Source: Desulfovibrio sp.
GTDB lineage: Bacteria > Desulfobacterota > Desulfovibrionia > Desulfovibrionales > Desulfovibrionaceae
Length of the DNA: 43,147 bases
Reading direction: 5' to 3'
Assembly (NCBI GenBank): GCA_031275465.1
Contig: JAISOT010000212.1
Coordinates: 1 to 43,147 of the forward strand
Under the pieces are notes generated by a model, which worked only from the letters and a program-made list of their open reading frames with translations, did not search any database and was not told the origin of the DNA. How positions within the stretch are numbered: position 1 is the stretch's first letter; each line of letters opens with the position of its first letter. This document shows, piece by piece, positions 1 to 43,147 of this stretch. Position numbers and translations under genes: made by a program.

Positions 1-78
1 AAGGCAGCCTGATAAGGGAAAAAGCAAGCCAAGAAACCGCTCTATCCTGTCCGAAGAATGGGGATCACCTCTTCGCGC

Positions 79-471
79 TTAGGGCAGCAATTGTTTCGGG
101 GCGCGAAGTTCCACAAGAATGTTGTCCGGCCCGGCGACAAAGGCAATGGCGTCCGACTCGCGCTGTTTCGGCCCCTTGTGCAGACGCACGCCCGGCAAGG
201 CGAGCAAACGGTCAAGCGCCGCCTGCATATCGGGCACTTCCATGCCGATGTGGTCAAAACCCGCGAGCAGAGGTTCTGAGGAAAAAGAAGCGCAGGGTAT
301 GGCCTTGACGTAGAGATAGGCAGAAACGCCGATATTCAGAACCGCTCCGTCACAGGAGCCGAATTTGCGGTACTTCACAAGTTTTGCCTCAAAACCCTTT
401 GTCCAGAATTCCACAGTCTTTTCCAGGTCATTGCAAAACAAATGAATATGGCCCAAAGTGGGTGTGGACAT
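79..471 (-). CDS. VOC/glyoxalase-family protein
   Basis: ~130 aa; LGHIHLFCNDLEKTVEFW, GFDHIGMEVPD and FVAGPDNILVEL are typical VOC motifs; AAGGA RBS upstream. Confidence 0.85.
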   Translation of the reverse strand: MSTPTLGHIHLFCNDLEKTVEFWTKGFEAKLVKYRKFGSCDGAVLNIGVSAYLYVKAIPCASFSSEPLLAGFDHIGMEVPDMQAALDRLLALPGVRLHKGPKQRESDAIAFVAGPDNILVELRAPKQLLP

Positions 472-505
472 CACGCAATCCTTTGTTACAGGGTGATACT
501 TCGTC

Positions 506-1867
506 TCAGGACGCCGCCAGAAGCCGCGTCAGCTCCCGCATGTCCTCAAGCTGTTCCAGCTTTCCGACGGCGTTCAGGATGGCCTCTCTTCTCTGGCTGT
601 TCCATACCGGGGACGCCAAATCATCAAATTTTGCGGCGTACAGCTCCGCTGGAGCCGGGTTCTCCGGTTCGCCCACCGGCAGGGGCACGTTGACGCTTAC
701 CCTGTCCGTGTCGGTAACGATCTCCATGGCAGCGCCGCGAACATTGTTTTCCGCCGAATCAAAAGACGGGTCTTCCACGAAACGGATTTTCCCGAACAGT
801 GCCTGCAACTTCGGATCATTCGCGCTGTCGGGATGGAAGTCGTCAATGCGGGGCTGCCCCTTAACCAGAGCCAGGGCCACGGCAAAGCCGATATTGAAAC
901 GCGCTGTGGCAAGATCCGTGGGCAGCGTTTTTTTGGCAGCCAGATAAATGGCTGTGGGATATGTGGTGACCACAATCTCCCGGACCGCGTCCGGATCCAC
1001 CCTGGAACGCAAAGCAAGCGCCGCGTCAATGGGCGCATGGGTATAACGGCAGGAAGGATAGAATTTCACGTAGCTGCTTTCCACCCCCAAGGGCGACACA
1101 AGCGGCGCCAGCACGATGCCTTCATCAATCTCCTGACCGGAATAGGCATGGAAGAATCCGTCCTTTCCTTCCAGAATATCCGGGGCGCCTTCGGCGCCGA
1201 TAGCCGCCATTTGCGCGGCGGTCACGCCATTGAAGGCAGCCCTGCCCGAATTGTAGGGTTTGAGCGTGCCCCCGCTGTGAAAGGTTATACAGAGCCCTGA
1301 CGCGGACAGGCCCGCAACGCCCAAGGCGTTCAACATGCGCTCGGGATCGAGTTTCATCAGTCTGGCTGCGGCCATGGCGGAGGCCAGTGTGCCCACCACC
1401 CCGGTGGTATGAAAACCCCGGCGCAAGGTGCCCGGGTTGCAGGCCTGCCCCAGACGGACAAACACTTCATACCCCACGACCGCCGCGGTCAAAAAATCTT
1501 CTCCGCTGCTTTGCAGGGCTTCCGCCAGCGGAAAAAGAGCGGAGAAGACGACTACCGCGGGATGGCCGTAAGCGCGTCTGTGCCCGTCATCAAGCTCCAG
1601 CGCATGCCCTGTTATGCCGTTGACCAGAGCGGCCTCGGCGCGGTTTGTCCGGTAGGCGGTGCCGATGATCGCGCTTTCGCCGCTTGCGCATTTCCTGTCG
1701 GCAAGATTCCGCAGCACAATCCCGGCCAAAGCCCCTTGACCGACGCCTCCGGCGAGACTGCCCAAATAATCAATGCAGCGGCTTTTCAGCGCATCCCGAG
1801 CCGGTTTCCCCACTTGCGAAGGCTGCAGGCCGGCAAGAAGCTGCACAAAACGTGGACCTAAAGACAT
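506..1867 (-). CDS. MmgE/PrpD-family protein (not the canonical 2-methylcitrate dehydratase type)
   Basis: 453 aa; HALELDDGH, GHP, GFHTTG, LKPYNSG, KFYPSCRYTH, PVGEPENP; AGGAGG RBS. Confidence 0.9.
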   Translation of the reverse strand: MSLGPRFVQLLAGLQPSQVGKPARDALKSRCIDYLGSLAGGVGQGALAGIVLRNLADRKCASGESAIIGTAYRTNRAEAALVNGITGHALELDDGHRRAYGHPAVVVFSALFPLAEALQSSGEDFLTAAVVGYEVFVRLGQACNPGTLRRGFHTTGVVGTLASAMAAARLMKLDPERMLNALGVAGLSASGLCITFHSGGTLKPYNSGRAAFNGVTAAQMAAIGAEGAPDILEGKDGFFHAYSGQEIDEGIVLAPLVSPLGVESSYVKFYPSCRYTHAPIDAALALRSRVDPDAVREIVVTTYPTAIYLAAKKTLPTDLATARFNIGFAVALALVKGQPRIDDFHPDSANDPKLQALFGKIRFVEDPSFDSAENNVRGAAMEIVTDTDRVSVNVPLPVGEPENPAPAELYAAKFDDLASPVWNSQRREAILNAVGKLEQLEDMRELTRLLAAS

Positions 1868-1923
1868 GGAAACCTCCTGGTTGGGTTAATCCCGTAGCCT
1901 TCGCACAGGCGAATATGCCGTTT

Positions 1924-2340
1924 TCAGGCTTTCTTACTTTGGGCGCGCATGCCTGTTTCAGGCAGGAAAATGCAGCCGATGCCGGCAGCCAAGATCATGA
2001 AGCAACAGGCAATCAAAATGTTCTGCGGACCATAAGAATCCACCAGCCAGCCGTAAACCATGGGCGAGAGTATGGATGCGCCATACCCGACGCCAAACAC
2101 AAGCGTGTAGGAACCTGTAACAATAGCCGGTGTTGAGTTGTCCATTTCCATGGTCACGCCCATCCATAACGAATTGTGGCTTGCCGAACCGAACCCGAGA
2201 AGACCTACCACGACGGGAAGAAAGGCGTTGTCCGGCGAGATGAGCAACGCGCCCAGCGCGCAGACGAACATAAGCATGAAAGCCGGTACCATGAGGGTTT
2301 TGCGCAACCCCAGCCAGCGGGAGAGCAACCCCGATGGACA
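1924..2340 (-). pseudogene. 3' fragment of an MFS transporter
   Basis: Only about four C-terminal TM helices; begins at the loop motif GLLSRWLGLRK and ends PMVYGWLVDSYG...FLPETG; in-frame TGA just upstream and no N-terminal half. Confidence 0.8.
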
Positions 2341-2459
2341 AGAACGATGGCGTCACCGAAACCGATCTTGTACGTTCCCGTCATGTAGCGCACTGAACGC
2401 ATAAATTCGGCATCGCTTTTGCAGAATTCAAAAAACTTTTCAAAATTGATTTTCTTCAT
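2335..2459 (-). pseudogene. 5' fragment of an unknown (possibly SCP2-like) gene joined out of frame to the MFS remnant
   Basis: GAGGAGG RBS and ATG at 2459; MKKINFEKFFEFCKSDAEFMRSVRYMTGTYKIGFGDAIVLV is protein-like, then runs into an off-frame reading of the MFS. Confidence 0.6.
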
Positions 2460-2595
2460 TAAAATACCCCTCCTCATTGACCTTGCACAATTTCAGAAAG
2501 CCGTCACAACGATTCCGACCAACATACTTTATCGCGCTATGATTGGGGGATGATAATTTTTGCGCACCTCCCGCGTATACGATCCAGCACGCAGG

Positions 2596-2823
2596 CTACC
2601 CGCCGCACATCACAGGCAGCAGCATAACCGTCTCGCCTGCCCTGACTACCCTGTCCGGATTGCAGATCTGCCTGTCAATAGCCAGCAAGGCCTGGCCGCG
2701 TAAAGCTCCTTCGCCGATGGCATCCAAAAAACCATCAATGGTCGTTCCTTCCGGTATCATAACCTCCCGCGGCGGGGCCTTGCGCCAGACCAGACGACAG
2801 TCGACGGTAACCGGAATCATCAT
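2596..2823 (-). CDS. MoaD/ThiS-family sulfur carrier
   Basis: 75 aa, ends LLPVMCGG (C-terminal Gly-Gly); ATGA overlap with the AOR stop. Confidence 0.85.
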   Translation of the reverse strand: MMIPVTVDCRLVWRKAPPREVMIPEGTTIDGFLDAIGEGALRGQALLAIDRQICNPDRVVRAGETVMLLPVMCGG

Positions 2824-4532
2824 CGCCCTCCGGTAAGTTCCAGGAAATCTTCCGGAGTGAAGTCGTAAATCCCGCCGGAATCAGGATTTTTCTCCAGATA
2901 AAAAAATTCCGCCACCCTGTCGGAAGGGGGGCCAAGCCCGGCTTTGCGGTTGAAGCTCCTCTCGTCGTCAAGCGCCCGGGCGGCGAGAGTCTCGGCTTCG
3001 GCGAGGGTAAAGGATGTGCCGAAACGGGCGTTGACCAGACCGATGATCAGCGACATGTCTTTGACGGCCGCCCCAAGCATTATGCACAATCCCAGAGAAT
3101 CCAGAAGCATGATCCCGGCCTGGGCTTTTTTGGCGTTGCCGACCTGCCCTTGTTTTTCGGTTTGTTTAACCTGCAATCTGGTGGTGTTGCCGGCGGTGTG
3201 GTCGGCCCCCATGGCGGACGTGGCGTAGGTCACGCCCGTGCCTTTGACGGAGCGGGGATCATAGGCGGCCATGCTTTGTCCCTTGGCCGTGGGCACCCGG
3301 TATTGGCCCAGGATTTTGCCGGTCATCTCCGCGCCGGAGCCAATGACCCTGGAAAGAATCTCACCCGAAATTATGCCTTTGACGGCCTTTTCCGCGAATT
3401 CGGCGTCGCCGAAAGGGGCGAGCCCCGCCTCCATGGCCACGGCAATTGCCGCGCCAGTGTCGATGGTATCCACCCCCATGTCGTTGCACGCGTGGTTGAG
3501 CCGCGCGATTGCGTCCAGATCGCCGATGCCGCAGTTGGAGCCCAGAAGGCCTATGCTTTCATACTCCAGAGGCGAGACGACGGCTTTTCCGTCCTTGCCG
3601 GGAAAGATGTTTGAACACTTGATGAGGCAGCCGCGCATGCAGCCGTGGCTGGGGTTGCCCTCACCTCCGCGCTCTATGATGGCGTTGTAAAGAGCGCTGC
3701 CGTCTATGGAGCCCGCCTTCTCGAAGGTGCCGCGCGAAAAATTTCGCACGGGCAAGGCCCCCAGTGCGTTGGTGGTGCTGAGCATCGCGCTTGTTCCGAA
3801 TTTGCGGTAGACCTCACTGGTCTGGGGGGTTGCGGCAATCAGGGCTGCCACTTGCCGCAGCCCGGCGGCAAAGGCGGCCTGGTCGGCCATCTTCTCTTTG
3901 GGCGCCGCGGAATCGTCCACCACAACGGCCATAATGCCCTTGGAGGCCAGCACGGCTCCCAGCCCGCCCCGGCCGCTGTAGCGCGAAGGGATGCCTTCGG
4001 GATCGGTGCAGGTGACTCCCGCGCACAGGAGGCGCTGTTCGCCGGCTGGTCCGATAAGAGCCAATCCGGCCCTGGCGCCGTATTTCGCAAACAGTACTCT
4101 GCTTTTCTCATACACGCCAACGCCGGCAAGCTCCGGAGGAGCATGCGTGAGCCTGACGCCCCTGGCGTCAATGTGCAGGATTTGCCAGGCGTCCCCCTCT
4201 GCCGGCCTGCCCTCAAGAATAACGGCCCGAAGGCCCAGGCGTCCCAGTTTGTAAGCCAGCATGCCGCCGGCGTTGCTTTCCTTTATACCGCCTGTCAGCG
4301 GGCTTTTGGCTCCCACCGACAGGCGGTTGGCGCTGGAGACAAGCGTCCCGGCCAGAGGCCCCACAGCAAAAATAATTTTATTGAACGGCCCCAAAGGATG
4401 ACAGGCAGCCGGCACTTCGCGCAGGAGGAATCCCGATGTCATGGCTCTGCCGCCGAGCAGCAGTTGATCCCCGGCCACAGGGGTGTCAACGATTTCCCGC
4501 GTGGCGGTGTTGATACGGAGTATTCTCTGCAT
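2820..4532 (-). CDS. Aldehyde:ferredoxin oxidoreductase family (W/Mo-pterin, 4Fe-4S)
   Basis: 570 aa; AKSPLTGGIKESNAGG, IGPAGE, GRGGLGAV, CMRGCLIKC, LEYES, DMGVDTI, YDPR, DSLGLC. Confidence 0.92.
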   Translation of the reverse strand: MQRILRINTATREIVDTPVAGDQLLLGGRAMTSGFLLREVPAACHPLGPFNKIIFAVGPLAGTLVSSANRLSVGAKSPLTGGIKESNAGGMLAYKLGRLGLRAVILEGRPAEGDAWQILHIDARGVRLTHAPPELAGVGVYEKSRVLFAKYGARAGLALIGPAGEQRLLCAGVTCTDPEGIPSRYSGRGGLGAVLASKGIMAVVVDDSAAPKEKMADQAAFAAGLRQVAALIAATPQTSEVYRKFGTSAMLSTTNALGALPVRNFSRGTFEKAGSIDGSALYNAIIERGGEGNPSHGCMRGCLIKCSNIFPGKDGKAVVSPLEYESIGLLGSNCGIGDLDAIARLNHACNDMGVDTIDTGAAIAVAMEAGLAPFGDAEFAEKAVKGIISGEILSRVIGSGAEMTGKILGQYRVPTAKGQSMAAYDPRSVKGTGVTYATSAMGADHTAGNTTRLQVKQTEKQGQVGNAKKAQAGIMLLDSLGLCIMLGAAVKDMSLIIGLVNARFGTSFTLAEAETLAARALDDERSFNRKAGLGPPSDRVAEFFYLEKNPDSGGIYDFTPEDFLELTGGR

Positions 4533-4568
4533 ATTCGACTCAAGGTAACCGCTGCCCTGATATGGCAG

Positions 4569-6068
4569 TCACATTCCCGCGGCTGTGCGGGCGGCGATGC
4601 GTCCGAACATCGTCGCTTTGCCGAACGCAGTGCCGGTCATATAGGCGGCACCGTGGAAACCGCCGGTCATCTCCCCCGCGGCCAGAATACCGGGGATAAT
4701 ATCGCCGAATATGTCAATGACCTCGGCTTTCGGAGTGATGCGCACTCCGCTGTAGGTACCAATAATCGCCGCTGTTGAAGGCATGACATAAAACGGGGGT
4801 TTTTCAATCGCGCGCAGTTCTCCAAAGTTGCCGGAAAGATGTTTTCTACCGAATTCCGGATCGCTGCCGCTTTTCACATAGCCGTTGTAGCGCTTGACAG
4901 TTTCTTCAGCAGCTTCAGCGTCGATGCCTGCCTGTTTTGCGGCTTCCTTTATCGTATCAGCCTGGTAAAGAATTCCCGGACGATTTTCAAATTTTGCAAC
5001 AGCTTCAGGGGTTTTCCGTCTTCTTTCATACTCCGCCTCGCGGATAACCGAGTCAAAAACCTGAAATCCGCAACCATCCTTCTGGGCCAGAGCCGCGTCT
5101 CCAAGAAGCTTGTATGAAATTGATTCGTTGACGATACGTTTGCCTGCCTTGTTGAGGATGACAGCGCCGCTGTAATAATACTGCATGTAGTCTTCATTGA
5201 AGATAGAAGGATTCATTGTGACGCCGTATGTTGCCTTCACGTATGGAGTATCAATGAAATCAGCACCATACGCCAAGGCCATTTTGATTCCGTCGCCCTG
5301 CGTGCCAAGGCCGGCGATCACCTTGGCCTTGCGTATGAGCGGGGTATACTGACCCAACAGGTCAGGATTTCTGCAATATCCGCCTGCGGCCAAGATCACG
5401 GCTTTTTTGGCTCCGAAAGTTGTTTCCCTGCTTCGGGATTTCGCCGTCAATCCCACAATTTTTTTCGCCACGTCGTCATAGACCAAGCGCTGGGCCGCGC
5501 AATTGAGAAGAATTTTCGCTCCCTTGTCGGCCGCGTATTTTTGCGTCACCGTGATGAACTGCGGAGGGGATACGAAGTGTCCGCGCGGCACGCTCATACC
5601 GCTGTTCGGTCTTGGATTGGAAATTTGGATGCCCATTTTCTTGAGCCAGTCGTATGTTTCCAGCTGAATATCCATGTAGGCCTTGATAAGCGCCGGGTCA
5701 TTGACATGTCCGCCTACCTCCAGCAGATCTTTGGTAAAAAGCTCCACCGAATCGTTGATGCCCTTCTCTTTTTGGTCCGGCGTGCCCGCAAAAGACATTT
5801 GCCCGCCGCAGATGATGGTTGATCCGCCCAAAATAGGCTGCTTTTCCAGCAGGATGACGGAAAGATCCTTGTCCACGGCTTCACAGGCCGCAGCCAAGCC
5901 GGCCGCGCCGCCGCCGACAATGATGACGTCGGCCTCGTTACCCCACTTTTCCGGCTTAGGAGTGGGCATGGCTGAAGCCGGAACGGCACCCGCGGATGCC
6001 AAGAACGCGCCCGCCGCAACGGCGGCCTTGACAAAATTTCTTCTGTTGACAGCAAAATTTCTGGACAT
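4569..6068 (-). CDS. Tat-exported FAD-dependent oxidoreductase (flavocytochrome c/FAD_binding_2 family), substrate unknown
   Basis: NRRNFVK twin-Arg signal and ASA cleavage site; IIVGGGAAG, LAAGGY, QGDG, AAGEMTGGFHG; no CxxCH. Confidence 0.9.
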   Translation of the reverse strand: MSRNFAVNRRNFVKAAVAAGAFLASAGAVPASAMPTPKPEKWGNEADVIIVGGGAAGLAAACEAVDKDLSVILLEKQPILGGSTIICGGQMSFAGTPDQKEKGINDSVELFTKDLLEVGGHVNDPALIKAYMDIQLETYDWLKKMGIQISNPRPNSGMSVPRGHFVSPPQFITVTQKYAADKGAKILLNCAAQRLVYDDVAKKIVGLTAKSRSRETTFGAKKAVILAAGGYCRNPDLLGQYTPLIRKAKVIAGLGTQGDGIKMALAYGADFIDTPYVKATYGVTMNPSIFNEDYMQYYYSGAVILNKAGKRIVNESISYKLLGDAALAQKDGCGFQVFDSVIREAEYERRRKTPEAVAKFENRPGILYQADTIKEAAKQAGIDAEAAEETVKRYNGYVKSGSDPEFGRKHLSGNFGELRAIEKPPFYVMPSTAAIIGTYSGVRITPKAEVIDIFGDIIPGILAAGEMTGGFHGAAYMTGTAFGKATMFGRIAARTAAGM

Positions 6069-6159
6069 GACGGCACCTCCAGGTCGTGTATTTTTGGCTA
6101 ACTGTTACTATCCCGCATTTGCTCATAACCCGCTTAAAGGTTGCAAAGTCCGTATCCGG

Positions 6160-6227
6160 CAATTTTGCAGGCGTTGCTCCGCGCCGTCCAGAGCATTTTG
6201 ACGCGGAGGGGCAACGCCTCAAAATTG
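6160..6227. repeat. Long imperfect intergenic hairpin
   Basis: CAATTTTG/CAAAATTG, AGGCGTTGC/GCAACGCCT and TCCGCG/CGCGGA pair (23 bp). Confidence 0.7.
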
Positions 6228-6234
6228 AAACGCC

Positions 6235-7674
6235 TCAATAAAGACCGATGAGCTTCCACCAGATGCTCCCCACGCCAAACCAGACCACAAGATGAAGCAC
6301 TGATACCAGGAAACCGCATCTCAGCCAGTCTCCTGACTCCACGTATCCTGTGGCGAAGAAAATGGGGGCCGAACCTCCGCTGTAATACGTCAGGCAGGCC
6401 TGCAGATTACAGAAAAAAGCGATGACCATGGCCGTGAGCATCGGAGGCGTGCCGGCGGCCAGGCCGATAGCCAGGTATGCCGAGTAGACGGCGCTGATGA
6501 GCGCGGTGGAACTGGCGAAACAGTATGCGATATACATGGAGGAGCAGGCCAGGCAGAAAACGATCACCGGCCAGGGAAGACCGCTGATGGTCGAGCCCAG
6601 GCCGCCGGTGATCCACTTGATGACCCCGAGCTTGTTCAGCAGCCCGGCCATGAGGATCAGGCCGGAAAACCACACCAGACAGTCGTAGGCTCCCTTTTCG
6701 GACAAAACGTCCTGCCAGGTCAGCACACCGGCATACACCAGGAAAGTGATGCCTATGAAGGCCGCCGTGGTGGCATCAAGCCCGATGTAGCTTCCCACGA
6801 CCCACATGAACAGCAGCAGGAAAAACGTCCCGAGCATGGTCTTTTCCGGCATGCTCATGGGGCCCATTTCCTTCAGTTTCTCTATGGCCAGCGCGCGCGC
6901 TTCAGGGCTGTGCTTGATCTCCGGGGGATAAATAAAAAGCAGGAACAACGGCACAGAAAGAATGCTCGCGATGGAGGGCGCAAACCCGGCCCACCACCAG
7001 CTCAGCCAGGTGATTTCCACGCCCTGCGCCGCCGCGAAGCCGGCTGCCAGCGTGTTGCCCGCCATGGCCGTCATAAAGGCGGCGCCGACCGGATAGTTTG
7101 TCTGGAAGGAATTGAAGATCAGATAGGAACCGATTTTCCGCTGGGTGCCCAATTCCGGGTCGCTTCCGTAGGCTCTGGCGACGGCCAGGGTCAGGGGGCA
7201 CACGGTTCCGCCCGAACGGGCCGTGCTGGAAGGCATGGCCGGGGCCAGCACGTAGTTGGTGAAACCAAGAGCATAGGCCAAACCCAGTGTGGTATGGCCT
7301 ATTGCCCTGATGAACATATACCCGATGCGGGTGCCCAGACCGGTTTTGGTAAAGCCGCGGGAAATGAAAAAGGCCATGACGATAAGCCAGACGCTGCTGT
7401 TTCCGAACCCGGACACCACCTCCCTGATAGTCAGAACTTTCGTGGCCGACAGCACGGTCAGGGCTGTCATCACTATTGCCCCCAGAGGCATGGGTTTTAC
7501 CAGAAAGCCGAAAATGGTGCTGACGAAAACGGCAAACACTTTCCAGCCTTTGGGATCAATGCCCTCCGGACAGGGGAGGAACCAGAGACATAAAAATAAT
7601 GCCACCACGCATAAGGCCGGACGGACTTTCAACTGTACCTGAAGCCCTTCCATTTTGCCTGTTGTTACAGCCAT
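6235..7674 (-). CDS. DASS-family di/tricarboxylate transporter (CitT/TtdT-like)
   Basis: Very hydrophobic; KTGLGTRIGY, MPSSTARSGG, MTAMAGN, TWQDVLSEKGAYD, GSAPIFFATGYV, WWKLIGL; AAGGAGA RBS. Confidence 0.93.
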   Translation of the reverse strand: MAVTTGKMEGLQVQLKVRPALCVVALFLCLWFLPCPEGIDPKGWKVFAVFVSTIFGFLVKPMPLGAIVMTALTVLSATKVLTIREVVSGFGNSSVWLIVMAFFISRGFTKTGLGTRIGYMFIRAIGHTTLGLAYALGFTNYVLAPAMPSSTARSGGTVCPLTLAVARAYGSDPELGTQRKIGSYLIFNSFQTNYPVGAAFMTAMAGNTLAAGFAAAQGVEITWLSWWWAGFAPSIASILSVPLFLLFIYPPEIKHSPEARALAIEKLKEMGPMSMPEKTMLGTFFLLLFMWVVGSYIGLDATTAAFIGITFLVYAGVLTWQDVLSEKGAYDCLVWFSGLILMAGLLNKLGVIKWITGGLGSTISGLPWPVIVFCLACSSMYIAYCFASSTALISAVYSAYLAIGLAAGTPPMLTAMVIAFFCNLQACLTYYSGGSAPIFFATGYVESGDWLRCGFLVSVLHLVVWFGVGSIWWKLIGLY

Positions 7675-7824
7675 TCGCATTCTCCTTTTGAGAGATGTCT
7701 GAAAAGTGTCGGTCGACGAACGCTTTTTCCGGCAACATCGCTGTGCTGCACCAATTTTGGGAGTATGCCCTTCGCGGCCCGACGCCTCCGACCTGTTTGA
7801 CGTTCAAAGCACATCCAGGGGGTG

Positions 7825-8808
7825 TCAATGTGACGGCTGCTCGTGCCCTCCTTGCGCCGATGCGACTTCCTTTCTTGCATACAGGAAAGGATAGTGGAAA
7901 TCGCCCCTGCTGCGCCAGTTTCTGAACATGTCCCCAATATTCCGGCACAGGAAACGCAGCAGTTTGAAATAGAGGTGCAGCAGGATCAGCAGATCCGTGC
8001 AAAGAGCGATCAGGGAATGCAAAACGCTGCAAGCGCCATAAAGGCTTTTGCCGAGCGCGGCCTCGCCGAAAAAATTGCCGATGCCGGTCAGGGCAAGGAG
8101 CGGCAGGGCGCAGCAGAGATAGCGTATCCAAAACTTGTGATAGGGGTTGAACTCTGTCCATGCGGGCAAGGCGTCACGAAAGGGATGCCGGAGGAAGGCC
8201 TTGAGCTGCCTGAACCATTCCCCGGTACCGAGGGGTTTTTCCCATGCCCCGTCGATCAGGCGCCTGAAGTGGTTTTTATCTATCAGATAATATACGACGG
8301 GCAGAACAATCAGCAAAATTCCCGCCAGGTTGTGAACAACACCGTAGATCCCGGCATGCAGCTCAGGTATGTGCATCTTGTAATGATAAAGAAATATCCC
8401 GGTGCCCATGAGGGTGAAAATCAGCGTGGCCAGCGAGGCATGAATAAATTTTTCAGCCCGGCGGAAGCCCGTGGCGTACTCCTTGACGCCGGGAGTAACC
8501 TGGGGGCACGCCCGCACGCAACGATAACACCGGCGGCACTCGTCCTCCACAATATTTTCCAGAGACATGGACGTGCGCCGGTTACTCCGGAATTCGAAGC
8601 GCTCTTTTTCGCGCACCACCGGGCAGGCATCCACACAGTTGCCGCAGGTAAGACAACCTTTATCGCCCACGGCTTCCTCATAGCGCACAAGGCGGTTATT
8701 GGGCCTCACGCCCTGGGAGAACAGGCGCATTCTGCCCACAGGGCTGAAGTTTTCATCCAGAATCACTGTCAGGGTCTTTGACCGCTTCAATCTTTCCAGT
8801 TCTTCCAT
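7825..8808 (-). CDS. 2x[4Fe-4S] ferredoxin fused to a 4-TM diheme cytochrome b (FdnI-like)
   Basis: CLTCGNCVDACP and CRRCYRCVRACP, then four TM segments with His in FIHAS, VVHNL, VLHSL and LLHLY; FNPYHK motif; start taken at MEELERL after GGAG. Confidence 0.8.
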   Translation of the reverse strand: MEELERLKRSKTLTVILDENFSPVGRMRLFSQGVRPNNRLVRYEEAVGDKGCLTCGNCVDACPVVREKERFEFRSNRRTSMSLENIVEDECRRCYRCVRACPQVTPGVKEYATGFRRAEKFIHASLATLIFTLMGTGIFLYHYKMHIPELHAGIYGVVHNLAGILLIVLPVVYYLIDKNHFRRLIDGAWEKPLGTGEWFRQLKAFLRHPFRDALPAWTEFNPYHKFWIRYLCCALPLLALTGIGNFFGEAALGKSLYGACSVLHSLIALCTDLLILLHLYFKLLRFLCRNIGDMFRNWRSRGDFHYPFLYARKEVASAQGGHEQPSH

Positions 8809-8843
8809 AGCATTAACTCCACTGGTTGGAGGGAACAAATATT

Positions 8844-9704
8844 CTAGCCCAGCGTAGCCTTGCCGACTCTGGGTTCAACCAGACAACAGGGGCGGGCGGA
8901 GACGATGCGCACGCCGCTGGCCCGCGTGGGGCCTATCTTGAGAAAGCAGCCCATTACGGTGAAGCGGCCGCCGAGCCCCAGAGGACCGACATTCGTTGCG
9001 TTAACCGCGTCGACAACCTTTCGCTCCCATTCATTTTGCCGTGAAAGATCCCCGTCGGCCATGGCTTCCAGCATCAGGGCCGATGCCTCCACCTGGCTCC
9101 GCCCTATGCCTATGGCCGGGATGGCGGGCGTACAGCCAAGCAGCGACACTTCTTCCGAAAGCCAGCCGGCGACTTCGCCGATGACCTTTTCCATGCTTCG
9201 CTTATGGAAGATACGCCTTGTCCTGGCCCGGATTTCGGGGCCTCCGCCCAGCATCAGAACAGCCAGATCCAGTTTGTCTCCGGGCACCGAGCGGGTGATC
9301 ACCGGGGCATGCTCCAGGGCATCCGAATTTTCAAAAAGCCCCTGGGATTGTTCCACCCGCTGCACGCCGTCGCCCTTGACCGCCATGGGTCTTCCGGGCA
9401 GAGTGAGCAATCCGGCCGCCACGCCTTCACGTATGGCCTTCAGCCATCCCGCCGGGAGAGCGCACTGTTCGCCTATGCGCAACAACACATGGGGGGTGCC
9501 GGTATCATCGCAAAGGGGGAGCTTTTCCCTCTGGGCAATTTGGGCATTCTCCAGCATCAGCTGCAGAAACCAGCGCGCATTGTCGTTTTTTTCAGCGGAC
9601 GCCGCTTTTTCATAGGCAGCCAGCCTGTCGGGAGTGTAGCTGCTGCCGGCCGTCACGAGACACTGCTGCGCGGCCTTGCACAAATCCTCGTATGTTATGG
9701 ACAT
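8844..9704 (-). CDS. Fe-S hydro-lyase, tartrate/fumarate family, alpha subunit (divergent)
   Basis: LPLCDDTG, LGCTP, NVGPLGLGG, C-terminal Cys; start MSITYED after GAGGA. Confidence 0.88.
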   Translation of the reverse strand: MSITYEDLCKAAQQCLVTAGSSYTPDRLAAYEKAASAEKNDNARWFLQLMLENAQIAQREKLPLCDDTGTPHVLLRIGEQCALPAGWLKAIREGVAAGLLTLPGRPMAVKGDGVQRVEQSQGLFENSDALEHAPVITRSVPGDKLDLAVLMLGGGPEIRARTRRIFHKRSMEKVIGEVAGWLSEEVSLLGCTPAIPAIGIGRSQVEASALMLEAMADGDLSRQNEWERKVVDAVNATNVGPLGLGGRFTVMGCFLKIGPTRASGVRIVSARPCCLVEPRVGKATLG

Positions 9705-9714
9705 GACAGCTTCC

Positions 9715-10224
9715 TCACTTCGCAAACATGGTTTCACCGTTGACCGCGGCAATAATCACCGGCAGGCCGGTCACTTCAATTTCATAAAGGGCTTCCATGC
9801 CCTCTTCGGGAAAAGCCAGCACCCGCTGACTTGTCGTACGGTAGCTGAAAAGCGCGGTGGTGGGCGTTGTAACGGCAAAGCAGGATCCATTGGCCCGCAT
9901 GGCCTCAACGGTTTCAGGCTTCAAGGCTCCCTTGCCCAGATGCATGCGCACCCCGCCGGCGGACAGCGCGGGAATGCTGCCCTCAATCTCCACCTTGTTG
10001 CTGGAAGTGGGCCCGATGCCCGCGCAACTGACCGCTGTATGAAAAATCACCGAACCTTCAAGCCCCAGTTTTTCCAGGCCAGGATCATTGGTTTCAAGCA
10101 TCTTGACAATTTTGGGAAGAACAGCGTCACGGCCGCAAAGTATACGGCCCATCAGCATGACCTGATCGCCCACCTTGAGGTCGGCCACATCTTTTTTACC
10201 GAGGGGGGTTGTTAATGTGAGCAT
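9715..10224 (-). CDS. Fe-S hydro-lyase, tartrate/fumarate family, beta subunit (divergent)
   Basis: LTTPL..LKVGD, GRDA, IGPTSS, LGKG, EEGMEA; true start MLTLTT at 10224. Confidence 0.88.
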   Translation of the reverse strand: MLTLTTPLGKKDVADLKVGDQVMLMGRILCGRDAVLPKIVKMLETNDPGLEKLGLEGSVIFHTAVSCAGIGPTSSNKVEIEGSIPALSAGGVRMHLGKGALKPETVEAMRANGSCFAVTTPTTALFSYRTTSQRVLAFPEEGMEALYEIEVTGLPVIIAAVNGETMFAK

Positions 10225-10226
10225 GG

Positions 10227-10937
10227 CTATACATCCACCCTGTTTGAAGATTGGAATTGCTTGTAGATCGGTTGCAGGCCGGCACGGTCCAGAGCCTTGT
10301 ACTGCTGGATTTCCGCCGTCCATTTGCCGTCGCGTATGTTTTTGAGCCGTTCGGCAAACTGGGCGGTGTTTTTGTGGGCCTTTTTCCCCACCAGACGGCG
10401 CACCATCATGGCCATGTTCATGGGAGCAAGCCCGGCCGGGCAACGGTTGGCGCACATGCCGCACATGACGCATTCCATGGAGAGGTGCTTGGCCGTGTCG
10501 AAATCCCCCTGCAACAGGGCGGACACGTAATCCAACACCTTGAGATCAAGCGGACAGGAGTTGGTGCAGGTGTTGCAGCCCATACATCGCTTCAGTGTCG
10601 GATAAAGCCTGAGGACGGACTCATCGGTGCATTCCGTGGTGTTTACGTCATATTTGGCTCTATAGATGGGCATATACGGCACCTGGACGATGTACATCTC
10701 ATCCTCGGCGTTGACCTGGCACGCCAACCCGACATTCAGCTTGGGATCGTCCTTTATCCGGTACACAGTGGAGCATGCCCCGCACACGCCGCCTCGGCAG
10801 CCGCAACCCCGGGTGATCTGGTAGCCGGAGTACTCAATGGATTTCATGATGGTCAGACCGGCAGGGACTTCGTACTTTTTCCCAAGAATATATATGCTGT
10901 ATGTTGGATCAGCCGCAGGTGTATTTTTTTCGCTCAT
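10227..10937 (-). CDS. FrdB/SdhB-like Fe-S subunit ([2Fe-2S] plus 2x[4Fe-4S])
   Basis: GCRGGVCGAC...LAC; CMGCNTCTNSCP; CVMCGMCANRCP; AGGAGG RBS. Confidence 0.88.
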   Translation of the reverse strand: MSEKNTPAADPTYSIYILGKKYEVPAGLTIMKSIEYSGYQITRGCGCRGGVCGACSTVYRIKDDPKLNVGLACQVNAEDEMYIVQVPYMPIYRAKYDVNTTECTDESVLRLYPTLKRCMGCNTCTNSCPLDLKVLDYVSALLQGDFDTAKHLSMECVMCGMCANRCPAGLAPMNMAMMVRRLVGKKAHKNTAQFAERLKNIRDGKWTAEIQQYKALDRAGLQPIYKQFQSSNRVDV

Positions 10938-10949
10938 TGCCGACCTCCT

Positions 10950-12584
10950 TTAGCGGGCTTCCATGTGGGTAATTTTGGTCAGGGCCTTTTCGAAACGATA
11001 ATCGGGAAGAATCATCGGCGATCTTGTTTCTGTCTCAACGCCCGCCTGTCTCAGGGTTTCATTATAGAGGTTCAAATGCTCCAGGGTAGGCCTGCCGGTC
11101 GTGACGGACTGAATTTTTTTGGCCGCCGACTCGCCGGACAGCCGCCCGAATACGAAAATATCCAGCAGCGAATTTGCGCCCAGGCGATTCTGGCCATGCA
11201 CCCCTCCAGAAACCTCTCCGGCCGCATAGAGGTTGGGCAACGTGGTTTCTCCGCTTGTATTGATGGTCATGCCGCCGTTCTGGTAATGCTGGGTGGGATA
11301 GACAAGGATGGGCTCTTCCTTGGGGTTGATGCCGTAGCCCATAAAACGGGAGTAAATGCCGGCGAAGCGCCTTTCAAAAGTCCCCGGGCCATGGATCATG
11401 TCAATAAGGGGTGTGTCAAGCCAGGTTCCGACAATGCCCGCCGGGGTCGCCACACCCTTGCCCCGGGAGTTGCATTCCCTGATAATGGCGGCAGCCAGAG
11501 CGTCACGCGTTTCAAGGTTGGCGGCGAACATCTCCCCTTCGCAATTCAAAACCTGGGCGCCTTGCGCGCGCAGGGCCTCGGAAATCAGCAATCCCAGCAA
11601 TTGTTCGGGCCAGGCCGTTCCTGTGGGATGAAACTGCACCGACTCGATATAGATAAGTTTGGCGCCGGCCCTGTAGCCCATGACAATGCCGTCCGCGGTG
11701 GCGCCATAGTGGTTGGAGGTGGGGAAACCCATGGGATGAAGCCGCCCCATGCCGCCTGTGGCCATGATGACGACCTTGGCCTTGACCGTCAGCAGTTTGC
11801 CGTTATCCAGATTTTGCAGGACAGCGCCGCAGCACTGCCCCTTGTCGTCCAGAATGAGTTCCAGGGCCGGACAAAATTCCAGAAGCGGAATTTCCTGGTT
11901 ACGCACTTCGTCAGAAAGCACCCGCATGATTTCAAGGCCGGTCAGGTCCATGATGGAGTGGGAACGGCGCCGGGAGTGCCCGCCCGGACGGTGATTGAAC
12001 AGGGAACCGTCCGCGCGGCGGTCAAAATTGACGCCCAGGGCAGACAGCCAGTCCAGAATGAAAGGCGCCTCCGTAACCAGCACTTCCACCAGTTCCTTCA
12101 CATTGGTGCCGCGCCCGCCGATAATCGTGTCGACATAATGGATAGCCGGGGAATCCGCAGGATCGGTGGCTGCGGCAATACCGCCTTCAGCCATAATCGT
12201 GTTGGAATCGCCACATCGCAGTTTGGTGGCAATCAGCACATTCGCCCCTGCCGCCCTGGCCGTTATGGCGGCGGAGAGGCCGGCGCCGCCGCTGCCTATC
12301 ACCAGAATGTCGGTACAGTAGTCGGGTTTGTCGAGATCGACATCCTTCGGGTTAAGCCGACTGGGAGCTTCAACAATGTTCGCCATTTCGTCCGGTGCCA
12401 AATCGCCGGTATTCGCCCCGACACGCAGCGCCCTCTTGACCTTGAGATTAAAATCCGGATGAAAGTCCTGCAAAAGCTTTGCTTTTTCATCCACGGTCAA
12501 CTCGGGATGCATGGTGCCAAAACGGGCCTGCCGTGTGGCATTCGCCTTCTGAATGGAAGGCATCATGGATGCAGGATACGCCAT
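10950..12584 (-). CDS. FrdA/SdhA-like flavoprotein
   Basis: VIGSGGAG, MAEGG, ATGGMG, QFHPTG, SEALR, ETRD, PTQHYQNGG, VHGQNRLGANSL. Confidence 0.92.
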   Translation of the reverse strand: MAYPASMMPSIQKANATRQARFGTMHPELTVDEKAKLLQDFHPDFNLKVKRALRVGANTGDLAPDEMANIVEAPSRLNPKDVDLDKPDYCTDILVIGSGGAGLSAAITARAAGANVLIATKLRCGDSNTIMAEGGIAAATDPADSPAIHYVDTIIGGRGTNVKELVEVLVTEAPFILDWLSALGVNFDRRADGSLFNHRPGGHSRRRSHSIMDLTGLEIMRVLSDEVRNQEIPLLEFCPALELILDDKGQCCGAVLQNLDNGKLLTVKAKVVIMATGGMGRLHPMGFPTSNHYGATADGIVMGYRAGAKLIYIESVQFHPTGTAWPEQLLGLLISEALRAQGAQVLNCEGEMFAANLETRDALAAAIIRECNSRGKGVATPAGIVGTWLDTPLIDMIHGPGTFERRFAGIYSRFMGYGINPKEEPILVYPTQHYQNGGMTINTSGETTLPNLYAAGEVSGGVHGQNRLGANSLLDIFVFGRLSGESAAKKIQSVTTGRPTLEHLNLYNETLRQAGVETETRSPMILPDYRFEKALTKITHMEAR

Positions 12585-12791
12585 ACTCACCTCGTTTTTT
12601 TGTATGTGGGCAATACTGTAACCACTCCATTTCGCTTACCCGCTGAATCATGCCCTTGAGGAGGTTCCTGACAATACCCGAACACCGCCCGCTGCGGTTT
12701 GCCGCCAAACCAACAGTGAGCGGGTCAGGCTCCGGGCGTAACGCCCTTGCGGCCAGGCTTTCAATCCGCCAAGACATGTACTGTCTGCCAT

Positions 12792-12807
12792 TGCCAGAAT
12801 CATGCCA
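12792..12807 (-). promoter_or_regulatory. sigma54 -24/-12 promoter of the frdA-like operon
   Basis: Minus strand TGGCATGATTCTGGCA (GG-N10-GC), next to a sigma54 activator gene. Confidence 0.7.
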
Positions 12808-12965
12808 CACCCGCCTTCGGGCAAGCCTCTGCCCCGCAGGCCCGCAGACTGAATATTTTTGAACGCCAGACAATACATTTTCCTGCGGGCGCCACATGTG
12901 GTATAAACCTATTTATTTATAATTATTGTAAAATTATTTTCATTGGACAATATAACATATTTACT

Positions 12966-12994
12966 TATTGCATCTATGTTGCTATAGTGTTGCA
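12966..12994. promoter_or_regulatory. Candidate activator binding site, 11-bp-period direct repeat
   Basis: TATTGC-ATCTA-TGTTGC-TATAG-TGTTGC; AT-rich tract 12900-12965 lies between it and the promoter. Confidence 0.55.
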
Positions 12995-13031
12995 GAAAAA
13001 ATCTGATGAACGCCGGAACAGCGAGGCCACA

Positions 13032-14909
13032 ATGACAAAACCCATTCTTTTCATCGTGCCTTATGGAGCCATGACCAGGGAAAGGATGACCGCCTATTCC
13101 AGACAATACCCGAACATTGCCTTTGACAGCGTCGATCCCTTGCGGCCGCTGGACAAATTCCGGCGAACGCTGCGAAAATCCACCGAAATAGTGGCCGCAC
13201 GCGGCTCTACCGCCCAGGAAATAAAGCGCGCTTATCCCAATCTGCATGTCGTGGATATTCCCATCACCGCATACGATGTCATACGCGCCATAAACGCCGC
13301 TGACCATTACGGCAAAACCGTCGCTGTCATTACCAGCTACACGGACATTATCGGCCTTGATGTTTTGGCCATGCCCTACAACATACGCATCCGCAACCAT
13401 CTGCTTACCTCTGTTGAAAAGCTCCATGAAACCATCAGCAAGGCCATGGACATGGGCGCGGACATGATCATGGGCGGGGCGCTCACCAGAAAAGTCGCCA
13501 TGGATATGAACGTCCCGGTCGTGTATCTCCCCTTTGGGCCGGAAAGCATGCAACAGGTGCTGAAGGAGGTGCAGCATATCCAGACCGCCATTGAAACCGA
13601 AGCCGTTGAGAAAAATTTTGTCAACAGACTGCTTGACAATATCATAGAAGGGGTGGTCGCCGTTGATGCCCGCAATGCCATCAGATCCGTCAATGCGGCG
13701 GCGAGACACATTCTGGGCCTTTCAGGCCGCGCTCTTCTTGGGGAGTCTCTGGAAGCGCTGGCGCCGACGTTTTCTCCCCAAACCGGGAAAAATCAGGCAG
13801 AAGAACTGGCTTCCATACGGGGAAACATGGTGATGCTTAACAGGATCCCCGTTATGTACCGGAACCGCTGCCTCGGCACCATCTTCACCCTGCATGAAGG
13901 CCGGAAAATTGAGACAATGGAGAAGATTATCCGCAGAAAAATGTATACCAAACCGCATACAGTCCGGTACACGTTTGCGGATGTCATGGGAAAAAGTCCG
14001 GCCATACGGCGGGCCATCGAAAACGGAAAAAGTTACGCGCGCACCGAATCCAGTATTCTGATTACCGGAGAATCCGGATGCGGCAAGGAGATTTTCGCCC
14101 AAAGCATTCATCACGAGAGCGCGCGAAGGGAGCACCCCTTTGTGGCGGTCAACTGCGCGGCGCTGTCCAAGGATTTGCTGCAGAGCGAGCTTTTCGGTTA
14201 TGTGGAAGGGGCATTCACAGGCGCCTTGCGCCAGGGCAAGATGGGCCTGTTTGAGTTTGCCCACAGGGGCACCATATTTCTTGATGAAATTGCGGAAATG
14301 GACTATGCCAACCAGGGCAATCTTCTCCGCGTCATCCAGGAACGCTACGTGATCCGCCTGGGCAGTCACAACCCCGTTTTTGTCAATGTCCGCGTCATTG
14401 CGGCCACCAACAAGAACCTGACCCAACTGGTGCGGGAAGGGAAATTCCGCAACGATCTCTATTACCGCCTCAACGTGCTGGCTCTTGAAATTCCCCCCCT
14501 GCGGGAAAGAAAGCAGGATATCGCCTCACTTCTGCTGCATTTTCTCCACGAACATCCTTCAGCGTACCGGGGCAGATTCGTATTGCGTGAAGACGCGGAA
14601 GAAGCCCTCTCCCGGTATTCATGGCCCGGCAATGTGCGCGAATTGAGCAATATAGCCGAACGTCTTGCCGCCACTGCCAAAGGGTGCGAAATTACCCGGC
14701 AACAATTGTCGGCGTCCATGCACCTGCCCGATGCTCCCGCACCGGGAATATACCGGGAACGTCTGGACGCGATCAACCACAAAAAAGACCTCCAGCTTCA
14801 GGAAATCAAGCAGGCGATTGCCGCCTGCGACGGCAACCTCGGGCAGGCTGCCCGCGAACTGAACATCAACCGGACGACGCTCTGGCGGCGCATCAGACGG
14901 CTGCCCTGA
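13032..14909 (+). CDS. PrpR-like sigma54-dependent activator (PrpR_N, PAS, AAA+, Fis HTH)
   Basis: ARGSTA and VVDIPITAYD (PrpR_N); GESGCGKE, SELFGYVEGAFTGA, FLDEI, FRNDLYYRL, WPGNVREL, INRTTLWR. Confidence 0.93.
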   Translation: MTKPILFIVPYGAMTRERMTAYSRQYPNIAFDSVDPLRPLDKFRRTLRKSTEIVAARGSTAQEIKRAYPNLHVVDIPITAYDVIRAINAADHYGKTVAVITSYTDIIGLDVLAMPYNIRIRNHLLTSVEKLHETISKAMDMGADMIMGGALTRKVAMDMNVPVVYLPFGPESMQQVLKEVQHIQTAIETEAVEKNFVNRLLDNIIEGVVAVDARNAIRSVNAAARHILGLSGRALLGESLEALAPTFSPQTGKNQAEELASIRGNMVMLNRIPVMYRNRCLGTIFTLHEGRKIETMEKIIRRKMYTKPHTVRYTFADVMGKSPAIRRAIENGKSYARTESSILITGESGCGKEIFAQSIHHESARREHPFVAVNCAALSKDLLQSELFGYVEGAFTGALRQGKMGLFEFAHRGTIFLDEIAEMDYANQGNLLRVIQERYVIRLGSHNPVFVNVRVIAATNKNLTQLVREGKFRNDLYYRLNVLALEIPPLRERKQDIASLLLHFLHEHPSAYRGRFVLREDAEEALSRYSWPGNVRELSNIAERLAATAKGCEITRQQLSASMHLPDAPAPGIYRERLDAINHKKDLQLQEIKQAIAACDGNLGQAARELNINRTTLWRRIRRLP

Positions 14910-14981
14910 ACAAGACGCTTCGCGGAGCGATCCTCGCGCCGTCATGCGCCGGGGCAAACGTGAGGTTGTTTTCCGCCCGCG

Positions 14982-16544
14982 TCAACGCCTCTTGATTTGC
15001 CGTATCACATCAATAACGGTGCCGTCGCGGTACTCAACCAGAGTAACAATTTTGTCGGTGCACGGCATCGGTTTGGGCACCCCCAAAAGACGTTCCGCAA
15101 CACGCTGCAATTCCTCAATTGATACCAGTTTCAGGCGGCTCTTCTCCAGATTTTCCTTGAGCAGGGGGTACGTCTTGTGCTTCGGGTTGAGGGCTGTGCC
15201 CGCCTCGGTGACAACCGCGGCCACGGTTTCTCCGGGGGTGCACAGAGTAAAGACGCTTTTTACCACCGAAGGGGTTCGTCCACGCACAATGGGCAACGTC
15301 ACGATGGGAACTTGCGCGCCGGCGGCCACGTCGGGCCCGCCGCCCAGGCCGCCCATCATTTCTCCGCTGGAGCCGGTAAGAATGTTCACATTGAAATCTA
15401 CGTCAACCTCCAACGCTCCCAGAATGCCGAAGGTCAATTGGTTCACCATGTTGCCCTTGCCAAAAATATTCGCATAGACGCTGTTGTCGCATTCCACAAT
15501 ATTGGGATTCGAGGTCATGGCCCTCGCCGCGACCGAGTCAAAGCACTGGCTGCACTGGATGGTGCGGATAAGACCGCGCTGAAACATTTCCACGATAGCC
15601 GAGGTGGAACCACCAAGGGAAAAACTCGCCTGTATGCCCTTTTCCTCCGTCAAATCAGCCAGATAATTGGTGCAGGCGATACTGATGGCGCCTGCCCCGG
15701 TCTGGAAGGAGTAGCCGTCCGCGAAGAGGCCCGAATGCGCTATGAACTGCGCGGCTGATTCCGCAATGAGCAGATCCCGGGGATTTTTGGTGACGCGGGC
15801 CGCGCCCTTCCCGATTTTTTCGCTGTCGCCTATCTGATCCACCACGACGACAAAATCGACGTCCTGTTGGGATATGCTGGCGGGAACACAGGGATAGTCC
15901 ACCAGGCAATCGGTGATGACCACAACCCGGCCGGCGCATCTGGCGTCAATGAACGAATAGCCCAGGGCGCCGCAGGCGTTGGGGCCAGTCAGGCCAGTGG
16001 CATTACCGTATTCGTCGGCGCTGGATGCCCCGATAAAGGCTACGTCAATTTCCAGCTCTCCCGTTTCTATCGCCATGGGCCGGGCGCCATGAGGACGAAG
16101 GATGACGGGATTGTCCATAAGCCCGTCAATGACCGCATCGCCGAGCTGGCCGCGGATGCCGCTGGCCTCAATACGGTCTATTGTGCCGTCCCTGACGAAA
16201 TCGACAATGGACGGATTGCGTATGTTGATGACCGCGCTCGGCGCGAAGCGAAGCCTTTTTATGCCCAGTTCGCGAATGACCGTGAGCACCTGACCGATAA
16301 TCATATCTCCTTCGCGGAAACTGTGATGAAAAGAAATGGTCATGCCGTCCTCAAGCCCGACGGCCCTGACGGCATCTTTCAACGATGCCCGCCGCTTGCT
16401 TTCTCCCGGCCGAAGCAGCGTCAGTCTGCGCTTGCTGCGCACCGGAACATCCGCCGGCACAACGGAAAAAGGCCCCATATAGGGTTTGAGTGCGCGTCCG
16501 TTCAGTATTTCCGGAATTTTTCTACCAGCGCTGTTAACGATCAT
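14982..16544 (-). CDS. citF: Citrate lyase alpha subunit / ACP transferase homologue (divergent)
   Basis: DGMTISFHH, FQTGAG, ALEVDVDFNVN, VRGR, VEYRDGTVID; follows citD and citE. Confidence 0.9.
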   Translation of the reverse strand: MIVNSAGRKIPEILNGRALKPYMGPFSVVPADVPVRSKRRLTLLRPGESKRRASLKDAVRAVGLEDGMTISFHHSFREGDMIIGQVLTVIRELGIKRLRFAPSAVINIRNPSIVDFVRDGTIDRIEASGIRGQLGDAVIDGLMDNPVILRPHGARPMAIETGELEIDVAFIGASSADEYGNATGLTGPNACGALGYSFIDARCAGRVVVITDCLVDYPCVPASISQQDVDFVVVVDQIGDSEKIGKGAARVTKNPRDLLIAESAAQFIAHSGLFADGYSFQTGAGAISIACTNYLADLTEEKGIQASFSLGGSTSAIVEMFQRGLIRTIQCSQCFDSVAARAMTSNPNIVECDNSVYANIFGKGNMVNQLTFGILGALEVDVDFNVNILTGSSGEMMGGLGGGPDVAAGAQVPIVTLPIVRGRTPSVVKSVFTLCTPGETVAAVVTEAGTALNPKHKTYPLLKENLEKSRLKLVSIEELQRVAERLLGVPKPMPCTDKIVTLVEYRDGTVIDVIRQIKRR

Positions 16545-17437
16545 GAGTCGCCTCCAATCCTGATTCCCGCTGCCCTGGCCATGGCAATGACATTCTGGGC
16601 GCGGATGACGATGGGTTTGTCTATCATGCTGCCGTCAAGGGACACGGCTCCCTTGTTCAGGCGTTCGCCTTCCTCTATGGCGTCCAGCACTCGAAGGGCA
16701 TGGTTGATTTCTCTTTGCGTCGGCGTAAACGCCGCGTTGATGATGTCCACCTGACGCGGATGTATGGCCGTCTTGCCGTCAAATCCCAGGGTTTTTGTCA
16801 TCCTGGCGTCAATCTTCAGCCCCTCCACGTCGTTGACGTCAGAAAACAGCGCATCAATGGCGTCAACCCCTGCCGCCCGGCAGGCCATAAGAATGGCGTT
16901 TCTCGCAAAGAAGATTTCCCATCCCTCCTTGGTGCGCCGGGAACGCATACTGGCGGTGAAATCCTCGGCTCCCAGAATCAGCGCTTCCACCCTGGGGCTG
17001 GCCTCGGCGATTTCCTTTGCGTTAAGAACCCCGATATGGGATTCAAGCGTGCACCACAGCTTTACGCCGCCTTCCTCCATGCCGGCCGCCTTTTCTATGG
17101 CGCTGATCTTGCCGTCGATCTCCCGCACTTCCCCGGCTGCCTCCACCTTGGGGATACGCAGCGCATCCGGCCGCGCCCGCACCGATGCCTCAAGGTCTTC
17201 GTTGAAGTAACGCGAGTAGATGCCGTTGACGCGTATCTGCACATGCTTGTCCTTGGGGCGGTGCCGGCGCACCATGTTGCAGACCAGAAAGCGGGCCGCG
17301 TCCTTATCCGCCGGAGGGACGGAATCTTCCAGATCATAAACCTGGCAGTCCTGATTGTAGAACCCGGCCTGTATCATGTTTACGACGCTGGCGCCGCTGG
17401 CGTAAAGGGAAGTCCTTTTGAGGCTGCTACTGGGCAT
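16541..17437 (-). CDS. citE: Citrate lyase beta subunit / acyl-ACP lyase homologue
   Basis: DLEDSV, IRVNG, RIPKVE, GAEDF, LGFDGKTAIHPRQ, DGSMIDKP; start MPSSSL after AAGGAGG. Confidence 0.9.
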   Translation of the reverse strand: MPSSSLKRTSLYASGASVVNMIQAGFYNQDCQVYDLEDSVPPADKDAARFLVCNMVRRHRPKDKHVQIRVNGIYSRYFNEDLEASVRARPDALRIPKVEAAGEVREIDGKISAIEKAAGMEEGGVKLWCTLESHIGVLNAKEIAEASPRVEALILGAEDFTASMRSRRTKEGWEIFFARNAILMACRAAGVDAIDALFSDVNDVEGLKIDARMTKTLGFDGKTAIHPRQVDIINAAFTPTQREINHALRVLDAIEEGERLNKGAVSLDGSMIDKPIVIRAQNVIAMARAAGIRIGGDS

Positions 17438-17735
17438 GGGGATCCTCCTTGGACCAATCGTACTGAATTTCGCCCGCACGACAGATCACAGCCTGCATGC
17501 GGGAACGGATAACGGCATCAATCGCCCCTTTGTCATTGAGCGATACATGCGCCTCCTCAACCCCGAATTCTCCAAGCACGCTGCGTACCGTTGCGAGGAT
17601 GGAATCCCCGAACTGCATTTTGACGACGCTTTCCAGTTCAAGCTCAATCCCCTTGCCGGGATTGGGAGCAATGGTGACTTGAATATCGCTGGATTCCAGC
17701 GTCCCGGCAATAGCGTTTTTTTTCAGCTCCAACAT
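17427..17735 (-). CDS. citD: Citrate lyase acyl carrier protein (gamma)
   Basis: AGTLESSD (prosthetic-group Ser), QFG, DKGA; 102 aa after AAGGAGG. Confidence 0.93.
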   Translation of the reverse strand: MLELKKNAIAGTLESSDIQVTIAPNPGKGIELELESVVKMQFGDSILATVRSVLGEFGVEEAHVSLNDKGAIDAVIRSRMQAVICRAGEIQYDWSKEDPHAQ

Positions 17736-18837
17736 GCATTTTCCCTCCTTGGTTGTCCTGAGCCGCTGTTTCCGCTGAAAGAAACGGCTCGCACCGCGCA
17801 TCTCCATTGTTTCGCAGTTTTGCAAGAATGGCTGCCGCTTCCTCCCCCTCCAGAAAAAGTCTGGTGCTTTCCGGCACCAGACAATGCAGGGATGCGCAGG
17901 GGCCTGACTCCCGCAAAATCTTCCTGACGATTGACGCGCTGACAGTGTGCCCTCCTGCCCGCAATCTCGGAATAATTTCCAGCGCAATGCCGTAGTCCGG
18001 CAGAATGCGGCGCATGGCCGCGTTGTACTTTTCCGTCAGCTCGCAATACGGCTCCTCGCCGGCGAAACGCCGCCGGATGGAGAACGGCGGCGCGATGCCG
18101 CAGGCGAAAATGGTAATGTCGAGCTCCGCGCAAACATCTGTCGCCTCATCAACCGACTTGAGAAAATACGTCGGGAACGTGGCGGCGGAAATCATATACG
18201 GCCCGCTGTCATGGATACGGACATTGGGTATATCCGCCGTGCCTTCACGCAAAAGGCGCTTGCGCACGTGAAACGGAAAAATTGAACGATCTTCCTCCAC
18301 AAGAAAAATATGCAGCACAGGACAGCGGGCGGCGGCATATTCGATGAGATGGCGGTGTCCCAGGGTAAACGGATTGCAGTTCATGACAACGGCGCCCGAA
18401 GGAGTATGCGCGTCTCCCGGGGACAGGCTTTTTTCGGCGAAGCGCGAGAAGCCGTTGTTCAGATTTTCAAGAAGCATCGCCCGCGGTGTTGCCGCAACAA
18501 CGAAAAAGCCGCTCTGTTGAAAAAAAACACCGTTTTCCGGTTTGGTAAACACCAGAAGGCGGGTGTTTCCGCGCTGGAACTGCCATGTGGAAAGACGGGA
18601 AAGTATGGATCCGAGCAGATTGCGCCCCCGGGCCTCCTCATTGACCGCGAAGCACTTGAGCACCCGTCCGGAGCAGCAGCCGCAGGCGATCAACGCATCG
18701 TTTTCATCATACGCGCCCACGGCGTACTCTATATCCTCTTCATACCGCAGGCCGTGCCGTTCCAGAAAATCGCCCAACGTGCGCCGTTCCCGTTCGGAGC
18801 GGGGATACACTTCCCGCAGGGCAAAAGAATCGCTCAT
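17644..18837 (-). CDS. citC: [Citrate lyase] ligase
   Basis: GNAT-like N-terminus; VMNCNPFTLGHRHL, YMISAATFPTYF, GEEPYC, SASIVR. Confidence 0.92.
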   Translation of the reverse strand: MSDSFALREVYPRSERERRTLGDFLERHGLRYEEDIEYAVGAYDENDALIACGCCSGRVLKCFAVNEEARGRNLLGSILSRLSTWQFQRGNTRLLVFTKPENGVFFQQSGFFVVAATPRAMLLENLNNGFSRFAEKSLSPGDAHTPSGAVVMNCNPFTLGHRHLIEYAAARCPVLHIFLVEEDRSIFPFHVRKRLLREGTADIPNVRIHDSGPYMISAATFPTYFLKSVDEATDVCAELDITIFACGIAPPFSIRRRFAGEEPYCELTEKYNAAMRRILPDYGIALEIIPRLRAGGHTVSASIVRKILRESGPCASLHCLVPESTRLFLEGEEAAAILAKLRNNGDARCEPFLSAETAAQDNQGGKMHVGAEKKRYCRDAGIQRYSSHHCSQSRQGD

Positions 18838-18940
18838 ATCCCCAGACCGTTTCCCAAAATGCCCTTAACCCCTCTGCATTCGGCGTTAGAGCGAATTACC
18901 GTTGAAAATGTATACGTTGTTCTGCAGGCGTATGCTCCAA

Positions 18941-18956
18941 TGCAAAAATCACTCCA
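18941..18956 (-). promoter_or_regulatory. sigma54 -24/-12 promoter upstream of citC
   Basis: Minus strand TGGAGTGATTTTTGCA (GG-N10-GC with TTGCA). Confidence 0.6.
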
Positions 18957-18995
18957 AAGCAGAAATTTATGCCCTGCGGCGGTTTTTTTGTCTTG

Positions 18996-19012
18996 TGTTG
19001 CAGTTATGTTGC
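18996..19012. promoter_or_regulatory. Second copy of TGTTGC-N5-TGTTGC
   Basis: TGTTGC-AGTTA-TGTTGC, same hexamer and spacing as 12977-12993. Confidence 0.55.
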
Positions 19013-19206
19013 GGCGTTGTGAAAGAATCTGCCAATCCTGGGAATTCCGGTTTTCACGCCTTGCGCTTTTGCCTGCGGAGAGTATGCTTTTGCCGGAAGG
19101 CGCAAGGAGCGGGTCGCGGAGCATGGCCTTTTGCGCGAGGCTGTTCTCGCGCGGGGGCATGCCTTGAGTTGCTCGATCAGGCCGCAATCGAAAAACAGGC
19201 ACCACC

Positions 19207-19758
19207 TTGGCTCAAAACCAGAATATTTTCGAACCGCTCAGCGGTTTCGCCGGCTTGCAGGCCATCCTGGACAATCGCGAAGAGCGCGTGACGCGTCAGA
19301 GAGAAATGCTCAGGCAGTACGCGTCGCCGCTGGTTTCCTTTACAGTCAATATGCCCGGAGCGTCAAAAAACAATATTGCCGCCCTTCGCATTTTTCGGGA
19401 GGGAATGAAGTCCGTGGAAAGGCTCATAGCCGGGAATGGTTGGGCCGTTCTCGCGCAACGCCGCCATTCGTCCCCTGCCGGCCCGGAGGCTCTTGCGTGC
19501 GTGCAGGCGGCGCCGTATGACCTCAAGCGGGCCATGCTCCTGCTTGAGGAAAACCACCCTTTGGGACGCCTGTTTGATTTTGACGTTCTGACTCCGGAAG
19601 GCCGCGGCATTTCCCGCGCCCGTTTCGGCAAGCCAATGCGGTCCTGCTTCCTTTGCGGCAATCCGGCCGCCCTCTGCGCCCGTGAACAAAAGCACAGTCT
19701 TGAGGCGCTGCAGAATCATATCAGGGAACTGCTCCTTCCCTTTCCACCATGTGAATGA
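19207..19758 (+). CDS. citX: Citrate lyase holo-ACP synthase
   Basis: LDNREERV.RQ, FTVNMPG, GPEA, LEENHPLGRLFDFDV, RSCFLCG..A..CAR. Confidence 0.9.
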   Translation: MAQNQNIFEPLSGFAGLQAILDNREERVTRQREMLRQYASPLVSFTVNMPGASKNNIAALRIFREGMKSVERLIAGNGWAVLAQRRHSSPAGPEALACVQAAPYDLKRAMLLLEENHPLGRLFDFDVLTPEGRGISRARFGKPMRSCFLCGNPAALCAREQKHSLEALQNHIRELLLPFPPCE

Positions 19759-20806
19759 AAAGGGCCAAACTCAGCATATCGGCGCTCCCGCCCGGGCTCA
19801 ACCGCCTGGAAAGACACAGTTCACGCAGCAGGGCAAGACCCTCTCTGCCTTTTTTGGTCAGCATACCCCGGTGTTCCAGAACTCTGTCCGCCCCTTTCTG
19901 TACTAGGGCGAGCCCCTCGGGCCCTCCACGCCAGAGCAGATTTGTATCCGCGTTATTCTTCATCAGAAAAAGCAGCGTGTTGACCAATGCCGCGTTATAA
20001 TCCCCTTCTTCCAGCCATCCCCGCAAGGCGGCCACAGCCTGGGGAAGAAGCGGGAAACCCCGCTCGGCCTCACCCCTTACCCCTGTCACTCCGAAACGGA
20101 GGTATATCCATTCGCCTGCCGTCAGAGCGCGCCCAAGGGCTTGCTCTGCCCGTTCGACGCATTCTGCTTCTCCCTTCCCCGCCAGTTCCCTGAGACGGCA
20201 AAAGTCACGGGCAACAATTCCCTCCACAAAAGAAGAAGCCGTCCCGCACAGCGACGCCGCCGACAATTTTTCGTCCGCGGCAAGCAGTCTGCCTGCGGCG
20301 GCGCAAAAAAGCCCCATGGAAAAAATAAGTCCCTTGTGGGTGTTCACCCCGCAGGTCACGGCGAACATTGCGCGTTCAGCCTCCCGTCCTTCCCCGCGCA
20401 GCAGGGGAAATACGGCCCGGGCTTCAAGGCCGGCCGTGTCCCTGCCGATGTCCGCCACATCCCGAAAATAGGGATACAGGCTGACGGCGCTCGCAATCAT
20501 GGTTTGAATATCCATGTCCGTGTGCACTCCGGCCGTGTCAGCGCAAACCAGTCCCGGTTTTTCCGTGGCCGCCGCTTCGTGGAGAACAGCGCGCAGAGCG
20601 CATGAGGCAATCATGTCCGCCTGCCGCGCGTGAGGAGTTAAGGACGCATTCACCGCCGCGCTCTTCTGTAACAACGCGCGCGACAGCTCACAGCGGGCGC
20701 CGGGCGTGACTTCCGGCAGGCCGCGCGAAGCGTTTGCCAGAAAGGAGGCAGCCCCGAAAGCCATATTTCGGGGCTGTACATTAAGGCCTTGCACACATTT
20801 TTGCAC
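19721..20806 (-). CDS. citG: Triphosphoribosyl-dephospho-CoA synthase
   Basis: KPGLV, HTDMD, GVNTHKGLIF, GVRGEA, DTNLLWRGG, LSPGGSADML; start codon uncertain. Confidence 0.9.
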   Translation of the reverse strand: MQKCVQGLNVQPRNMAFGAASFLANASRGLPEVTPGARCELSRALLQKSAAVNASLTPHARQADMIASCALRAVLHEAAATEKPGLVCADTAGVHTDMDIQTMIASAVSLYPYFRDVADIGRDTAGLEARAVFPLLRGEGREAERAMFAVTCGVNTHKGLIFSMGLFCAAAGRLLAADEKLSAASLCGTASSFVEGIVARDFCRLRELAGKGEAECVERAEQALGRALTAGEWIYLRFGVTGVRGEAERGFPLLPQAVAALRGWLEEGDYNAALVNTLLFLMKNNADTNLLWRGGPEGLALVQKGADRVLEHRGMLTKKGREGLALLRELCLSRRLSPGGSADMLSLALFIHMVEREGAVP

Positions 20807-20832
20807 ACGCCCAAAAACCTGAAACCGGTAAA

Positions 20833-20908
20833 TGGTGGAGAAGAGGAGATTTGAACTCCCGACCCCCGCCTTGCGAAGGCGGTGCTCTCCCAGCTGAGCT
20901 ACTTCCCC
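20833..20908 (-). tRNA. tRNA-Ala(CGC)
   Basis: GGGGAAGTAGCTCAGCTGGGAGAGCACCGCCTTCGCAAGGCGGGGGTCGGGAGTTCAAATCTCCTCTTCTCCACCA; 76 nt, anticodon CGC, G3.U70, encoded CCA. Confidence 0.97.
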
Positions 20909-20946
20909 ATAAATAAGTTATGGCCCGAAAAACAATTGAGCTATTT

Positions 20947-20975
20947 TCTTTAGGCAAGTATCATGGTTCTGTCAA
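20947..20975 (-). promoter_or_regulatory. sigma70-type promoter of tRNA-Ala
   Basis: TTGACA-N17-TAAAGA. Confidence 0.55.
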
Positions 20976-21004
20976 GCGCTGTTTCGGAATGAATTCGGTG
21001 TCCG

Positions 21005-21100
21005 GGCAGTGAGAACGGCGATTGAATCCGGCTGCGAAGTTGTTATTCCGCCCAACAAGAATCGTCCCAACAAGAATCGTAACGAACAGCGCGATAATGA
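21005..21100 (+). mobile_element. Short relic of an IS5-family transposase
   Basis: Translates AIESGCEVVIPPNKNR(PNKNR)NEQRD, resembling the VIPPKKNRKxQRxYD motif. Confidence 0.55.
21051..21080. repeat. Perfect 15-bp tandem duplication
   Basis: CCCAACAAGAATCGT x2. Confidence 0.95.
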
Positions 21101-21197
21101 ATTTTTGAAAAAGCCTCCAGCCGTATTGCCCTTTGCCGGCTTTTTTTATAAAACAGCCCCATTGCATGTCACTCTGACCTTGAGAAAGAAGGCCGCC

Positions 21198-21536
21198 ATG
21201 AACGAAGAAGTACTTGACTGGAAAGAAGCCATGACGCGCGTGCTCAACAAACGCGAACTCTATAGCAGGTTACTCGGCAAATTTATTGATTCGGAACAGG
21301 ACAGCGGCACAAGGATATCCCAGGCTCTCTCCGCCGGCGAAACGGAAAGGGCGCGCAACCTTGTGCACACCACCAAGGGCGCGGCCGCCAATCTGGGAGC
21401 AAAAGCCCTGGCCGCCGCGGCGCTGGAACTGGAAATGGCCATTAAAGCCAGCGCAGACACGACCAGCGCCATGGCGCACTTCAACTCCGCGCTGACAGAC
21501 ACGCTTGTGGCCATGCAGGCCTTCCGGGCCCAGTAA
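21198..21536 (+). CDS. Stand-alone Hpt phosphotransfer protein
   Basis: 112 aa; LVHTTKGAAANLGA phospho-His motif; start MNEEVLDW. Confidence 0.88.
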   Translation: MNEEVLDWKEAMTRVLNKRELYSRLLGKFIDSEQDSGTRISQALSAGETERARNLVHTTKGAAANLGAKALAAAALELEMAIKASADTTSAMAHFNSALTDTLVAMQAFRAQ

Positions 21537-21672
21537 AAAATCCGTCCCGGCCCTCCTTTGCGGCAAAACAAACGGAGCGAAAAACAGTTGCCCGTCTGTC
21601 GCTCCGTGAAGTATCCTTGCGCCGCCAGCCAGCTTTTCGGACTTGCCGGCGGCGGCTGCGATGTCCTGCCTG

Positions 21673-24600
21673 TCAGGCCCAGAATATCAAGCCGGTTTCC
21701 AAAGGCGAGCCCAGGGCCTTGTGCGTGGGCATGAAGCGTATGCCGTAACGGTACAGCCCGGTGTGGGACGGAATGTACGCGGCGGAAAATTCCACGCCGC
21801 CCGCTGTCTGCTTGGCGACCAGACGCAGGCACTCGGGTCTGTTCCTGAAGTTGCCTCCAGAGTATGTCTGCCCCACCACAAGCTGGGCCAGAACTTCATC
21901 CGGCCGCATGTCGCCAAGGTGGACGCGCACCCGGACGCTGACGGGCTCGCCGCAGGTCATGGCATTGTTCTCCAGCCCGCCGATGATGATTTCCTCTACC
22001 TTCAGGGTGCTGAAACGCACTGCCAGATCCTTCTGCCAGAGAGCCAGTTCCCCGCACAACGCCCCGTTGTCCGCCACCAGCATATTCCGGCGTCTGGCGG
22101 CCGGCAGATAGGCCCAGCCGATGTAATCGCGCAGCATGCGGTTGGAGCTGAACATCGCCGTCAAACTCTTCATGGAACGTTTGGACATGTCAATCCATCC
22201 GTCGGGCGTCCCCAGGGCGTCACCGCTGAAATAAAGCGGCAGGACATGGTCTTCCAGCATGGCGTACAGCGATTCGGCATCGTCATAATCATTGGGGCCT
22301 TCACGCGGCAATTCCGTCGTCAGGACCGGGCCGATGGTCCAACCGTTCTGACGGTTGTAGCCTTCGCACCACCAGCCGTCGGAAACGCTCAGATTGATGC
22401 CTCCGTTGACGGGCAGCTTCATGCCGCTGGTTCCCGAAGCCTCGTGCGGCCTGCGCGGGGTATTGAGCCACACGTCGCAACCCTGGGAGAGCAGACGCGA
22501 AATGCCGAGGCTGTAGTCTTCAATAAAAAATATTTTTCCCAGGAAACGCTCATCCAGAGTCAGCCGCACCACCTGCTGGATGAGATCAATGCCGGGCTCG
22601 TCGGCGGGATGCGCCTTGCCGGAAAAGACAAAACAAACCGGCCTGTCGGGATTGTTCAGAATTCCGGCAAGCCTGTCAGGATCGGCAAAGAGCAGGGTCG
22701 CCCGCTTGTAGGGCGCAAATCGCCGCGCAAAACCGATAATCAGGGTCTTCGGCGTGAGGCGTCTCTCCATCCCCAAGCGCTTCTCCCGTGAAATTTTGAA
22801 TTTTTCCGCATAAGCGGAAAGCTGCGTGCGCAGGTAATTCAGCAGCATTTCCTTCTGGCTCATGCGCACCGCCCAATAGGCGTCATTGGGGATGTCGTCC
22901 ACCTTCTGCCAGACGGGAGATCCCGGCGGGGCCGAAATCCAGTCCGGCCCGAGATAGGCGGTCAGCAGCTCCTTCATCTGCGCCCCGACATACGAAGGCG
23001 TGTGTACGCCGTTGGTGACGTAGTCAATGGGAGTTTCCGCCTCTGGCAGGCCTTTCCAGAGATTGCTCCACATGCGGCGGGAAACTTCGCCGTGCAGACG
23101 GCTTACGCCGTTGGCCCGGAAAGAAAGTCGCAGGGCCAGCACCGTCATTTCAAAGTGTTGCGTATTGCCCCCCTCCATCTGACCCAGGCGCACGAACTGC
23201 TGCCACTCAAGGCCCAGGTTCGCGGCTATGCCGCTGAAATAGCGCTCCATGAGATCCAGGGCAAAGGCCTCGTTGCCCGCCGGCACCGGCGTATGGGTAG
23301 TGAAGACGGTATTGGCCCGCACCCGCACCACGGCTTCCTCATAGCTCATGCCGGCTGCCATGTATTCGTTCAGACGTTCCACGGCAAGAAAGGCGGAATG
23401 CCCTTCATTCATGTGATACACGCACGCTTCTATGCCGAGTTTGCGCAGCAGGCGCACGCCGCCTATGCCCAGCAGCATCTCCTGAAGAAGGCGGATTTCA
23501 CGGTTGGCTTCGTACAGGCGGTCGGTAATGTGCCGGTCTTCTTCTGTGTTGCGGCGCGTATCCGTATCCATAAGGTACAGGGCAACCCGTCCCACCTGCA
23601 TTTTCCACACCCTGGCATAGCAGATGCGGCCCGGCAGTTCCAGCTGGACAAAAACGGGTTCCTCAGCCTCGTCATACATCACGCGCACGGGAAGATGCGC
23701 AAAATTGTTGACGGGATAGTGGGGAATCTGGCGTCCCTCCTGATTGATTTCCTGTCTGAAATAGCCGTTTTTGTACAAAAGCCCTATGCCCACCAGGGGG
23801 GTGGCCATATCCGAAGCCGACTTGAGATGGTCGCCGGAAAGCACGCCCAGGCCCCCGGAATAGATGGGCACGGATTCGTGCAGGCCGTATTCCGTGGAAA
23901 AATAGGCAATGGGGCAGGCCGGGGACACGTCATCGCTCAGAACGCGTTGCGGTTCGGCCATATAGGCGTCAAATTCCGCCAGAACCTCATTGTAGAGCGC
24001 GCGGTATTCCGCATTGTTCACAAGACGGTTCAGACGTTCCGGATCGACTTCCTCTATCAGACGCAGCGGGTTGCGGCATTTGTCCCAAAGCTGGGGGTGC
24101 AGCGTGAAAAAAAGCTCCTTGGCCTTGTCGTTCCAACACCACCACAGATTGGAGGCGAGATCGCGCAGCCGCACAAATTCCTTCGGCAATCCGGCCACCG
24201 CCATGACCTGGCGCAAAAACGGCGTGACGGACGAGGAGGCGGCCAGTATGCGGATAAGCTCACGGCTGCCCTTCTCCTGCGCGGTGCGCGATTCCGCCTT
24301 GTCCAGCGCCAGCCTGAAGGCTTTGATATAGTTTTCATAAAAGTACTGCCAGGAGGTCTTTTCCGCCAGGGCGCGCGCATTTTTGCGATGCAGGCCGATA
24401 TTCTCCAGCGTGCCGGCGACGACCTTCATTATGAGCTGATGCAGCTCATTGACGCACTGCTCCTGCCCAACGCCGCGCCTGGCCATGACAAAAACGCCGG
24501 AATGCTGTTCCGCGCCCTGCCCCTCATGGCTTTTGACCCACATGCCGAAGCCGGAAAGATCCGTAGTGACGGTCGGCACGGCCCAGGCCGCGCACTCCTG

Positions 24601-25920
24601 CGGCGTGTATCCCCAAGGTTCGTACCAGGAGGGGAAAAATCCCGCGTCACAGGCGGAAAGCACATTTTCGTAGGGCATGTTGAAAAAGCCGTCTTCGCCG
24701 TCCAGCATGGCCGGCACAAAAATCACCTTGATGCGCCGTCCGGGCCTGTTGTCAAGCCCGAGACGCCGGCAGGCGTTAATGACCGGATCTTCCGGGGCAT
24801 TCCAGGCGTGATGCGTGCAAATAAAGGGATTGCCGTCGTCGCTGGCCCCTGGGTCGCCGGAAACAGCCGCCTCGTTGACGCCCGTATGCCCGCCCATGAT
24901 CAGGCAGAGAACAAGTATCGTGACCTCAGTGCCGGCCAGGCTCTGCGCCGCCCGCGCCACGGCTTCCAGAAAGACGTCCACGCCCTTGTTGTGCATTTCA
25001 TAACGGCCGGAAATGACAAAAATCCACATGTTGTCCGGCAGCTTGCAGCGCAGAAAACGCTCCGACGCCGCTATGATGCCGGCCCGTCTGCCGGCGGGAT
25101 CCGCCCTGTCCTCGGAATAATCGGGTATGACGCGAAAATCCAGGCCGTTCAGCGTAATCACGTCCGGCTGGCGCCCCAAGAAAATGGAAGATTCCTCGCC
25201 GGTGATGGGGCTCACCGTGGTAAAGGCGTCAGCCTCCCTTGCGGAAACGCCTTCCATGGAGCATTTGGCGGTAATGTTGTGCGCCGCCGCCTCCTGGGCC
25301 GGGTTGAGGCTGCGCAGGTTGCTGTAAATATCCCGCCCCGTGCCGGCCAGCGCCCGGCCCAGCATGGTGGCGTGGGTGGTAAAGACCGTGCCGACGCCGG
25401 GAGACAGTTTTTTGAGGGTCAGCAGACCGGCGCCGCACATCCATTCGTGAAACAGGGCCACAGATCTGTCGCCCAGAGGTTCCACAAGGGTTTCATGGAT
25501 GGCGGCGATAACCTCGCCACATGCCGAGGCGAACATGACCGGCTCAATATAGTCCCAGCCGCCTGAAAGCGAATCGATCCCGTAATTTTTCCAGAACTCG
25601 TAAAGCAGCTGGTTGCTGGAGTAGCGCTTGGAAAAATCCACCAGAATGGCCTTGGGATTGCCCGGAATACTCCACCGTCCCAGGCGGCATTTGAGATCCT
25701 TGACGGCCAGCGCCATGCGCAGGGAATCCCAGATCTGTTCCTCTGTTTCAACAAAGCCGTGGCTGTGCTGCAAACTCGGCCCCAGCAGGAAATAGTCCTC
25801 GCCGAAGGCCTCCACGGACTGGAGTGCCTTGCTGCTGATGACGGAATAAATGCCGCCGACCTTGTTGCAGACTTCCCAGCTGACTTCAAAAAGAGTGACC
25901 GGGGAATTGTTGAAGTCCAT
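21673..25920 (-). CDS. glgP: Glycogen synthase (GT3)-alpha-glucan phosphorylase (GT35) fusion
   Basis: N-half EVSWEVCNKVGGIY, GRYEMHNKG, PSWYEPWGYTPQEC; C-half YSGGLGVLSGDHLK, HMNEGH, ARRFAPYKR, EASGTSGMK; start MDFNNS after GGAGA. Confidence 0.92.
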   Translation of the reverse strand: MDFNNSPVTLFEVSWEVCNKVGGIYSVISSKALQSVEAFGEDYFLLGPSLQHSHGFVETEEQIWDSLRMALAVKDLKCRLGRWSIPGNPKAILVDFSKRYSSNQLLYEFWKNYGIDSLSGGWDYIEPVMFASACGEVIAAIHETLVEPLGDRSVALFHEWMCGAGLLTLKKLSPGVGTVFTTHATMLGRALAGTGRDIYSNLRSLNPAQEAAAHNITAKCSMEGVSAREADAFTTVSPITGEESSIFLGRQPDVITLNGLDFRVIPDYSEDRADPAGRRAGIIAASERFLRCKLPDNMWIFVISGRYEMHNKGVDVFLEAVARAAQSLAGTEVTILVLCLIMGGHTGVNEAAVSGDPGASDDGNPFICTHHAWNAPEDPVINACRRLGLDNRPGRRIKVIFVPAMLDGEDGFFNMPYENVLSACDAGFFPSWYEPWGYTPQECAAWAVPTVTTDLSGFGMWVKSHEGQGAEQHSGVFVMARRGVGQEQCVNELHQLIMKVVAGTLENIGLHRKNARALAEKTSWQYFYENYIKAFRLALDKAESRTAQEKGSRELIRILAASSSVTPFLRQVMAVAGLPKEFVRLRDLASNLWWCWNDKAKELFFTLHPQLWDKCRNPLRLIEEVDPERLNRLVNNAEYRALYNEVLAEFDAYMAEPQRVLSDDVSPACPIAYFSTEYGLHESVPIYSGGLGVLSGDHLKSASDMATPLVGIGLLYKNGYFRQEINQEGRQIPHYPVNNFAHLPVRVMYDEAEEPVFVQLELPGRICYARVWKMQVGRVALYLMDTDTRRNTEEDRHITDRLYEANREIRLLQEMLLGIGGVRLLRKLGIEACVYHMNEGHSAFLAVERLNEYMAAGMSYEEAVVRVRANTVFTTHTPVPAGNEAFALDLMERYFSGIAANLGLEWQQFVRLGQMEGGNTQHFEMTVLALRLSFRANGVSRLHGEVSRRMWSNLWKGLPEAETPIDYVTNGVHTPSYVGAQMKELLTAYLGPDWISAPPGSPVWQKVDDIPNDAYWAVRMSQKEMLLNYLRTQLSAYAEKFKISREKRLGMERRLTPKTLIIGFARRFAPYKRATLLFADPDRLAGILNNPDRPVCFVFSGKAHPADEPGIDLIQQVVRLTLDERFLGKIFFIEDYSLGISRLLSQGCDVWLNTPRRPHEASGTSGMKLPVNGGINLSVSDGWWCEGYNRQNGWTIGPVLTTELPREGPNDYDDAESLYAMLEDHVLPLYFSGDALGTPDGWIDMSKRSMKSLTAMFSSNRMLRDYIGWAYLPAARRRNMLVADNGALCGELALWQKDLAVRFSTLKVEEIIIGGLENNAMTCGEPVSVRVRVHLGDMRPDEVLAQLVVGQTYSGGNFRNRPECLRLVAKQTAGGVEFSAAYIPSHTGLYRYGIRFMPTHKALGSPLETGLIFWA

Positions 25921-26058
25921 ACGATCTCCGTTGGTTGATGACGTCCCGCACCGCTGCGGCAAACGATACGCAAATGTGTCCGCGCGCCGGCAGGGCGTTC
26001 GCAACAGCCATGAAAACAAGTCACGGGAAGCAGCTGTGCGGCCCTGCGGCTTCGGACC

Positions 26059-27324
26059 TCAGTCGCCGCTCTTTTTACGCCGGACGCGCGGCTTTCCCGC
26101 GGCCTTGCCCCGCGATGCGGGCTGCTTCGCATTCGCAGCCTTTTCCGCGGCGACAAGGCGCATTACAAAATCGGCCAGCACGTTCATGAACGTGATATAC
26201 GCGTCATACGGGTTGCCGAAGGGATTGGGCCTGTCCGAAAGATAGCCGGTGAACCATTTGGTGGACATGTTATAGAAATGATCGGCCGACTGCAAGCGTC
26301 CGTAATCATGCAGCAGAGCAGGATCTCCCAGGGCGCGGACACGCGCGTCAAGGGCGTAAAGGGCATGAATGGCGTCTTTTTGCATATCGTTGCCGAGCCA
26401 CATGGTGAGATCGCGCTCCCTGTCCTTCCAGGAAGTGAAGCCCGGTACATCCACCACGCCCCTGATCTCAATCTTTTTGGCTGCCTCGGACGGGGTCATG
26501 AACCTGAAGCGTTTGTCTTCAAGCAGAGCCGCCGGGAGCGCGGTCATGAAATCGACAATGCCCGTTTCCCTTGAATGGCGGGCACCAAAGGCATGGTAAT
26601 CCCAGAAGAGATTGATGATGTCGGCGCTGTCGGCGACGCCGCGGCACCAACCGGCAAATTTTTCCGCCGTAAGGGGCCAGCTCGCCCATTCCCGGCAACT
26701 GAAATTGATGCTGACGTCCTCGGAGAGGGAAGCGTTGCGCAGGAAAAGACGCGGTTCGGAAACCCCGGGAGCCTGATAGAGGTAATTGGGGCTGCGCCAC
26801 CCGAGCACATGATCGGCTCCCTCGGCCAGCACGGCCTTGAAGCCGGATTTTTGCAGGGCCAGGGCCAGCTCGTTGTTATACACGTACTCCGCATTGCGGA
26901 AGCAGAGCGGTTTTTTGCCGAAAACGTCTTTCAGGCGGGCGCTGTGGGCCTTGACCTGCCTGTCGAATTCTTCTTCGGAGTAGAGAAAGGCCAGGGAATG
27001 GGCCGATGTGCCGGCCACAAACTCCACGCAGCCGGTAGCGGCCAGGGCCTTGAAGCCGTCAATGACCTCCGGGGCGTACTGCTCAAACTGGTCCAGAGCC
27101 GTGCCGGAAATGGCAAAAGCGCATTTGAACGCCTTTTTATAACGGCGGATAAGCCTCAGCATGAGTTCGTTCATGGGCAGATAGCACGCGCGGGCCAGCG
27201 CCATCAGGGAATCGCAGTTGCGGTCGTCGTCCTCGTAGACGGAACTCTGCCCGATATCAAAAACAGTGTAACGCCGCAGACGATACGCCTCATGCACGTC
27301 AAAGCACAGACAAAGAGCCGGCAT
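26059..27324 (-). CDS. GH57 alpha-amylase-type protein
   Basis: CYLPMN, ISGTALDQ, FRNAE, LGWRSPN, WPLTAEKF, WDY, WLGN.MQ. Confidence 0.88.
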   Translation of the reverse strand: MPALCLCFDVHEAYRLRRYTVFDIGQSSVYEDDDRNCDSLMALARACYLPMNELMLRLIRRYKKAFKCAFAISGTALDQFEQYAPEVIDGFKALAATGCVEFVAGTSAHSLAFLYSEEEFDRQVKAHSARLKDVFGKKPLCFRNAEYVYNNELALALQKSGFKAVLAEGADHVLGWRSPNYLYQAPGVSEPRLFLRNASLSEDVSINFSCREWASWPLTAEKFAGWCRGVADSADIINLFWDYHAFGARHSRETGIVDFMTALPAALLEDKRFRFMTPSEAAKKIEIRGVVDVPGFTSWKDRERDLTMWLGNDMQKDAIHALYALDARVRALGDPALLHDYGRLQSADHFYNMSTKWFTGYLSDRPNPFGNPYDAYITFMNVLADFVMRLVAAEKAANAKQPASRGKAAGKPRVRRKKSGD

Positions 27325-27419
27325 CGCTTACCTCCTGATACCAAATTCAAAAAAAGTGCGTCCTGCGGTCCCTATCCGCCAACCGCCTCCCGACCCGATG
27401 GAAATCGCGGGGATTCGCA

Positions 27420-28742
27420 TCAGGCCCGGGCGCATGCGTCGCGGTAAATCGCCATAAGCTGCCCGGCGGCATTCTCCCAGCGGATGGACCTCAGTTCCTG
27501 CCGACAATTTTTCACCAATTCCGCCGCCAGACAAGGATAGCGCAGCACGGCGCAGATTTTGTCCGCCATGTCGCGGGTATCCCAAAAGTCTGCCTTGAGC
27601 GCGTTCTTGAGCACTTCGGATACGCCGGACTGCCGCGAAAGCAGCACCGGAACGTCATAAAGTATGGCCTCCAGCGGGGTGATGCCGAAGGGTTCGGACA
27701 CGGAGGGCATGACGTACAAATCGCTCAGGGCGAACATGTGGTCCACTTCCTCTCCGCGCAGAAAACCGGCAAAGTGGAAACGGCCGCCTATGCGCAGCTG
27801 CCCGGCGCGCCGTATCAGCTTGGGCAGCATGTCGCCGCTGCCGGCCATGAAAAAGCGGACGTTCGGAAGCCGCTTCAGGACAAGACGGGCGGCCTCCATA
27901 AAATATTCAGGCCCTTTCTGAAAGGTGACGCGCCCCAGAAAGAGCACCCGTTTTTCGTGGCGTATGCGGGGCGGCACGACATAATGCCGCTCCGCCTCGT
28001 GGCGGGCGACGGCGTTGTGCACCACGACAACCTTGTCCTGCGGCACGCCGTAGCGCTCAACGACGGTCCTGCTGGTCAAATGGCTCACAGCCACCACACG
28101 GTCGGCCGTCATAAGGCCGGCGCGCTCCATGCCGGCCACCTGAACGTTTATGTTCTCCCCGCAGCGGTCAAATTCCGTGGCGTGGATATGCGCCACCAAC
28201 GGCCTGCCCGTCAGGGCCTTGACAAGCATCCCGGCGGGATAGGTCATCCAGTCGTGCGCATGGACGACGTCAAAGGACTCCCTGAGGGCTAGGGCCGCCG
28301 CCAGACGGCTGTAGCGGCGCACTTCGCTCATCAGGTCAGGCCCGTAACCGCCCTGAATGTCGTAGGTGAATGAATGGGCGGACAGGCGCGCCTCACCGTA
28401 TTCCCGGTCCGGCGCGCGCCCCAGCCAGCGTACGGTTTCCGCGTAGGCCTCCGGAGTGCAGTAGGGAAAAATAGGGCTGTCCAGCTCAAGAAAACGAACG
28501 CTTTCCCGCCAGACGCTTTGGCCGGCCAGAAAGATGCGGGAAGCCGCCTCCCTGGTAATGGGCGTGCCGGAAGCGGAAGCGAGACGCAGAAAATCGCTCT
28601 CCCCTCCTCCTTTGACGCGCGGCAGCACAAAGACGATCTCCGCGCCCAGTTTGGCCAGAGCCTGCGTCATGCCGTAGCAGGCGGTGCCCAGGCCTCCGCT
28701 GATGTGCGGCGGAAATTCCCAGCCCAACATGAGTATGCGCAT
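27420..28742 (-). CDS. GT4 glycosyltransferase of the glycogen cluster
   Basis: GWEFPPHISGGLG, HAHDW, HIHATEFDR, GRVTFQKGP, PSVSEPFGITPLEA. Confidence 0.92.
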   Translation of the reverse strand: MRILMLGWEFPPHISGGLGTACYGMTQALAKLGAEIVFVLPRVKGGGESDFLRLASASGTPITREAASRIFLAGQSVWRESVRFLELDSPIFPYCTPEAYAETVRWLGRAPDREYGEARLSAHSFTYDIQGGYGPDLMSEVRRYSRLAAALALRESFDVVHAHDWMTYPAGMLVKALTGRPLVAHIHATEFDRCGENINVQVAGMERAGLMTADRVVAVSHLTSRTVVERYGVPQDKVVVVHNAVARHEAERHYVVPPRIRHEKRVLFLGRVTFQKGPEYFMEAARLVLKRLPNVRFFMAGSGDMLPKLIRRAGQLRIGGRFHFAGFLRGEEVDHMFALSDLYVMPSVSEPFGITPLEAILYDVPVLLSRQSGVSEVLKNALKADFWDTRDMADKICAVLRYPCLAAELVKNCRQELRSIRWENAAGQLMAIYRDACARA

Positions 28743-28772
28743 AATCCCTGCCCTTGCTTGCGTTGTTTGCGG

Positions 28773-30839
28773 CTATTCCCGCTCAAGCGCCAGTGCGGCG
28801 CGGCATACGCCGGCCGTATCTCCCGAGGGAGGATTGGCCAGGAGGCGCGCAATGCGTTTTTCCCAATCGTCGTAGACCCGTGGGGCGGCTTTTTTGAGCG
28901 CGCGCAGCAAACGCGCGCATTCCGCCACGCTCCAGGCCTGGTTTATGCAGCCGTTGGGGCGGTATGGCGGAGAAGCGTCAAAAATCTCGGAAATGCCGCC
29001 CAGACCGGCGTCCGCCAAGTGCTCGCTGAAAAGAGGCGTCAGAGTGTCCAACAGGGCGGCGACGGCGGCATCCACATCCCAGACCGTTCGCAACAGGGCG
29101 TCCCCGTAATGCCCGAGCAACCAGGGCCAGACCGTTCCCTGATGGTAAGCCGCGTCACGGGCGTCCGGCGAGCCTTCATATACCCCCCTGTAGGCCGGAT
29201 CATCCGGGGAAAGCGTGCGCAGGCCAAAGGGAGTCAGAAGCCGGTTGCGCACGCACTCCACCACGCAGGGGCGGTGAATCTCCTCCAGAATGGGATAGGG
29301 CAGGGAAACGGCGAAAATTTGATTGGGCCGGATGGCCTGATCCAGCATGCCGTCGCGCCAGACGTCGCCCAGGTAGCCGCTCTCCCGGGCCACCCAGAAA
29401 TGTTCAAAAAAAGCCGCGCGCATCCCGCGCAGGGCGCCGGTTCCTTCCCATTCGGGCTCGCGGAAAGAGGAGGCCAGATAATCCACAAAGGCCAGCGTGT
29501 TGTACCAGAGGGCGTTGATCTCCACCGGGCAGCCGTGGCGCGGCGTTACCGGACGCCCGTTCACGTTCGCGTCCATCCAGGTGAGCTGGGTATGGGCATT
29601 GCCGGCGTGCAGCAGGCCGAGATCGTCCACAAAAATGTCCATGCCCGGCCCCTGGCGGTACCCCCGCACGATGGCCTTGAGGGCCGGCCAGAACTGCTCG
29701 CGCACAAGGCCGAGGGCACCGGGATTTTCCTTCAGGAAGCACTGTACGGCAAAGGCATACCACAAGGCGGCGTCAACGGAATTGTAGGCGTTGTCGCCGT
29801 CTTCGACAAAATAATTGGGAGCCAGGCCGTTGCGCAGGGCGCCCGCTGTCTGCCTGAGAACATTAAGGCCGAATTCGCTGTTGTTGTTCAGAAAAGTCAA
29901 ACCCGGCAGGGAGATAAGCGCATCGCGGCTCCAGGCGTCAAACCAGTGGTAGCCGGCAAGCACGGCGGAACGGCCCGACGGCGTTGTTATGCAGAACTGC
30001 CTGCCCGTCCGTCCGAGATTGCCGATAAGACCGCCGCCGGCATTGGCGTCCGCCCGCCTGCGCCCGCTCTCGGCCCGCCAGACGTCCTCCGGACGTTCGC
30101 CGCAGGGCGCGGTGCCGACAGCCACGCAGACGCTCCCTTCGCCCGTGATGGGAATTTCCAGCCTGCCGGGCTGAAAAAGATCTTCCTCGCCGGGGAAGCC
30201 GCGCTCGATTTCCTGAAGGTACTCAACATTGTAAAACCAGTCCGGCGACGGGTAAAAAGCGTGTTTGCCGCCCGCCTGCATGAAGAGAGCTGGAAGCCCG
30301 TCATAAGGGGCGATGGAAAAACCGCCCTCCACCCCCTGCGTGCGTGCGCGCAAGGCCGGATTCGCGCGCGTGAGCGCGTGAAAGCTCCGGTAGGCCAGCA
30401 GAGGTTTCAAAATCAGGGTGAGAGGCGGAAGCGCCGACTCCGACCTGACGGAATAACGCAGCACAAGGCGGCTGGAGCCTTCCTGCAGAAGCATTTCCCG
30501 GATGATCCTGACATCGCCGATGCGGTAGGTGAACTCCGGCCACGCGCCGAACTGGAATTGCTCGAGATACTGATGGCCGGCGGGATGGAGAACTCCGGGA
30601 TGACCGCGCGTGGAAAGAAAGAATTCCTTGCCTTCCCCGGAAACCGATTCCTCAAGGGCGGAAAGGAGCACATGCCGTCCGTGTCTGGTATTGGCGACCA
30701 AAAGGCCGTGGTATTTTCGTGTGTTACAGCAGAGTATGCTGCTGGAAGCGTAATCGCCGAGGCCGTTCGTCAACAGCCATTCCTTGCGCAACGCCCTGCG
30801 GGTATTCTGGCAGGCGGCCTTGTCAAAGCTGAAACGCAT
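28773..30839 (-). CDS. Amylo-alpha-1,6-glucosidase (GH133 debranching enzyme)
   Basis: EWLLTNGLG, TRKYHGLL, GYHWF..W.RD, QLTWMDA, VEINALW, YHQGTVWPW, QAWSVAE. Confidence 0.92.
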   Translation of the reverse strand: MRFSFDKAACQNTRRALRKEWLLTNGLGDYASSSILCCNTRKYHGLLVANTRHGRHVLLSALEESVSGEGKEFFLSTRGHPGVLHPAGHQYLEQFQFGAWPEFTYRIGDVRIIREMLLQEGSSRLVLRYSVRSESALPPLTLILKPLLAYRSFHALTRANPALRARTQGVEGGFSIAPYDGLPALFMQAGGKHAFYPSPDWFYNVEYLQEIERGFPGEEDLFQPGRLEIPITGEGSVCVAVGTAPCGERPEDVWRAESGRRRADANAGGGLIGNLGRTGRQFCITTPSGRSAVLAGYHWFDAWSRDALISLPGLTFLNNNSEFGLNVLRQTAGALRNGLAPNYFVEDGDNAYNSVDAALWYAFAVQCFLKENPGALGLVREQFWPALKAIVRGYRQGPGMDIFVDDLGLLHAGNAHTQLTWMDANVNGRPVTPRHGCPVEINALWYNTLAFVDYLASSFREPEWEGTGALRGMRAAFFEHFWVARESGYLGDVWRDGMLDQAIRPNQIFAVSLPYPILEEIHRPCVVECVRNRLLTPFGLRTLSPDDPAYRGVYEGSPDARDAAYHQGTVWPWLLGHYGDALLRTVWDVDAAVAALLDTLTPLFSEHLADAGLGGISEIFDASPPYRPNGCINQAWSVAECARLLRALKKAAPRVYDDWEKRIARLLANPPSGDTAGVCRAALALERE

Positions 30840-30928
30840 CAAGCCCCCCTTTCCGCACAGGATGTGCCCTGCTTTATCTTATTGCGAATTATGGCGAAAC
30901 ATGTGGCGCGATTAACCTTATGCTTGTC

Positions 30929-30957
30929 CACTTACCCCCTTGTGTGCCCCCTGTCAA
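30929..30957 (-). promoter_or_regulatory. sigma70-type promoter of the glycogen cluster
   Basis: TTGACA-N17-TAAGTG. Confidence 0.45.
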
Positions 30958-31020
30958 GCGCGCGCGGGAAATAAGATGCGCGCCGGCGGAAAACCCGGCG
31001 CGGCCAGTCCGGCCCGGACG

Positions 31021-32400
31021 TCAGCACCCGCTCACGCAGAGGGCAAGTCCCCCTCCCGCGGTTTCCTTGTACTTGCGGTCCATGTCATGCCCGGTTTCGC
31101 CCATGGCCTGTATCGCCATGTCCAGACTCACCCTGTGCTTGTCCGGATCTTCGGCCGTCGCCATCAGGCAGGCGTTATAGGCCTTGAGCGCGCCCATGGC
31201 GTTACGCTCGATACAGGGTATCTGCACATACCCCCCCACGGCATCGCAGGTCAAGCCCAGATGATGTTCCAGAGCGATTTCCGCCGCGTTTTCCACTATG
31301 CGCGGCGGGTACCCCCTGGCCTGGGCCAGCATGGCGGCAGCCATGGCCGAGGCCACGCCCACTTCGCCCTGGCAGCCCACCTCCGCGCCGGCGATGCCCG
31401 CGTTATGTTTGGCCAGGAACCCCACCGCCGCCGCGGCCAGCAAACCGTCGCGCACCGCCTGGGGGCCGAAGCCCAGATAGCCCTCCATGATGGTCAGCAT
31501 GGCGGGCATAACCCCGGCGGACCCGCAGGTGGGAGCAGTGACGATAATGCCGCCCGCGGCGTTCTCCTCCGCGACGGCGAAGGCATAGGCGTTGAGCAGG
31601 CCCAAAAAGCGGTTCAGGGGATCATCCATGCAGTCCGCCCGGTGCGCCAGGCGCGCGGCCTTGCGGTAAACCCTGAGCACTCCCGGCAGCATCCCCTCGG
31701 CGCGTATGCCCCTGTTCACGCAACGGCGCATCAGCTCAATCACGGCGTCCAGCTCCGCCTGAATTTCCGGACGGCCGCGTCCGGTCAGGGCCGTTTCATT
31801 GGCCATGACAATCTGCGGCAGGCTGAGGCCGCTTTCCTCCACCAGGGCGCTCAGGCCGCTGGCGGACTCGAAGGGATAGGGAGGGGAACCGCGTTCCGGC
31901 GCGCTCCAGCCGTCCCATTGGATAAAGCCCCCGCCCACGGAATAGCAGATCCGTTCCAGAACGGGTTTCCCTTCGGCGTCCGACAAGGAAAAAATCAACG
32001 TATTGCTGAACGGGTATCCATGCTCCAGCTCGCCGAAAACAACGGTATTTTCATCCAGCCCCAGCACAGCCCCGTCCAGGCTGATCGCGCGCTCGCCGGG
32101 CGGCAGCTCCAGCGCCCCGGCGGGCAGGCCATCGGGGCAGGAACGGGGATCGTAGCCCATAAGCCCCGCGAGCACGGCTTTATCCGTGCCGTGTCCCCTG
32201 CCGGTGGCGCTCAGGGAACCCAAAAGGCGCACGGTGAGCGAAACGCCCCGGCCTTTGTCCTCCCCGGGCAACAGCTCAAGCAGATTCCGGAAATCCAGGC
32301 CGGCCAGCATGGGGCCTATGGTGTGCGAACTCGAAGGTCCGGGCCCGGCCTTGAACAACTCAAAAACGGAAGTGGTGATCGGGCGCGCTGCCTGCTTCAT
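31021..32400 (-). CDS. sdaA: L-serine ammonia-lyase, Fe-S, single chain
   Basis: GPGPSSSHT, TGRGHGTD, APTCGSAG, GAEVGCQGEVG, GLTCD, VQIPCIERN. Confidence 0.95.
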   Translation of the reverse strand: MKQAARPITTSVFELFKAGPGPSSSHTIGPMLAGLDFRNLLELLPGEDKGRGVSLTVRLLGSLSATGRGHGTDKAVLAGLMGYDPRSCPDGLPAGALELPPGERAISLDGAVLGLDENTVVFGELEHGYPFSNTLIFSLSDAEGKPVLERICYSVGGGFIQWDGWSAPERGSPPYPFESASGLSALVEESGLSLPQIVMANETALTGRGRPEIQAELDAVIELMRRCVNRGIRAEGMLPGVLRVYRKAARLAHRADCMDDPLNRFLGLLNAYAFAVAEENAAGGIIVTAPTCGSAGVMPAMLTIMEGYLGFGPQAVRDGLLAAAAVGFLAKHNAGIAGAEVGCQGEVGVASAMAAAMLAQARGYPPRIVENAAEIALEHHLGLTCDAVGGYVQIPCIERNAMGALKAYNACLMATAEDPDKHRVSLDMAIQAMGETGHDMDRKYKETAGGGLALCVSGC

Positions 32401-32564
32401 GCGGTATTCTCCGAAATTTCTCCGTGTTGCGCGGCTGCGGGGCAGCCGGAAACGGCGGCCGGGCCGGAAAGACAGTTCATGTTATAATACCGGCGGCGAC
32501 AATTGTTAAGAGATTTTCGCCCGCCTCAGAGCCTATTGTTTTGAACGCCGGCGTTGCCGGGGCA

Positions 32565-33131
32565 TTATCCTTCCACCAACTCCGCGTACACTTTTCGCAG
32601 GCGCTTCCGCAGATGGAGAACGGCCGCGCGCTTGCGCGAGAGCAGGGTATTCACCGGCGTCCCGCTCTCTTCGGAGAGCCGCCTGAAGGAATAGCCCAGC
32701 AGTTCAGTTTTTTCAAAAGCCTCGCGCTGGGCAAGGGGAAGCTCGGACAGGGCGTCCTCAAGCTCTTCCCAGAACAGTTTGGCCAGATATTCTTCTTCAA
32801 TGCCGGGAGCCTCCCCGAACATGATGTCCGCAAGCCCGTCATCCGGCATCCAGTCCTCGCCGTTTTCGCCGCCGTCCGGCAGGCGCAGCTCGCTTTTTTT
32901 GCGCGAGCGATCAATGATTTCGTTGCGGGCCACCTTGAGCATCCAGGCCATGGCCTGCTCCACAGGCTGCATCAGCGTGTTGATGCGGATATACTGATAC
33001 AGGACATCCTGTACCACATCATCCACCTCGTCTCCGGAAGGCAGACGTTTGCGGATGAACGTCCGCAGGCGCTTCCTGCAGGATTGCAGGAAGGATTGCG
33101 AGCCGGGGGCCGGCGGCCTTGAGCCGGTCAC
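32565..33131 (-). CDS. ECF sigma-70 factor
   Basis: Region 2 DDVVQDV and AWMLKVARNEIIDRSRKK; region 4 ALSELP..QRE and GTPVNTLLSRK; probable GTG start 33131. Confidence 0.88.
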   Translation of the reverse strand: MTGSRPPAPGSQSFLQSCRKRLRTFIRKRLPSGDEVDDVVQDVLYQYIRINTLMQPVEQAMAWMLKVARNEIIDRSRKKSELRLPDGGENGEDWMPDDGLADIMFGEAPGIEEEYLAKLFWEELEDALSELPLAQREAFEKTELLGYSFRRLSEESGTPVNTLLSRKRAAVLHLRKRLRKVYAELVEG

Positions 33132-33144
33132 GCGATCCGTCCTT

Positions 33145-33516
33145 TTACCCGTCCTCGCCGCCGGGGCCGTTATCCGCCCCGCCGCGCGCGCGCCCATGAT
33201 GCCCGGAGCCGGGGCAGCCGGAATGCCCGCCCCATCTGCGGGCAAAACGCTCATGCGCCTTGCGCATCAGCTCTTCGCGCTCATCCCGGCTCAGGTTGTG
33301 CGTCAGGCCGCGCATGCCCGGCCTGACGCCGCCCAGGCCGAGGCCGCCGAAAAGGATGCGGCAGAGCGCCAGAAGTCCCGCGGCCTGAAGGTAGTTTATA
33401 TCCGCCACTCCCAGCAGGTTCGGCAGCATGGCGTTCCAGAGCAGCATCACGGCCAGGCTGAAGGCCGCAAACATCGCGATGACGCCGATAAAAAGAAGAG
33501 GTCTGTGCCCACGCAT
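33145..33516 (-). CDS. Small membrane protein upstream of the ECF sigma
   Basis: Hydrophobic VMLLWNAMLP..INYLQAAGLLALCRILFGG, then a Gly/Arg-rich tail; AAGGAG RBS. Confidence 0.75.
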   Translation of the reverse strand: MRGHRPLLFIGVIAMFAAFSLAVMLLWNAMLPNLLGVADINYLQAAGLLALCRILFGGLGLGGVRPGMRGLTHNLSRDEREELMRKAHERFARRWGGHSGCPGSGHHGRARGGADNGPGGEDG

Positions 33517-33622
33517 GACTTGGCTCCTTTGTCTTCAATTTCCGCGACTCGCGCGGCGCAGCCCGAAGGAAGGCCGGGGGATGCTTAAAAAAGCGCAACG
33601 CTCCGGGCGGAAGCCGGCGACG

Positions 33623-33880
33623 TCATTCAAAGCAGCGTCTCCCCGGGGGGCAGGGACGGGACTTGCCGTGCGGGCATTGAAGACATTGGGCCGGGATGTC
33701 CGGCGCGCCATGTTCCCCGCGAGGCTCTCTTTCAAGCCCCCGGCAGGCGCCGGCCGTTTCGCCGGGGACATGGCCCGGAAGAAATCCCGCGCGCCGACGC
33801 CCGCGCCTTTCTGCCCCCATGGCCTGAAGACAGGCCATGGCCTCCGAAAAAAATCCGCCGTGTCGAAGATGATGCCTCAT
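33623..33880 (-). CDS. Hypothetical His/Cys-rich small protein
   Basis: AGGAG RBS at normal spacing; 85 aa ending CLQCPHGKSRPCPPGRRC. Confidence 0.4.
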   Translation of the reverse strand: MRHHLRHGGFFSEAMACLQAMGAERRGRRRAGFLPGHVPGETAGACRGLEREPRGEHGAPDIPAQCLQCPHGKSRPCPPGRRCFE

Positions 33881-33916
33881 TGTTGTTCTCCTGATAGATT
33901 GTTTGTCTTGTCAAGG

Positions 33917-33944
33917 TAGACGAATGAGGACGAAAAATATTGTG
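33917..33944 (-). promoter_or_regulatory. Candidate ECF-type promoter
   Basis: CACAAT-N16-CGTCTA, similar to the ECF AAC-N16/17-CGT pattern. Confidence 0.4.
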
Positions 33945-33998
33945 CGCTTTTTGAAAAAAAAATGAAGAAGCGTCGGGCAGGTTGCGGTCAGGCAGTCA

Positions 33999-35867
33999 TC
34001 ACTCATGACGGTACTTCCACATCAGCAGACGGGTGGAATTCAGCACAATCAGCAATGCTCCCGCGTTGTGCGCCAAAGCGCCGACAACCGGCCCCATGAG
34101 GCCCATAGCCGCAAGAAGTACAGTGACGGCATTCAGAATCACAGACACGATGATGTTGATCTTGATGGTCAATGCCGTTTTTCTGGCCAGCATGATAAGC
34201 TGGGGAAGCCGTTTGATGTCGTCCCGCACAAGCACGGCGTCGGCGGCGTCCAGGGCTATGTCGCTTCCCACGCTTCCCATGGCAAGACCGACATGGGCCG
34301 CTTTCAGGGCAGGGGCGTCATTTATCCCGTCGCCGACCATGCAGACTTTATCGAAGTTGAGCTCCTGCAATTCGGTTTTGATGATGCTTACTTTGTCCTC
34401 GGGCAGCAATTCGGCTCTGACCTGATCAATGCCAACGGCTTCGGCAATATTTTTCGCGGCCTGCGCATTATCGCCGGTCAGCAGCGTAGTCCGGATTTTT
34501 TCGCAATGGAGCCTGTCCACGGTTTCCCTGGCATCGGAACGCAGCGTGTCGGCAAGAGCAATAATTCCGGCAACAGTGTTATCAACGGCGATATAGACAA
34601 CCGTACTGCCGGACTTCCTGTATCGCTCAACGGCGCGGCTGATCTCCCCGGTCGGCTTCATGCCGTTGTCAAGCATCAGCTGCAGGGTGCCGCCAAAAGC
34701 CTGCTTGCCGTCCGTTTTGACCGATACGCCCCTGCCGGGAATTGTGGTGAAGCGCTCCAGATTTTTCGGGCTGATCCCCTGATTCCTTGCGTGGCGCACT
34801 ATGGCCCGGCCCAAGGGATGTTCCGAGCGCTGCTCAATGGTGGTCGCCAGGCAGAGCAATGCCGCATCGGTCAAATCCGGCGAAAAAGAGCGCGCAGCCA
34901 CGACTTCCGGTTTGCCGCGGGTCAATGTGCCCGTCTTGTCGAACGCGACCCGCGTGACTTGCGCCAGACGCTCAAGAGCGTCGCCGGAGGATATCAGCAC
35001 GCCGAAGCGGGTGGCATTGCCGATGCCTGCCATGATGGCCGTTGGCGTGGAGAGCACCAGGGCGCAAGGGCAGAAAACAACCAAAATGGTAACGGCTCTG
35101 ATGAGTTCCCCGGTGCAGAACCATGTGCCGACGGCCGTGAGCAGGGCGGCAATGACTATCCAGGTCGCCCAACGATCCATGATGCGCACGACAGGCGCCT
35201 TTGAGGCATCCGCCGATTCGACAAGACGAATCATGCGCTGCAGCGAACTGTCCACGCCTGCCTTTGTGGCACGCATGTCGAATGCGCCCAGCTGGTTGAC
35301 GGTTCCGCTGAAAACTTCATCGTTTATGCCTTTGTCCACAGGCAGGGATTCGCCGGTCATCAGAGACTGGTCAACGGCCGTCTGGCCGAAAGCGACAACG
35401 CCGTCAACGGCAATGGTTTCGCCGGGGAGCACCCGCAGCATGTCGCCGACCTTCACATCTTCCGCAGGAATGACGGATTCGGAGCCGTCACGCAGGACGC
35501 GCGCCGTATGGGGTGTCATGTCCACCAGTTTCTCAATGCCTTCGCGGGCTTTGCGCACGGTGCGCTCCTCAAGCAGCGAGCCGAGCGACATGATGAAAGC
35601 CACTTCGCCTGCCGCGAAGATTTCCCCTATATGAAGCGCCGCGACCAGCGCCATGGCGACCAGCACGTCCGCCTTGATGTCGAAGCCGACCGCAAGGCCG
35701 ACAATGGCCCCCCTGAGAATGGGAAAGCCGCAAAGCACAATGGCTATCCACGCAGGATCAAAGGGCAGTTGTCCCCACAGGCCGAAAAAGCTGAACGCCA
35801 GGGCAAAGCCGCCGATGGAGGCGAGCAGAAAATGTCTTTTTTCCCCGTCCACGACAAGTTCCTTCAA
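33999..35867 (-). CDS. Heavy-metal P1B-type ATPase without an N-terminal metal-binding domain
   Basis: TGES, CPC, DKTGTLT, SEHP, TGDN, GDGINDAP; TTG start after GGGAGGA. Confidence 0.93.
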   Translation of the reverse strand: MKELVVDGEKRHFLLASIGGFALAFSFFGLWGQLPFDPAWIAIVLCGFPILRGAIVGLAVGFDIKADVLVAMALVAALHIGEIFAAGEVAFIMSLGSLLEERTVRKAREGIEKLVDMTPHTARVLRDGSESVIPAEDVKVGDMLRVLPGETIAVDGVVAFGQTAVDQSLMTGESLPVDKGINDEVFSGTVNQLGAFDMRATKAGVDSSLQRMIRLVESADASKAPVVRIMDRWATWIVIAALLTAVGTWFCTGELIRAVTILVVFCPCALVLSTPTAIMAGIGNATRFGVLISSGDALERLAQVTRVAFDKTGTLTRGKPEVVAARSFSPDLTDAALLCLATTIEQRSEHPLGRAIVRHARNQGISPKNLERFTTIPGRGVSVKTDGKQAFGGTLQLMLDNGMKPTGEISRAVERYRKSGSTVVYIAVDNTVAGIIALADTLRSDARETVDRLHCEKIRTTLLTGDNAQAAKNIAEAVGIDQVRAELLPEDKVSIIKTELQELNFDKVCMVGDGINDAPALKAAHVGLAMGSVGSDIALDAADAVLVRDDIKRLPQLIMLARKTALTIKINIIVSVILNAVTVLLAAMGLMGPVVGALAHNAGALLIVLNSTRLLMWKYRHE

Positions 35868-35888
35868 GCGCCGTCCTCCCCGGATTTG

Positions 35889-35914
35889 GAGCATTTCAAG
35901 TGTGAAACGCTCTA
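35889..35914. repeat. Mini-palindrome matching the IS630 terminal repeats
   Basis: GAGCATTTCA-AGTG-TGAAACGCTC-TA; arms match 42634-42643 and 42995-43006. Confidence 0.6.
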
Positions 35915-36187
35915 CGTCATACGAGAGAATTGCTCTATCGCATCAGCCAATTTTTTCAGCGTATTGTCGGCGTCGCCCCCGGCTATGCCGGCCAGCACGC
36001 AATGGTGCAGGTGGCCTTGCAGAATAACCTGTCCCGTTTTGTGCAGCGCGGCTTTGGCGGCTCCAATCTGAACAAGGATGTCTTCGCAGGGCACGTCTTT
36101 CCGAACCATGTTCATGATGCCGCGCACCTGTCCCTCAATTCTTTTCAAACGGGCAACCACCGCATCCACATCCATGCATTCGCGCAT
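35912..36187 (-). CDS. CsoR/RcnR-family metal-sensing repressor
   Basis: RLKRIEGQVRGI, PCEDIL.QI.A, HLHHC. Confidence 0.92.
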   Translation of the reverse strand: MRECMDVDAVVARLKRIEGQVRGIMNMVRKDVPCEDILVQIGAAKAALHKTGQVILQGHLHHCVLAGIAGGDADNTLKKLADAIEQFSRMT

Positions 36188-36211
36188 ACGTTCCTCTCCC
36201 GTTGATACACC

Positions 36212-36250
36212 ATACCCCTATAGGGTATTGGCAATGAGGACAAATGTCAA
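36212..36250 (-). promoter_or_regulatory. CsoR operator overlapping a sigma70 promoter
   Basis: ATACCCCTATAGGGTAT C/G-tract pseudo-palindrome (36212-36228); TTGACA-N17-TACCCT. Confidence 0.8.
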
Positions 36251-36289
36251 CCGCTGTCAGCTTCCCCGCGGAACCGCGCCAGGGTGCGC

Positions 36290-37168
36290 TTAATCCAGGG
36301 GAGGGCGGTAAAACCTTCCGTTCAGCTGTTCCGTGTTCAATATGTTTATGAAGGCGTCGGGATCGATTTTTTTTATTCCGGCAACAAGTTTATGCGTTTC
36401 GTTGGCCGCCACGACGGAATAGAGCATGACGCGCTCGGCCATCCTGTACTGGCCGATTCCGGTGAAGGCCGTGGCGCCGTGGTGCGTCTGATCCCTGATC
36501 AGGGCGTATATCTCATCGGGCATGCCGGTTATGATGAGCAGGGTTTTGCGCTGGTAGCCGCGGAAAAGCGCCTTCAGGCCCATGGTTGTGGTGTACTGGA
36601 ATATGATGGAGTACAGGGCCTTGTCCAGTTCAAACAGGCAGCCCGCCAGGATCAGGATTGCGCAGTTTCCGGCAAAGATGTGATGCCAGGCGTCCTTGCC
36701 GTGTTTCTCGGAAATGAAGATGGCTATGAAGTCGGTTCCCCCGCTGGTGGCATGGGCGAAAAGGCACAGGCTTATGGAAAGGGCGTTGAGCAGGCCTCCG
36801 AAGACCGCGGAGAGGAGCGTGTCGTGCGGTTGCAGAAAACCTGCGAACATGACGGGCATCCAGTCGGTGAGCAGGCCGCTCAGGGCAATCATCAGGCAGG
36901 AAAACAGGGTGAAGCGTTTGCCGATGAACAGATAGGAGATTGCGGCCGGCGCGGCGTTCAGGATGTAAAGGATGATGCTGAAGGGCGCGTCGACTCCGGC
37001 GAAGCGCAGGGCGCTCTCCTTGATGAGCAGGGCAAGGCCGGTAAAGCCGCCGGGTATGAGGCCTCCGGCGTGCACAAAGGTATTGAGATTGAAAGCCATC
37101 AGCACAGAGGCGGCGGTGACCAGCGCAATGCGCGCGGCTGCCGACGGAGAGTTTTTTTGAGCGTACAT
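36290..37168 (-). CDS. YitT-family membrane protein
   Basis: IPGGFTG, TSGGTD, HGAT...G.G.Y, IDPDAFI. Confidence 0.9.
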   Translation of the reverse strand: MYAQKNSPSAAARIALVTAASVLMAFNLNTFVHAGGLIPGGFTGLALLIKESALRFAGVDAPFSIILYILNAAPAAISYLFIGKRFTLFSCLMIALSGLLTDWMPVMFAGFLQPHDTLLSAVFGGLLNALSISLCLFAHATSGGTDFIAIFISEKHGKDAWHHIFAGNCAILILAGCLFELDKALYSIIFQYTTTMGLKALFRGYQRKTLLIITGMPDEIYALIRDQTHHGATAFTGIGQYRMAERVMLYSVVAANETHKLVAGIKKIDPDAFINILNTEQLNGRFYRPPLD

Positions 37169-37258
37169 GGATGCCTCGCGGCGACTATGTTAACCGCGCG
37201 TCTTCAAGAAGGCAAAGAAGTTTTGGCGGCAGACGGGACGGGTACGAAAAAAGGGCCT

Positions 37259-38842
37259 TCAAAATTCAGGACGCAGCAAGGGGAAGAGAATGACTTCGCG
37301 GATGGAGGGGCAATCCGTAAGCAGCATGACAAGGCGGTCAATGCCGACGCCCTCGCCGGCCGCCGGGGGCATGCCGTACTCCAGCGCGCGCAGATAGTCC
37401 TCGTCCATGCTGTGGGCCTCCTCATCGCCGGCCTCCTTTTCCCTTGCCTGATCTTCAAAGCGCATGCGCTGATCCACAGGATCGTTCAGCTCGGAAAAAG
37501 CATTGGCCATTTCGCGTCCGGCGATGAAGAGTTCAAAACGGTCCGTCAGTTCGGGTTTCTCGCTGTTTCTGCGGGAAAGGGGCGAAATTTCCGTAGGGTA
37601 GTGATAAATGAAGTGCGGCTGCACCAGTTTGTCTTCCACATCCAGATCAAAAAGTTTGGCCTGAAGCTTTTGCAGGCTCTCCCTGTCGGTTGTTTTTTCG
37701 CCGCGTTCGCGGATGTAATCACGTAATTTATTGTAATTGTTATAAAGCTGTTCGGCGTGTCCACCGATTTGGCTGAGAGAATCGTAGAAGGAAAGGCGGG
37801 TCCAACGTCCGGGAGTGAGGTCTATTTCTTTACCCTGATAGGTTATCACGGCGGCGCCGCACGCTTTGAACGCCAAATGGGCAAAAAGTTTTTCCGTAAA
37901 ATCCATCAAATCGCTGAACGTCGCATAAGCCCAATAGAATTCGCACATGGTGAATTCCGGATTGTGGCGCGTATCAATGCCTTCGTTGCGGAAGTTGCGA
38001 TTGAGTTCAAACACTTTTTCAAAACCGCCCACCAGCAGGCGTTTCAGATAAAGTTCCGGGGCGACGCGCATGTAAAGGCGCAGATCCAGAGCATTATTGT
38101 GGGTGACGAAGGGACGCGCCGTTGCTCCGCCGGGCAGGGGCTGCATCATGGGAGTTTCCACTTCCATGAAGTTGTTGTCTTCCATAAAGCGGCGAAATTC
38201 GCGCACTATCAGGCTGCGCTTCTGAAAAATTTCCCGCGTGCGCGGCGTGACGATCAGGTCCACATAGCGCTGGCGGTAGCGCGTTTCCTGATCTTTGAGG
38301 CCGTGGTATTTTTCGGGCAAAGGCCTCATGGATCGGGCGAGCAGGGTAACCCCCGCACAGTCCAGAGTGAGTTCCCCTGTTTTTGTCCGGAAGAGGCGGC
38401 CATTGACGCCGGCGATATCGCCCACTTCCAGCTTTTTGACGACAAGACAGGCGGTGGGGTTCAGGTGCTCCTTTGCGGCATAGCACTGAATGCGGCCGCT
38501 TTCGTCCATAATGTGGAAAAAAAGCACTTTGCCGAAAGAGCGCAGGGAGACAATGCGCCCGGCAAGCGCAAAGATTTCCTCTGACTGGCCCAGCGTTTCG
38601 GCATCCGCCGTCCCGAAGCGTTCAAGCACAAAGGCTATATGATGCTGTTTGCGGAAATTGTTGGGGAAAAGGGGAACGCCGGCATCCAGAAGGTCACAGG
38701 CCTTGCTGACCCGGTTTTTGAGCACTTCATTCAAACCTTCGCGCGCGGATATGCTTTCCAGCAGAGGCATGAAATAGGCCGCATGCGGAGATTTTGTGCT
38801 CAAGCGCACAGCGGGTTTGGGATTTTTCTTGCCACCGTCCAC
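37259..38842 (-). CDS. lysS: Lysine-tRNA ligase, class II
   Basis: PLPEKYHGL, RYRQRYVDL, GGATARPF, FRNEG, ANAFSELNDP, YGMPPAAG. Confidence 0.97.
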   Translation of the reverse strand: MDGGKKNPKPAVRLSTKSPHAAYFMPLLESISAREGLNEVLKNRVSKACDLLDAGVPLFPNNFRKQHHIAFVLERFGTADAETLGQSEEIFALAGRIVSLRSFGKVLFFHIMDESGRIQCYAAKEHLNPTACLVVKKLEVGDIAGVNGRLFRTKTGELTLDCAGVTLLARSMRPLPEKYHGLKDQETRYRQRYVDLIVTPRTREIFQKRSLIVREFRRFMEDNNFMEVETPMMQPLPGGATARPFVTHNNALDLRLYMRVAPELYLKRLLVGGFEKVFELNRNFRNEGIDTRHNPEFTMCEFYWAYATFSDLMDFTEKLFAHLAFKACGAAVITYQGKEIDLTPGRWTRLSFYDSLSQIGGHAEQLYNNYNKLRDYIRERGEKTTDRESLQKLQAKLFDLDVEDKLVQPHFIYHYPTEISPLSRRNSEKPELTDRFELFIAGREMANAFSELNDPVDQRMRFEDQAREKEAGDEEAHSMDEDYLRALEYGMPPAAGEGVGIDRLVMLLTDCPSIREVILFPLLRPEF

Positions 38843-38966
38843 AAAATTCTCCGCTTCTCAAGGCAAGCCGTCCCATGGCTGAACTTTTTTCCAATTGCAA
38901 ACAGCGAGGGTTATCTTGGAATTGGAATCAGGAATAGCAGCCGGACAGCGTGGATATAGAAACAAT

Positions 38967-38995
38967 ACCCTATGTCATCCCGTCTTTCGCGTCAA
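38967..38995 (-). promoter_or_regulatory. sigma70-type promoter of lysS
   Basis: TTGACG-N17-TAGGGT. Confidence 0.5.
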
Positions 38996-39026
38996 GATTT
39001 TCATCACAGGCGATTTCCATGCTGTT

Positions 39027-39830
39027 TTATGCGGACGCGGCGAACAGCGCGTTGGCATTGCTCATAATTTTTTCCAGCTTGCGGCGCGTGAGTCTGCCCA
39101 CGCGCCGCAAGCGTTCCTGTTCCTCTTTGATGTCGAAAAGCGGCCAGTCGGAGCCGAAAAGCAGCCTTTCCTCCGGCCAGGTTCGCAGAAGTTCCCGGAC
39201 TGTGTCGCCGTGGGCAAAAAAGGAGACGCTTGACGTGTCAAACCACAGATTCTCGCGCCTTCTGCCGCCAAACAGCCTGATGGCTTCTTCCCACATCAGG
39301 TAGCCGCCGAGGTGTCCGGCAATAATGACAAGATCGGGAAAGTTGTCCAGAATGGCGGCCAGTTTGCCGGGGGAGGAGGGGGCGTCTCCGGGGTTTTTGT
39401 TCGAACCTACGTGGAATTGTATGATGAATTTTTTTTGCGCGTACTCGAGAATGGGGAAGAGATTTTCGTCATCCATACCGAATCCCTGGAAGTCAGGATG
39501 CATTTTGAGTCCGCGTATGCCGGCCTTTTGCAGGCGCGTGAGTTCATCCTCAAAATTTTTATAGCCCGGGTGCATGCTGCCGAAGGCAATGACCTGAGGA
39601 TATTTTTTTTGCAGGCTGATGGCATAGTTGTTGGCGGGGATAACCTGCGCCGGCGTCGTGGCGGCGCAGAGCACGACAAACCTGTTGATTCCCGCCGCTT
39701 TTTCACGGGCGAGCAGGTGTTCAATGGTGCCGTCTCCCGTACAGTCCGTGGCATAGGCGGCGTTGATCTGCGCTATGGCCTTGCGCGCTATTTTCGCGTG
39801 AAAGGCGTGGGTATGTATGTCTATGAACAT
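39027..39830 (-). CDS. Amidohydrolase_2-family metallohydrolase
   Basis: IDIHTH, GLKMHP, FHVG, AGHLGG, FDTS, LFGSDWP. Confidence 0.88.
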   Translation of the reverse strand: MFIDIHTHAFHAKIARKAIAQINAAYATDCTGDGTIEHLLAREKAAGINRFVVLCAATTPAQVIPANNYAISLQKKYPQVIAFGSMHPGYKNFEDELTRLQKAGIRGLKMHPDFQGFGMDDENLFPILEYAQKKFIIQFHVGSNKNPGDAPSSPGKLAAILDNFPDLVIIAGHLGGYLMWEEAIRLFGGRRRENLWFDTSSVSFFAHGDTVRELLRTWPEERLLFGSDWPLFDIKEEQERLRRVGRLTRRKLEKIMSNANALFAASA

Positions 39831-40804
39831 GAAATGGTCGTGTTGACGCCGTTGACGACGTTTACCGGTGTCCCATGTTTCCAGCGGCGAATGTTTTCCG
39901 CCGTCAGAGCAATGATGTTTTGCCGCGCCTTGGCTGTGGCCCAAGCGATGTGGGGCGTGATGACGGTATTGGGGGCCTTGAGCAACGGATTAGAGGCGCA
40001 GGGGGGCTCGGTGGAGAGCACATCCGTTCCCAGAGCGCGCAGTTTGCCGGATTTCAAGGCCTTGGCCGCATCCGCCTCATTGACCAATTGCCCGCGGGAG
40101 GTGTTCAGCAGAATAGCGCCGTCTCGCATTTTCGCAAAAGCGCCGGCGTTAATGATTTCCCTGGTTTGCGCTGTCAGCGGGCAATGCAGGGAGATAACGT
40201 CGGAGGAGGCCAGAAGCTGCTCCAGCGGAACAAAGGCAAAGGGACTGTAATTGGGCGGATTTTTGGGATGCGGGCAGTTGGCGAGCACACTCATGCCAAA
40301 GGCGTGCGCCAGCTCGCCCACACGTCGTCCTATGGAGCCGAAGCCGACAATGCCCATTGTCAGCCCTTCCAGACACAGGGGAGTTTTTTTCCAGTAACAC
40401 CACATGTTTATTTTTTTCCATTCCCCGGCCTTCACGCTTTCCGTGTGTTCGCTCACATGCCTGCAAAGTTCAAGCAGCATGGCCATGGTATGCTGGGCGA
40501 CATCATCCACGCCGTAGGCCACGACATTGCAGACAGGGATGTTCTTTTCGGCGCAGGCCTCAATATCCACAACATTATAGCCCGTTGCCAGAACGCATAC
40601 CAGTTTTACCCCTGCGCATTTTTCAATATCCTTGCGTTTCAGGGGGGTTTTGTTGAGTAAAAGCACGTCGGCGTTTCTGGCGCGTTCCGCAACCTTGCCG
40701 GGCGGCGTTTCATCATGCACCCGCAATTCGCCGATATCTGAAATGGGCCCCCAATCCACGTCGCCGGGATTGAGGACAGCTCCGTCAAGAACAACTATTT
40801 TCAT
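39821..40804 (-). CDS. D-2-hydroxyacid dehydrogenase (glycerate dehydrogenase-like)
   Basis: ATGYNVVD, GFGSIG, SLHCPL, NTSRG, DVLSTEPP, TPHIAW. Confidence 0.92.
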   Translation of the reverse strand: MKIVVLDGAVLNPGDVDWGPISDIGELRVHDETPPGKVAERARNADVLLLNKTPLKRKDIEKCAGVKLVCVLATGYNVVDIEACAEKNIPVCNVVAYGVDDVAQHTMAMLLELCRHVSEHTESVKAGEWKKINMWCYWKKTPLCLEGLTMGIVGFGSIGRRVGELAHAFGMSVLANCPHPKNPPNYSPFAFVPLEQLLASSDVISLHCPLTAQTREIINAGAFAKMRDGAILLNTSRGQLVNEADAAKALKSGKLRALGTDVLSTEPPCASNPLLKAPNTVITPHIAWATAKARQNIIALTAENIRRWKHGTPVNVVNGVNTTISCS

Positions 40805-40824
40805 GAGTTTTCCCCGGAAAGTGA

Positions 40825-40848
40825 ATGGCCGCCCTTGCGGGCGGCCAT
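40825..40848 (-). terminator. Hairpin after pal
   Basis: ATGGCCGCCC-GCAA-GGGCGGCCAT followed by TCACTTT. Confidence 0.6.
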
Positions 40849-40891
40849 AAGTCACAATGCTGATGCTCCGTTGGGAGGGCCAGCAAACTGT

Positions 40892-41356
40892 CTAGTGAGC
40901 AACCACGCGAAAGTCGTCGCGGCGGTTCTTGGACCAGACGGATTCGCCGCTGCCCTGAACAGCCGGGTTTTCCTTGCCGTAGCTGATCATTTCAAGCTGG
41001 CCGGGATTCACGCCGAGGGTGGCAAGATATTCGTAAGCGGCGCGGGCGCGGCGCTCGCCAAGGGCCAGGTTGTATTCCTGAGTGCCGCGTTCGTCGCAAT
41101 TGCCCTCAATGCGCACGCGAATGGCTGGGTAGCGTTTCAGCAGATCGGCCTTGCCCTTCAGCATGTCTTTGTATTCGGGTTTGATGTCGAACTTGTCAAA
41201 GGCAAAGTACACGCGGGCATCAGTGATTTGCTGGATAGCGGCGCGCATCTCCGGCGTCAGCCCATCGTCGTAAGCGCCGTCGGCGGATTTCTTCGCGCAG
41301 CCGAAACCGGCGGCGAGGGCCATAACCAAGGCGAGAATCAAAGCGTAACGTTTCAT
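40892..41356 (-). CDS. pal: Peptidoglycan-associated lipoprotein
   Basis: Lipoprotein signal ending AGFGC; VYFAFD, EGNCDERGTQEYNLALGERRA, ISYGKE, KNRR. Confidence 0.95.
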   Translation of the reverse strand: MKRYALILALVMALAAGFGCAKKSADGAYDDGLTPEMRAAIQQITDARVYFAFDKFDIKPEYKDMLKGKADLLKRYPAIRVRIEGNCDERGTQEYNLALGERRARAAYEYLATLGVNPGQLEMISYGKENPAVQGSGESVWSKNRRDDFRVVAH

Positions 41357-41458
41357 CGTGTGTCCTCCTGAACAGCTCATACTCCAAAAATTTTCCTTTC
41401 CTTTCTACACTTTCCTTATCAGCAGTCGCGTCTTGCGGCCTCTCGGGGCCACTGACAA

Positions 41459-41486
41459 ATGGTATCCATACCACGATTTTTGTCAA
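41459..41486 (-). promoter_or_regulatory. sigma70-type promoter of pal
   Basis: TTGACA-N16-TACCAT. Confidence 0.55.
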
Positions 41487-41617
41487 GGAGCCGGAAACCT
41501 TTTCCAGTATATTTCCACAAAAATTTTTTGGAGTTCGCCCGGTGCGCAATCCCTCCTCTACGTCGGATCCGGCCCTTGTGCCCATCAGCGGAAGCGCATG
41601 GCGGGACGGATGCGGGT

Positions 41618-41898
41618 TCAGCCCTTGTCGTAATGATAGCGGCATTGCAGAATGGTCAAGGTGTCCGCCTTTTCGTCCCATGCGTAAACAAGGCGGTATT
41701 CCTGATCAATACGGCGCGACCAGCATCCGGTAAGCTGGAAGCGCAAAGGTTCGGGCTTGCCTTCGCCCTCGAAGGGAGCGCGCAGGGCGGAAGCGATCAG
41801 CGCGTTGAGACGCCGGAGTTTCTTTTTGTCCCGCTCCTCCCAGTACAAATAATCTTTTAATCTTTCCAGGCGTTGGGAGTCCATACGAGGTTTGCCAT
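41618..41898 (-). pseudogene. yoeB: Txe/YoeB toxin, frameshifted
   Basis: MANLVWTPNAWKD and DYLYW...GKPEPLR...WSRRIDQEYRLVY...CRYHY lie in different frames because of an 8-bp duplication. Confidence 0.88.
41850..41865. repeat. 8-bp tandem duplication
   Basis: TAATCTTT x2. Confidence 0.95.
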
Positions 41899-42162
41899 CG
41901 CATTTCCCGGCGTGCTGGGAGGATGCGGCGCGACGCTGCCTTTCCGCATGTCGGCAATGCTTTCCAGAAGCCGCTCCGCATTGGCGGGAGTGCGCAGCAG
42001 ATATACGGTTTCCTGAATGCTGTTGTATTCGTCCAGAGACATCATTACCACAGGACGGGCCTTGCGCCGCGTGATGACAATCACGTCGCGGTCGTCACAC
42101 ACGCTTTCCATGAGTGCGGCCAGATTTTTTCTGGCTTCCGAATAATTGACGGCGTCAAGCAT
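41857..42162 (-). CDS. yefM: YefM/Phd antitoxin, extended in frame into the YoeB N-terminus
   Basis: NYSEARKNL, ITRR, VMMSLDEYNSIQET.YLLR.PANA.RL..SI. Confidence 0.9.
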   Translation of the reverse strand: MLDAVNYSEARKNLAALMESVCDDRDVIVITRRKARPVVMMSLDEYNSIQETVYLLRTPANAERLLESIADMRKGSVAPHPPSTPGNAMANLVWTPNAWKD

Positions 42163-42172
42163 GGCATACCTC

Positions 42173-42196
42173 TCTTGTACAATTGATAGTACAAGA
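42173..42196. promoter_or_regulatory. YefM-type operator
   Basis: Perfect inverted repeat TCTTGTAC-N8-GTACAAGA containing the TGTACA core known from yefM-yoeB operators. Confidence 0.75.
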
Positions 42197-42221
42197 CAGG
42201 TTCGCAGTCAATCTGCCTGAA

Positions 42222-42283
42222 TCCGATTGAGGACGATAACGGATAAAATCCGGTCCGACGGGGCATGGGAGGATTACCTGTGA
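42222..42283 (+). pseudogene. Relic junction of a second antitoxin-yoeB pair
   Basis: PIEDDNG* overlapping (ACG)DKIRSDGAWEDYL*. Confidence 0.5.
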
Positions 42284-42532
42284 AGTTTTCTCCGAAAAAT
42301 TTGCTTTCCGGTTCTTGCCATTTTCTCCGCAATCAGGTATCCACCCCAAGTGTGGCTGTCGTGCGGTTTTCCGGCGCCGCAGGGGCCGAAGCATCCGTTT
42401 CCGGCGGGAGATGGATGCGCCGGCTGAAATCGGCGATATTGGCCTGACTTTTGCTATACACAAACACACACATTAACACCGTCCCATAACGCGCTCTCCG
42501 CAAGGAAAAGCGCTGTTTTGCCGTTTTTTTTC

Positions 42533-42567
42533 CGGCCCTGTTTCCTTCGGGAGACAGGGCCGTTTTT
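42533..42567 (+). terminator. Orphan intrinsic terminator
   Basis: CGGCCCTGTTTCC-TTCG-GGAGACAGGGCCG-TTTTT. Confidence 0.75.
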
Positions 42568-42630
42568 GCGTTTCCAGTCCCCGGGCAACAGACACGGAAC
42601 AGAGGGCGGGGAAAGGAGAAACGGACGTGG

Positions 42631-43007
42631 CTAGAGCATTTCAACTTTCAAATTATCCAAACATAGTTTAGACTGTGGGCCATGAAAACAGCAAGTTCCG
42701 AAGTGCGCTCCATCGCCATCAAAGCTTATTGATCAGGCATTTCAAGACAACAGGTTGCTGATATCGTCGGCTACCATCTGAATAGTGTCAGTCGATGGAT
42801 ACGTGAGTTTGAGCGGGAGGCGCGGCTTGGAGCACGCCCACGAGGGCACCGGCCCTCTATTTTTTCTCCTGACGACATCAAGAACTCACTGAACTTATTA
42901 AAAAAATGATGGGGTAGGCGATGCCTTGAACCTTGTTTCCGCAAACGATGCTCGAGGCTGGTTTACATCCTGCGGTTATACACAATTTGAAAGTTGAAAT
43001 GCTCTAG
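42631..43007 (+). mobile_element. Internally deleted IS630-family element
   Basis: Perfect 24-bp inverted ends CTAGAGCATTTCAACTTTCAAATT; HTH start MKTASSEVRSIAIKAY*SGISRQQVADIVGYHLNSVSRW joined to the C-terminus ARGWFTSCGY. Confidence 0.88.
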
Positions 43008-43033
43008 AGGAGCCGCAGACCGGCCTGGATGCT

Positions 43034-43147
43034 CTAGTGTCACGTTCATGAAATAAATTTGATTTATGCGGAAAGTGGTTTTCCATCGTAAGTCCATTTG
43101 AACGGGTGTGCCGATTGCTCGTTATAGCATCGGATATAACGCATGAT
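43034..43147 (-). mobile_element. End of a second IS630-family element, continues beyond the window
   Basis: 43064-43147 (-) reads IMRYIRCYNEQSAHPFKWTYDGKPLSA*, an IS630-type C-terminus; element ends at CTAG 43034-43037. Confidence 0.8.

Follow-up and report, generated by a model that had tools for sequence, protein, structure and literature searches.

A candidate sigma-54-controlled gene cluster of Desulfovibrio sp. for anaerobic breakdown of homocitrate-type tricarboxylic acids

The window analysed here is a stretch of 43,147 nucleotides from Desulfovibrio sp., and profile searches of its open reading frames recovered every gene named in the original prediction, which had been made from the sequence alone (Table 1). 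The open reading frame of the activator extends over 12747-14909 on the forward strand, with its likely start at 13032; a second transcription unit, made up of the cit genes, runs towards it, and the true start of citG is probably further in than the call at 20806. The Tat flavoprotein, AOR and MoaD genes had been listed with the other genes of the cluster, but neither L001 nor G703, the two orthologous loci, has them; they therefore fall outside the conserved core, and together with the MFS fragment they are a local insertion. Further, the 93 hydro-lyase locus units surveyed contain no MoaD-like gene, and the Tat flavoprotein does not keep the fumarate-binding His/Arg positions of the Shewanella enzymes. 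The VOC protein, possibly a lactonase by analogy, is encoded in 1 of the 33 locus units that also bear an Frd pair.

Table 1. Features of the cluster and their positions in the window.
Feature	Position	Strand	Basis
VOC/glyoxalase-family protein	79..474	-	PF00903; 62% orthologue at equivalent place in L001
MmgE/PrpD-family protein	506..1867	-	PF03972/PF19305
MFS fragment, incomplete (accessory insertion)	1924..2352	-	PF07690, weak; 142 codons between stops
ThiS/MoaD-like protein (accessory insertion)	2596..2823	-	PF02597
Aldehyde:ferredoxin oxidoreductase (AOR)-like protein (accessory insertion)	2820..4532	-	PF01314/PF02730
Tat-signal flavocytochrome-c-type flavoprotein (accessory insertion)	4569..6068	-	TIGR01813 above cut-off
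DASS carrier	6235..7680	-	TIGR00785 above cut-off
2x[4Fe-4S] + cytochrome b protein	7825..8808	-	PF13237 + PF01292
Class I Fe-S hydro-lyase alpha, distinct clade	8844..9707	-	PF05681
Hydro-lyase beta subunit	9715..10224	-	PF05683
FrdB-like Fe-S subunit	10227..10937	-	[2Fe-2S]-type motif + two [4Fe-4S] motifs
FrdA-like flavoprotein	10950..12587	-	PF00890
Predicted sigma-54 -24/-12 site, frdA operon	12793..12807	-	TGGCATGATTCTGGC
Direct repeat GCAACA-N5-GCAACA in the frdA upstream region (predicted site for the activator)	12977..12993	-	
PrpR-like sigma-54 activator (PrpR_N, PAS, AAA+, HTH)	13032..14909	+	GAFTGA present
citF, ACP transferase subunit	14982..16544	-	TIGR01584 above cut-off
citE-like lyase subunit, distinct clade	16541..17437	-	TIGR01588 304 vs cut-off 443
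citD acyl carrier protein	17427..17732	-	TIGR01608 above cut-off
citC acetate:ACP ligase	17644..18837	-	TIGR00124 above cut-off
Predicted sigma-54 site before citC (weak)	18940..18957	-	GG-N10-GC with TTGCA
Second GCAACA-N5-GCAACA repeat, upstream of citC	18996..19012	-	
citX	19207..19758	+	PF03802
citG	19721..20806	-	PF01874; TIGR03125 255 vs cut-off 272
tRNA-Ala(CGC), bounds cluster	20833..20908	-	

The co-occurrence anticipated in the original prediction is observed: window-type hydro-lyase, FrdA and CitE (at least 72%) are found in the same 4 of the 111 genomes of the genus, and CitE matches in the remaining 19 positive genomes reach at most 43%. Genome G154 (86% complete) has FrdAB and the hydro-lyase, and no window-type CitE was found in it (best match 42%). 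In G703 the genes follow each other on one strand as frdA, frdB, HLb, HLa, ferredoxin-cytochrome b, DASS, prpD, citC, D, E, F, kor, sucCD, DASS, activator, citX and citG. The window contains GCAACA-N5-GCAACA at exactly two places, ahead of frdA and ahead of citC (0 occurrences in 100 shuffles), and the whole genome has three copies; the repeat also lies upstream of frdA in L001 and G703, and upstream of citC in L001. The sigma-54 site of frdA has a near-identical counterpart upstream of frdA in L001, where citC is likewise preceded by a near-consensus site, while the loose consensus with one mismatch gives 12 matches versus 10.4 expected, which is chance level on its own. The activator scores below the PrpR equivalog cut-off and has orthologues (42-57%) in L001, G703 and G781; an RpoN match is present in the genome. 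Co-distribution, the operon fusion in G703 and the common upstream repeat agree with the single sigma-54 regulon originally proposed, and the core genes are likely a single conserved unit under sigma-54 control.

The FrdA-like protein falls below the TfrA, NadB and SdhA cut-offs (TfrA score 336 vs 718), and its catalytic His/Glu/Arg/His/Arg residues are kept. All 18 hydro-lyase-linked rows, and 0 of 14 other rows, have Pro in place of a pocket Phe; the 18 linked rows also share a His to Asn change at the FAD site. The fold and this Asn are shared with the soluble, non-covalent-FAD fumarate reductases (TfrAB), as are two [4Fe-4S] motifs in FrdB and an N-terminal extension common with the related soluble FrdA of L172; unlike these enzymes, the window FrdA has the Pro (L172 keeps the Phe) and a cytochrome b partner, and the window has no CCG domain or Hdr/Flx module. 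We predict that it binds FAD non-covalently and acts as a trans-homoaconitate/3-carboxyadipate oxidoreductase, for which the Fe-S/cytochrome b protein (two CxxCxxCxxxCP motifs; 5 His that are the same in all 8 homologues; gene in 15 of the 33 Frd-bearing loci) would be the quinone link. By analogy this recalls Salmonella TcuAB, in which a flavoprotein and its membrane partner with Fe-S and haem groups act on a saturated tricarboxylate; however, the window proteins have no TcuA/TcuB family match, and their predicted route would involve a trans enoate of the fumarase type and then a lyase, whereas that of Tcu uses aconitase and IDH.

The hydro-lyase alpha subunit (104 bits vs a cut-off of 276; 27% to the canonical fumarase of the same genome) has near-invariant motifs, CDDTG, GGGPEIR and RASGxR, that differ from those of canonical fumarase, and the beta subunit has GPT[ST]SNK where the canonical one has GPTTSGR; it is a predicted trans-homoaconitate hydratase. 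Two methylaspartase (MAL) homologues adjoining members of this clade have a widened pocket, with Ala or Ser at Leu384, and according to the available portions of PMC7586795 and PMC7241714 the L384A methylaspartase accepts larger 2-substituted fumarates and loses methylaspartate activity. The PrpD-like protein, with orthologues (58-73%) in L001, G703 and G781, shares the dicarboxylate-binding His/Asp/His/His/Lys/Lys set of its family (2-methylcitrate dehydratase, methylsuccinate isomerase, IDS epimerase, cis-aconitate decarboxylase), but is far under the PrpD cut-offs and has Leu instead of the epimerase Tyr; neither methylcitrate synthase nor PrpB was found in the window. It is predicted to be a syn hydro-lyase interconverting cis-homoaconitate and (S)-homocitrate.

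With CitCDEFXG of E. coli, Klebsiella and Enterococcus the window shares all six genes, the ACP architecture and acetate as predicted product; CitF (42-47% to four reference CitF), CitD and CitC pass the curated cut-offs. The differences are in CitE, which is 37-41% to those references and below cut-off, in the activator, which is PrpR-like and not CitAB or CitI, and in the linkage to a hydro-lyase and a reductase with no oxaloacetate-consuming gene. In a tree, a check proposed earlier, CitE lies on a long stem as the sister clade of the canonical citrate lyases, apart from the citramalate-context lyases. At the pocket positions, taken from the part of PMC3832036 available, neither the DxPF proline nor the Leu seen in citramalate-context lyases is present, whereas GK[ST] still ends in a residue with a hydroxyl group. 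The hydro-lyase-linked lyases as a group are spread over several CitE clades with differing pocket residues, so the substituent may vary between loci; the window protein is a predicted (S)-homocitryl-ACP lyase.

The absence from the window of genes for MDH, malic enzyme and OAD, as originally reported, holds for all main open reading frames scanned (43 + 14), which gave no match to these families. In the 93 locus units MDH, OadA and FAH-type decarboxylase have 0 matches and malic enzyme has 1; in L043 a malic enzyme is near the lyase. Kor (2-oxoacid:ferredoxin oxidoreductase) and SucC(D) genes follow citF in G703 and G781, whose loci have no oxaloacetate-consuming gene, and SucCD follows citF in L043. 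G703 and G781 are congeners, so the Kor linkage is not independent. KorA, KorB, SucC and SucD of G703 are 73-85% to stand-alone modules in congeners and in the genome of the window, where the module (contig C86, unlinked to the cluster) adjoins a GlcDF-like dehydrogenase and a DASS carrier, a context that fits 2-oxoglutarate; for SucC, G737 offers no more than a 40% match, at another place in its genome. A canonical-clade citrate lyase is also near korAB in G857, with aconitase, IDH and OadA.

From the observed gene content, co-occurrence, common upstream motif and residue changes we infer the activities, substrate, direction and regulation of a pathway for homocitrate-type C7 tricarboxylic acids ((S)-homocitrate, trans-homoaconitate, 3-carboxyadipate), a reading to which we give a probability of about one half. 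The acid would be imported by the DASS carrier (30% to E. coli CitT; orthologues of 59-87% at the equivalent position), a predicted substrate/product antiporter. (S)-Homocitrate would be interconverted with cis-homoaconitate by the syn chemistry of the PrpD-like enzyme and with trans-homoaconitate by the anti chemistry of the Fe-S hydro-lyase, the latter matching the action of class I fumarases on mesaconate. Once activated by CitC/X/G, CitDEF would serve as an acetyl-ACP lyase that cleaves (S)-homocitrate to acetate and 2-oxoglutarate; Kor and SucCD would then oxidise the 2-oxoglutarate to succinate and CO2, with a gain of reduced ferredoxin and ATP. The interconversion of trans-homoaconitate and 3-carboxyadipate would fall to FrdAB and its Fe-S/cytochrome b partner. 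We lean slightly towards the reducing direction for FrdAB, which would give a redox-balanced dismutation of 2 homocitrate to acetate, succinate, CO2 and 3-carboxyadipate. The free-acid route of the original prediction (saturated acid, enoate, 3-hydroxy acid, then acetate and a 2-oxo acid) is thus retained, on the strength of co-distribution, the G703 fusion, the repeat and the altered pockets, and so is its suggestion of a substrate other than fumarate. Fumarate or citramalate is unlikely because the FrdA, hydro-lyase and CitE pockets are altered and the genome has, away from the cluster, canonical FrdABCD, fumarase, MDH and TcuAB, with FrdA and fumarase too scoring above their curated cut-offs.

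The wider distribution of the hydro-lyase clade bears on chain length. Of the 81 genomes in the order to which G789, a Methanobacterium, belongs, 73 carry it, next to PrpD and a citryl-CoA-lyase-like gene; these archaea use homocitrate-type intermediates and are not known to use citrate-type ones. Some loci carry homoaconitase-like and homoisocitrate-dehydrogenase-like genes, and in neighbouring Iso_dh proteins the specificity region is closest to homoisocitrate dehydrogenase and the IDH Asn is missing. A citrate-type cleavage system is on the same fragment in 24 of the 33 Frd-bearing units (8 CitE/F, 16 citryl-CoA-synthetase-like, 0 both); among metagenome relatives 80 of 546 were kept, and many loci are short or redundant.

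The main rival, which we regard as rather unlikely, is a C6 series in which trans-aconitate is converted via citrate to acetate and oxaloacetate, part is reduced to tricarballylate, and PrpD acts on cis-aconitate. The sister position and GK[ST] hydroxyl of CitE, the CitF, CitD and CitC scores, and the citryl-CoA synthetase/lyase-like and Tct genes of many loci are consistent with it, and Acidaminococcus fermentans ferments trans-aconitate via citrate, as stated in the portion of PMC3035267 available. The original prediction named completion of ordinary citrate fermentation by mdh and oad elsewhere as evidence against itself: other contigs do encode an MDH that passes its curated threshold and give two matches to malic enzyme, but OAD beta was not found in this genome (89.7% complete). 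Aconitase and IDH elsewhere in G703 mean that citrate could reach 2-oxoglutarate there. Against the C6 series stand the long stem and low score of CitE, the lack of MDH, OadA or FAH-type matches in the 93 locus units, the Kor/Suc genes behind citF in two genomes, the adjoining homoisocitrate-type dehydrogenases, and the lack of an evident role for the methanogen copies. Tricarballylate, moreover, is already served by a tcuAB-aconitase-icd operon (true tcuAB on contig C45; TcuA, TcuB and IDH above curated cut-offs), and tcuAB and aconitase are also present in G737 and G781.

Another 2-substituted malate/fumarate (homo2-citrate to 2-oxoadipate, 2-oxo/2-hydroxy homocitrate, an alkylmalate, or a mixed set) appears less probable again. 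Widened pockets do not fix chain length, and distant members of the clade have varied contexts: RraA/CHA-aldolase with dehydrogenase and Tct (L005, L014), glycan-tailoring cassettes (L006, L090, L101) and CoA transferases (L046, L052). SucCD-type ligases may accept glutarate, but the G703 Kor/Suc proteins resemble modules whose context fits 2-oxoglutarate.

Conversion of methylsuccinate via mesaconate and (S)-citramalate to pyruvate and acetate, with PrpD as methylsuccinate isomerase, is improbable. The available part of PMC4682846 describes hydration of mesaconate by class I fumarases and clostridial citramalate lyase genes annotated as cit, and that of PMC12290011 a pseudomonad methylsuccinate cluster with a PrpD-family isomerase and a VOC protein. 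Mesaconase and citramalate lyase of Clostridium tetanomorphum likewise combine a two-subunit class I hydro-lyase with an ACP-dependent lyase on free acids (context reference: Peptoclostridium acidaminophilum, L118). The window, however, adds an enoate reductase module, its CitE differs in pocket and clade, its PrpD-like protein is without the isomerase's catalytic Tyr, Leu384 is not kept in the linked MAL homologues, the genome has no glutamate mutase match, and pyruvate does not call for Kor and SucCD. It is likewise improbable that the fumarase and fumarate reductase are divergent but iso-functional and serve either ordinary fermentation of citrate to succinate or a segment of the reductive TCA cycle. 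The set resembles that of the reductive cycle (Frd, fumarase, citrate cleavage, Kor and Suc, joined in some loci by genes like those for aconitase and IDH) and the FrdA catalytic residues are kept, but it would be redundant with canonical FrdABCD and fumarase, the pocket changes are invariant while L172 keeps the Phe, and MDH is absent from the locus units. Glutaconate/3-hydroxyglutarate, the last of the three candidates suggested originally, none of which is our preferred one, is not favoured because it lacks the alpha-carboxylate, the group bound by citrate-lyase-type lyases and class I hydro-lyases.

In the literature searched we found neither an anaerobic split of homocitrate into acetate and 2-oxoglutarate nor any record of (S)-homocitrate or trans-homoaconitate being supplied by the diet or the gut; tables in the portions of PMC7712156 and PMC9063241 available include 3-carboxyadipate among the metabolites of human faeces.

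Family scans recovered every gene named in the original prediction. On the minus strand, from position 12587 downwards, lie frdA-like and frdB-like genes, the beta and alpha subunits of the Fe-S hydro-lyase, a 2x[4Fe-4S]/cytochrome b protein and a DASS carrier, with spacings of 2 to 35 bases among the first five; past the carrier the same strand holds genes for a Tat flavoprotein, an AOR, MoaD, a truncated MFS protein, PrpD and a VOC protein. The PrpR-like activator is divergent from the frdA side, and citCDEF converge on it from the opposite side, with citX and citG beyond them (citC, D, E, F, X and G being the full set of a citrate (pro-3S)-lyase system) and a tRNA-Ala at the end of the block. 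As had been claimed, there is no oxaloacetate-consuming gene in the window; such a gene is common, not universal, at citrate lyase loci. The closest named relative is a Desulfovibrio MAG locus (L001), with proteins 57-87% identical and gene order kept. In both L001 and the complete genome of a congener (G703) prpD directly follows the DASS gene and the Tat flavoprotein, AOR, MoaD and MFS fragment are absent; these genes are therefore treated as a local insertion, of the same GC content as the core (0.57), and the first three, which had been counted as members of the system, are withdrawn from it. The inserted Tat flavoprotein has no fumarate-binding residues.

The genes proposed to form one sigma-54 regulon were expected to co-occur, and window-type hydro-lyase, FrdA and CitE are indeed found in the same 4 of 111 same-genus genomes (the source genome G000, G703, G737 and G781); CitE matches in 19 other genomes of the genus are at most 43% identical. 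In G703 both halves of the cluster form one co-directional run, which also includes a four-subunit 2-oxoacid:ferredoxin oxidoreductase (Kor), sucCD, a second DASS carrier, the activator, citX and citG; its hydro-lyase contains P0012, a protein named D. piger by its source. The window holds two copies of the repeat GCAACA-N5-GCAACA, 5' of frdA and of citC (0 in 100 shuffles), and the genome three against 0.47 expected, other spacings giving 0 to 5 copies. The repeat recurs 5' of both genes in L001 and 5' of frdA in G703; the third genomic copy, close to the end of a contig and lacking an obvious target gene, is probably due to chance. The -24/-12 site 5' of frdA is near-identical in L001 and has GA instead of GC at -12 in G703. 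Together with RpoN in the genome, a GAFTGA motif in the activator and the shared upstream site, these putative promoters supply the predicted features of a sigma-54 regulon. A scan with the plain sigma-54 consensus gave matches at chance level, and one for sigma-70 promoters and terminators gave nothing usable. As far as sequence can show, the frd-side and cit-side genes are one system.

Coordinates of the features discussed in the text (C-numbers, contigs of the source genome; L-numbers, loci)
Feature	Location	Strand	Remark
Insertion between DASS and prpD: Tat flavoprotein, AOR, MoaD, truncated MFS	window 1924-6068	-	
Fe-S hydro-lyase, two subunits	window 8844-9707 and 9715-10224	-	
FrdAB-like genes	window 10227-12587	-	
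Stand-alone Hpt protein	window 21009-21536	+	unrelated to the finding
Glycogen cluster, including a glycogen synthase-phosphorylase fusion (1448 aa)	window 21673-30842	-	unrelated
YefM-YoeB toxin-antitoxin pair	window 41618-42162	-	unrelated
Third GCAACA-N5-GCAACA copy	C157:13620	-	
korDABC-sucCD-DASS-GlcD/GlcF-like module (L241)	C86:8755-17828		
Aconitase-family hydratase, tcuA, tcuB, DcuC-type carrier, IDH (L240)	C45:11637-21388		separate operon
Three RraA-like genes, TRAP carrier, 2-hydroxyacid-dehydrogenase-like gene	C62:7331-10834		
Canonical fumarase, then CitT-like carrier, HacAB-like genes, LarA-like gene	C91:10225-15527		LarA-like assignment by eye
MAL homologues with natural Ala/Ser384 beside hydro-lyase	L106:7961-18506 and L064:3190-5843		
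Lone MAL homologue	C137:11014-12258	-	Tyr at Leu384 position

Canonical FrdA, fumarase, MDH, TcuA, TcuB and IDH are all encoded in the genome, above curated cut-offs, so that fumarate and tricarballylate appear to be already served elsewhere. The doubt originally cast on fumarate as the substrate is thus upheld, both by these separate enzymes and by the altered motifs of the window proteins, and tricarballylate, also proposed, is made less likely by the TcuAB of the genome. The window FrdA retains the catalytic His, Glu, Arg, His and Arg (QFHPT, SEALR, TRD, QHY, NRL), and carries, at the sites of the covalent-FAD His and the pocket Phe, Asn and Pro respectively, as do 17 other rows adjoining the hydro-lyase; we take these residue roles to be those of E. 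coli FrdA. One FrdA (L047) has DAN at the FAD-site motif. The pocket Pro is present in 18/18 hydro-lyase-linked rows and in 0/14 other rows, and the canonical FrdA of the genome has His and Phe at the two sites. NadB-type rows have Glu at the pocket position, where it presumably binds the amino group, and so this position would face the C2 substituent. With respect to known reductases, the window FrdA scores 336 bits against a TfrA cut-off of 718 and its FrdB has no CCG match; no TcuA or TcuB model is among the matches listed for the window proteins, whereas the proteins of contig C45 do match.

The hydro-lyase, placed by PF05681/PF05683 and by alignments to 7XKY and Leishmania enzymes, has the class I Fe-S fold, three cluster Cys regions and the catalytic Asp, Arg-Asp, Thr and GKG motifs, with residue roles presumably as in Leishmania fumarase. 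It departs from the substrate motifs of canonical fumarases (CQDTG, GxEN, the His of HxAS/C, TT[SA]GR): where the canonical enzyme reads CQDTG, GSEN, THIA and TTSGR, the window hydro-lyase reads CDDTG, GPEIR, RASG and TSSNK; the alpha-subunit active-site motifs are near-invariant throughout its clade, and its scores fall below the fumarase cut-offs (104 vs 276 and 69 vs 145 bits). Tartrate dehydratase was rejected, the alpha subunit scoring 51 vs 365 bits for TtdA, and a sulfopropionate/sulfoacrylate route, considered early on, was dropped in view of the citrate-type lyases found in linkage. Two methylaspartase (MAL) homologues adjoining the hydro-lyase, one of them beside window-type CitDEF, have Ala or Ser at Leu384; according to the available portions of two papers, L384A widens the MAL pocket for larger 2-substituted fumarates (PMC7586795) and lowers kcat on methylaspartate 1760-fold (PMC7241714). 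From the pocket changes in FrdA, hydro-lyase, CitE and linked MAL, the enoate is likely to be a fumarate whose substituent exceeds methyl in size. One MAL-bearing locus (L106) also contains an amidohydrolase, a flavin reductase and window-type citDEF, a set that would fit a route in which the ring of an N-heterocyclic acid is opened to yield a 3-substituted aspartate.

We estimate the probability that the substrate belongs to the homocitrate series, i.e. (S)-homocitrate, trans-homoaconitate and 3-carboxyadipate, at roughly one half. In this scheme the DASS carrier would import the acid, the PrpD-like and Fe-S hydro-lyases would bring cis- and trans-homoaconitate together at (S)-homocitrate, CitDEF would cleave the latter to acetate and 2-oxoglutarate, and Kor with SucCD would convert 2-oxoglutarate to succinate and CO2 with a yield of reduced ferredoxin and ATP; FrdAB and the cytochrome b protein, which has 5 invariant His, would reduce trans-homoaconitate to 3-carboxyadipate as an electron sink. 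The predicted non-covalent binding of FAD and the presence of a second [4Fe-4S] motif suggest low potentials, and hence the direction of reduction for FrdAB; since TcuAB, of similar design, oxidises, FrdAB may also work as a 3-carboxyadipate oxidase.

Homocitrate is favoured over citrate by the Kor/Suc linkage, by HICDH-like (homoisocitrate dehydrogenase) neighbours, by the methanogen copies of the hydro-lyase and by stereochemistry. A block of Kor and SucC(D) follows citF in G703 and G781, and SucCD follow it in the locus L043. Probes for MDH, OadA and FAH-type decarboxylase matched in 0/93 locus units and malic enzyme in 1/93; release of 2-oxoglutarate by the lyase would suit a self-contained operon that oxidises this acid and has neither an oxaloacetate enzyme nor aconitase or IDH. 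Among these units, HacAB-type genes occur in 6 and Iso_dh in 5: the one Iso_dh scanned (L033) has homoisocitrate dehydrogenase as its top NCBIfam model, below cut-off, the N-terminal half of another (L061) is closest to Thermus HICDH (E 7.5e-23 vs 9.7e-18 for an IDH), and four aligned Iso_dh proteins have Ile where IDHs have Asn. Hydration by class I hydro-lyases is anti, so that a trans enoate yields the (S) alcohol, of which a cit-type lyase cleaves the same arm. PrpD is described as eliminating syn in the available sections of PMC3556520, and would therefore connect the cis enoate with this (S) alcohol; the stereochemistry of all three enzymes is consistent with homocitrate.

The alternative that the series is trans-aconitate, citrate and tricarballylate appears considerably less probable, and a number of observations count against homocitrate. 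The kor-suc genes of the source genome are on another contig, in a stand-alone module also present in congeners; SucC matches are found in 20/111 genomes, and G737 has only a divergent SucC. In G857 a canonical-clade citrate lyase lies near korAB with aconitase, IDH and OadA alongside, aconitase and IDH are present in G703, far from the cluster, and G154 has the Frd-hydro-lyase block with no window-type CitE found. trans-Aconitate is a known fermentation substrate (PMC3035267, in the part available), and no report of homoaconitate fermentation was found in the literature searched. 3-Carboxyadipate and '2-methylcitrate/homocitrate' are listed in faecal metabolite tables (accessible portions of PMC7712156 and PMC9063241), which show that the compounds occur, not which organism makes them.

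Organic-acid operons are plentiful in the source genome. The substrate of the C86 module, which has similar kor-suc-DASS counterparts in G068, G221 and G190, is probably 2-oxoglutarate or 2-hydroxyglutarate. The C45 operon is divergent from another PrpR-like activator, and its tcuAB and hydratase also occur in G737 and G781, which suggests tricarballylate use by Desulfovibrio.

Some other substituted malate, to which we assign a smaller chance again, would agree with an enoate substituent larger than methyl; the Kor/Suc linkage fits 2-oxoglutarate. Citramalate, one of the original candidates, is improbable. The CitE is 40% identical to that of E. coli and 44% to a P. acidaminophilum lyase beside glutamate mutase and MAL. 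In the CitE tree the window protein branches on a long stem as sister to the canonical citrate lyases (98/87) and falls outside the citramalate-context group, whose PLIET and DTPF motifs differ from its own and whose DxPF proline it lacks. A Pro and a Trp touch the pyruvate methyl in this family, as stated in the available text of PMC3832036, and would correspond to the DxPF and GKW motifs. Single tblastn queries with GlmE and GlmS of the locus L118 gave no glutamate mutase match in the source genome, which is 89.7% complete. The pairing of mesaconase and citramalate lyase is alike in working principle, but the window system adds a reductase; TcuAB is alike in spirit only.

Least probable of all is ordinary citrate-fumarate metabolism. 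The CitE reaches 304 vs 443 bits (TIGR01588) and has CTLESH, DALF and GKT in place of the AAIES, DTV[YF] and GKS of canonical citrate lyases. The PrpD-like protein, with 51-65 bits against 2-methylcitrate dehydratase cut-offs of 458-950, has Leu at the second catalytic base Tyr (145/148) when aligned to IDS epimerase, a role given to Tyr in methylsuccinate isomerase / IDS epimerase in the available part of PMC12290011. Judged by its residues, the window system fails membership of each family compared at the specificity-defining positions, and the present annotation of these genes as fumarase, fumarate reductase and citrate lyase is probably mistaken in this clade.

The wider family was studied with a metagenome scan for the alpha subunit, which gave 546 relatives, 80 of them retained; with genome loci, and after merging two fragment pairs, the set comprises 93 units, 35 methanogen-like and 58 others, which are non-independent (the L020 and L029 proteins are near-identical) and often short. 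The Frd pair is present in 33/58 non-methanogen units, with the cytochrome b protein in 15 and PrpD in 11 of these. A citrate-type cleavage system lies on the same fragment in 24/33: CitE/F in 8 and a citryl-CoA synthetase-like ligase in 16, in most cases accompanied by a citryl-CoA lyase-like gene; the two systems never occur together. Since the CitE proteins linked to the hydro-lyase fall in several separate clades of the tree, a cleavage step was recruited more than once. A search of the plasmid collection at E 1e-40 gave no match to the hydro-lyase, and only 2 further genomes of 400 carry it in a phylum sample; among 399 scored Clostridia genomes there was 1 window-type CitE, on a short contig with no hydro-lyase.

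The hydro-lyase clade is also present in 73/81 genomes of the methanogen order of G789. Here prpD, a U32-peptidase-like gene, the alpha subunit and a citryl-CoA-lyase-like gene form a run (L003, L004 and 33 others), which in many of the 35 loci adjoins the ATP synthase operon. In these methanogens 2-oxoglutarate is formed by a reductive route, and homocitrate-type acids serve to build coenzyme B as well as methanofuran, whose side chain has a hexanetetracarboxylate end; trans-homoaconitate and (S)-homocitrate have reportedly been detected in methanogens. About seven genes of methanofuran synthesis were listed as unknown in 2011 (PMC3087415, part available), and a search for methanofuran hexanetetracarboxylic biosynthesis found nothing in the literature covered. 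We infer that the genes of the run are candidates for methanofuran side-chain synthesis.

In a wider and rather doubtful picture, (S)-homocitrate would be a hub: gut Desulfovibrio and sediment anaerobes would ferment or respire homoaconitate by means of homocitrate lyase (ACP and CoA types, built at least twice), trans-homoaconitate hydratase and homoaconitate reductase, making or consuming faecal 3-carboxyadipate, and Methanobacteriales would run the same hydro-lyase chemistry, with PrpD, U32-like and citryl-CoA-lyase-like proteins, biosynthetically for the hexanetetracarboxylate end of methanofuran. If the homocitrate reading of the cluster is right, it would add three activities absent from the literature searched and an anaerobic pathway, new to science, for an acid of seven carbons; it would also account for formation or removal of the 3-carboxyadipate of human faecal tables and supply candidate genes for missing steps of methanofuran synthesis. 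Homocitrate lyase, homocitryl-CoA and homoaconitate reductase have no mention in the papers listed from that literature, which is mostly outside subscription journals, and of the related terms only citrate dehydratase occurs there; Desulfovibrio piger with citrate lyase returned just one unrelated review, and the main text of a gut-reductase preprint (10.1101/2022.12.26.521950) mentions no aconitate, tricarballylate, carboxyadipate or Desulfovibrio. The prediction lends itself to a direct test, since a cluster protein of G703 coincides with one recorded under the name Desulfovibrio piger, which is a gut species that can be cultured. Even if the acids are aconitate and citrate, genes for trans-aconitate hydration and reduction would have been named.

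A few loci show the hydro-lyase in other company. In L005 and L014 it is found with RraA/CHA-aldolase, a DUF1932 dehydrogenase and TctABC, and may act on oxalomesaconate-like acids. In L006, L090 and L101 its clade lies in glycan loci that also encode a U32-like protein, an ATP-grasp ligase and a lyase for C-C bonds, joined in L006 and L101 by PrpD. A paralogous operon (L163, G787:C7) encodes FrdA with Leu at the pocket position, FrdB, a fused fumarase-like protein, a SucCD-like ligase, a CitE-like lyase, an HMGL-like protein, HdrC/B-like proteins and PrpD; its substrate is probably another substituted succinate.
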